Part shown: positions 1-64,000 of the stretch, one piece after another | Layout of the letters: every line of letters begins with the position of its first letter | How positions within the stretch are numbered: the first letter of the stretch is position 1 | From: Trichoplax adhaerens | Taxonomy: Eukaryota; Animalia; Placozoa | Assembly (NCBI RefSeq): GCF_000150275.1 | Contig: NW_002060956.1 | Span: 1,362,280 to 1,426,279 of the forward strand | DNA length: 64,000 nt | Direction of reading: 5' to 3' | Program-made: the position numbers and the translations under genes | The notes under the pieces: model-generated | Told to the model about the DNA's origin: nothing | The model's database searches: none | Seen by the model: only the letters and a program-made list of their open reading frames with translations

Positions 1-1484
1 GACCGATCCAATGCCCAATATATCATTTGTAAGCAATAGTTCTATACTGTCTTATTATGATAGCCTGCTGTAATGACAAATTACATTCGGTCACTACAGC
101 ACTGCTATGCATTACAGTATTAATTTTAAGCTGTAGCTTTTTCAAAATAACAATTATTAGGTATTATTTTTAGTTCATTTTAAGAGATATTATAATGATT
201 GATGATCGTTAACATAGGATCTTTTAGTAAGAAAATGGCATCAATCTTATACAATGATATATAATAGTTGTGTTACAGCTACGGTTGAGTCAGTATTGAT
301 ATTTATTGTTTATAGCGCTTGAACCTTTTTCGTAGATTATTAACTATCCAGCAATAATCTTCTAAAATGATCTAGTTCTATTACTACTATGGTTGAATGT
401 ATTGATGCAGAATGCTGTTTACTATCAAAAGCCATTTCACTTTTCTCGTTGATAATTCATTTCACTACCATGATAACTTTACCCTTAGCTCTGTAGGCGA
501 TATGTATGTTATGTATATATATATATATATGTAAACAATTGGACATTGATAATGCAATTAGGTACCGTAGAATAGGATCGTTTGCAATGTCAAGTTGTAG
601 CAGAAATTACAGTTTCATCTCTACCAGCTAATCGTATATTTCTTAAATCTGGATAGCGTTGCAGCTAAACTGATGACTACTGGATATTCTTCTTTTCTAT
701 CTTATCATGCTTACATTGACTTCTACAGACAGCATGTGTAGTTTTGGCAAAAAGACAGCTAAGTTAGTACAAGTTATCCAAATATGGAGAGTAAGATTCG
801 TCAAAATTGATGAATATCGATCGACTCATCTGTCGACACCAACAGTAGCGTATCCATCTATCGTGTATCGATGATGATGATATATTATGCACTAGGTTAG
901 GCATCAAGCGGAAAGAACAAATTACTATCCAGTTCTTGATGTAACGACTGACATCAAAAGCAACACCTTACCTTTGTTTCATCGATCGTGTTGTCAGTGT
1001 CGGGCTGAGCCATTTGATCGACAACCATATGCATAGTAAAGAACATGACAAGAAAAACTCCTGCACTAAATAACAAGATTCTCCGTTTCATGATGGACTT
1101 GATAATGTACAGCTAATGGACAAATTGAATACGCGTCTGAGATGATCGGTGCAGTTGATGAGGAAATTCAGAAAAGGACTGTCCTTGAAGAGTGGACTTT
1201 TCCTCCTATCCTTCAATAACGATCTAATTCAAGATAGGTAGAGAAGTAAATACCAATGGACTAAGCTAGGCGAACTACACTAAGGATTACATGGAATAGA
1301 GTCTGCTAATAAAGTCAAAAAACTCGTCCAATGCATTCAAATTCCACCATCTACCCCACTGCTACCAAGGCGATTATCGCAAGGTCAATACGCGAATCGT
1401 GGAAGAAAGCAACCTCAGCCCTCAGGTAGGAGGCAGAAGTTGGTAGGTGGTGGGCTGATGTCAGCAGCCGTAAAATATCCAGCC

Positions 1485-1790
1485 CGTGTACAGTCTGGTC
1501 CGGTACGGTTCGGTACAGTACAGTATACAGTACAGTACCGTACTGTACTGTACAGTACAGTACACTCCGTACAGTGATATGTTACAAAAGAACAGGACTG
1601 CACTGTACACTGTAAAAATTAGAGGCAAAACTGCAAAGAGCAGACTCAGTTCGATCACTCGTTGACACTGCCTCGATATGGAGACACTCGGTGCGCCAGT
1701 CACCTTGCTTACAGGACAATAGAAAGTCAGTAACGGTGTCTAGTTTCTGACCAGTACTGTACCGTACCGTATCGTACCGTACCGTATTGT
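1485..1790. repeat. Low-complexity cluster of TACAG/GTAC/TACCG motifs
   Basis: Runs such as gtacagtacagtatacagtacagtaccgtactgtactgtacagtacagtac (~1513-1565) and tactgtaccgtaccgtatcgtaccgtaccgta (~1755-1787). Confidence 0.8.
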
Positions 1791-3711
1791 CATGGTCACA
1801 TCACCACTTTTGGATGGTCTGGATATTTTGGGTGGCTTGCGTGTGCGTCATTCGTGCACTTACTATACTAAATTAATTAATTTAAGAACTCTATAGACTG
1901 TATAGTACGGTGGCTCATTAAGCTGGATTTCAATCGAAATTAATGTGGCTTAATGGAAGCATCAACAGCTTGGAGAAGACTTCCATAAATCTACAAAGCA
2001 ATGTGAACAAAGTATTGCAGTAATTGCGATCAATCCTAAATGACCTAGTGTAGAATACAGTGTACAAAGACATGAATAACCCCAAAATTGACGGTCTCTA
2101 ATGTACAATACATAGACTACGACTAGAGCTGTAAAAAACGAGAATCGTTTGCTCGAAGAGATTCCACTCTACGCACTGACAGTATTAATGGGTCAACGAG
2201 TTCGTACTCGCTCTTTGAACTTTTTTCAAATAGAGAGGATGGATAATTTCTTCTTTACAACAAAAAAAAAGAATCAGCAAGCAACTTCTCTTGCACAAGC
2301 TACTTAATAGAAGATAGCATTTCGTAACTGATCGCAGATTCGCTCTACTGTACAGCTATCTAATATGAAGTATACTGTAGCAGTGTATGCTTTCACTTCA
2401 CAGGCCCGCAGACCATGAAACAGGATCGTCATGGACTAGTGGACTACGGGGGAAAAACGTCATTTTTCTCTTGTCCATAACTTCATAGCTATACGTACAA
2501 TCGAACAGCTTCCAGTATCAGCAGAGGATAGAAATTTGACTCTTGAAAACTACTGTTAATTAAATGATTAGTCTAAGCCATGCTTGTTTACAAAGTAGAA
2601 TACGATACTTGTATTTCAGTTCAATAAGACTGTACTGTACGATACTGAGCTACATGAGGGATTTTTCAAGTACACCGATACTACTTGCATACGCCAGTAG
2701 ACAGCATAAATGGAAATATATTTCAGTTTTATATGCGTATGTCCGGTAGGTAACACTGTTGAAGGTTCACTTTGACAGTGTATCGGGACTACTAGATATA
2801 CCATCGAATGCATCTAGTAGTCCATGGTGATATACGCCTCTGTGTAGCCTTCACAATGAGAGACTTTCCTATAGACTTTGTACTTGTAGTGCCGCGCCAT
2901 TTTGAAAATTCCTTCAGTATGAACTCGTTAAGTAATACTCTAATTATAAATACTTCAGTGAAGTAAGCGAGATCTTACAGTACTGCATAGGTTTCTACGC
3001 ATCTGTCTATCACAGTCGAGGCCAAAAATTAATTGGACATGACATCATTCTATGCGTTTTACAGACCCAATGACTACTATGCATGTAGTGGGTTACAAGA
3101 TATTCAAAAATGAACAAAACATACTAGCAAATTACCACTACCAAAATGAATAAGCATTGGATAAACTGTAAAAGCAAGAAAGCGTTTAGCAATTGAAAAT
3201 CACCGCCATCGACAACTACGGTATTTGATGGACTACAGCAATGTAATTGAAACTCTCATGCTGTCTAGATATCATACGTAATCTGGCCTACTCTATTCCA
3301 TCTTACCAAGTACTACATCCAATAGGAAAATTGTGATATTGACAATGATTTACTATAATCATCACATAAGCATACACTGTACAATAGTATACATACATAC
3401 CTTCAATAATTTCTGAAATTATTGTAACACACGCAATGATGAATATGAAATATAAATTTCTTACGCGTATACTTAAACAGTTACGCAACAAGAATAATTT
3501 TAACCACACGTATTGCGTGAATATTAGGTATAGGATGCATAACAGAAGTGATAAATAGCAATTAAATTGAGACAGAGGAAAGACAAAATTTCATAGCCTT
3601 TGTTTTAAGATCATTTAAGTTCAAATTCATCGAATTTTTCATTTGATTGTTTATCAAGGCATCATTGATCAAAGGAAATTAATTACATTATTATACTACT
3701 AGATCGGTAAA

Positions 3712-6700
3712 TCATAACTGGGATTCATAACATTTTTGTTCACCATTAGGAACTCGAGTTCTATATAAAATAGAATCAACTCGAAATTGCGAAAATATCA
3801 GAGGCATATAACCGTAAATTTGTGCGAAATAGTTTACACAAGAGTTTCGTTTCTTAAAATGATTGACATCTCGGGTCAAGGTGGTTTCACAAGTTGGGCA
3901 GTTAAAATTCCAACGAGAAGTTACCTATTGATGCAAAATAAAAATGATCAATATAATCTCGAGTAGAATCACTCCAGAAGCTTTCTATGATTCTCATCAA
4001 AACGGTATATTTCTTCTCTAAATAAAATACTCGGCACACTATATCGGGAAAGAATACTATTCCAAATACCTCTATACCAATCAAATTGATCTGCGTCTAG
4101 TATACGCATCATTGCGTTATGTTACCTTAATTGGAGGTTTGCCCGTGATGTGAGAAATTAAAAAATTCATAGCTATGTCTTCACAATTCATAATTTCATC
4201 TACTCTCCTTCGAATACCTTCTGGCATTGTGAACGTATACAGGAACAGGTAATACTAGTTTCATAGAAATTATATTTTCCATTTTTACAAACATTGTACA
4301 GGAAGTATAGGTAAGAGAAGATTGAGATTAACTAGTTTGTTTATAAATTTGTTTATGTCCTCTAACCTTATGTATAAAGGCAGCACCAGTCAACACCATA
4401 GATAATTGGCAAGTTTTATTAGAATCATAAGACCATCTATTAGTTAGCTTACTCCAGGTGTGATGTCTAGCCGGAAAGCCGACAATTCTATCTCTTGACT
4501 CTCGCCATACACTTTCAAATAGAAACAGTTTATTAGAGATAGTAAAAACTCTACTAAAATCGTAAATAAATACAATTAGTAAGGAAATACAGTAGTTTGG
4601 ACACCTTTCTCATGTATTACAATTATCAAAGGGAATACAATTCTTATTTTAATATCTTATTCGTCTACAATTCTAACCGAAATGCAAAGTCAATTTCATC
4701 TGCATTGAGATCGACATCATCATCTAGTGACAGGACAGCTTCCGTTTCAACAGCATTAAATGGAAAAAATCGATCATTTAAGCTATTTCTCTTGGATTTG
4801 AAGACCTAAATTAGGAAGGTAATTGCAGCAAGAACAAATCATACCAATAGTAAGTAAGTCATATAGTTTACTTTAACGATACAGGTATTAAGCATAGCTT
4901 TGAGATAAATGCTATGGGCTATACAATTTACGTCCAAAAGCAAGTACGTATACTACAGAAGCATATACTATAACATGGTAGCATCATAGACTAATAAAAG
5001 ACTAGTATACATGCTGCAAAAATACGTATACATAAGTTGGTAAATCGTATGACGTCTACTATTATTCGCATAACGCTAACACGTAATTTTATTTACTTAC
5101 GTAGATAGGTATATCTGAATGAGGCCACTGAAAATGCTTGGCATATTTATTGTATTCATTCCACACTACAATAATCTTGTTAAGATACAGTAAACGGCTC
5201 AAATTGATCAAACGTTGGCGTAAAATATTGGGTCGATTATGAGTTAATATAATAATTGTAAATTGCTCTAATGGGTAATTTCCTCCCAAGTGCTTACTAA
5301 ACATTTTTCCAGTTGCGGTTCCACCATTATTGATGGGTTGAAAGCCTTTCCCAAATCCGTTAAATTGCGAGTCGGTCGGTAGAAAGCTATTATCAGCTGT
5401 GAAAGGGTAAAGCCAATAAGGCCCAGGAGCTTTATTCCATGCGTTATAAAAGTTAGTAGAATAATTTCTCGTATAACTAGTTGAAGGAATTGATGGCATA
5501 GACTTGTCGATATTGATCACATTGTTTAAAGAATATTTACTATTAGAGAATTGGTCTTGGATAAATGTATCAACAGGATAGGCAGGTAGATGCAATCTTG
5601 TCCGCAACAATGCTAGAGTTGCATGTAAAACATTCTCACTGTTACTGAAATACGTATGATAAATAAATTGACAATGTGATCGTTTTTTTAGGATGTCCGA
5701 GTTGGAAATGGCCATTAATACTGCAGTCATTTCTGGAAGCCGAGTTAAAGGTAGCATTATCCCCGCTAAATTCCAGTCGATGTATTCAGCAAAGGGTAAC
5801 ATTTGAACTAGTGTCATCTTAATTGAGTGATCGGTAATAAAAATTGGAATAGTGCCCGACGCTAGCGCATGCATTAAACGAGTTAGGGTACTAATGCAAG
5901 GACCATTATGTAGTATAATTAGGCTAAAGGTAGACTCTCTTAATTGCTTATCAACATTACCAGAGCATAAACTCCATTCAAATTTATGATAATATAATTT
6001 GTTCACTTTTTTACATTGGGTCTGAATATCCACTTTATTACCCATCACTTTAGCAATATTGGATATATTACTTAATTGAGATCGCAAAAGTAGATTAATT
6101 GAATTATTAGCAATGATCTGTCCTCGAAAATGTAATAAATACTGCCGTTGTTTACTGATGGTAAATGGACGACGTGGTCCTGAATCGATCAATTTGCCAT
6201 GATATTGTGGAAAGAGTTGCATGGGAGGGATTATGATATCGAAATTCATTCTAGGTACAAAGTTGGCAAAATTTGACCCGGCTAGCATAGCATATCCAGT
6301 GTTTATTGATAGTAATTTTTGTATAGTCCACCCGATATCGACTAGTAAGTGATTTCTCCCATATCGATGCCAATAAGGCAATGAGTGTAAATAACCTTCT
6401 AAATCACGACGAGTCGCAGCTGTCGAGTTAACAATAACAACGTATACGCAGGCAGCAGTTGCATTACGCGTCAGGAAAGGAATGGATTGAAAACTTTGGT
6501 TGGCTAGAACTGAATTAACATGATAACGAGATGGATAAATATAAGCATTGAATATTTTTGTCAACGGGCAACGATCATAATGGAAACATCGTTGTAAATT
6601 GCAGTCGCGTAATACTTTGGTTGCATCCGATTTCCATGTTAAATCAATTTTAATAGGCTTGCAAGGTAATAATTGTAGCTTGTTGTTATACGATGGCCGG

Positions 6701-7179
6701 TCTAGATTGGTGAGTAATTCATTCAATAACGATATTTGAGATCGTTGATGTTGAATAGTTTTCTTCAAGACATCACCATCTTTTTTGCATTGGCAACGTT
6801 TATCACGACCATTTACATTATTGGTATTAGGTCGTGCAAGTTTGAGTAATTTCAATTCGGCAACATCACGATCCAACTGGAACCTTGTTGAGCTTAGTAC
6901 TTTAATTTCGTTTTGTATTGCTACTTTGATCGAGCGCAATCGTTTAACACGTGCTTCTAAGCGCAAACAACAATCTATATTTTGTTGGCATTTATCCGCT
7001 TGAAAATGATGTTGGCAAGGAGTGCAGTTGTTATTCCTGTATAGGCTGATAATCAACGATATGGATAATAAAGCAATTAGCACCAGCAAGTAAAAGACTC
7101 TTCCTCTTTTAAACGAATGAGCACATGTCTTGCCGACACGACAGGTCAGTAATGACCCAGAATAGCCTGATCGTGTCAT
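3712..7179 (-). CDS. EXTL3: Exostosin-like 3 glycosyltransferase (heparan sulfate GlcNAc transferase), 5 coding exons, ~897 aa
   Basis: Exons 7179-5101, 4805-4678, 4511-4367, 4254-4126 and 3924-3712, all GT-AG and in phase. Encodes an N-terminal type II membrane anchor, a coiled coil and an exostosin (GT47-like) region. The GT64 domain has [51 protein letters not shown] and [10 protein letters not shown], then an EXTL3-type C-terminus [18 protein letters not shown]. Confidence 0.95.
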
Positions 7180-7984
7180 TCGTTTGATTGGATTGGTAAT
7201 TGATTAATAATATCGGTAATAATTGAAGTCCAAGTTGGGTAAAAACGAAGAGTCTTTGCAAAGGATATCACTGGCCAAAGTCATTCTACACAGGTATTGC
7301 AGAGATTGATAAGTTGGGCAAGCTGAGAGATCCTGGATAATTCATGAATCCCTGTAAGATTGGAGTATGCACAGTACATCAACATTCAATTTTGTATCTT
7401 CGATCAATTCAGCATAAAAGAAAGACATGAAATTGTAGTCGCTAGCAATATCCTTGACATTCGATTCAAGTGAACCACAATAGAGTCTATTCAAGATCTA
7501 TACCTAATACCATTTACTCTTATCTGGAAGAATATATCCTGTGGACGATAGTATCATTGCTTATCTATCTGACAGCCCATCTCTAAATAAATACACGAAG
7601 GTATACTATGAAATTGATGCACATCAAAGTAATCGGTGACCTTTACTATTCCGTTGGACTTGAGAATTACAATATTGTTGAGCGATGGTTGATTGAATTG
7701 CTATTCGCTGTCACTTTTATTTTTCTTCTCGCTTTTTAAATGGTTGAAATCTCGCGGTCAGTCCGATATTGATCAACTATGTCTATCTTTGTATCTCCTA
7801 TCCGATTGGAATATCCAAGGCCATGATGGAGATTAGTGACAGAATTATTTATTTATTAATTAATTAATAAAAATTCAAGCTACTGCCAGAACAAAACAGC
7901 CGAAATACAGTACATTAAATCGCTTTCAGTATACCGTGCTGTACTCAGTGGAAAGCACTGTAGGGTAGAAGAACACTATAGGAG

Positions 7985-8200
7985 AGTACAGTACCTACTG
8001 AATGATATGTACTGTACTGTACACTGTACACTGTACACTACAGTACTCAGTGTACAGTACTCAGTGTACAGTACTCAGTGTACAGTACTCAGTGTACAGT
8101 ACTCAGTGTACAGTACTCACTGTACTGTACAGTACTGTACACTATCAGAGAGTGGGTGGTCCAAGCCTGTACACTGTACAGTACAGTATACAGTAGCAGC
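7985..8200. repeat. 14-bp minisatellite (CAGTACTCAGTGTA)x5 within a TACAG/ACTGTAC-rich tract
   Basis: Five perfect copies at 8041-8110 plus a partial copy, flanked by actgtac/tacagta runs. Lies 5' of EXTL3. Confidence 0.9.
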
Positions 8201-8799
8201 AAGTTTTACTATGTTCTGTAGCAAATCCATAAGTTTATGTAGATATAATGATTCAGTGTTATTCAAAATTTACTTTTACTAACTAATATAGAATCTTCAG
8301 CTCATTAGCTACATGCTGGCATAAAATCAATACAGTTTTGATATTGATAATAGCATTTAAATAGAATTCTTAAATTCTAAAGCGAACGTAAACATGCTGT
8401 ACTGTACTGTAACAGTATCTGTACAGTCTACTGTATCAAGCCTCCATGGAGAAAACGACTGCGGCTTCTTTGTATCTTTTTCCTTTCAAGGATCGGCTTG
8501 CTAGATAGAGACCGCGACAAAAAGATACAAGAGAATGCCGACTTTCTTTGTTTCCACTACAGTAGAATGCCTGTGAATCAAACTAGTAAGGAAACATGCT
8601 CAATCGGGGATTATTAAAAGTAGAGAGTCTGCATTTCTTGATCAAAGATAAACTGGCAAAGGGAAGATTTTCCACGACAACAACAAGTGACTAACATGTT
8701 TTTCATCATATTCACCTACTGATCAACTTGACACAAATCTCTTGCCCTAAAATGACCGGACAACGATCGAAGTGGAGAAAGCGCTTGTATCAAGTCTAA

Positions 8800-11700
8800 A
8801 TTGTGCCCCCCCCCCCCAAAAAATGATTACCTACAGTACTGTTTTAAACAACTGCAAAATACACATAAACAATAATGATTATGTAATCATGTCAAGCAGG
8901 AAAATGAAGGCCCGCATCCATCGGTTAAGGAAATTCTCATATCAGTTAAATTGACCGAAAAAAAGTCATTGCGCACTATTGTATAAAACTGCAAAATTCA
9001 CCCTTGAAAATCCTCTAGACGTAGAACACACAATAATAATAATTAATAATAATAATAGCAATAATAATAATAATGGAATAATGGCGGTAAAATAAAGCTT
9101 CGCAGGGATTGTAAAGGAAATTCTCACACAATCTACTGTAAATTATCCCTCCCAAAAAAGTTGTTGCGTACTAATTTACAGGGATTGTGAAGGAAATTCT
9201 CACATTAGTCCAAATTATCCATAAAAATGTTATTGCGTACTAGCTTACAGAACTGTAAAATTTGCCTTGAAATCTTCTAGACGTCAAGTATACCACAAAA
9301 TATGAATAATAATGCAATAATAATAACAGTAAAACGAAGCCACGCAAAAGCTTAGTAAGGAAATTCTCAATTCAGTCAAAAAAAAAAATATTATTATGCA
9401 CTACTGTAGTTTACAGAACTGCCAAATTTACCTTGAAATCTTCTAGACATCAAATATACCACAAAATATAAATAATAATGCAATAATAATAACAGTAAAA
9501 CGAAGCCACGCAAAGGTTTAGTAAGGAAATTCTCAATTCAGTCAAAAAAATAATATTATTATGCACTACTGTAGTTTACAGAACTGCCAAATTTACCTTG
9601 AAATCTTCTAGACGTCAAGTATATCACAAAATATGAATAATAATGCAATAATAATAACAGCAAAACGAAGCCACGCAAAGGTTTAGTAAGGAAATTCTCA
9701 ATTCAGTCAAAAAAATAATATTACTATGCTCTACTGTAGTTTACAGAACTACCAAATTTACCTTGAAATCTTCTAGACGTCAAGTATACCACAAAATAAG
9801 AATAATAATGCAATAATAATAACAGTAAAACAAAGCCACGCAAAGGCTTAGTAAGGAAATTCTCAATTCAGTCAAAAAAAATAATATTATTTTGCACTAC
9901 TGTAGTTTATAGACCTGCAAAATTCATCCTTGAAAATCCCCTAGACTTCTACTATCCAATAAGAATAATGTAGTACTGTAATAATGGTAAATTGGCATTT
10001 CACACGGATTATTAGAGGAAATTCTCCCATCAGTCCAAATCGTCAAACAAATGATTGTGTGTTGGATAGTTAATATATCACAGAAATGCACAGGTTAGCA
10101 TTAAATCTCAAGATGTAAATCATACTATACACGTATTAACCATAATGTGACGTTAATACGTAGAGCTGTGCTTTGCATGGTTTGCTAAAGGAAATTCTGG
10201 CATCAAATTATCAAAGAGTTATGCGTTATTCTACAGATAGACAGAATTTAGCCTTAAAAACCCTCTAAACGTACATCGCACAACAAGAATAGTATAGCAA
10301 AGAGTAAATCGGATCAATTCTAATGATGTTGTGAAGCTCTGCAATACTGGAGGTTCTATTCAGGAAGCTCTTAAAGGTGTAACAAGTACAAACTGTCAAA
10401 AATTGCTGTATGTTACTTAATAGAATATATAGAATTCACTATTGACAACCCTCCGGACGTATACAACACAAACCGAATAATAGAGTATTAATAAAATTAA
10501 TTAATTATTAGTAATATTGTACTCTACATATTCTTGTGAAAGGAAATTAAATCAAATTGTTCTATGCTGCTCTATGGATATGCAGAATTCAATGTTGAAA
10601 ATCATCTAGACGTACGCGTATACGGTACATGACGAATACTATGGGTATAGCAGTAAGTAAGTAATATTGTGCTCTACATATTTTAAGGACATGCAAAATT
10701 CAATGTTGAAAATTGTTTGAACGAGTACGGCATAAGAAGAATAATAGAGCATTCATAATTAATTATAAGTAATATTGTGCTCTATATATTCTAAGGACAT
10801 GCAAAATTCAATGTTGAAAATTGTTTGAAGGTGTACGGCATAAGAAGAAGAATAGAGCATTCATGATTAATTATAAGTAATATTGTGTTCTACATATTCT
10901 TGTTGAAGGAAATTATATCAACTCCAAGTTGTTAAATAGCTCTATGTTACTCTAACAACATAAAAATTCAGCCTTGAAATCCTGTAAACGCACATTATAC
11001 AATAGAAATAATATAGCAATCTTAGTAAGTTGAATCAATTCTAATAGTACTGAGGAGATCTGTATGCTGTATTCATGAAATTCTTATAGCGTATCAGGTC
11101 CAAACTATTAAAAAAGTAGTTATGAGTTTATTTATAGAAAATACAGAATTTAACCTTAAAATCTTTTTGATGTCAACTACGTGATATGAATAATCAGTCT
11201 AGTCATAGCCAATGGGATATATTTTTTTCTACTATCAGAAGTGAGATTTCACATAACTCTACTGTCAAGCTCTGCAGCATACCATGCGAAGAAAGTTCTT
11301 GTATCAGGTACAAATTATCAAAATATTGTCGTCTGCTATTATAATATCATAATAAAGCTGTATTGATGAGTCAGTCCTTGCAAAAAAAACAATAAAATTC
11401 ACCCTTAGAAATCCTTATATACACGTAATATGAATAATATTATACGGTAGTAAGAATTAAAAGAAATTGAATAAATTCTCACGATACTGTAAAGCTTTGT
11501 GTATTTTCGTATTGGCAGAAAATTAATATTAATCATAATACCATTATAATGGAAAAATAATATAGTTATTGAAAGATAGCAAACATTAAATGGGTGATCA
11601 GACCATAATCCACTCTTTTCCTAGGCTATTTTGTAGAGATGCATTCTTCAGCCTTTGATATACACTGAGGTCTACTGCATTTTGGCGAAACGATGACCTA

Positions 11701-12250
11701 TAACCCAACCCGTACAGAAGCAACACCACTTACACAACATGGTTGGTACGGTAATAACTATAGTAAATTGAACAAATGAGAAAGGGTCTATAAATTTTGT
11801 ATGGCTTTCTTATTGGTAGAAAAAAATAAAAAGAAAATGGTCAGTCTACGAGAATTAACGTAATAATAGAGAAACAATATAGTAAATGAAAGATTAAATT
11901 CAACATAATTAATATATATATATTGTATATATGATGACTAGATCAAAGTCCACTCTTCAGCTAGATTGTTTTACAGAAATATATGATTCAGCCTTGAAAA
12001 TTCTCTAAAAGTGCAATATACAATATGAATAATGTAATATTAAGTAGATTAATAATAGATGATGACAGTACGATAAAAAAATCTGCATATTTCTTATTGA
12101 CAGAAGAAATTGCTGAATATGCAATACTAGATATTGCTTTAACCTTAATGAAGTTAGTAATCCTGTACATGCAGAAATATAAATTTAGCCTTGAACTATC
12201 CAAAAGAAATTTAATAAATCATATTAATAATAATTCTATGGAGTTCGGCT
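8800..12250. repeat. ~165-bp tandem array with a homogeneous core (9240-9950) and progressively degenerate flanking copies
   Basis: Anchor ttctagac at 9275, 9441, 9606 and 9771 (165-166 bp period). Degenerate aaatt..ccttgaaa..ctagac and aaggaaattct motifs recur near 9001, 9930, 10251, 10591, 10971, 11151, 11991 and 12189. Confidence 0.85.
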
Positions 12251-15200
12251 TGTGTTTTAATTTTTGGATAGGGAGAAAAAGTATGATGATTAGCATATCA
12301 TGGCAACAATAATTGCAAGAAAATATAAGCTTTCTAACTCTAAATTAGCCACTCTCTTGATACTAACCTTTTACTGGTCGTATATTATACGGCGGTTTCT
12401 CTACCTACCTACTAAATTACAAGGTTTCTAAGCAAGAGCATAAATTCAAATCTCAGCATCGCTAATTAATCATGATAATAAATAATAGCTACAGTTATCA
12501 TTTGTTCTTTGTCCAGAATCTACATTACACAGCTTTCAGTAGTCACATGCGTACCTGTCATATCAGGAAACTTATTGCAGCAGCTAGACAGAGGATATCT
12601 CCTGTAGGAATCGAATCGAATCGAATTGAGTAAAATATCAATATTTTAAGATTAACTAAATAATTAAGTCATTAATTAATTAATTAATTGGCTATTACTG
12701 TAGTTTCTATCAAAGACTGAGTTGATGATTTACTACCAAAGGCAAGGTGATTTGCTTGCAACTTCCTCAATTGACTTGCAACAAGTCTAAATAGAACCTA
12801 ATATAGCTATGATCGTTCCTACAGTATCCAAGCCCAAAGAAAGGATTATAATGTAAGCGCAGGCTTTCGTCAACTGAAATCGATAAATTACTATGGTACA
12901 ATATGCAAGGATTCGATCAGAAATTAGACTTTAAAGTTGATGTAAGATTATGTCATTCGATAGTCAAATAATTACATCCGTAAGAGCGAGATTGAATAGA
13001 GAGATTTACATTACACATATATCAATCAAGATTATATCTGAGATAATTGCATGATATGTCATCTGTGTTATAATTAATGATCTATTGCACTAATTTAACC
13101 AAAACGTTCGAGAATTGGTTAAATATTCCGATATTAAGCTCAAGTCATGGAAGATAACCTCCTTATGGTAACGTAGATTTTAATTGATTTCTTTCTAGAG
13201 CACACTTAGATTTACTTCATGATAAAAGGCTAGAAATGGAATTATAATTAATGTAAAATTTCAATTGCTTCTGAGTACAGATAAAAGTATTAGACCATAA
13301 TTAGGTAAAATAGTACACGATATTTCAGGGTTAGTCTTACTTGCTTAAAATAGTTGGCAAGATAAATGTTCATTGTAACGGCTCTAGTAATAATTGCGAA
13401 CTATTGAAGGTAGCATTTACAATTCAATCCATTCGTGCCAATGCCAATGTTTGTAATTTAAGCGATTGTTTTAAATAGAAAATGGTAAAAATACTACATA
13501 CTGTACAGGATCGTTGATCAAAATTTACAAGAAGTTAGCGAATTCGTCGAGAAATGACATAAGGACAGCAAACTATCCGGTTTTATCAAAGTAATAATAT
13601 AAAATCTTACGTATTGTCAGTGCAAAGAAATTCCAATCTATTACATATTTATTATACGCAGATAATGATTTAATTTTTAACATTAAATGACATCGTACAT
13701 TAACTGGAAATAAATAGGGGATATTGAATAACATAGAGTTAACTTTAAAGGATAACCTTCCATCACATGTTTTGATGATTTAATAACTTAATACTTTATG
13801 ATAAATAAGGTAATTAGTCTAACTAACATTCTTCCATTCAATCAAAATCTAGTCTATCTGCATCAAATTTCACGCACATATACTGATACAATGGCTATTT
13901 AAAGTTAGTTGCCACACTTTGCTAACTTACTGCAAGGATTCAGCTTCCTATTAAGCATGAAAGAAATGATCAGCTTCCAAACTGATAATAAAATTTATTA
14001 GTAGCCATTGTAATATAATAAGGCATTAGTTTGATCACCGTCTCAACCTTTAGCATCAATGAATGGAGACGTCCTAGAGTGTCTACGTATATGAAGTTTT
14101 TTATACCTGATTTGTGTAGCTAATTGATATTTAAATAAACCTAAAGCCTCTTTGAATCAGCAGGTAGTATATTGATTACAAAAACTCTGCTCTCGTGGTA
14201 TTATTCCTCTTGAAATTAGTAATTTGAGTAGTAACAGCATGATCACCTTTATCAAAATAGACAAAATACAGATACAGATTTACCCTCTACTGTCAGATAT
14301 GTTGATCTCTATGTATTGTCTTGAATTTATTTATGTCGTCTAATCCTATAGAATATTCTTTACGGCTAATAAAACTTATATAATCACTGAAGTAATCGAT
14401 TAAATAATATAATTGCAATGACTAGGTTGTTGCATGGGCGGCTTCCTAATTGATGACGAAAGACATATTTTAGACCATCATATTGTAATTAGCTTGACAT
14501 CTTTTCCTGGTACTAAAACCAGTTGATTACAATTAGCTAGTATACTTGATACGATATTGTCAACTTGTCCCAAATAACTCAAAATCGTATTAAATCATGG
14601 TTATCTTGTTGGTTTAAAGCAGGTACAATCAATTTGCCTTAAAATTATTCGTCCTATCCAACAATTTGCAATTTAAAGTTCATTCTATCTCAAGATTACT
14701 ACTTCTACTGCTGTTTTCCGATCATATAATTGTGCGTACACATACATGCACGTACGCATAATTTGTGGAGACTAATTTTTACGTTATTGGCCTCTCTAAT
14801 TGTTGAATGTTCCCAAATTGGCTTCTCACCGTTCTTCTTGGAAGCGCTATAGTTATATTGATTCAATACTTTAACATCATAATCCTTCAATCGTGTTTCT
14901 CTATCACCTTTTTCAAACTAGTAAAATTTGAATTACACTTCGATGATTTCTATCCATCAGAAAATTATCTCACTCAATCAAGATTGAGCCACAATTATCA
15001 TATAATCACCTTGGCCCCTAATCATCGGATACACGGTATGAACAGATTCAACTTCATAATTTACTTGAATAAATGTTTATATAGTGCAAAGTTGTTATAA
15101 TGCTTTCGTTTCAATACCGTATGTACTGTATAAACTATGTCAATACACTAACTAAGTCAATCTTACCTGAAAAAACACTAGCATGGACGTCCAATTTAAG

Positions 15201-16521
15201 CGATTTTTCATCAGACTTCTCCTCAGATATTATTTTAGCAAGTTACTCTGACATTATATTGCAAAGTGTAAATAACTAATTAGCTATTAACTTGTATTAA
15301 AACAAACTATCAGAATAATACACTACAATATATTAAAACATACATTGACGTTGATATTTGAAGATACAATTATTTCAAACATGTTATAATGAAATCATAG
15401 AGTTGTAAAGATTTAGGAAAGAGTCTAATGCAAGGGCTACACGAAAGCATTACTTCAAAACATAGTTGAATCATGTTTCTGCTTCGGTTTCTACTGACGC
15501 GAGCTACCTTAAGATCTAATCTAGCTGCTATGCTAGAATATACGATCAACAAGTAATATTTTATTAAGTATTTTATATTTATAATAAGCAGAATTGTCGT
15601 ATTAAGATAGATATGAGCAAGGACTAAATTACCCTGGGAGTTTTTTAGAAGGGAGGAAATGAAACTACGAGTATCTAGTCCAAGCGTGTCTCTTTTTCGA
15701 TCAGCGTCTGATCCAATATAGATTAATTCTATAGATTGCGAGAATTAACTATTTACGTCTATTCTAATCTCTCTACTAACGTAAAACCAGTTTGCAAGCT
15801 AGCTGCTTTCCCATTAAGGATAATTACTGCAGAATTTTCTATCTACTAAATTTTATCAAATTCATTGATATCACAGTTTTACTAATCATAGAAACATAAC
15901 GACCTTCCATTATATCATTTACACTACCCTTTTACCAAACGCATTTTAACTTTTCAATCTGGTTAAAAGTAATGTAGCCACTGTCCGTACTCTTGCGATC
16001 CGAAAATGAACAGCAATAAAAAATTTTTAATTTTACGAATACGATCTATGTTAACACTTGTTTATATTTGCGCTGCATTTAGATCTACTAAATATAAATA
16101 TCGCTTGAAATTAATTACATTTTAGCGATATCCTCGCAATAACAGTAAAGAACGAACTCGATACGGTGTATAAATTTTATACGCACACAATAACTCTTTT
16201 ACTCTAACGTGCGTTAATGACCTCAAAAAATAAACATTACTGTAATCATGGCAGAAGAACAGATATAGTGCTGGTAATTAATTATGAATGATATTAGATT
16301 CAGAAATGCGTAACAGAGAGTTTTCACATCATGCCTTGTTTTAGTATTATGTTTCATTATGATAACTTTCCATGCTTTATGCCGAATACTATATATCCTC
16401 ACTATTTTACTATACCGTCTGTTCTAAGTAGTCAATGATACTGATTTATTTTTCTCTTACCACTAGGATCTCTACTTCTATCTTCTTATTTTGGCTCTAA
16501 TTAGTTAATCAAAGCTATATA

Positions 16522-19500
16522 ATGCATCTACTTTGGAATTTACTAGTTCTATTCTTACTAACTGTGACGCCTCTCCATCTTGATGCTACTGAACCTTCTG
16601 TTCCTAATACCGGTACGTTATATCAACTTCTTCTGTATATATTACATTTTCTGAATATCAGACTAAAAATCGATCTATAATGAGCGTAACCATCATTAGC
16701 TTAGAAAATATAAACTTATAAATTATACAAAATAGGGTCTATTTCAAGTATCTCCACAGATTCCAATCGACAATACAACATTACCAATATTGGTCGAGAT
16801 TTTTACCTTGGATATTTGGAATCAATAAGCAGCAATTCTAAACCTATGCTGACTATTTCCGCTCTACACGAAACCGCTGAAGTGATACTGACCAATTATA
16901 GGGAAAATTCCAAAACTACTTTCCAAGTCAAGTCCAACAATACCATTGAGCTCGTTCTTAGCAAGAATATTGAAAATACAGTTAAGGGTTTAACTAATAA
17001 AACCATTCGTATTCAGTCAGATCGTGATATTGTCGTTACCGGAGTAAATTCGATGCCAGTATCAGCTGATAACTACCTTGCTTTACCTGTGGAAAGCTAT
17101 GGCAATGAATACATTGTAGTTACTTATACTCCAAGGAGGTTGGCAGAATTTCTTATTATAGCTCAAAATAACCAATCCGTAGTCAACATCAGCTTTCCAA
17201 GCAATATTGAATACCAAGGACAACATTACTCAAGATCAAAGTTACTAATTATTAATTTACAACAGTCGGAAGGATTTTATTTCTCTTCATCGACCGATTT
17301 GACTGGTACAATTATTACGTCCTCTTCCGGCATTGCACTTTTTAGTGGTAATGAGTGTGCTTTTGTAACGACTGGTTTAAAATATTGTGATCACCTTGTC
17401 GAACAAATTCCACCAATTCAATATCTTGGTTATAATTATGTCCTGAATACATTTATTAATCGCAAAGCAGGCGATCGGTTTCGAGTTATTGCACCATATG
17501 ATAATACGGATGTTTTTATACAATACAATACACTCTACTATCCTCTATCTAGAGGTTCCTTTGTCGAATTTGAAGTACCTAGTGGTAATGCCACACTTTT
17601 AACTTGTAGTCAGCCTTGCTTAGTCGTACAGTTTAATAAAGGATACGATGCAGATAAAGTTAGTACCGATCCATTTATGGTTATCGTTCCGGATGTTGGA
17701 CAATCTCTATCACAGTATCGCTTTTACTCAACACTTCATAGCCAAGTCAGTATTCGTCACCATTATATAAATCTTGTAATCGAAACAGAGCATCGCCATG
17801 GACTATTATTAGATGGAAAATTGCTCTCTAAAATCAACTGGAAGAACGTCTCCATCTACTCTGTTAGTAGTATTAACATCAGCGCAGGATCTCATTATTT
17901 GAATCACTCCCTATCTGGTGTTGATTATTTATTAACTATTTATGGCTATAATTTATATGGTAGCTATGGCATTCCAGCTGGGATAAGGTTAAGCCCCCTA
18001 CCAGATGGTAAGTTTCCGATTGAGATCAATCCAGACGTACAATAATGTGTTTAATTTTAGATATTTTAGGCCATTTTCAAACTGTATCATCGCCTATAAC
18101 AGTACATACTTTTAATCAAAAAATTTAGATCAATATTTATAATGCATAGGTAAGATTTTAGCATGTCCTAACGATTATAATACAAAGAATAACGAGGACC
18201 TATAGTACTTAAACTCCTTACTTCTACAAAAATCGGCTATGGCTATATAGTGATTTCCGATTGAGACCAATGCAATAGTAAATAAATGTGTTTAGGTTTA
18301 GATATTTAGGTTATTATCAAATTGTGTCATCGCCTATAATGGCACATACTTTTAATTAAAACTTTAGATCCATATTTATAGTGTATAGGCAAGGTACTAG
18401 CATGTTTTAACTATTATAACATGAGAATAATCGAAATCTATCATGCTTAAACTCCCTACTACTACAGAAATCGATTATGGTTATGTAGTGAAATATAATT
18501 AATTGAATTAACTATGATAGATTTCTGATTGGGATCGAGAGACAGTAAAATTTATTTTTTTAATTTCAGATATTGTTAAGCTATTTTAAGCTGCGTCATT
18601 GCGTATAGTAATACATATATTTAATTAAGAGCTTTATTTTTAATGTATATGAACATATATACAGGGCACTTGCATGTTGTAACTGCTATAATATAAGAAT
18701 AATCAGAATCTATAGTGCTTAATTTTTTACCGATATAAAAATCAATTATAGCTGCGGTAATGTAATACAATTAATTATTTATTTGACTATAATACCGTCA
18801 AGTTGCATAGCGTATCACTATAATTAATATAATAAATGCTTAGTTGCCTTATGTAATGTGCGATTACTTTGATATTCTCCTTACATACTTTGATATTTTG
18901 TCACAAATTCTTATTTTGACGACAACTAGGCTTGAAAATAGTATTAAATCCATCATCCCGTGAAGTCGTCCTTGGCCAAAATATTACTTTAAGCTGTATC
19001 GCTTTTGGTTATCCTGCTCCTGTTACGGTATCTTGGTTCAAAAACGATCTTGCTATCACCACCGATTTAAGTCGACAAGCCAATAGTAGTGGCGGCTACG
19101 GTCGACTATTTATTACTAATACTTCTCTTCAAGATGCTGGCTATTATTCTTGCCGATTTTCCAACTCTTTTGGCGTTAAATATAGCCAAGCTGCTAAGAT
19201 AGCTTTCACTCGTAAGAGCTGATTAAATATTATAAATCTTATCAATTATTTGCTTAAAGTTGTGCCATAGAGTTCTATAGCGCAAAATATAAGAACATGC
19301 TTTTGATTTCCTTTTATTTAGAATCGGTTTTTGTGCAAAGTCCAATAAGTCAATATGTTTCAAAAGGCCAAACAGTCCTATTACAGTGCAAAATTATAAG
19401 TTCCGAATCCACCCCTGAAATAAGTTGGTACAAAAATGATCAAGAAATTCTTCGTGTCTTAAATGATTCTGGTTTGGCAGTGTTGAAATTAGTCAACGTT

Positions 19501-22500
19501 TCCATGTCTGATGCTGGTAGATATGTATGTCGTAGCCAGAATAAATTTGGAAATGCTACAAGTGGCATCGCTGTTATTGTGGTTTATTGTAAGTCAGCCT
19601 ATGATTTCGACATTTGCAAGTGATTTTTTAATAGCAACTAATATCAGCTTTAATCTAATAGTAAATTTATTTTAGTAAATTAAACAGTTCAGGATAGATA
19701 TACGTGAATAATCCATAGTGAGCTTAACACATTATTAATCTAGTCACAATAAATCCAATGAAAAATGGACGCTTAAACTCTTTTCCATAGGCTTTTGACT
19801 AGTTTAAAATATATTCTACACTAATTTCTTAATTTGAAATGTTTTTGAATTTTGGGGTTTACTGTAGATCCTCCACTTGTTACAGAACAGCCGCAAAATA
19901 CTACTATCATAGAAGGTCAAACAAACCAATTAACGTGCACTTTTACTGCCTATCCAGTCTCTTCTATTAGTTGGGTAAAGAATATTAACGGTATAATGCA
20001 GCCTATCTTTACAGTTCCACTCATTCCAGACACAATCAATCGTGTAGTCGATACGAAAAGAGCCATCAGCCAGGATGTGGTTGATAGTAGCACTCAAGTA
20101 GTAAATCCTTCAATTAATATCTCAACGAGGAACATACGAATTAATAATACATATTCCAAGAGCATACTCAATATTGTTAATGCAACAAGAAAAGATGAAG
20201 GGCTATACCAATGCCTAGCAGCTAATGTCGCCGGAAATGGAAGAAGCTTGTGGGCTAGCGTAACAATCCAAGGTAAGCGTATAAATCAGCTATTTCTGTC
20301 CTTTACCACTCTTTTAAAAGAATTTAATAAGCGTACATATCATGATGAACTGACATTATTTCACATCCTATGTCATTGATTAATTATAGTCAATCTAGCT
20401 CGAGTTTCAAAGTATATTTATAGAAATACTCTTAAGTATTTAATTTGCATGAAATGGCAAATGTAGTTGTAAAACTAATTCTTACAAATTAACTTTATAA
20501 ATTCAATATTGACTCAACCTTATATTGCATCGAAGCGTTCTAACAAAAAATATGTCTTTGTTTATAACGATGAATTTTTTAATTTCAGCTATGCCATACA
20601 TTACTGAATCTCCTAAAAGCCAGAATATAACAGAAGGAGCTGATATTGTTCTATCATGTAATGGTAGCGGTATACCAAATCCCAATGTAGTCTGGCTGAA
20701 AGATAGCATGAACCTTAGCATGGGGTTACTCCGAACTTCATTTTTGAACGAAAAGAGGATACTGATAATAAGAAACTCTACCTTTCAAGATAGGGGTTTC
20801 TATCAGTGCTCATTTGAAAATAGCGTTGGACGTATCGTATCAGAAAATGCCTCCATTAACATTTACAGTAAGCTTTATGTTTAATTGTGCCTTTTACTCG
20901 AAGATCAATAAATCATCTGTCTACATAAAAGGCGCAGCAGTATAAAAATAAAATTCTTTATATCCATAAAATGTAGCCACACCTCGATGGATCAGTTTTC
21001 CAAGTGATCAAATTTTTTTTCTTGGAGACAATGTTACGTTATCCTGTGATGGCACTGGTTACCCATTTCCCAGCGTAACATGGTTCAGAAATGGAATAGA
21101 AATAAATAACACAGCTAGAGTTAAACTAGCTAACCAGCAGAGAATGTTAATCATTAGCAATTTTTCCATACATGATGCAAGTTCTTATCAATGCCAACTT
21201 AAAAATAGTGCTGGGCGAATCAGAAGTCCTGTAGCTACTATTCTTAATTATAGTAAGTTCGCCTTAAGGTAGTAATGACTTAAGATTTATTTTGTAATTA
21301 AATCCCTATGGTTATTCTGTTAGATATTCCAAGTCTCATAGACTATCCAACGAGCGAAAATGTAACGCAAATGCGTGATATTATTCTATCATGCAATGGT
21401 ACTGGTTATCCATATCCTAAGATATTATGGCTTAAAGATGGCGTAATGCTGAATAACTCACTGTCTCGCTATTCGATTCTAAATCAAGGGAAGACATTAT
21501 TAATTAAGAATTCTACAATATACGATAGAGGATCTTATCAATGTCAGCTTGTTAATATTGTTGGAGATATCACAAGTCCTGCAGCTATAATAGATATCTA
21601 CAGTAAGATATAATTTAATGCGATCAGTGAATGAGTTATAAAAATTTCATATCTGCTAATAGGATAATACGTAAACGTTTCTTTTATTATCATATTTTCA
21701 GCTATGCCTGTTTTCATCACTTACCCGTATAGTTATAACATTAATCAAGGAAATAATGTTACATTATCATGCAATGGTACTGGCAATCCAGATCCTAACA
21801 TATTATGGTTCAAAGATGGCATATTGCTGAACAACTCATTGTCTCGTTATTCGGTTTTAAACCGAGGGAAGACATTATTAATTAAGAATTCTACAATATA
21901 CGATAGAGGACCTTATCAATGTCACCTTGTTAACATCGCTGGGAGTATCGCAAGTCCTGTAGCTTTAATAGATATTTACAGTAAGATAAAATTTAAAATA
22001 TAATCTGTGAATGAGTTATATAAATTTTATATCAATCTAATAATGGAAATATTTTTATTTATCATATTTTCAGCTATGCCTGTTTTCAACACTTTCCCAC
22101 ATAGTCATAATGTTAATCTAGGAAATGATATCCTATTATCATGTAATGGCTCTGGTAATCCGCTTCCTCGAATAGAATGGCTAAAAGACGGAGCAGTGCT
22201 TGCTAATTTAAGCTCTAGGTATCAGCTAGGAAATGACCAAAGGGTGCTAATAATTAGAAATTCCTCCATACATGATAGAGGTTCATACCAGTGTTTATTA
22301 AGCAATGCTTTAGGGGAAATGAGGAGTCCTGTGGCCTTTGTGGATATTTATAGTGCGTACTTAAGCTCATTAATCGCCTCTATTTATGATTAATATTATA
22401 AATAAAAACAGTAAATAAAGAACCATTTTGTATTTTTTATAGCTTTACCTCAACTTATTGAATCTCCGATTAGTCAAAATCTCACTCAAAGAAATGATAT

Positions 22501-25500
22501 GATTTTGCACTGTAACGGCACCGGGAATCCACTCCCAAATATTACGTGGATAAAGGATGGAATGCCTTTAAAGAATTGGACTTTTCAGTATTCTTTAATA
22601 AATAAACAGCAAACGCTCATTATTCGAAATTTTACTTGGAATAACAGAGGTTCTTACCAATGTTTACTTAAAAATCTCGTTGGACAAATTGCAAGCCCGA
22701 TTGCTATCGTAGATTTTTATGGTAAGTTATCTGGTAATTTATCCAAGCTAACCGTTTTAATGAAGTTGTCTAATTTGAAAGAACCTTTCTAATACAGTTA
22801 GTTACAGGAATGCGTAAGGGTATGCTATGCTACTCATCTACATGTATGCTACAATTTTCGATTAATGTCGTCAGCTTATTGCTAACTATCTAATCGTACG
22901 ATTTTACTTACTACTAAGCATAAAATCCATCAATGTGTTAATGACTATAGATTATTATTGCTTGCTTGTAGCTAATGAATGAATTTTGTTTTTACCGAAT
23001 GCTAACTATGTATACTATACGCTTCCAGCTATACCTACATTTGTTAACTACACAAAATCGCTATCCATTCCAATCGGAGAAGCAATCACATTACAATGCA
23101 CTGGAGCTGGTTCACCTTCCCCTAAAATTGTTTGGCTACAAAATGATATTCAAATATCAACTAATCAGTCTTTTATGACTTTGCTATCTAATTTGAATGG
23201 ATACTTTGTAGTATCTAGTACCTTCAGTATTGAATTATCAACAGCACAAGATTCCGGTGTCTACAGATGTACGATTATGAATTCATTTGGGTTTTCTACT
23301 TCTACAGGAATATCTATTACTATATTAGGTAAATAATTGATAACCTGAAACACTGTAAAATTTTAATTATATTTACAATATAGTAGGTAATTATCACTGT
23401 TAAATATATGTTCTGTGCTGTGATAAGCTGCGTTACCAATAGTTATCATACATGTTCTTACTTTGAAGGATTGCCTCGAAAAGGATAGGTGTTGCAAATA
23501 GCATCTTCTAAAGTCATTAATGTGATATTTCTATTTTAGAACCCCCTTCACCTGTTGGCAATATATCCATAACAAATATAACCGCAAGAAGTTTCCAAAT
23601 TTCATGGCTGCGGCCTAATTTCGAAGGCCATACGCCAATTACCAATTATACTGTTGAAATTCTAAACCAGTTTAATAAGTCAATTCCTATAGCTCTCTTC
23701 TGTCCAACTAATTCAAGTTTTAACGATTGCATAATTCTCTCTACATCTATATCTATTAATAATTTGACCCCATACGCGTTATATTATGTTAAAGTTATTG
23801 CAAATAATATTGTGGGTGCAAGTCGTTCTAATTTAGCACGGATCAAAACTGATCAAACTGGTAAGACGATTAAATGCGAGCTGTATAATAGTATGAAATT
23901 TTAAATATTATTAAAGAAATCGTAGAAAGAATCTAAAAGTTGAATTAGTATCACTTTAAGATTATCGATGATCTAATGATTAATTGAAATTTATTTCTAT
24001 TGCCAAAGCTCCCGGGGACTCTGTTTCTAATATCATTGGATTAGGATACAATTCAACAACTATTAAAATTGCTTGGAATCCACCAAGTCAATCTAACGGC
24101 ATTGTTGGATATCGATTGTATCAGTGGAATTCATATGACCTGGCTATGAATCAAACCAATATAACATCTGCTTTAGTCTATGCTGGAAATAACACAACGT
24201 ACTATGCAACTAAGCTAGCAAGAGATCAAGTCTATTATTATCAGATTATCTCTTACAACTTAAAATATCACATTGATGGTCCCAAAAGTCCAGTATTTAA
24301 TGGATCTACTCATGAAGACAGTGCGTATTTTGATTGTTATAATACCATTATCAGTTATAACTACTCTATATGTTGACCCGGCAATCGTTAGTATTTTGTA
24401 CTTGCTCTTTTCTATGTAAGAAGTTCGTTGTACTAATATGCCATATGCCAAATTGTAACTTTAGTCATGATTCAATTACTTATGGTAGTCATTAATTTGG
24501 CACTACAATTGTAGCGAACGATTTTTATACACAATTAGACAACATATCTGCTCTTCTTATTTAGTAAACTATATTCTTAATTGTATACCGAACTACTAAT
24601 ACGTTACTACTACATGTTAGTAAAATATTGAAGACTATAATTTTAACTGCCTTGTTAAGTTTCTCTAAAGGATAAATCTGTTGTGCCAATATACCAAATT
24701 ATATCTTTATTTCATATGGTTGCTGATTCCTTTAAATTGATTTAAGCTATTTCATTATTAAAATTATAGTACCATCCTCAGCTCCTATCCATATCTTTGC
24801 TATATCGTCATCGCCAACAACCCTTACTCTACAGTGGGAGCCACCACCTGTAAAGAATCGAAATGGAGTTATTTTAACCTATAGAATTATATATCGATCA
24901 TCCTTATTAAATACAACAGTATCTGTACAAGTGGATGGCTCTATATTATCAACATTATTGAGGAATTTGCGCCCATACACTGCCTATAACATCACTCTTG
25001 CAGCAGCCACGATAGTTGGTTATGGACCGGAAAGTCCTATAGTATCCGAATCCACGATGCAAGCAGGTAAAGTTGAATTTCTCCGTAGATAATCTTATGC
25101 TGTCTAATTTAACTGATGATAGAAAGAATATTATAGCTTCAATTGAGTAGCTACGTAAAGTATATAGTGCTTACTTTCTCCATAAACTAATAACCTATAG
25201 TAGCTATCGAAAGATAAACCATTTTCTGGTGTAATTGCTCTGATTCTAATTTATGGTAATAAAAAATGACATGAATCTCATTACAGTTATATTTACATAA
25301 TCGAGAAATTTAAACATTAATTTTTGGAGGTTTTTTCTTCTAATTGCTAGCTCCTATGCAAAGTCCAAGCATATTCAATATTTCCTTGATTAATAATAAT
25401 ACACTTAAAGTAGAGTGGCTGGTAAGTGATTGAGTTGACTTTTACTACTATTACGAACTATATCTAATGATATTATTCAAAAGTTATCAAGCTACTACAA

Positions 25501-28500
25501 TGATAAGATATCATTTTCTTAACACGGGTATTATATATTATTATTACGGAGAATCTAATTACAGTATAGGCTGTCAAAAAGCATTCCTAAATCGTTTAAT
25601 TAATGCTATTAATTTCTAATAGATTATATTTTAAACTATTGTAATGGTCGAGAGTATTAACGAAAGAGTTTTACCAATTCATCACAATTACCTAATATTA
25701 AGTAGTTTATCACGCACTTTGTGTTCTTAACTCGGTATCAGATAATAAAAAAGCTTCATCGATATTGAAAGATATTAATTTTAGGTACTTTGCTAAATTA
25801 ATAAAATTATCCTATATCAAATAATGACAGTTTAAAATGAAATTAAAATAAGCGTAGCTAATATTGCCTGAGATATATGTATGAATCAGAACATACGGGA
25901 TGGGATTAATTAAGTACGACGTAATAATCTATAATGATATGAGAAGCATGATGTACCTACCAGTATTTCTAAAATTTTGTTCTCTAACAGCTACTGCCAA
26001 CAGAAAGTATTCCTGGTATTTTGGAAGGATTTTACTTACTGTTAAATAATTCTAAATTTGGAATAATGGAGAATCGAACCGTCTATGTTAATCAAACCGT
26101 CGAACAAGCTGGAAGGAGGTACCTATTAGCAGCAAATTTAACCTACTATTCGCAGTATTGGATATCGCTACAAGCATTTTCAGCTGGTGGAGCGGGTCCA
26201 AGCAGTGTAAGATATTCCATTGATACGCCTGTTTCAGGTTAGTTAATTCATATTAATGCATTAATAATAAGTTAATAAGATCAAAACGATATGTTGCTAC
26301 ATTATAACATGAAGCTTTTCTGTATGGAAGCCAGTCTATACTATGAGTTTTCAGCTTCTTAGAAGATATAAACTGCTGTATAGAATGAAAGTTTTAAAAT
26401 TGATTTAGTTCCATCTAGCTCACCCCAGAATATCAATATAGTACCTGGACAGTTCTTGGCAACATCAGCTATAATTAGTTGGGCTCCTCCTGCTGTGAAA
26501 TATCAAAATGGAATTATTACTAAATATAAAATCAGTTACATGATTGATAATCCTCTAATAGTAGCAAAAAACCCAGCCGTTATAGTTATTAATGACAACG
26601 TGACACAATATATGCTTGAGAATTTGATTCCTGTACAGAATTACACTATTCAGGTTGCAGCATCTACAATAGTCGGATTTGGTCCTTATAGTATCCCCAT
26701 GATATATCAAACTAGGAAATCAGGTTGGTTCAATGTAATGCAACATTTCTATATTAATTGATGCTGTTTGGGTAATTGTAATTTACCAATAACGGACGCA
26801 AATCTAGATCAGGGTAGCTGTTTCTGCTAATAGCTGTATCTACTTCCATATCTTATTTCATCATATTTATTTCAGTGTCCCCAAGTATTACTCTAACACC
26901 AACAAATTGGACCGTAGATGCAGGAGCTAACATTTCTCTACAATGTAGCGCAGATGGTGATCCAATTCCAACTGTAACTTGGTTGAAAGATAATCGCACC
27001 TTGATTGGAAAAAGCTATGAAAAAATATCAGGGCTTTCAATTCATACTAAAATATCTATTTTGCGAGCAACGATTGCAGATGGTGGCAATTATCAATGTC
27101 AGTTTATAAATTATGGAGGAACTGCTGTTACAGATGCTGCTGTTGTTCACGTTTGGGGTACGTATTTTCGGAAATGTATATTGAACTTTGAGCTTGTCTT
27201 GCTATAGGCTATAGAATACCTACAACGGGTTATATTATTCGACAGTACAAATTGTTGAGGTTAGCTACCAACACACCTGATGTTTGTAACATTAAATCAC
27301 AAGTATATATGCTTCCTTCTTGATTGATCCATATTTCCCTACTAATGATAATAATCTTAGCATATTAATGATCAAAGCAGCTAAGCAAAGCAATACTTTG
27401 TTGTCAGTGTTCTAAGGCATTCTACAATTAGTTTTTATCATATAAAAATTATGATGCATGTCCTATATCAAAACTTCCAGTTTTGATATTTATTCCATCA
27501 TAAATCTAGACTTCAAAAGTTGATCTTATGACATATTTCAAATGTATATGTAAAGATAGCAAATATACACCTCGACAATAGTAATTAATACCATCGATGG
27601 GCCATTGAGCTACTATAATCTAAATTTGTTATACTTTATTCACAATGCGAAATTTTTTCTAATCTTGAATTTTTGTGCTTGCATATTTTTGACTTCAAAG
27701 AAGCTCCTATCGTGAGTTTGTTTGCAAGAAATCAAAATATAACACAAGGTGGCAGTTTACAATTAACATGTTATGGTTATGGATATCCACCTCCTGTCAC
27801 ATTATGGTTTAAAGATGGTAAACAATACAATCATCCAAGCCGAAATTGGATTAATGGCTCTGAAGTACAGAGCATGCTGATAATTCATAATATATCGAGT
27901 CTAGATGAAGGATACTACAAATGCCAGCTAAATAACCCAGCTGGAACAGCTACAAGCCAATCATCATTGATTACTATTTATAGTAAGTCTTCTTTAGTTT
28001 TCAAAAGTACCAATTTTAACCCTATTTTAATCCAACAATTATTTGAAAATAATTTCCCAAAACCATAAATTTTGAGCGAAAGCACTGTATAAGTTCTGAA
28101 TAAACGGCGATAGTTTAAAAAATATTTTGTAAAAAATTTTATTGCAGAATTTCAATCCTGTTCTATTTCATACGTTAGAAATAATATTATATATGTTTCC
28201 AATTTTTTTCGTACTTCGAAAGATAGTAAACGCAACTGCATATGATTAGACAAATTGATATACTGTTGTTTATAGAGAAGACTTCGTAAGCGTATAATAT
28301 GTGCTTTTAATTCTCTTATTGCTTGTTGCATTAATAATTTATAATGTAATTCAAATTCTATAGCCTATCCGTCTATAATAGTTTCTCCTGTAAGTCAAGT
28401 CGTTATTGAGGGCAATACTGTCACACTATCGTGTACTGGTAAAGGTAAACCTTTACCCGAAATATCCTGGCTGAAAAATGGATTACCTTTGATCCGTGTT

Positions 28501-31500
28501 CAGTTGATCGGCGAACTTGAGGAAAGCACAATCATACTGCCTAATTCTACCATCGATGATGCTGGTTCTTACCAATGTCAGTTAGAAAACCTTGCAGGAA
28601 AAGTAAAAAGTCAAGCTGTAACCGTCACTGTGCACAGTAAGTTTTAGTACTTTAAGACTACTTAAATTATATAGCTTCTACACTTATGAAGGCTTTGTTT
28701 AATCTATAATTATCGATACTAAAATAAAATTTCAATATATTGTAATTGGATATTAGCATTTAATCATAAAGTTCTTTCTAGTCCTTCAATTTATAAAATA
28801 AATTACTCTCACATCAAAAATATTTTGATATAATCCTGATTATAAAAGTGTAGCTATTTTATTGAAATGATACTTTTCCTCCTGCTGCGATTAATTTGTT
28901 AACTTACTCTACTACTAAAATATGTAATCAGCCCCTATTACTATTATAAGTTAATTTTAAAATCCTTATTCCATTAGTTCATTTGTTATTTAGCTTTTGC
29001 TTTTGTTTATCTAGCCTTTCCATCAGTCTTCCTATCTCCAGTGGATGTAAATGCCACCATTAACCAGACTATTACCCTAAATTGTAATGCAACTAGTAAT
29101 CCTGTTCCTACTATAGTTTGGCTAAAAGACGGCCAACCATTATTAAATAGTCAAGGATCTGGTCCTCAACTTATTTTCAATTCCCTGGCTTCTGATGATG
29201 AAGGAATCTATCAGTGCCGATTTAGTAATGTCGCTGGTTATGCTTTGAGTGATCCAAGTAGGCTTCGAGTTTATTGTAAGTAGCGATATTTGAGATTAGT
29301 TCTATAAAAGAGGAACATTTTTCGTAGTTAAATCATGGTTATGATACTGTTTTAAGCACTATAAAAACCTTCGTATACTTTCGCAGTCGTTTTCTTAACG
29401 ATTTAATAGTTTATTTTAAATGGCGCCAAGATACTTCTATTAATGATGGAATACCAATCTTTCTCTGTTAAAGTTAAATTAGGATTATTAACTATGATAC
29501 TTTTAAACACTGTAAACCTTTGCATTCTTCCGCTGTTACTTTTATAACTAAATAGCTTAATTTAAATGATACCAAGACACCACATTTATTATAGAAAGTT
29601 AAATTTTCTCTGTTGCAGCTATCCCTGAGTTTATAAATTATACCAGCCAACTAGTTATTTCCCAAGGTAGAACGATTCAATTACACTGTATTGGGTCTTC
29701 TATACCTAAGCCGACGATATCATGGCTAAGAAATGGTACAATTCTTTCATCAAATCTATCATCTGTATTAATTCTACAAGCTGCTGAGATCAAGTTATAT
29801 TCCAGTACTCTAAGTATAATTAAATCCCAGATTACTGATGCTGGTAATTACCAATGCGTAATTTCCAACTTGTTTACGACATCAAGAAGCCAAAATATTC
29901 CAGTTGTAATCTTAGGTAGGTTGAAATGACAATAGCATTTTCTAATTTTAGTAAAATTTTGCACAAGAAACTTAAAATCAAAATCAATGTCTGAAGTGTT
30001 ATTAATTAAACATTATTTTGAGAGTGTTAATTAATTTGTTGTTAATACATGCATTAGTTTTCATAGTAAAATTGAATTGCAATAACGGTAAGTTTATGAA
30101 TTATTTTAAAACTATTATCTCTTATATGAATAAGAGTAAAAATGATCTACTTTGGGTAAATGATGAGTATAATCAATCTTTTCTGATTGTTGCATAGCCT
30201 TGTTAAAAGTTTAATAAGCAATGTTATTTTCGTCGAAAATCATTATTGCTTAAATCATCCAATCTAGAATTAGCTCTCCCTTCCCCAGTTAGCCAGATTA
30301 GATCATCCTATCTTTCAGCTACTGGTTTTACGCTTCATTGGACTCCTCCTAAATTTGATGGCTATACTCCAATTACTAATTATATCATTCAGTTATTAAA
30401 TGATCGAAATCAGAGTGTAATCCATTACAATTGTCAAAACAGACGAATTGTCGATCGCTGCGTAGTCAATTCCAGCTTAATCGTTATTGATGGTTTACAT
30501 CCATATAGTCGTTACCTCATTAAAGTTTGGGCTGTAAATAAAATAGGCGAAAGTCAAAGCCAAGAAATATCCATCAAGACAGATGAGACAGGTAGGGTTG
30601 CTTAGGTGAATTAGCTAAAAATTGATATAAAATTGACGAGGTGTTGATATTATGTGCGTTTAGCTCTAGTAATGGGATTAACCGTTAAGGCTGTTAATGA
30701 ATAGATATGAAATTGAGCCAACATTGCTGGCACAGAATATTGTTCTGGTAGTGTGATGAACATTTAAATCTATACTTATAAATTAATAAACAGACGCGAA
30801 ATTGAGTCGATATTGCTTGCATCGAATATAGTTCTAGTAGTGTGATGAATAGTTAAAGTTATGCTTACAAATTAATAAATAAATGCGAAATTGAGTCGAT
30901 ATTGCCGTCATAGATTGTGTTTCTAGTAGTATGATTAACAATTAATGCTACACTTATAAATTAGTAAATAGACGTGAAATTGAGTAGATATTGCTGGCAT
31001 AGAATGTCTTTCTAGTAGTGGAATTAATAGTTATAGCTGTACTTATGTATTAATAAATAGACATAAAATTGAGTAAATATTAATGTTAAGGAATTCTAAC
31101 AGCTGAATCAGTAATTCAATGTTTATTAGCTCATAAATTGACGCAAAAGTACTGATGAAATTCAGATTTATCAGCTATACTACAATTTGATTATCTACTT
31201 ATGGATGAATAAATTGGCGTAAAGCTGAATAGATACTACTGGCATAAAATTCTAGCAGGTGTAATAGTAATTCAATCTGCTTATTAACTCACAAATTGAC
31301 GCAAAACTGCTAATGAAATGCAGCTTCATCTGCCAGATTTATAATTTGCATATCTGCTTATGAATGAATAATTCAACGTGAGACTGAGAAATATTAAGGC
31401 TCTATACGAATCTTAGTAGTCAAAATGAACCATCTAATTTTATAACCTGCTCTTTACTAATATTATTGTAGTCCTGTATGTGATGGAATTGTACACTATT

Positions 31501-34500
31501 CCATCAACCATAAATTCCAACACTTACATACCGCCACACAGATAGTATTAATAATTTAAAATGATGTTCTACTCAAGAGATCATCACATTAAGAAATGAT
31601 TTTATTTTAACATTAGAAGCTAGCAATAGAATGACGATTAATATTCTTTTTATAATTTTTATCGCAGCTCCCGGAGATAGCGTAGCTAAATTTTTAGCCA
31701 TTGCTTATAACTCTACCTGCATACTATTAGAATGGGCATCGCCACAAGCTGTTAATGGCGTCATGGAATATAGACTCTATCAATGGAAACAATTCTACGC
31801 TGAGCAGACTAACTCTTCCGATATGATCTATCTTGGTCCAAATACGCATTATTATTCATGTGGATTACAAGAGAATCAGATTTATTTTTTCCAAACTATT
31901 CCTTATAATGTAAAATATCATCTTGACGGGCCTAAAAGCATTATTATTAATGCCACGACTGAAGAAGATCGTAAGGCTAATTCAATGTTTAAATTGCTTT
32001 GAATAATAGATAAAATTTTAGAGTGATGTAGTAAATACTTTATTTTTCATCTTACGAGACTAAACTATTGCTCTTCAATTTTGTTCCAAACTTCATGACA
32101 GGACCAAGTTCTTCTCCTATGAATATCAACGCAATATCTACATCGCCAACATCAATATTGCTAACGTGGCAACCGCTGAATAACCTCGATCGAAATGGTG
32201 TTATTCTATCTTATCAGATTCGTTATTTCCATAAAGCACAAATGAATAGCACAAAATCGATTTCAATCCATGGCCAGTTAACATCGTTTACATTAACAGG
32301 CTTACGTGCATATACGACTTATTTCATCACCATGAAAGCGAAAACGGCTGTAGGATTTGGACCTGAGAGTCCAATACTTACGGAAACGACGTTTCAGGAC
32401 GGTAAATTGGATATTGTATGGCGTAATTAGCTTAAACTTTTCTTCTTGTAAATAAATTACTGACATTGAAACAATAATCTTTAGCTCCAAACGGGAAACC
32501 TCAATTGAAAGAGAATTTGCCAATAAGTGGTGATAGTGTCAAGGTGGAGTGGAAGGTTTGTGCTGATATTCTAATTTTTTATGATAAAAGCATGAAAAAA
32601 TTGCTCATAGATTCCTGTCTAGAAAGAGCATTAACTTCGATGAACTTGAAGCATCGCGGATTCTATTCATTGTAGTTTATACCGATACCTAAAGTGAAAA
32701 GCAATTTGAGTTGAAGCATTTCTACTAATAGTAGCCTATAAGCCACATAAGTTAGATTTAATAAGAAGACATCAAAATCAATTTGTAGTCTTTTCAATTC
32801 TATACAAGTAGCACATAGGTATACTGCAATAAAATATCATAACAGTAATAAGCTAGAAATGGTTCTAATAAGCTTATCCAATTCTGTGGTTGTTAAGGCT
32901 ATGCCAGTCGATCAAATCCGTGGTATCTTGCAAGGATTTTACTACATTTTAAATCAAATCAATGCTGGCATTCGTTATAATCGATCTGTCGCAGTTAACG
33001 AGACTCTAACTGCTGGTGATATTCGATCGTTTACTATTTCCAGCCTTCAATATTTCACAGGATATAACATATCTGTTCAAGCTTATACTATTGCTGGAGT
33101 TGGTCCACTAAGTGATGTACGCTCCTTTACTACACCTGAATCAGGTTCGATTCTTGATATTTTGCAGCTAAAGTAACATGATTTAGATATAAATTCTTTC
33201 TAATTTGGAGAGAAAAGATTTATTCTTGAAGGGCTTAAATTATTTATTACCTTATAGTCCCTTCAGGATGGCCACTAATTAGTCAAATTATACCTGCAAG
33301 TTCACCATCAACATCGGCTACTGTAGCATGGATCCCTCCTGAGAGCACGTCTCGAAATGGCATACTAATAAAGTATAAGATCAAATATGCACTTATTGAT
33401 GGGCAGATAATACCCGATAAAGAAACTGCAATAACCGTCGGCAAGGTTACTCGCTATACCCTCACTGGCTTAATTCCGTTTAATAACTATTCTATACGAG
33501 TAGCAGCATCGACATCTGTGGGCTTTGGTCCAGATAGCCCAGTTGTTGTCTATCAAACTAGAAAATCAGGTAAAGAATTCCTTATCCTTCTTCGGTAGAA
33601 AGTTAAAAAGAATCTCTGACTTTATAAACTCCTCCTTAGTATTTTGATTTATCTTTCTGATCAATGCTATTGCTTAACTTGATATTTAGTTGTACCCAAA
33701 GTAATAACCTATCCTGAAAGCCAACTTCTTCAAGCTGGTGCTACCATTACATTGGAATGTCGAGCTAATGGCGAGCCAATCCCAACTGTAAATTGGGTTA
33801 AAAATAATCAGCCTATCGATCAAATTTATGATATATCTACTGCATCGGGTTACAGCAATTTAACAATAAATAAAATAGCAAAAGCAGATAGTGGCCTATA
33901 TCAATGTTTATTCAGCAATTACGCCGGTTCCGTTCGAACTATTGCGGCCAATATTACAGTCATGGGTAAGTTGTATTTATCAATTTAGGCTAGCATGAAG
34001 TTTTGACATAGAAGTTGAATTATCGTTCTAAAATTCTTTACCATTGCTACATAGATAATGATACATTGCAATTTTGCCCTGCGGAAGTTGCTAATAATTT
34101 AAGATGGCCAAAGACATCAGGTGGGCAAGTTGCTACAATAAATTGTCCTCCGCCAGCGCAAGGTTCGTAGGATAGTATCTCACTAAGATAGCCCGTCATA
34201 GCGCAAATTAATTTATTCCCGATAATATAGTCTTTTATTTCGCTGTGGTAAATAATCTTTAGGTCTTGTAACACGCTTATGCCAAGTTAGCGGTAATGGC
34301 TTATCGATTTGGCAATCCATTGATACTACTGGCTGCATTTCACCGGTGTTTAGTCAAATCTCTAATTTGGTAAAATTTATAATTAACCGATTTTATTTTG
34401 AGCTTATTCTATTGCACTGTTTTAATGTACACATAGAGTTAGAAATTCTCTCTTGCTATTTATAACTCATTTTATATAGACTAGCAGGTTGGAAGCTAAT

Positions 34501-37500
34501 AATACAAATCAAACGGAACAAGCAGTTGAAACTTTGGATAAGGCAGTTACAACTGAAAAGAAATTATATGGCGGCGATCTTATTATTGCAAAAAATGCGA
34601 TGAAAACGATCAATAACGTATCGACAACTGTAACAGTATCCTTATTGATTGTTAGTACTCATACAATATTTTTTTAACATAATATTCTATCATTTAGCTA
34701 TCAAATTGTGTTATTTACTGTTTAATTATACCTACTATTGAAGCGCATATTAGTAATCCCGATACTTCATAAGAATTTAACTTTAATGATAAACTCACGA
34801 CACGACAGCATACTAGAGCGGATAAAGAAATCATATATTTAGTATGCCTGTAGCCAATACTAGAAATCTATTGTAGTAAATTTACAATCTAATCGTTTCT
34901 TGATTAAATTCTGGTATTTGGATATGCTTGATAGATTACAATTAAGGCGTTTGTTTAGTTTACCTAAACTAAGGACCTCTTTTAATAGCATTACTGCTTA
35001 TTTCTGTATGTAAATATTAGATAAATGGGATAATTAAATGGACAGTTTAGCTATCAATATATACGAGAAATCTCTTAACTATAATATAACCTATTTAGTA
35101 TAGATATTGTATGCAACGATTCAGAGTGGATTTCTTTTAATATTTATTACTTATCGTAGCTCTCAAACATGTAGGCTTACATAAGGTATCCTAGGAGACC
35201 TTCAAGCCATTTTTTTGATAGCCGAGTAAAATTATGCTACTTGGCCTTGCAAATATGATCACTACTAACTATGTTGTATATTTCAACCAATACCCGCAGA
35301 AATTTGTCAATATTAGCAATAGCCTATTAAATCTTCAAAACAGAGATGAATGGAAAAATGTGCAAAAGGTAATCTTAATTATGTCTAGCTTATATCACAG
35401 TACACGTATTATCTTTTGATTAAAATTGAGGTATCACAGATGGACTATTAGTCTTTACATATAAACTATTAACCAATACTGTATCGTTATGTAATAGTCG
35501 AGTTCTGGAAGCTCATCAGTAATGCAAAGTTTAGAGGATTTTGCCGGTAAATTGGATCTCGAGCCAAATAGCAACAAGACAACTTCAATTACCACCGAAA
35601 ATATAGGTAAAATCAGATAGTACCAAACTTGGTTAAATATCTTGTGCAACAGGCACTATAGAATTGATGATGTTAATATAATTTCTGAGGCCAATTAGAT
35701 AGTATTTGTTTAAATATCTTATGCAGCAGGCGCTATAAAATCGATGATGTTAAAACATTTTCCATGGTCATTCATTAATTACCAACAAGCCTAGATATTA
35801 ACTATATCTTGCCATTATAAATAGATAGTACATCTAGACTATTCTACACTCAGTATTTACTCTTCAGCCTTACAGGATAACACTTTGCACGGTCTAGTAA
35901 ACTGTCGTGTTGTTTTAATCCACTAGAATGTACTCGTCTATAAGTTATAGTAACTATTCCTATTTATACACTAGTTCTACAGATTAATCAATTAGCCGGA
36001 AGCCAGACAAGCTCCGATTTCCAATTTCCTACCAACAATACCAACGATGTTGATATGGCATACGACAATATTGCGGTCAGGATGAACTTACCAAAGCAAA
36101 TAATTCAGGATAATAAGGGTAATTACTCAGCTAAGAATTAAAATATGGTAAATTACATGCCGATTTTTAGTATTAAATTTAAAGTAGATTTAGCTATACA
36201 TTCTAGTCATGAGAATTGACTATTATATGGGCCTTTTATACCTTCATTTATTATAAACAAGATTAATGTAGGCTTCAGTTTAATGTGTATTTTGTAGTTT
36301 AATCTATTGAGTTTATTAAAATCATTATCATATGTTTCAAATCAGTTTCCTAAATCATACAGTTAATTATGCAAAATTACTATTGATTTATTATTTGTTT
36401 AATGTAGTTAACAAAGCCGTCAGTATCGTCTTTAACACGCTTGCAGAAATTTTACCCTCAGCGGGGCTAAATAGAAGGTGAGAATTTCAAATTATTCATA
36501 CTCAATCATCATGTTCAAATATATTTCATAGATCGTTGAGTCTGAAATGAGTTAAAATGATGACAGTCGATAGTGTTCAATTAGTAATATTCGAAACTTC
36601 GTTGGAGCAATTTCTTAGTCTTGTTGATAAAAATTAAGCTTATGATAACAACGCTATTTTGTTACAGCAACGATGGCAATGCTACAGCAGTAATCAATTC
36701 TAAGGTTTTCTCCATGTCGATATATCCCAAGTTGCAGAAAAGATTTGCTCGTTCATTCTTATTGCTCTTCAACAATAACCAACAAGTAAAGTATTCAGTT
36801 TTAATGGTATTGATTAATTAGTGTCTTCGATATCTAAAATTTATTATAAGTGCTTGGATAAATGCAGCATAGCTGTTCTTGCTACGTGATGATGATTTTA
36901 TTTATTTACTAGTTAAGATAAAATATTAAGTAACGGATGAAGAATCATAATTTAATTAGGAGTATTAACCGGTTTTGATTTGTTTTTTGGGATGTAAATA
37001 TCAAGCATTATATAATTCTGTTAATTCCGTTTTAAATTTGCAGGTTAATACATCTAGCAATAACTCCAGGATAAGAAATCTCTGTAGCTTTTGGGATTTT
37101 ACATCAGAGTAAATCTCTTTCTATCTAGATTATATGAAATTGCTATGCTTAGATGTTACCTATAACTGAAAATTTAAGTAAAGATTGGTACATGATTGTT
37201 TTAATTACTCTGTAAGATTATTAAAAGGCCTGAGTATTTCGTATTGCCAAGATAAAGCGTATCCGCACTGAATACTGCTATTTTTTGAATGTGCCTTGAT
37301 CTTTTATATGTAATTGAGACTTGACTTTTAGATCTCTACTAAAGTTACTGTATTATTAATTCATTAGTTCACAATTAGTTCAACATTTGTTTTTTAGTAA
37401 TACTGATAAATATCTACTTAATATAGCTGTTTCATCCCTTTATATGTAATTGAAGATTTGAGTATTTAGTGTATGAAGAATACAGTAATAGATCTTCACT

Positions 37501-40500
37501 AAAGTTACCATTTTATTAATTTATTAGTTTGCAACTAGTTCAATGTATATTTTTAGTAGTACTAATAAATGTCTACTTAATATAGCTCTTTTATTAGATG
37601 AAGTATTATCATTCTCTATGCTTAATCGAAGATTTAATTTTTGGGCATTATCGATGATTAATGAACTCTACTAGAAAAATAGGGATTTTTTTGTTTTAAT
37701 CTTTATTAATTAAAGAGTCGACCCTCTGTATAACCAACGAGAAGCTCTATTTAAATTAATATTTCATTAATTTAATTAAATGAATTAGAACTGGCGGATG
37801 GTCAGATTCAGGATGCAAAGTTGGTTCAGAATCCAATGCGTTACAAACTGCATGTTACTGTGATCATTTAACTACCTTTGCTACATTACTACGAAGAACC
37901 GAAGAAGAGGTAAGTAACACAATATCCGTAACATAATGAATCACACAGCATCTGAGATTAAGTATGCTATGAATTTATGTTATTTCCTGATGTTTATCCG
38001 CAGTATACTATAATTCGATGAAACTGCTGCTACTATCAAGTGCATTATTACGTATAATAATTCGAATTTGGAATTTAGACGTAGCATGAAAATATTGAAC
38101 GATAAACGCTTATCTTCAAATCATTGACATTAGCTAAATTAACTGTAGTTATAATTATAATTTAGATTCAATTGGACTCCATCAAATGGAAGCTATCAAT
38201 TCTTACTGAAATCTATAGTAGATTAGGATCAAATTAGATTACTACAGCTATTAAGTTGATTCTATTTCGTGTTTACCAGAGATAAACACTTACATAAGAA
38301 CATTGCTATTGCTCAATCAGTCATAATCTGTACGTGAATTATGCCAAATTAATATTTATTAAGTTGTAATAAACAATCCTTGGATCAAGAAATTCTACCA
38401 AAACTCGTGACGCTCGTATATGGCATAATTTAAAATTTCTTTCTCGAATACTTAGATAGCTCCAGGACACAGACTTGCGTTAGAAATAATTACTTTTGTT
38501 GGTTGCGGTTTATCGGCTCTTGGACTTTTAATCACCATTATTGTCTTTGCTGTTTTATGGAGGTAAGTCTTCATTAGGTACAGGTGCTGTACCTTAAATA
38601 CTAAATTAGACATACTACGTAATTATGTCAAGCAGAGAATTTATTAATATCAAAAAATGCAAGAGCAAAATTATTTTAGTTGGAGATACTCTTTTCTATC
38701 CTTCGGATTATTTCTTCATGGTATTATATTTATTATATTTTTTTTCACTCGATAGATTCCTTAATAATACCAAGAATGTCATTAGTATGAACCTTTTTGT
38801 ATGTCTACTTGTCGCGAATTTATTAATTCTCTTTGGTTTACCAAGAACAGAAATTAAGGTGCTAATTCGTATTATGTAATCATATTTCTAAAAATTAGAT
38901 TGTTTGATTGTGGTGGCAAGGTTAGTTTAATGCCAACAAAATAAGATTTAATCACCAAATATACTAACGTCTCTTGCAGCCATTGTGTGCAGTGATAGCT
39001 GCAGCTTTACACTACTCTTTATTAGCCTCGTTTTTTTGGATGTTACATGAAGGAATTTTCATGTATTTAATGTTGGTCAAAGTCTTTGATGTTAGTAATA
39101 AGGTGGCATGGTATTTTATAACCGCTTACCGTAAGTTGGAACCTTTTATTTATCCAGTATACTTTTTGGCTGTTTATACTTGTTAAGCAATCATTTTACA
39201 GATAAGATGGTGAATTAATATTATAACATGCTAGACCTAAAAATATTAATCTTCTCTTTCCTAATTTTAAACAATACCATTGTAAATGTTTTTACAAAAA
39301 CTAGTTATACCTGCCTTGATTGTTGGAATAACTGCTGGTGTGACGATAAGTAATCTTGGGCTCGACGGATACCTAAATGATTATGCGTAAATTTTGGATA
39401 ACTATTGAATCAAGTCGTAGAAATAATAACCGATAGAATTATAATATTTAATATACCTTTAATACGGCTCTCATGAATAAGATACTTACGTAAAGAAATT
39501 AATATTGATTGGATGCTTAAATTTTTAAAGGTGTTGGCTTGAAAACGAACCCCCAATCTTTTTGGCTTTTATTGTTCCAATGTTAATACTAGTCGTGGTA
39601 ATTTGCTATATAAGCTTATTAGATTAATGAATTAATCTGCCTTAAAGAACTTTTATTATCCATGAGACTTATATGTTTAATATTACTACGATTACTCAAA
39701 CAACTATTATATATAGATATAAAATCTTTTAAAATACTAATTAACCTATGATGAATTTTATAGGTCAATTGCGTCTTATTTGGTATCGCTCTCAAAGCAA
39801 TGCTGAATACGCAAAAGATAAATCAGCGCAAAGATGACGAGCAATTCCTAAAATTAAAGTAAGCATTCTATACTGATGAGTTGATTGCGGGAAAGACATA
39901 AATTAATTTACGTATAACCTAATTACTGGATGTCTATAGCGGTTGTATGCACAATTTGGTATCATGGTTTAGCGAATTTGATTCATAAGTTTAATTGCTT
40001 ATTATGCTAACAGGGCAGGCTTGCGAGCAGCAATAGTTTTATTGCCGTTATTAGGTGTTGGATGGATTTTGGGTGCAGTTATCATTGCTACTGATAACAT
40101 AGTCTTCCAGTATCTCTTTGCGATCGTAAATTCTTTGCAAGTAAAGTATTTGATATGCCAATATAAAATTTCCAGATCGAAGCCAAATAGTTAGTTACTC
40201 GCAAAACTGTGAAATTAGTATGGATAATAATAGATAATAGTTTCACTTTATATTGAAAAAATTAGAGATCTGATTATTACTTAGCTACATTAGCTATGAT
40301 GCGGGCTTAACAATCACCATTACAACCTCCTATTACGATTTTTAGCAAATAGGAATAAAGTCGTAAAAAGAGCTATAATACGTTACTTATTACTTATCAT
40401 TGCTACTGTTGTAATCAAGTGATAATGACAGAATATTAACTACATTATCCGATGCGATATTCTCTAATTTTGAAAATTAACTTCAATATGTAGGGATTCG

Positions 40501-43500
40501 TTATCTTAATATTCCAATGCCTCAAAAATCGCCAGGTTTGATATGATTGTCGCAATAAAATAGTGTTAGTATTGAGAATAGTTTAAAAGATGCGAAATTT
40601 GCCTTCATCAAGGTTTTGCAAGCCTATCGATCGATGATGAAAAAGAAGACAAGGCGCGAGTCAGCTTCATCATCTACGGGCCGCTCAAGAACCAAAAGAA
40701 TGTTGTCTAGGTAATTTGATGAATTGGATGGTTCATGATTTATGTTGATTTGCAGTACTATATCATCAACAGGTATTTGATCTATTTACTATCAATCTAA
40801 TATTTTAGTTGGACTACCGGTAGTCGATCGACAATTTCGACTGGGCTATCTTCGGAAGATAATTCTGCTGCTTCGAAATTAAGATGGAAGATAAGTATTG
40901 GCGAAGTTCTGGCAGGCAACAAAGCAAATGTAATAATTTTGAGATGTGTTTGGCAATTTAAATAATTGTGCAAAACTTGACATTGAGAGTACTACCGGTA
41001 CTCACTCATTATCTCAAACGTTTTATCACCTTTTAACTATATGATTTATTCGTTTGTGTTGCATAATTGCACCAGAGTATTTGCTAATACATTAGCAAAT
41101 CGTGAAGCTGGTATGACTAATGTTATATTAACCCAGAATTAAAGCTGGCACGATATAACCAATCGCTTATTGCTGATTTTCAATACCTAATTTATCGAAA
41201 TTTTCTGATTTTGCAGAAGGTTCGAGGCAGTAAACCTACTGAATTAGTACAAAAGAACGTCAGATTTATCGTTGAAGAAAAGGTAAATGTTTACTAAGTC
41301 AAGAATGTATAGAAGAGATTTATATCAGTTACAGAAAGAGCTGTATAATATTTTTCAGATTGACTGACTTGTCGCTAGTATTTCTATATAATTAGATATT
41401 TATTTTAGCTTGTTATAGCCATTATCAAGCTAGAATTGTTAGCGCTTTTAGCCTATATCGAACTAAAATGTATCTATTATATTTAAAGTTAGATACCTGT
41501 AGTTCAATTATAATACATTTTTTATATCACCTATTAGGAAATGCCAAGTACCATGATTAGCAATCAGAATGAAAGTACCAGTATCGTTGATCATGATCAG
41601 GTAAGCTAATAGCTCTAATAATATAATTATGGTCATTATAATACATTTTTTACATCACCTATTAGGAAATGCCAAGTACCGAGATTAGCAATCGGAATGA
41701 AAGTACCAGTATCGTTGATCATGAACAGGTAAGCTTATAGCTCTAATAATATAATTATGGTCATTTAACACCTTTAAGTAATATACTTAGTATCGGATAT
41801 GCAAAAATTGGATAAATTATAGTTGACTCATTTTGGTACACTATTTTATGATATGTAGTTATTGAATTCAAGCGTAAATCAAGATAGCGTTGAAGACTCT
41901 ATGCCACTCCAAAGTAATCTAGATCTTGATATGATTTATAAATTTATCTTATCGATTATATTCTGTATTATGACGACCAATTAACGTACATATACGCATA
42001 CATATAAGATTCATTGTCAAGTGATGAAGAAAAACATATTTCTACTATGGAATTGCATGCTACTCCCCATGACGTAAGTGTTGTAGAGTGTTTGGAAAAA
42101 TCTGCAATAATAATATTGCCCAAGTATACTATCGCTAAATATTTATACATTAATTTGACTTTATTTCTTAAATTATAGTCAGAATTGAATTCTGTCCACG
42201 AGATTGATTGTAATGAGTTACAAGGTAAATAATCACAACGTGTATGTTTTATTACGATACTAATTTAATTCTATTGTATAGAAAGCAATAATTCTAATGT
42301 ATGGAAAGCCATGATATTGATGGTTCTGATTTTGATTATAGATTTAATTTTACAAGATGAAAGAAACAATCAGCTAAATGTAAATTCTGATGAACATGAG
42401 GTAAGTTTGGATTGGTATAAAAATATCACAAAGCTACCTCCTTTAGTGGAGAATACTGCAAGTATTGCATTATTGCATGTATGAATTAGTGTAGCACCGA
42501 TACTGATACATGTGCTACAGAAGGTGTTAACGATCTATTACATATGCAAGCTTATAATTGAAATTATTCATACACTAAACGAATATATTTAAATTGAGAT
42601 GATTTGTAATGTAGAAAATTTCTTCTAATCAAGCATTCCATCACTGCATGTATGAATTAAAGTATTACTACTGATATAAGTACTGTAGAATGCGTTTACA
42701 ATTTATTACATATAGAAATGTGTAATTAGAATTACTCATACAGTAAATGAATACATTTATATTTAGATTATTTGTAGTGTAGAAAATTCCTTTTGATCTG
42801 AGTAGACATTAAATACGATATAAATTAGAAATAGACTTGGTACAGTAAGACTGACGTAGCATACATAAGTATGAAGAGTTATCGCTGAGTGGATATAAAA
42901 GTGAATTACATCTCTACTTGTAGATGTAATGCGTCATGTAGTAACACCATTTTCGATTCGAGCATGGTAAATCTAGATAGAGCTAAAAGTATTTAGCTCT
43001 AGAAATCAAAATTTTACTTCCATGGTCAATCGTACAGAAAGATCATTGAGTAAACGTGCTTTATTAAGGCTTGTAATTGATTATTACAATGATATATACT
43101 TTTTAAAATGTTGAACTTACCTATTTTAGGCGACGATCAAAAAGGATTATTCAATTTTGCTCGGAGAAGGTAGCTCTAATAAGTTTTTTATTAATTATAT
43201 CAATTACAAATTGAACCATTTTCAACTACCCCTGCGCTCTTCTATTTAAGCGTAAGCATACTAATTGTTGATCTACCATTGATCCTATTTTAGCGCCACC
43301 TTTAATTACATTCCAAGCATACTGGGCAACAATTTTTGCTAGAAAGAGTCATACAGTAATCTATTTATGTCCACCCGACTGTACAGCTATCGAATTATGG
43401 AAAGAAATGGAATTGCAGAAAAGTGGAGATTTAATGATTCAGCTAGTATCTGCCTTAAATCTAAACTGCTATTCGATATATGATGTTCGAATTTCGTTAG

Positions 43501-46392
43501 CTAATCAATCTGTAGTACACCAAGTCAAGATATTCCAGTCAGCTGGATGGTCAACTGCAGAAAATTACAATCTTGCCGATGTCCATTCTGCTTTTGAATT
43601 TCTTCGCCAATCGTGGTTGGACTATGCTTCTTATGCAGACTCGAAAAAGCCACTTTTAATTACTAGCAGGTTGATAAATTATTCATTTTCGATATACTTG
43701 TTACTCTTGGACCGTGTTGCTTTACCTACTAATTGTACTTGATCAATTGTACCAACGGTATAAAAACAAGACGAGCAATGATAGATTCCTATCTCCTTCT
43801 CTTTACTTATTAAAGCGCTGGAATTAATTCAACTGCTTCCTATATTGCCGCTTCTGCCGTATATTCCAGAATAGTATCCAAGCGTAATGTTAACGTCCAG
43901 AAAATCATCTCCCAGCTCTATAGACATGAAGTTTATGCTGATGTTCCATTGGTAAGATTAAGCATTAGCTCATTTATTTTTGAACTTGATTTGATTTGTT
44001 TTAACAATTTACTGTCCGTCCGCTTGGCTATAGGATCACATAAATAAGTGTTGGCTTTGTGTTTAATTAAAATTTGTGTAGGAATATTATAACTTTGCCA
44101 AGAAAGTTATCAACATAGCACTAGAATATAACGTTGACGATATTAGTGAAGAATGCTTATCCAAAATTATTGACCAGCGAACGGAAACAGATGCAGTTAC
44201 TGGCCGTAGCTTGGCTCATGAAGAACATTCGGTAGAGTAACTTTCATTCATGTGCTGCTAATGTAACATACGTGTATATATACGGTAGAAAATAAAAATA
44301 TTCAGATAACTTTAGATTGTTGGTATTACGATTATTTGACTGCTGTATACAGTAAAGTACTAATTTTCATCATTCGTTGCTTTACCGATGCTAGAAATTA
44401 AACTCTACGTTGGTTGATTTAGCAATTGATGAAGGTATTAATATGACAAGTTTAACTATTGTATCGATAGTGTATATCCTTACCCTAACAGGATTAAAAA
44501 ATAGTAGAGTTTCGTAATACGTAGGATGCTTTATGCGATTCATATCTTTCCCATTTTTGACACTTACTACAGCAAGTGCAACTGTTGCTAAAGACAATCA
44601 TGAAACCGGTCTTCAAATTGTTAAAGTTAGTATCGACCTATCCAATGGATATTAATTAATAAAGTTATTAATTTTAGAGCTAAACAGTCCAGTGTCATCG
44701 ATTCGTAATATTTGTGAAGGATCATTTTTTGGATAGTATAATAATGAGCAGCTAATATTATCTTGATGTAATTAACGCAATCTATATGGGCATGCTGGAC
44801 AAATGGAGTAATTAGATCAAAATTTTTTATCCAATACTATGTCTATTTATATTGCTAGGGCTACTTAAAGGGTGACAGATTCCTTCCGTATCATATGCAA
44901 CAAGATACAACGATTAAAGGAAAATTATGGGACTGGATGACAAAAAATAAATGTAGAATTGTTGTATCACTATGTCCATCTAGTGAACTCTCTCAGGTAT
45001 TTGATGATTTTTAAACAATGTTGCTGGTAATGTACAAATAAAAAAGTAACTTTTCGCCTATCTCAACTGTAAGTAAGATGACAGAAGCATACAGTAAAAG
45101 CCGTGCGAGTAGAATTCATATTGTCCATTTTTGATAAATTGATATTACCTGAATGCCCATGCATCTACTCCATGTGATGTATATGATAGAAATGGATTAA
45201 GTTGAGACTAGAGAAGCAGAGTCGATCTGTAGGCAGAATTTTTATGTTGGTCATTTTAAATGAATTTATATTACATGAATAGTATTAATCTACTCCATGT
45301 TATGTATATGATGGAAATGGATTAAGTTGAGACTAGAAAAACAGAATAGATCTATAAAAAAGGGATAGAAATATACATTAATGGAATAAAATTGTAGTTA
45401 TCTTATTCATTTCTAGTATTGTTTATTATTTATGTTGGAAAAAAGCGGAATCATCTGCCATTTGAAATCGACGATACCAATGCAACTATCACTGAAGTAT
45501 ATCATAACGAATACTATGTTGTATGGCAGTTGATGACATCGGTTTCATCGGTCAGTTTAGCTCTACTATAGACCCTAAATTTAATGGAGAAAATGTTGCG
45601 TTTATTCTTGCCTAAAATTACCTTATTTAATCGATTGTTTTTTTCTTTCCATGCAAGTAGGATATGAACAGTGGCTATACATTGCTCCATTATCACTACC
45701 TTGGTTGGAAATGTGATAGCTATCCATATAGCATTGTCGAATTTTTTAATTTCATGGTGGATATCAGAAAGAAAAATAGTTTATTGAATTCTGTTAGTAA
45801 AGAGAGTCCAATTGTAATTTGCAGTAGGTAATGAAATGCATTTGAGATGACAGGCTTTAGAGTTGGCTTATACATTAATTTATGGACTTTGATATTATTA
45901 AAATGCAATGATAAACGCGTGCAAAATATCATTATGAATTCTTTTATATTACCTACGTTTAGTAATGGAGCTGATGCAAGTGGCATTTATATTGCATTAA
46001 ATGATAGCATACAGCAGTTGGATGCGACCGGATATATTAATCTCTTCAGAACAGTTAAAAGGATGCAATGTTATCGGAAGAATATTTTAACTTCAGCGGT
46101 GAATTGAAATATTAATTTACTGTCTAATTTTTAAATTCTCTCATCAAGGATTTTGATAAGACTAGATTGAGTACTGAACTTGGTTCATTTCATTACTTTT
46201 AGACGCATTCAATTGATATTATTGTAGTTTATTTTATGGAATGAATTCATTTATTGATAAACAAGTTAATCGATTTATTTCTTTTCCCTGCTTTGTAATG
46301 GATTATTATAGAATGATTACATTTATTGCTACTTGGCTCTTCGATTGTACTACGAAATGCGACAGCAAGGTAAAATAATGCTTTATGTATAG
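16522..46392 (+). CDS. Giant adhesion GPCR (IgGFc-binding + 16 Ig + 10 FN3 + HRM + GAIN/GPS + 7TM) with a predicted C-terminal tandem pseudo-PTP (D1-D2); ~69 exons, ~4,300 aa
   Basis: Signal peptide exon 16522-16612 (MHLLWNLLVLFLLTVTPLHLDA). Phase-1 Ig and FN3 exons span 18930-33965, HRM 34055-34369, GAIN/GPS 34480-37909, 7TM 38456-40535, linker exons 40613-43024 and PTP-like exons 43130-46392. A manual GT-AG path stays in frame (about 13,000 nt). The aGPCR part is near certain; the join to the PTP part is inferred from splice phases. Confidence 0.8.
16736..18007 (+). other. Single 1272-bp exon encoding an IgGFc-binding (FCGBP N-terminal-like) domain
   Basis: Motifs GRDFYLGY, SADNYLALPVESYGNEY, DLTGTIITS, FSGNECA, CDHLVEQIPP..LG..Y, DPFMVIVP and SYGIPAG are typical of this family. 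Confidence 0.8.
18010..18760. repeat. Three diverged ~245-265 bp tandem copies filling intron 2 of the receptor gene
   Basis: tttccgattgagatc-like anchor at ~18013, ~18254 and ~18522, each followed by similar tcatcgcctata and tacatacttttaat blocks. Confidence 0.75.
18930..23328 (+). other. Ig I-set domains 1-10, one phase-1 exon each
   Basis: Exons 18930-19211, 19322-19588, 19868-20272, 20589-20867, 20977-21252 (not in the ORF track), 21324-21602, 21702-21980, 22074-22352, 22443-22721 and 23029-23328. Each has the I-set L.C...P.P.I.W and D.G.Y.C pattern with minor variation. Confidence 0.92.
23540..26723 (+). other. Fibronectin type III domains 1-5
   Basis: Exons 23540-23860, 24009-24320, 24770-25066, 25351-25421 + 25991-26237 and 26409-26723, with W.PP...NG.I..Y and L.PY..Y.I...A....G.GP.S motifs. 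Confidence 0.92.
26876..29915 (+). other. Ig I-set domains 11-15
   Basis: Exons 26876-27157, 27701-27982, 28364-28636, 29015-29275 and 29619-29915, all phase 1. Confidence 0.9.
30274..33965 (+). other. FN3 domains 6-10 and Ig domain 16
   Basis: FN3 exons 30274-30591, 31668-31970, 32102-32401, 32485-32555 + 32898-33144 and 33258-33569; Ig exon 33690-33965. Confidence 0.9.
30700..31400. repeat. Intronic ~90-bp degenerate tandem repeat
   Basis: gaaattgagt..atattgc anchor near 30709, 30798, 30887, 30976 and 31066, followed by two longer diverged copies (ctca.aaattgacgcaaaa at ~31130 and ~31288). Confidence 0.75.
34055..37909 (+). other. Hormone-receptor (HRM) domain followed by a GAIN domain with an intact GPS motif
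   Basis: HRM reads FCPAEVANNLRWPKTSGGQVATINCP...GLVTRLC...SIWQSIDTTGCIS. The GPS spans exons 37044-37108 and 37789-37909: CSFWDF..ETGGWSDSGCKV.......TACYCDHL/TTFATLL. Confidence 0.93.
38456..40535 (+). other. Adhesion/secretin-class (7tm_2) seven-transmembrane domain
   Basis: Exons 38456-38562 (LEIITFVGCGLSALGL), 38756-38858, 38980-39130 (LHYSLLASFFWMLHEG), 39305-39386, 39531-39597 (CWL....FWAFIVP), 39764-39858, 40014-40140 (LLPLLGVGW..G; QYLFAIVNSLQ) and 40494-40535 (GFVILIFQC). Confidence 0.95.
41500..41765 (+). repeat. 128-bp tandem duplication containing a complete 63-bp phase-0 exon
   Basis: Exons 41538-41600 (EMPSTMISNQNESTSIVDHDQ) and 41666-41728 (EMPSTEISNRNESTSIVDHEQ), with near-identical flanking intron sequence. 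Confidence 0.9.
43130..44231 (+). other. PTP-fold domain 1 (pseudophosphatase) and D1-D2 linker
   Basis: Exons 43130-43169, 43294-43669, 43816-43951 and 44082-44231 give GEAPPLITFQAYWATIF....TVIYL...QVKIFQSAGW...PLLITSSAGINSTASYIA...VNVQKIISQL...EYYNF. This is collinear with the PTP consensus TQGPL..T..DFW.MV....IVML...V.QF.Y..WPD...PIVVHCSAGVGRTG...VDV...EQY.F. Confidence 0.72.
44395..46392 (+). other. PTP-fold domain 2 (pseudophosphatase)
   Basis: Exons 44395-44434, 44573-44625, 44859-44996, ~45446-45550, 45661-45827, 45963-46098 and 46312-46392 give GYLKG...KLWDWM....RIVVSL...HYHYLGW....P...PIVICSSNGADASGIYIAL....QL...G.INLFRTVKRM...R...NDYIYCYLAL. Confidence 0.82.
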
Positions 46393-47204
46393 TAGAATGG
46401 AATTGATGGTAGAATCCCAAGGGAGGAAAAAAAGCATCCTGGCATAAGAAAGAGAGATTACTCATTGTCGTTCGATACGTGGCATCATAATAATTGAAAG
46501 TATTTACAGCCTTTCCTAATCCGCCATTTTGACGTACAGACTCTTAACATCGTACTGTAAATGAAATCGGATGAGCATCTAGTATTCATTCGCGATTCTT
46601 TTTAAAAGCCTGCATAGATTAGAGTAATTCGGGAAATTTTCAATTATTGAAAATTAAAATTGGGAAATATTCAACCTATAATTGATGATTTTTTTAACTA
46701 TAAATTGTATATTACTTCCATCACACTGGACATGTGTGATTATTCGGTTTATGGAAAGAATACCCTTTATAAATGATGTAATGAGGACTTTGACATTCGT
46801 GTATTGGTTGATTGATGTAGCAGTTGTATATTGTATAGGAATCATTTTAAAAATGGTTATCACGGCTATGTAAAACGAGAATAAAGTGGATCAATTGAAG
46901 ACTGATTGAGAGGCTGTAGGAAACGAGTTTGCCAGTTTATTTTAGATGTATGTGTAAGGCATTTGCTGGCCTTGACCCTGATATCGTATCCACTAGCTAA
47001 GAAATAGATAGGTTACGGGTTACTGTAATGAAACTGAACAGCAACTGCCATGTTTTGTGGTCTGTTGGTATAGATGCTATAGTGTAGGGCGTAAAATGAA
47101 CTAAAATTATGGTTATCCTAATAAGTTGGACAACTTTGGACGATTGATTTTTAACGTTGACAATGTGTATCTCATATTTTATTGTTCGATAACGTTTTGA
47201 GTAC

Positions 47205-47910
47205 ATTACTACTATAATGAATGGATTTGTAATCCCTTGGCATAGCGACTATTCTACGTTGCATAGAGCTTTACTTTGCATCTCTATTCCACTTTGAGCA
47301 TATTACTATTGTCATGAAATGATTTGCAATCTCTTAACATAGGGACTATTCTACACTATATACTGTAGAGCTTTGCCTTGCCTCTCTATTCCACTTTGAA
47401 CAAATTACTATCGTTATGAATGGATTTGCAACCGCTTAGTATAGCGATTATTCTACGCACATAGAGCTTTCCTTTGCGTCTCTATTCCACTTTGAACGTA
47501 TTACCATTGTCATGAAATGATTTGCAATCTCTTAACATAGCGACTATTCTACACTATATACTGTACAGCTTTACTTTGCATGTCTATTGCACTTTGAACA
47601 AATTACTATCGTTATGAATAGATTTGCAACCGCTTAGTATAGCGATTATTCTACGCACATAGAGCTTTCCTTTAAGTCTCTATTCCACTTTGAACATATT
47701 ACTATCGTCTTGAATGGATCTGCAACCTCTTAGCATAGCAACTATTGTATGTCACATAGAGTTTTACTTTGTATCTCTATTCCACTTTGAGCATATTACT
47801 CCCGTCATGAACGGATTTTGTAACCCATTAACATAGCAACTATTCTACGTCCAACCTAGTACTTTACTTGGTATCTCCATTTGACCTTGAACACATTACC
47901 ACCGTCATGA
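47205..47910. repeat. ~97-101 bp tandem repeat, 7 copies, with a 198-bp dimeric higher-order unit
   Basis: tctctattccactttga-like anchor near 47281, 47382, 47479, 47581, 47677, 47774 and 47873. The A-type block is at 47311/47509 and the B-type block at 47412/47610. Confidence 0.9.
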
Positions 47911-48349
47911 GCGTCTCGGCACTCGTCTACTGTACTTTATAAAGATATCTGCTAGGTAGCTGGAGCACTTATTTCATTCTCAGTAGACGTACGCGGTGGC
48001 AATATAGCAACTGCAATATTGTCTCATCGAACCAACAGATGGCGATGGATGATGAGATCTGCTATTTTATTAATTAATCGTCCTAGTCGATCCCTCGCTG
48101 GTGCTACTTTGCATGCTTGCACTTTTAAGTTTTAACTTTACTTTATTCCTATGAGCGCAACAGTTGACATCAAGCCATTCAACCTGTGCAATTTCGAGTC
48201 CATGGTATTAAATGCCATTAGGAAGAAATAAAATATCGCATGTGTATTTTAATGAGTGAATCTTTTTATACAATTATTTATCTATCGATTGGTATCGAAT
48301 TAAGGCAGGTATAATGGGTTGAAAAGGCAATCATTTTGAAAATTGATTT

Positions 48350-49750
48350 GCTTTTTCCAATTTTCGGCAGTACTCCATGCTACTGCGTGTACGTCATGCC
48401 TGTCTGTCCGCACATGCCGGATGTCAGGACGAGTGGACTGTCTGCACTCCATTGGCCTATCCTCAATCATGTAGTGTACAGTATCTTACCGACCTACTGT
48501 ACAGTACAGTATACAGTAGGCAAGATTTTGGGGGTTTTGACTAGTTTTAACCGCGAAGAAGAAGCAAGTTGTAAAACAGTGGCTGGCCACATAGGGTTCG
48601 GCTACAACATCGAATGCAGTTGGTTGTGGCTCATGCAGATTGAGCGACTGTCCTTTAGTCAGCCATTTGCCAACTACAACCCCAGGCTGGCTTAAGTTTG
48701 CCTCTTCCATAGTATATATACTGTATTTTACTTTGCTGTCCATCCATAGTGGATGGAGGCCTGGCTGCTGGGTACGACCGAACACCGACGTTGCGCAACA
48801 AGGCCCTAGGGATTCACACTGCGCATAGCGCACAATGCCCTTCAGCCCAATGAGCCAATGATCGAGAAGAACGACAACAATGCCAGGTATGCAGACTGGT
48901 GTTGTTCATCTACAGTACAATGTAGTGAATGAAAGACTGGTCCAGTACAGTACGTACTGTACGTACTGGAAAGTGGAGGGGGGGGGGGGGAGCAAACGGT
49001 CGTTGGGTCGAGTAAGTTGGCGCAGGCAAACGTGTGCACTGGTCATTTTAACTGCAACGGTCGATGATGGTCCAACCCAGTCACAGTCTACTAGACCGTG
49101 TCCGTCATTGGCGTCTCGTCGAATGACCAGAATGAGCGTTAGCCTGCCTATGATTTGCATTCCACGGCTACTTTTCCTCTTTTCTTCCTTCCAGTAGCCC
49201 CCGCCCTGATGACTCGTGTTAACATCAGCCGCGGTGGGTGACATACAGTAGCATTCAGACAAGAGTCGTCCACTCTTTTGTTGTGGTATTGATACGTCAT
49301 CGCAATCAGGGCTAGTTGACGTAGTGTTGGTGTCAGCGTTCACAAGTGTGTTGTGGTATTGATACGTCGTCCAAATGGGGGCTAGTGGACGTAGTGTTGG
49401 TGGTAGCGTAAGGGGGGGGGAAAGCCGGCTGCCACCACCATCCGCTATGGGTATAGTGCAATCATAGGCGATAGCTTTATCCAAACATCATTACACTATT
49501 TCATCGGCGATTGCTGGGCCTACGAATGTTGAATTCCTCTTCCAAATGTCGGAGAATAGTAACGGTTACGATTATCTTATTAAATTATTAGCTCTTGGTG
49601 ATAGCGGCGTTGGTAAAACGGTAAGCATTGATTATCTACCCGTGCTGTGTGTGTGTGAGTGGATGACATGTGTGTGTGTGTGTGTGTATGTATGTGAAGG
49701 GGGGGGGGGAAGGCAACACCATGGACAGCCTTGTCGACCGGAGAAGAAAG
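48350..49750 (+). promoter_or_regulatory. GC/CpG-enriched region around the Rab27 first exon; probable promoter and 5' UTR
   Basis: Visibly more GC-rich than the flanks, with poly-G tracts, tacagtac motifs (~48495-48520 and ~48910-48970), a ~70-bp direct duplication (49279/49349) and a (TG)n microsatellite just inside intron 1. Function is inferred from position. Confidence 0.5.
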
Positions 49751-52700
49751 TATGGCGATATTCCTCCATTGCCTACTGGCATTGGACGTTCAAGACAGCA
49801 TGGCTGGCCACGGGATTGTATCGATCAACATCACGGATTAAATCCATAGAAAATAAATATCATGAATATCTTATCCCTTGCAATGTTGATTTATGTCAGC
49901 AGTCATCATAGTCTGTAATTGACTTCCAATCCGATCATGATTGTCTTTCCAGAATGCAATGACTACCTAGACAAGGAACAGTCATTGACTTAGACCCGCT
50001 ACCGCAATTCATCATTTTCATGGCCATCATGACAGTCCTTGCTATCAGGGTTTTCCTTTTTTTTCCTTTTTGCGAGAGGGGGCGAGGAAGAAAACTACAT
50101 CGCTTTCAAACTAGGCATACAGGCATTGAAGTGAGAGTATGTAAGACCCATGTTGAAGGGATTGTTCATCAACTCTTTTAAAAAACAATTGGCCTTGAAA
50201 TCGACTGTCTAGCGTTGACAAAGAGGAAAGTTATCCTTTGCATTGAATGGATTTGCTATGGGAAAAGGACGACAACCATCGGTATGTTGTTGATGGAGGG
50301 ATTTATCCACTAGTCTAAGCTATTTTTTTCATTATTCCATCCACTTGAACGCTGCCATCATCAATAGTCTTGATGATCGATTGATGGCCAACCCTGATGG
50401 AGAGACATGGCAAAAGAGAAGAGAAAAGGCGTCGACTACGCTGGATAAAATGCACTTTGGTAGTACAATTTCAATGACAATAATAAGTTATTCTTCTTGT
50501 CAGATTGTAATATTGTAACTGTCTTGCAGTCTCTTGTCCAAATGGCTTCATGATGGCCGAGTAGAGTAAGATCAAGAAGAACGTTGTCTTCTTGATCCAG
50601 TGTGCCATCACAATGAATCATGGCGGCCTTCCATGGCGTAAGCGTGGTTGTTTTCACCAAGACGCCAGTGGAAAATGCTCTTTTTCAACCACAAGGAAAC
50701 ATTGTCAACCCATGGATGCATCATCGATACGCAGTATGGGATTCACGATTGCATTGCTACAAGGTTAATGGCGTAGTGGATACATGTCTTTTCCCTTAAC
50801 TAAAGCCAATAGAATAAATGGCATAAACAAGTAGTTTTACCCGACAGTAACAAGACACATTTATCCCTTTCTTTCCTTGCCATCAGACGAAAGCGATTGA
50901 AATGATCAAGTTGGCCACCATAGCTTTCTCCGTGCCAACGTTGGACATCCACCAAGGTGGCATTTGGACCGAACTACAGTACATTAAATCACTTCAATAA
51001 TGACAGCAAACCAATTAATGACACTAATCATGATAGGCATATTCTCTTTTATTCAACAAGATAAAAGAATCCACCAACACTAGTCAATAGACGATCAATC
51101 TTGATCGACAACTCGCCAAATAGACTTGACTTTGCAATACGATCGGATACAAGTTATTGCAAAGAGTTGTCCATCACGCCATCTTACTTAGTAGACTGGA
51201 CATCAATCATGCAAGTTGTATTCGCTTTAAAACTACAGTAGAATACTGCTAGAAAGGACGAAATAGATTGTCGACCATTGGCGTGGAAGGAACGATCCAT
51301 CGACTAGTTGAAATTACAGACGTCTATTTCCCACTCATTGCGTAGACGTGTCTAAAATCCATCAATCGAATTATCCAAGCTTTGCTACAGTTAGAATATC
51401 CTTTGGTTGCCATCGATTGTCTTGATCGACGTAATTGCACTTGTTAATCAGAATACAGTCTATAGCGTCCACCATAGACAGCTGTGGATATCTTTTCTTT
51501 TCATGTCGACCAGAATCCAACACTCATCATGATGATGAAAGGCGCAATAGAATTATGGATAAAGTGCTTTCTTGACTTGAGAGTACAAACGAAATGAATC
51601 GATTGTCAACGCTTAATCTGATTGTAGATCAATTCTTTCTTCCATACCCAACATCCATTGCCAATCAATCAATCGAGTAATAAAAAATGAATAATTCAAG
51701 GACTTGATATTTACTACCGATCCATTTCTTCCTTGCAAATCCTCCATACTTGATACAAATGCTGGATAATTATTCTCCGACGTGTATCTTAATCTATCCT
51801 TGCAGTGCCTTTTGCACATGCAAAATGCCCTAGTATAACTTTGCATGATTCCTATGCTTTTTCCAACGACATTCCCCTCCAATATCATTCAATGCCTACA
51901 TTCTCCTTTAACTTTGACAGTATAATTGTTCTTATTTATTGTCAGTCTTGACAGTAAGGAACATGTCTACATGACGTTCAGAATATTGGATTACATGTAA
52001 TTATTCTATCATTTCTTTGATTGTTTCAATTTTTTTTCAATATTCATATTGCTTTTATTTCTATGCAAGCTTGCATTAAGGCGGATAGCCAAGAGCTGTC
52101 GGCACAGGTGTAAAAATCAATATTTTAAAGTCCTACTCAAAATAATTGGCGTCTAGACGATGAAAGGCTCCATCTACATGATCCATACGATAGGCCCTAC
52201 AAGCGTTCACAACTCAATTAACATCATCGCTATCCACTATTCTTATTTTTGTTGCTACAATTCAATGATTTAAGTGATTTACTCTTCAGTCAATCTGTCA
52301 ACAGGATGATCGATTATAGAATCGGTTGGTATCGATCTTTATGCTAATTACCTTCTGTTAAAATGGCTGCTATTGTTTCCTGCCTGCTACAATATTCCAA
52401 CAACGATCGGGCAGTGTAGGTTATCCCTAAGTTTAATGATCCATTCTATGAGAACAAAGTCTATGTTGGATTGTTGAAAGAAAACCCGCAAGGGGATTGA
52501 TGAATTCGTCTTGGTTGTTGAGAATGGATAATACTCTCTCCAGCACGACCATGCATAGGTCATGATAGACGAAAAAAAAAATGGTCGAATGTGCAGAAAG
52601 GTTGTTGGCCTTTCAGCCAGAAAATAATCGAGATCCATGTTGTATTTTATTGCTGGAGAAATACGATATCCTTGTTTTATACCTTATCCAACTCTGTCCT

Positions 52701-55700
52701 ACCAATGTCAGGGTTAATTCGCCCAATAACCCGTTTACTTTATATCGAGTAGAAAGATCAAAAATGATGCGAAAGTGTAGAACAAGGGTAGAGAACGGTT
52801 GTGGCTTAATCAAGTAGAAAACTATCGAGATACATGTTGTATTTTATTACTGGAGAAATACGATATCCTTATTTTATACCTTATCCAACTCTGTCATACC
52901 AATGTCAGGGTTAATTCGCCAAATAACCCGTTGACTTTATATCGAGTAGAAAGATCAAAAATGATGCGAAAGTGTAGAACAAGGGTAGAGAACGGTTGTG
53001 GCTTAATCAAGTAGAAAACTATCGAGATACATGTTGTATTTTATTACTGGAGAAATACGATATCCTTGTTTTATACCTTATCCAATTCTGTCGTACCAAT
53101 GTCAGGGTTAATTCGCCAAATAACCCGTTGACTTTATATCGAGTAGAAAGATCAAAAATGGTGCGAAAGTGTAGAACAAGGGTGGCTTATTAACTTAAAG
53201 GTAGAGAACGGTTATAGCTTACTCAAGGAGAAAACGATCGAGATCTGAATTGTATTGGATTGCTGCAGAAATGCGATATCCTGTTTATACCTTGTCCAGT
53301 GCTGTCATGCTTAGGTCAGGGTTAATGTCATGTAGAAAGATTTAAAAATGCTGCTCAAGTGTAGAAGAAGGGTAAGGGTAAAGAACGCTTGTCCCTTTCT
53401 GATCAAGGGGAAAACTATCGAGATCCATGTTTTATTTTATTGCTGGAGAATTGAGAATACCAGTACGGTAGCAAAATCAATATCCTATCGTCTATAGCAA
53501 ATATATACTTCATACTATATAGTCAAGAATCAATTATGATGCCCACATTGGTTTGTCTCGCCATATGTTTTTACTTTTATATCAAGATCCAAGTAGAAAA
53601 AACTCTTTTGTCGGCAAGTTAAACCATTCAAATTGACTAGTAGACGAATATCAGTCTTGAGAAACCATGATAATATTTATACTATCCTATTGGAGGTGGG
53701 ATACATGTACAAAAAATAGATGATTACTCTTTAACGCTAGCCATAACTGCATTCCATGTAGTCATCATCCTATTCTATGGAGTTCTTCATTGCGTATCTT
53801 GGCCATGATGAGAGAATTGCTATAGTAGTCGGAATGGATTAGTCCAAAAAAATGATTGCTTCTAGAAGGGTATACAGTATAATTATTCTTGACTGTAATA
53901 CTACCATAAAATAGTCCAAATCACGTCTAAAATATCTTCCAATTGGGTAAGAAAAAGAATTGCAAATCTCTTTTTGGCCTTTGGACATTTTGATATCCTG
54001 CGCATTTCACCGAGGCTAATGTTAACACGTATGTTAGCATAAGCAAATCAATCCAATGGCGGCAGTAGACATGTCTAAGTTAAAGAATGAAAATATTGAG
54101 AAATGATGATTTTAAAATAGAGTTGGCGTAAAAAGGCCGGTTGCAATCCATAACTAGAGCTAATTTTCCCGATATAGTCTGTCTATTGCTACCGGCTTGA
54201 TCCAATTGTACAATATTGGAATAGATGAGCCTTACTAGCAAAATTGGTGGGTATCAAAACATTTTCAATCACTTGAATTCCTTGTATTGGATTGTAATCA
54301 GATCCAAGAATGAAGTTTAAACAGTTTCTTCTACCTCATTCTAATAATGACTAATCGAAAGCAATTTTACTTCAGTAGACCATCAATTTTCCTCATTAGA
54401 ATGAATCTCCTGTTCCTCTACAATTGTCGTGTAGCAACACTACAGTTTACACTAGAAAAGTTTTTCTACTTTCCACTTCTCTATGATAGACTCAAACCTA
54501 CAACAACACTAGCATAAAGGATAACGATGGTGGCATTACTAGCTAAGGACTATTTTTCTAGGACATCAATTGATAGAGTATTAGACAACGTTAACTGATT
54601 TTTTTTTTTCATTGCCTATATAACTGGCATTCGAGTTATGTATGTGGCAATGCCAAGGTACACCATGACTACAATATACTGTAAAATTGAAGGTCGAAAA
54701 TAAAATAATTAATTACCCATCGGGAAATATCCATTGGATACGACAATCATGTTGGGTTATGCTCTACTATTACGGACAGTATCGATGAATGATCGAGTTC
54801 ATTTTTGCCACTGCTTTACTTTACTATATACAGTAATGAATATATTCCAACAGCATCTTTGACAGTTTCGAGATACGCCAACACTGGTGCAATAATTAAT
54901 CGACTGTCATGATTAACAACGATCAAGACAAACGCTTATGGAATAGTATTACTGTAGAAGGGCATGGGCTATAAAATGGATCATCATTTTACGTTAGAAA
55001 AATTGGAAATGAAGCCTTTGCAAACGGTAAACCATGGCTACGAGTGATCCAATTCTTGTACTCTAGTCGCAGAATGAATCAATTGTAACAAGAGGATAAA
55101 AAATATCGATTATTCCTCCACATATGAATTCAAATAACGCATTGGAAGAGTATCGAAAAACGGCTACTATGTTAACAACTTTTCGGCACGCTTGTCCATA
55201 TTGTACAGCACTAATTTCACGGAGCCAAATTAAAATGTCTGCTATTGGCATGAAAAGGTGGCGTAATTTCTCTGTTATGGATAGAAACCCCAATTTCAAA
55301 TTGCCACCTTCAATCAAGAAAACTACTATACAGTATATACAGTAGTTTAGTACCATTACATTGCATTTTACTTTCCCATTTCTTTCTCTCTCTGTCGTCT
55401 ATTTATTATCTTTCTCTGTCATAAAATAATCAACCACACAGTAGCTTATAACATGCTTATAATAGTCAATACTCAGTAGTACAATGTAAGAGTAAGATAG
55501 GAAGATTTTTGATTCAATAGCGGTTTCCATCGACTATCCAAGTCGACTTATTCAATAATAAAATCTGTCATGAAATTTTTTCCCCTCAATTCCCTGCCAC
55601 CGCAATGGCCTTCATCTAGACATACCACTAACACCTTCATAATCAACGTATTTGCTGCTAGCGAGCGATAGGATGACCAAATCATCTGTATTGACAATTT

Positions 55701-58700
55701 ACTTTCCGTTGTCCTTCAATTGATTTTTACAATTAGGTGATGAAGATATTGGAGATCTACTGTGGTCTATCAGCTCTATTACTGGAGATTTTTATACAAA
55801 TTTTATTGCATAAAGCGATAAATAGCGCTTGTTGACTATGTTACGGCATGAGATACTGTTTTATCCTTGACGATAAATTAATGTTGGAGTAGTTGGTGTG
55901 ATTAGTGAAATAAGTATCTAGGATATGGAAAGCAAGCCAGCTAGGTATGCTAATACAGGTATGGCAATTCGTCATACCAGTCAATAGGATGTCAGAAAAG
56001 ATATCAAGCCAGTTGGATAGGCTAGTACAGTCAATTCTAGTGATTGGTAAAAAGAGTTAATAGGGTATCAGAAAAGATATTCAACTGGCTAGATCGATTA
56101 ATATAATTTTGGTGATGAGTTATGCAAGAGCGTTAAAAGAGATGTCAAGCTGGCTAGGTATGCTAATCCAGTTCTGGGTGATGGTCATGAATTAGTTTAA
56201 CCCATGATAAATGTCGGGAAAGATATCAAGCTGCCTAGGTAGGATAGCACAAATTCTGGGTAATTGTAGTTGATCGAGTAAATAGGATATCGGAAATGAT
56301 GTTAAGCTACCTAGGCCATGTTAGTACATATTTTTCCAACATCCTATTGACTCGTATAGTAGATTAGTGAATACTGTAGGAGTCTCAATAGGATGTTGGA
56401 AAAATATCAAGCGAGTACAATTTGAGGATTGGTAATAGGAATGATAGCTGTCGGGTAAAAAAATATCAAACTGGTTAGGTACTCCATGATACTTTGACAT
56501 TCTACACACAGTATGTGATGATCATTACAAGTAGACGGGTAGTATTTTCTTCTACGCGTAACTACGCTTAGATAGAATAAATTTTCATGTGGCAATACAA
56601 AACCAAACCGAGTTTTAAAAGTTGCATTTTATTATTGACCGTGAATTGCTATTACAGTAAATACAGTCACAGTAGACGTATACAGAAGGTAAATAAAGTC
56701 TGTTGTTTCCCAAGTTCTTCTAACCCTCCAAAGAAATCATTACAATCGGCTATTCATCGGCTGATTAGAAAATGCAATTTTTTTTTCTTCAATATTAAAC
56801 GATATATGAATAAATCGACTGTAGAATAGATTACGGTATATCTTGATATAGGAAGATAACCGTTAAGTTGATAAATGGACTTGAAATTTATCATCCGTTC
56901 AAAAACAATAATTATTTTAACAATTTTCTCTCTTCATTCTTTCTTCTTCCAAAATCAATAGCAACAATTTGTAAAGTTCACTCATTTTGATTGCTTTCAA
57001 TTTGACCTATAGAGTGTGTTATACCAATACACGGAAGGAACATTTAATCCCAAATTTATATCAACAGTGGGTATTGATTTCCACGAGAAACGTTTGGTAA
57101 GTAAAAATATGATTTAAACACCTATGAATTCTTCTAGCTAGAATATTTTTCTAGCTATCATTGGCTTTAGAGAGTTTTTGATGTACATTTTTTTGGGGTA
57201 TGTAAAGAATAATTGTTTAATTGAATAAATTAAAAGTGATATAGGATTTCAATAAATCGATGATAATACTATAATATGATAGAGTAACAATGATTGCCTC
57301 AATTTTATTTATTTATTATTTTATGGAAATAGAATAATCATAATGTATATAAATATTATTTATCATCTCTGTAACCATAATATTGCTTTCGGCCGTAACG
57401 AGATGAGAAATGAATATTACTTTTTTGCGCTGATCATCATTATACCATAGCTAAATACTATAGGAGACATGATATTGAATGATGGATTCTGCTACTACAG
57501 ATAGTATTAAATGTCTTATCTTGTACGTTCAAACAATTGCAATAATTGAATGGAAATCTTAACCTATTTTTTTTACCTTTACAATTTAAAATACAGAATA
57601 GATGCAATGGGATAAAATCGAGATTATAAATACTGGATAATTAATTACGTTATCTTATATTTAGGAATCTACAATTGATTAGTCAGACACCTTTTACTAT
57701 TTATGATCATCAATCATTTATACACTATACTTTTAAATATTAAGCCAAAGTACCACCGAGTAGAATAGAGATTCTATAAACATACTGTAATGGCTGTTCG
57801 TCAAACGTCAGATACATCTAGATAGATACCTGTCTTTCTAATATACGTGTAAAATTTGACTTTATAAGCTCTGAAATGGTATATCTTATAGCACTAGATA
57901 GCATTTATGCTTGCTAGTAGGCATGACGTTATATTAGCACATCTATAATCTTACTGCAAGTGTGCATTACTTTACGTAGTATAAAAACACATATGTAAAA
58001 ATTGTAGAAATTTTAAAATTTTTTGGTAACTACTACACGGTAATAACTTATTTACAGTCAGATCTACAGTACTATTGTTTTACGCCACGTTCAATACATA
58101 ACGGTCTTTGATCAAAATTATCCCTGTATGCCAGCTTAAAAATGATCTTGTATACATTCGTTTTTTATGTATTAAAGTCTAAAATTATATTTCTGTTATC
58201 AATTTTAATTAGGTTTACAGACCTCAGGGCGGTACCGGAAGAGGTCAACGTGTGCATTTACAATTATGGGATACTGCAGGACAAGAAAGGTATGCTGTAT
58301 TAATTTAGTAAATGTCAAGTATATAGAATTCGTATTCAGGATCTTTATAGACATACTTTGGTAATTTCTAATAATTCCTTCATTGAATGTATAAAAGTGT
58401 AATAATGTATGTATGTCATAACCCACCTTTTGACTATGCTAAACACGAATTATTACGATCTTTTCAATAATATCTATTAATCTTTATATGTTTCATCCTT
58501 TTTTTGCAACAGTTTCATCATTTCATATTTCGTAGTTATCATTTTATAAACGTGTAGCAATTTGTATGTAGTAGATAAATCGAATTTTTACCTGTAAGAT
58601 GCTATCACAGCTCTTCAAAAAGCATCCTGTAAACAGTTATATATTAATTTGCTTTTTAGGGATCGAGTTAATACTAGTACAATTATTTAATATTTAAGCT

Positions 58701-59597
58701 GCATGTCGTCACTAACCAAGATAGATAAATTGGCTCTCTGTGAATAGCCTTGTATATTGTATAATCCATATTGTAATAGATTGTACTCTTATTTAAAAAT
58801 ATCAGTAAACATAAGCCATAGTAACAGAGCAATATAAGCGTTTATCTTTAAGAAACCTATAAAGTAAATAATCATAACACTTGCTGCAGAAATTGATAAG
58901 ACTTGTTTTTGATTTCATTTCAAATTTACTCTCAGAAAGCAATATATTAATTATCGTACTTTCTTTGTGTAACTAATTTCATATCTAAGCTAAAGCTTGA
59001 ATGTACATAGGTATACTGTAGTAGTAGCGTGGATACAGAAATGCAAACGTTTATTACGCGCTTAGCTATCATTGCTTAATTACTTGCTGATTTTGCTGGA
59101 GCTATTCAATTTATTTATATTGATTTTTATGCCTTTTTTTTGTGTACAGATTTCGCAGCTTAACAACGGCCTTTTTCCATGATGCCATGGGATTTTTGTT
59201 AGTATTCGATTTAACTAATCGCCAGTCCTTTCGTAACATTCAAGACTGGATATCTCAGCTGCAAACTCATGCATATTGCGAAAATCCAGAAGTAGTGCTT
59301 ATAGGAAATAAAATAGATTTAGCAGAATCTCGAGAGATTGCTGAAGATGAAGGTAAAAAGTTAGCTCGAGACTTGGGAAATGTGGAATATTTTGAGACAA
59401 GCGCTGCTAATGGTATTAACATCGATAAAGCTGTTGATTGTTTACTTCATAAAGTCATGAAAAGAATGGAGACGACTCTAGATAAGTCTAGTCTACCTGT
59501 GGTACCAGGCAAACGACCTGAGGACGTCAGGACACTTGATCACCAACAAGTAGATGCAATTGAAAATGATCATTCTTCTTCATGTAAGGCTTGCTAA
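49546..59597 (+). CDS. RAB27: Rab27 small GTPase, 4 exons, 227 aa
   Basis: Exons 49546-49620 ([18 protein letters not shown]), 57013-57096 ([26 protein letters not shown]), 58213-58289 ([18 protein letters not shown]) and 59150-59597 ([34 protein letters not shown]-terminal CKAC). These are Rab27-diagnostic motifs. Confidence 0.95.
52610..53460. repeat. 197-bp tandem repeat in Rab27 intron 1: 3 near-identical copies plus degenerate copies
   Basis: gagat.catgttgtattttatt.ctggagaaatacgatatcc at 52630, 52827 and 53024; diverged copies at ~53240 and ~53420. Confidence 0.92.
55900..56490. repeat. Old, degenerate ~70-85 bp tandem repeat in Rab27 intron 1
   Basis: Recurring ggatgtcagaaaagatatcaagc..gctaggt..gcta-like motif near 55920, 55987, 56063, 56140, 56210, 56285, 56390 and 56450. 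Confidence 0.6.
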
Positions 59598-62505
59598 CCG
59601 CCTTGTTTTCACATGTTTTATTAGTCCTATATCCTATTTTCACATATTATCCTTTCAGTTTGTTATCACTATTATGTTAACTTGATACTATATACATACC
59701 AACCGTATTATTCAAATTACTTATTATTTAAGTGATAACTGATACCATCAAATTTTTTGAATTATCGAATATCATAGCATATGGACTAGAGAGCGAATCT
59801 TTTAGATTCGTAGCTTTATCGAGTATAATTTGTCATAGTTATAAATTGGTTAATAATCAATTAATAGTAAAATCAGAAGAATATTCGTGTTATAATGTGC
59901 TTTTACTTAGTTTTATAGGCATTACTATCTGTTTCTCTCTCTCTCTCTATATATATATATATCTGCCTACATATATATATTTACGTATATATTATATACA
60001 TACCGTATGTGCATGATGTATGATATTATTGTTATACTAATATTACTACATCAACGCGTCCATCATGACGATTTCTGATTGCCCGTACTATAATAATAAG
60101 GCTTCTAAATACGTGTATTTACCATGCGAGTATAGTTTCGTAAGTAGACTACATAGCAAATTCCTTCGTAACAGCCCTACTGTCCAATAGGTGATTTTGT
60201 TAGCAATCTAACCTGTTCTAACTTAACCAAGATAGTTATAAAGTAATGATATCGATAGCATGCTTTGCTTAAAATTTGCTATGTAGTGAGTGCAACATTC
60301 TTCTGGCTATCATTTAAGATTAGGTTAAAATTTCTTTTATTGAAGCCTTTGCTATAATGTAGTATGAACCTTAATACAACGATCTGATTAGTCATATTCA
60401 TTATTGCTATATTATTTCTTGAAAATTTGTTATAATTAGGGTCATGTAAGTTAAATATTGTTTCAAATATGGCTGAAAATTTGCTATTTAATATTATTTA
60501 TCGTAAAATTTTGCAAATAACGCAATCGTAACGAAGTTGTTTGCGGCTGTCAACTATTTATATTATTGCACAATCTGTTGAAATTGCTACTAAACTGTTC
60601 ATGGATGGTGATAAAGTTATAGATTCTCCAATCTGTACTTTATATCTTGTGAGCTATCAGTGCAACGTGCTAATTTTACCTGATCAATTCGCATCATCAA
60701 ATTTGGAAACATCTTAATATAAATTGCGGTCACACATAATTATCTTTGGAAAATCATTTTGCTATTCTAGATAGAGTAGGATCCTAAAATTTGAACTGAT
60801 CTACAATATTTATTTTGGTATTATTCGTGGCCACCCCAAGAAAATCTTCAATGCAAATGCTTTTTCCGCAACAGCCAAGTTATTGTCATATTTATGATGA
60901 GATAAAAATATATATTCAGTGCATCTAGCCATGGCAGTTTATAATTCTTTACCAAGACTTGCTTTCTAAACTGCTAAGCGTTTAGGGTTACGCTTATAAT
61001 CATAATAGTTATAGCAGATCGATGCATCTGTATCGAATAAAATTGCACCTTAACCATTGATATAAAACAAATTATTGTGTGCGTTGTGCTGTTTTTGTGT
61101 ATTTATTGAAGTTACTTCAGTCGAAAGCTAATTCATTAGCATTATAGATTTCACATGATGCGATCCGCTTACTTAGTTGAATAGTGAAACAAAATTCCAT
61201 AATGTAATTTAAAGATTGAGCTAGCCATTCTAAAATTTATGGAATACCGAAGGTTTTCCATTCAGAATTTCGAGACAGCAGCTTTGCTTTTACTTTAAAT
61301 ATATAATTTAATGCCTACTTCAGCTTCTTCATTAGTTATCAAGTATGAACTGACAAATTCATCTACTTGAACAGCGGCCTACCGCAAAGTTAGATATGCG
61401 ACCTATATACCCATAACTTTCCAATCGTGAGGGTTTATTACGATTGCAGCACCGCTAAATGATGATTATAATCATACGTGTTAACACTCTAAAGTTATAA
61501 ATAACGTAATACCGTGAGATCATTAAATGCATTATTAAGAATATAAATACTACCATGCTAGTATATCAGCGTGTTATAATCACAGCTAAATTAATAGATA
61601 CGTCGTACAGTACTATAACTATTTGTTCATTACCAAAAATAATAATCTTCAAACATTATTAACGAAATAATCCTTATTCTACTACGTGCTAATATTGTGC
61701 AGTCAATTACTATCATACTTTAAATCGTATCTATGGTTCCGGGAAATAACAACTGCCTACTGCAGTATTTCTCTGGAGTTAGAGAAATTTTATCATACAT
61801 TTTCTAGCTGTTCAAATTATAAAACAATGATATCAAATCAATTTCATATACACTAGTATTTCAACTTGCGCTCTGTCTATCCGCTAGTATACAATTTTTG
61901 ATTCAAATATTACAACTACGTAAAATCCATTCAAGTGAAACGTACATACATACTTGTAGTACAGTACTGTGGCTTTTCACTACAGTAGTAACAGCGATTC
62001 AAATTTAACGAAAGCAAGGCACAAATAATTTTTCATATAAGATATTATTAATAGTGGTAGTAAAATTCTATAATGAAATATCCATTATTGTCTCTAAATG
62101 GTGAGAATTGCTTTACCAAAGCCACAATCAAATTAACTTTTAGTCACAAGTATAACATCAGCCTAGTCCAAGTTAACAGAGCCATAATAAATCTTAGATA
62201 ATTATTAGGACAATAATATCCAATATCCAGAATTATTGCGTTTGTTGCAATAATAAAATATTTACTTTAAAACGTCATAGTAATCGAGAATAAAATCAGC
62301 AAGAAGGATAAGGATGAGTGACCGGCGAAAAAAAAGTCTGAGTAAAAATTTGATCGCGTATGGTTTACCAACTATACCGTCAAATTTATCAAGCAAATCT
62401 CTAAAATTGCCTTTGGTAAGATAAGAATAAAGCAATCGACAATTTACACTAAAACAATACAGAAATACATAATATTAGTTGTGATAGCTTCAAGATAATT
62501 TCAAC

Positions 62506-63793
62506 TTAGGCGGAATTTTCAATGAATCGGGATGCCACTTCTTTGACTTGTCGATATAGATTGTCAGCTTTCATCATAATTTCTTCGTTGGCTTTATATC
62601 TTCTTAACTGAGTATAGTTTTATTGAAGACCAGATTTAGAAACACATTACATACAATAGAAAGTAAAGTAAACTAGGCTTGCTACCTTTTTAATTGTTAA
62701 TATTAGGTCTTTATTTTTTACGATCGCCTCGGCAGATAAATTGGTCACTTCAATATCGTTTAGAATGCTTATACAGCGATTAATGTCCTATAATTAATTA
62801 TATAACCACATTGGAACAATTCAAAAAATTTTGACAAAAAGATTTCTAGTTTATTTATCATTTTTGCACGATCTTGAGCCACTAAAAATACCAATCCTAA
62901 AATAATTATCAAGAATCACTTGTTTATATAGTAAGATATACCGGTGAATCAACTCTCATCGATTCTCTTAGCGATAGAGATAGTCTCTTCAAATGTGAGT
63001 CAGCTGTTATTGATGTAGGAACTTCCTTAGTCTGAGGTACTGACTTATCGGAATCAAGTGTAGATTTCATATCAGCTTTGGCTCGAGTCATTTCATTACG
63101 AGGCTCATTACTCTCAGAATCACGTTCTTTACTTTCATCTATAGTACAATAATTGAAAGAATTGTATGATTTTAATTTAATCGATAAGCCGATAGATTTT
63201 ATTCATTTAGCAACTAATATAGATAACCTTTTATCTGTTTCTTTCCTTCCATTTTGCGCGCTAGTAATTCTTTCTTCTTTCGTTCTTTAAGGGCTTGTTT
63301 TCGCTTTTCCTTTTCAGCTTCCTTTTTAGCTCTGATATTGAGCGTTGTGTTACGTATTAATACTTGGTATTATAAATCCATGCAAAATTTTACACAGAAT
63401 GAAATAAAACTCTATATATTGTCGATATATCATTTGGTACTTACATTTTTTGCTGAAGCTTTTCAGCCTTACGCTTTTCTTTTTCTACTTTCTTTTGCCC
63501 TTCATCTATCCATCAATATTAGTAATTTAAATTGTTTTAATCAATATCTACAACTAAAGGTTATTCCAATCTTAATAGCTTCGATAACTAATACTTGCAC
63601 CATGCATTAACGTACAAGAACTGTAATATTTTCTTACTTTTATCGTCTTCTTTTCCATTGGTGTGGCCGCTATTATCCGTTACAACACTAGCTGTGCCAG
63701 TACCTATCGAAATTTTGAGTTTTATACCCGCGGTTGCTGACTGACTATTCTTCTTACTCTTTTTTTCACTATCTTCTTTTATAGAACGTTTTA
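62506..63793 (-). CDS. 3' portion of a LEDGF/PSIP1-HDGFL2 family protein (integrase-binding/LEDGF domain); 5' part lies beyond the window
   Basis: Exons ~63793-63639, ~63505-63445, ~63331-63228, 63138-62942, 62787-62686 and 62607-62506. A K/E-rich region is followed by DSHLKRLSLSLRESMRVDSP-DINRCISILNDI...LILTIKK-LRRYKANEEIMMKADNLY, matching the LEDGF IBD pattern (DVNRCI.ALD...TLKKIRRFK....IMEK...LY). Confidence 0.88.
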
Positions 63794-64000
63794 CTGTATA
63801 AATGAAGAAAGTCAGACTTTAATCGATTAAATCTTTAAAAGTAGCCGGTACACATAGCAGAAGAGATATTCTATGAGCGCATCCAAACGTTCGATGATCT
63901 AGCGAGTTGTTTACGTTTTGAAATACAACGACTACGTAGATTTTATAATAGTTAACTGCTACTTCTTTCCAAGTAAAATATAACTTTATCTCATTAAAAG

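Follow-up and report, generated by a model that had tools for sequence, protein, structure and literature searches.

A locus in Trichoplax adhaerens very probably represents a single gene, encoding a very large adhesion GPCR whose C-terminal tail is a tandem D1-D2 pseudo-PTP module of the receptor-PTP type. The gene lies within a window of 64,000 nt, which is the whole stretch of DNA that was analysed (assembly GCF_000150275.1, NW_002060956.1, 1,362,280-1,426,279 of the forward strand), and all positions given below refer to this window. From the N- to the C-terminus, an IgGFc_binding head is followed by interspersed Ig and FN3 domains (16 and 10, respectively), then by HRM, GAIN, GPS, the 7tm_2 core, a linker, D1 and D2. 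The cytoplasmic tail comprises ~685 codons, in which a low-complexity linker of ~225 codons precedes the tandem D1-D2. A preliminary description, made from the sequence, had proposed that an adhesion GPCR tail continues in a single frame into a D1-D2 pseudo-PTP, and this chimera is now backed by spliced RNA contigs, frame checks, and matches to both Pfam and PDB.

Ectodomain and seven-transmembrane core

All of the features described here are on the + strand. The Pfam and PDB searches were run on individual exon pieces and the scores are therefore lower bounds. The proposed start codon falls in a hydrophobic, signal-peptide-like exon 1 (16522..16614), which was read from the sequence and is followed by a GT donor after 16614. 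Next comes the FCGBP-N-type IgGFc_binding head, a single open stretch of 443 codons (16714..18042; Pfam PF17517, 208.6 bits). Approximately ten Ig domains of the I-set/Ig_3 kind, roughly one per exon, then occupy 18920..23333, where Pfam matches cover 18920-19219, 19258-19620, 19849-20376, 20513-20881 and 22983-23333 and the rest were assigned by eye. They are followed by five FN3 domains (23521..26758), four pieces of which match Pfam fn3 while 25988-26239 is FN3-like by eye only. An internally duplicated module of five Ig and five FN3 domains begins with the Ig block at 26818 and is made up of a second set of Ig domains (26818..29926; Pfam matches and open stretches) and a second set of FN3 domains (30207..33595; Pfam fn3), with one intragenic FN3 pair, 33239-33595 and 26405-26725, being 51% identical. 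The last Ig domain (33683..33985; Pfam I-set, 65.5 bits) adjoins the first part of the HRM (34012..34167), which scores 27.0 bits with Pfam PF02793, above the cut-off of 26.2.

The GAIN region (34480..37933) has a weak Pfam match, of 16.7 bits on 35222-35416, and ends in a GPS (37784-37933; Pfam GPS 44.5 bits) with the cleavage-type motif C-Y-C-D-H-L/T-T-F-A-T-L-L, which follows the C-x-C-x-H-L/T-x-F-A pattern. The protein thus has the GAIN and GPS just before TM1 that define an adhesion GPCR; autoproteolysis, tethered-agonist activation and G-protein coupling, which also belong to that class, may apply to it. The 7TM core (38610..40535), also detected in a profile scan of the genome, is encoded by exons ~38610-38876, 38968-39183, 39286-39387, 39764-39858, 40014-40140 and 40494-40535. 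Three pieces match Pfam 7tm_2, the family of the adhesion GPCR core (38610-38876, 21.2 bits; 38968-39183, 43.5 bits; 39982-40191, 28.4 bits).

Splicing and reading frame from TM7 to the PTP-like exons

The connection between the receptor core and its tail is documented by GT..AG joints running from 40140 to 44571 in the RNA contigs of three runs, X4, X6 and X14, the last of which is recorded as RNA-Seq. RNA-backed junctions in the 7TM part are 39858|40014 and 40140|40494, the latter straddled by TM7, and the path then continues into the linker through 40535|40613, 40710|40809 and 40929|41217. Within the linker the junctions are 41600|41859 with 41600|41666 as an alternative, 41913|42009, 42073|42179 and 42224|42342; from the linker end through D1 and D2 they are 42400|43130, 43169|43294, 43669|43816, 43951|44082, 44231|44395 and 44434|44573. 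The last junction of the gene, 46098|46312, is deduced from its AG/GT borders, its phase and a PTP C-terminal motif. The joints singled out beforehand for checking (40929/41217, 42400/43130 and 43169/43294) are all present in RNA contigs, and the span 40929-43294, where a lack of junctions had been named as grounds for abandoning the fusion, is crossed by joints.

The sole contig that bridges TM7 to D1 is X14 record 3 (1,164 nt), which extends from the TM7 exon as far as 43919, with 29 nt on the TM7-exon side, fewer than the 31-nt anchor threshold; its TM7-side junction is also present in other contigs, with 40 nt. Overlapping parts of the path are found elsewhere. X6 record 15 (2,601 nt) contains exon 40014-40140 together with ~2.1 kb of upstream mRNA and extends past 41280, and X4 record 6 and X6 record 17 (~2.1 kb) pass from the linker through D1 into D2, beyond 45827. 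The breaks in the X4 and X6 contigs fall at duplicated or cassette exons. Run X5 holds unspliced pieces only, which were treated as DNA or pre-mRNA and counted neither way.

The cytoplasmic linker (40613..43169) is defined by RNA junctions, exon borders and an open frame. It consists of ten small exons (40613-40710, 40809-40929, 41217-41282, 41538-41600, 41666-41728, 41859-41913, 42009-42073, 42179-42224, 42342-42400 and 43130-43169), in the translation of which Ser, Thr, Asn and acidic residues are abundant. Exon 41666..41728 is a cassette and, by its translation, a near-duplicate of exon 41538-41600; it is both included and skipped in the RNA, where joints 41598>41664 and 41598>41857 are each found. 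The ten exons listed in the preliminary description all have AG/GT borders (10/10) and nine are exact by RNA, the mistaken one being ~42977-43024. This + strand exon was rejected, as it occurs in no contig and all three spliced runs pass from 42400 straight to 43130; the 43130 acceptor, which had been offered as an alternative, gives the exon that is actually used, 43130-43169.

In the coding frame the linker exons have no stop in 239 codons, compared with 13 and 26 stops in the other two frames, and at the intron stop rate the probability of such a stop-free frame is ~4e-10. An exon-by-exon phase check, in which split codons were translated by themselves, likewise gives one open frame from TM7 to the TAG ending at 46392, as originally read. 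Neither a signal peptide nor a single-pass helix is seen in the translated linker exons, in agreement with the first reading. The single-pass anchor that precedes D1 in receptor-type PTPs is therefore missing, with a 7tm_2 core upstream instead.

The tandem pseudo-PTP domains

D1 (43130..44231) is encoded by exons 43130-43169, 43294-43669, 43816-43951 and 44082-44231 and is supported by Pfam, PDB and RNA junctions. D2 (44395..46392) has seven exons, 44395-44434, 44573-44625, 44859-44996, 45446-45550, 45661-45827, 45963-46098 and 46312-46392, and ends in the stop TAG; its evidence consists of Pfam, PDB, exon borders and RNA pieces, the latter covering 44859-44994 and 45660-45827 along with a loose end that matches 45963. 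The Pfam Y_phosphatase family is matched in D1 at 43272-43739 (24.1 bits, profile 53-161) and 43814-44044 (12.2 bits, 177-213), and in D2 at 45661-45828 (21.6 bits, 132-177) and 45835-46104 (16.6 bits, 177-221), so that two of the four exon pieces exceed the cut-off of 20.9 bits. The scores are weak but consistent, since the four pieces are collinear with the profile twice over, which upholds the earlier view that there are two consecutive PTP-like domains. The two profile matches are 1.9 kb apart in the same frame, as expected of a tandem D1-D2 receptor-type PTP. Nearly all PDB hits of the D1 and D2 exons are classical PTPs (E-values 0.002-0.035), with PTPRJ, PTPRB and PTPRA matched by D1 and PTP1B and TCPTP by D2. 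In a six-frame genome scan with PF00102 the PTP exons of the window were not listed. As direct hmmscan of the exon pieces does match, this miss is not evidence against them, and shows instead how divergent they are.

What has become of the catalytic residues? In D1 the P-loop reads I-T-S-S-A-G-I-N-S-T-A, with Cys replaced by Ser and Arg by Ser, the WPD position reads W-S-T, and no KNRY-type N-terminal motif was seen in the translation. In D2 the P-loop is V-I-C-S-S-N-G-A-D-A-S-G, in which the Cys is kept without the Arg, and the WPD position is W-K-C-D. Both domains thus have homology to the classical PTP family while lacking the C-x5-R P-loop and the WPD general acid, and through this loss of residues both are predicted to be catalytically dead.

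Conservation in a relative

A phmmer search of the D1 piece against 1.84 billion representative proteins, a set that may leave out entries from the genome under study, found a single genuine relative, P0001 (a 165-aa ORF fragment from a related genome), and returned no full-length gene model; the other match, P0002, is a spurious repeat protein and was discarded. P0001 is encoded on contigs of 2.8 kb (L001) and 1.3 kb. The metagenome contig L001 comes from a diverged relative and carries nine collinear tail exons of 40-72% identity, its 2.8 kb confining the comparison to tail exons. For the tail, dN/dS against L001 is ~0.15 at a dS of 1.69, where synonymous sites are near saturation. The altered D1 motif is kept in the relative (G-V-N-S-T-A-S), as is the D2 Cys. 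The collinearity, identity and dN/dS of these exons indicate that the module, inactive as it is predicted to be, is under selection. A PTP fold deprived of its catalytic residues and held by purifying selection is what characterises a pseudophosphatase.

Origin of the tail

Two paralogous FN3 adhesion-GPCR loci are present in the genome, C1396 (~1313 kb) and C1397 (~466 kb). Both have a GPS and 7TM, neither has tail exons downstream of TM7, and a search found no paralogous tails elsewhere in the genome. The D1 exon is single-copy, which leaves no retrocopy in the genome. The closest relatives of the membrane-proximal FN3 are other FN3 loci, including the two FN3-aGPCR paralogues, not the LAR-like RPTP locus C1408:344.5-348.5 kb. 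In this RPTP locus the D1 exon is the best match of the D1 P-loop exon of the tail and the D2 exon that of D2 exon r, with E ~1e-3. The preliminary description had left two evolutionary routes side by side. Because the membrane-proximal FN3 lies nearer to these other FN3 loci than to the RPTP locus and the two paralogues are without a tail, comparison of the sequences favours an adhesion GPCR that may have captured an RPTP tail over an RPTP whose helix was replaced by HRM-GAIN-7TM.

Alternative explanations

Could the adhesion GPCR and a cytosolic tandem pseudo-PTP be separate products, with the fused mRNA a minor by-product of conjoined or read-through transcription? This would involve an isoform, produced by intron retention or early polyadenylation, with its stop at TAA 40963-40965, along with an internal promoter for a tail-only product, for which the 729-nt intron 42401-43129 has room for a start site. 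Low-depth unspliced contigs do lie inside introns 40141-40493 and 40930-41216 (X14 record 2, X4 record 5 and X6 record 16), and the RNA evidence, being short-read contigs and not single molecules, leaves molecule ends out of view. However, every spliced contig has the fused exon order and none has an alternative first exon, and a non-coding bridge has no need of 239 stop-free codons in the sole frame that connects TM7 to D1. With the PTP exons also preceded by no signal peptide or TM helix, separate products appear improbable.

A translated fusion might still carry a functionless tail, a neutral and decaying vestige of an RPTP gene that was either fused or adjacent. The disappearance of catalytic motifs from both domains, the passing of the Pfam cut-off by only two exon pieces and the single significant true match among 1.84 billion representative proteins, itself a fragment from a related genome, would all be compatible with decay. 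Yet nine collinear exons have stayed open in the relative at that dS with the dN/dS given above, and the altered D1 P-loop is itself conserved, making neutral decay distinctly unlikely. The least probable reading, to which we give hardly any weight, is that the tail is not a PTP fold and that the Pfam matches arose by chance. The low per-exon scores (12-24 bits) and the modest PDB E-values point that way, as do a pLDDT of 37 when the D1 core exon alone was modelled with AlphaFold2 (two-row alignment) and an ESM Atlas search without a usable match. Chance does not readily account for four exon pieces falling on the same family, collinear in each domain (53-161 then 177-213; 132-177 then 177-221), for PDB matches that are nearly all classical PTPs, or for an exon border at profile position 177, in the P-loop, that is common to many canonical PTP genes of the genome.

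Relation to known receptors

Adhesion GPCRs with Ig/HRM/GAIN ectodomains are known from the ADGRA/GPR124-125 and ADGRF5 types, and the tails of characterised aGPCRs are largely unstructured. The Trichoplax receptor resembles these proteins in its N-terminal adhesion modules, its HRM, its GAIN with an HL/T-type GPS and its 7tm_2 core, but differs in bearing two PTP-type domains on its tail. With the LAR/R2A RPTPs it shares an Ig/FN3 ectodomain, a tandem D1-D2 and a P-loop intron at profile position 177, whereas its anchor is HRM-GAIN-7TM rather than one helix, and its D1, the active domain in RPTPs, is without Cys and Arg. The pseudophosphatase receptors IA-2/PTPRN, PTPRN2 and PTPRU, like the inactive D2 of RPTPs, are thought to work by binding. 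As in those three receptors the classical-PTP fold is conserved and the catalytic residues are lost; they are single-pass, however, while here both tandem domains, apparently dead, sit beneath a 7TM receptor.

A further comparison is with the GPCR-bigrams, which include GPCR-PIPK, GPCR-TKL/K, GPCR-TK, GPCR-INPP, GPCR-AC and GPCR-PDE and occur in oomycetes, amoebozoans, choanoflagellates and sponges (PMC5784254, PMC6033456, PMC12716839), metazoan examples being described as rare or nonexistent (PMC5784254). The present receptor is similar in that a 7TM and a C-terminal signalling-enzyme fold belong to one polypeptide, as judged at the transcript level, with the enzyme-family domain in the same frame; its accessory module, unlike theirs, is predicted from motif loss to lack catalytic competence. 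Known bigrams are moreover of a non-adhesion class and have kinase, lipid-phosphatase or cyclic-nucleotide domains, none having a classical PTP. A literature search found no description of a GPCR-PTP or aGPCR-PTP fusion or of a 7tm_2 + Y_phosphatase architecture, in line with the initial statement that no characterised aGPCR-PTP was known.

Proposed role and significance

In the scheme proposed here, an RPTP cytoplasmic module would have been captured by an aGPCR with an FCGBP head and an Ig/FN3 ectodomain. Since catalytic residues are missing from each of the PTP-like domains, the tail would serve as a pseudophosphatase docking module and not as an enzyme, much like inactive RPTP D2 domains or the IA-2/PTPRN pseudophosphatases. 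Carried by the receptor's C-terminal fragment, it would bring in partners from the cytoplasm at sites of ectodomain engagement. The suggestion that it scaffolds a phosphotyrosine network is somewhat weakened, as both P-loops are without the phosphate-binding arginine. A bolder and decidedly tentative proposal is that the receptor represents a new type of GPCR-bigram, and the first in a metazoan, with a full RPTP cytoplasmic module on an aGPCR C-terminal fragment that placozoan lineages have kept because it works in signalling. On this view the module might, for instance, be a site at which RPTP-D2-type partners dock, or a redox or ligand sensor that relies on the surviving D2 cysteine.

The reach of the finding is limited in that the gene is single-copy and lineage-specific and its PTP domains are very divergent and apparently dead. 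The fusion would nonetheless be a counter-example to the statement that enzyme-family domains are absent from metazoan GPCR tails (PMC5784254). If the bolder proposal is true, a single molecule would couple GAIN activation by adhesion to scaffolding of the RPTP style, and RPTP intracellular modules would be able to work under a 7TM anchor. Among the main systems by which animal cells read cell contact are adhesion GPCRs and receptor PTPs, which are treated as separate classes. An expressed and conserved natural hybrid in an early-branching animal would mean that modules of both classes are exchangeable, and would offer a defined object for studying what inactive PTP domains do.

Splicing of a tandem PTP-like tail onto an adhesion GPCR

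The gene at 16522-46392 of the window (G000:C1401:1362280-1426279), all features of which lie on the + strand, encodes an adhesion GPCR (aGPCR) whose 7TM core is in all likelihood spliced to a linker and a tandem pseudophosphatase. Central to this reading are Logan contigs of four sequencing runs from four studies, which were aligned to 39900-45899; all of the RNA support is in the form of assembled contigs. Intron-less contigs with GT..AG joints occur in three of the four runs (X4, X6 and X14, the last recorded as RNA-Seq). With borders refined, the joints lead from the receptor end into the first linker exons (40140/40494, 40535/40613, 40710/40809 and 40929/41217), through an alternative pair (41600/41666 and 41600/41859) and the later linker (41913/42009, 42073/42179, 42224/42342, 42400/43130 and 43169/43294), and onwards from the first PTP-like domain, D1 (43130-44231), into the second, D2 (44395-46392), by way of 43669/43816, 43951/44082, 44231/44395 and 44434/44573. 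Nine of the ten tail exons of the preliminary description are exact by these joints, and the three junctions it had singled out for checking (40929/41217, 42400/43130 and 43169/43294) are all present. The tenth exon, 42977-43024, is unused in the contigs, 42400 being joined instead to 43130-43169, which had been named as its alternative.

For instance, one X14 contig (record 3, 1,164 nt) takes in the final 29 nt of the TM6/7 exon and reaches 43919, within D1, and one X6 contig (record 15, 2,601 nt) holds 40014-40140 and ~2.1 kb of upstream mRNA together with the linker past 41280, its loose end being 39829-39858 in the TM5/ICL3 exon. Two further contigs of ~2.1 kb each (X4 record 6 and X6 record 17) pass from the linker through D1 to D2 and extend beyond 45827 by ~640 and ~720 nt, respectively. 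The X4 and X6 contigs are interrupted at a near-identical tandem exon pair, 41538-41600 and 41666-41728, each of 63 nt (21 codons) and differing at 4 residues. The second copy is included in some contigs and skipped in others, so that the duplication provides an optional repeat in the linker of the receptor tail. As the genome searched (105.6 Mb, 1,414 contigs, G+C ~32%) has a single copy of the D1 exon, the spliced contigs do not derive from a retrocopy.

Phase was followed exon by exon, with split codons translated separately and not from a built joined sequence. Followed in this way, the frame stays open between TM7 and the TAG (last base 46392) and reaches D1 and D2 in the same frames as those matching Pfam, which bears out the earlier proposal of a continuous frame. 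Within the linker exons and exon 40494-40535, which ends TM7, the coding frame has no stop in 239 codons, versus 13 and 26 stops in the two alternatives. The introns in between have 0.087 stops per codon, and at that rate a stop-free linker would arise with a probability of ~4e-10. The remaining D2 exons (44573-44625, 44859-44996, 45446-45550, 45661-45827 and 45963-46098) were placed by contig bookkeeping, AG/GT borders and phase, and the last junction, 46098/46312, is a predicted one. The predicted C-terminus, in exon 46312-46392, ends in L-Y-V, and such hydrophobic-x-hydrophobic endings are of the type bound by class II PDZ domains.

Domain order of the receptor

The order of the receptor domains was read from + strand stop-free stretches together with Pfam scans. 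A hydrophobic start at 16522 is followed by an IgGFc_binding domain (16714-18042, 208.6 bits). Next come alternating runs of Ig exons (about ten at 18920-23333, five at 26818-29926 and one at 33683-33985) and FN3 exons (five at 23521-26758 and five at 30207-33595). After these lie an HRM (34012-34167, 27.0 bits), a region with a weak GAIN match and a clear GPS (37784-37933, 44.5 bits), whose motif, C-Y-C-D-H-L/T-T-F-A-T-L-L, is of the cleavage type. Pieces of 7tm_2 lie at 38610-38876, 38968-39183 and 39982-40191; on translation, the junction 40140/40494 falls within TM7, which ends at 40535 with F-Q-C-L-K-N-R-Q. Within the ectodomain (18920-33595) a block of an Ig run and five FN3 domains looks to be present twice, the second copy being an apparent internal duplication; corresponding FN3 exons clearly pair between the blocks, with 51% identity between 33239-33595 and 26405-26725.

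Catalytic state and conservation of the tail domains

The curated Pfam cut-off for Y_phosphatase is 20.9 bits, and the searches were made per exon, so that the scores are lower bounds. D1 matches at 43272-43739 (24.1 bits, profile 53-161) and 43814-44044 (12.2 bits, profile 177-213), and D2 at 45661-45828 (21.6 bits, profile 132-177) and 45835-46104 (16.6 bits, profile 177-221). These four pieces are collinear, and the PDB sequence matches are almost exclusively to classical PTPs (PTPRJ, PTPRB, PTPRA and PTPRS for D1; PTP1B and TCPTP for D2), in keeping with the two PTP-fold domains first described. At profile position 177, directly 5' of A-G-x-G-R-T-G, lies an exon border shared with many canonical PTP genes of the genome. 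Among local canonical loci, the best matches of the D1 P-loop exon and of a D2 exon (r) are, weakly (E ~1e-3), the D1 and D2 exons of a LAR-like RPTP locus (C1408:344.5-348.5 kb) with an FN3 array upstream. Judged by sequence, D1 and D2 are very divergent from PTPs: a six-frame genome scan for the PTP profile did not pick up the tail PTP exons, 1.84 billion representative proteins gave as significant matches one ORF fragment and one spurious repeat protein, and structure prediction of the D1 exon alone reached pLDDT 37.

Both domains should be catalytically inactive, since classical PTP chemistry needs the Cys nucleophile, the P-loop Arg and the WPD Asp. In the P-loop of D1 (I-T-S-S-A-G-I-N-S-T-A) Ser stands in place of both Cys and Arg; the WPD position of this domain is W-S-T, and no KNRY-type N-terminal motif was seen in its translated exons. 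D2 keeps the Cys (V-I-C-S-S-N-G-A-D-A-S-G) without the Arg, and has W-K-C-D at the WPD position. The pseudo-PTP status originally assigned thus holds for each, P-loop Arg and WPD motif being missing from both.

What, then, argues that such a tail is maintained? The single true protein match, P0001 (165 aa), belongs to a diverged relative and sits on the short metagenome contigs L001 and L002. The former (2,762 nt) carries nine collinear exons, counterparts of those from 43130-43169 to 45661-45827, with 40-72% of amino acids identical. The P-loop of D1 is retained there in its altered form (G-V-N-S-T-A-S), as is the cysteine of D2 (I-L-I-C-S). A comparison of four exon pairs gave a dN/dS of 0.15 at a dS of 1.69. 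By collinearity, motif retention and this ratio, the tandem pseudo-PTP module is maintained by purifying selection in both of these diverged lineages. L001 is a short contig of tail exons, and the result concerns the module and not its attachment to a 7TM in the relative. Against that ratio, a PTP-like tail persisting as a neutral relic is very improbable, and a tail lacking the PTP fold is harder still to credit given the collinear double Y_phosphatase match. Unlikely, too, are conjoined transcripts from which the aGPCR and PTP parts yield separate functional products. These would accommodate an internal start, and low-depth unspliced contigs in two tail introns, 40141-40493 and 40930-41216 (X14 record 2, X4 record 5 and X6 record 16), allow a short isoform. 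Such contigs could represent intron retention or pre-mRNA; retention of 40930-41216 would end the protein at TAA 40963-40965 as a short-tailed receptor.

Origin and precedents

Did an aGPCR gain an RPTP tail, or did an RPTP exchange its helix for a 7TM? Both had been proposed. The membrane-proximal FN3 is most similar to its own internal copy and, next to that, to FN3 exons at C1402, C1397, C1412 and C1396; it scores lower against the LAR-like RPTP locus. At C1397 and C1396 GPS and 7tm_2 exons adjoin FN3 arrays, and a search for the 19 tail exons in ~13 kb 3' of TM7 at both gave no convincing match, the one weak hit (exon 41217-41282, 16 residues, E 0.007) looking like chance. These FN3 affinities and tailless paralogues favour an FCGBP-head Ig/FN3 aGPCR that would have gained an RPTP cytoplasmic module, and disfavour the helix exchange. 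At both paralogous loci (L004, G000:C1396:1309000-1318999; L005, G000:C1397:462000-471000) the GPS reads C-Y-C-N-H-T-T-T-F, with Thr replacing Leu before the cleavage site.

GPCR-enzyme fusions are known from oomycetes, amoebozoans, choanoflagellates and sponges and comprise GPCR-PIPK, -TKL/K, -TK, -INPP, -AC and -PDE (PMC12716839, PMC5784254); according to PMC5784254, the extensions of metazoan GPCRs lack catalytic domains. In the papers covered by full-text searches there was no report of an aGPCR-PTP or a 7tm_2 plus Y_phosphatase architecture, which is undescribed in that sense.

Neighbouring features

Upstream, at 5089-7179 on the - strand, lies a 696-codon ORF for a putative exostosin-type glycosyltransferase, recognised by eye. 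The next gene downstream (49546-59597, +) resembles a Rab-type small GTPase, with the P-loop G-D-S-G-V-G-K-T in its first exon at 49546 and a last exon, 59142-59597, ending C-K-A-C; it begins in the window's only G+C-rich stretch (46%, peak 48001-50000). Short ORFs at 1461-1703, 8007-8282 and 48336-48833 share the peptide C-T-V-Q-Y-S/T-V, on either strand, which suggests a dispersed, G+C-richer repeat element.

Proposed role of the tail

The functional role of the tail is put forward with less confidence than the architecture: the splicing, the open frame, the PTP homology, the loss of catalytic motifs and the selection are results, and the tail's binding and partners, and coupling of the receptor to G proteins, are what we infer. 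Classical phosphotyrosine binding by D1 or D2 is doubtful, as the P-loop Arg is missing from both. GAIN cleavage would leave a C-terminal fragment bearing a long flexible linker and the tandem pseudophosphatase, which may act as a docking module through which protein-protein interactions of the RPTP-D2 kind would reach the places of Ig/FN3 ectodomain engagement.
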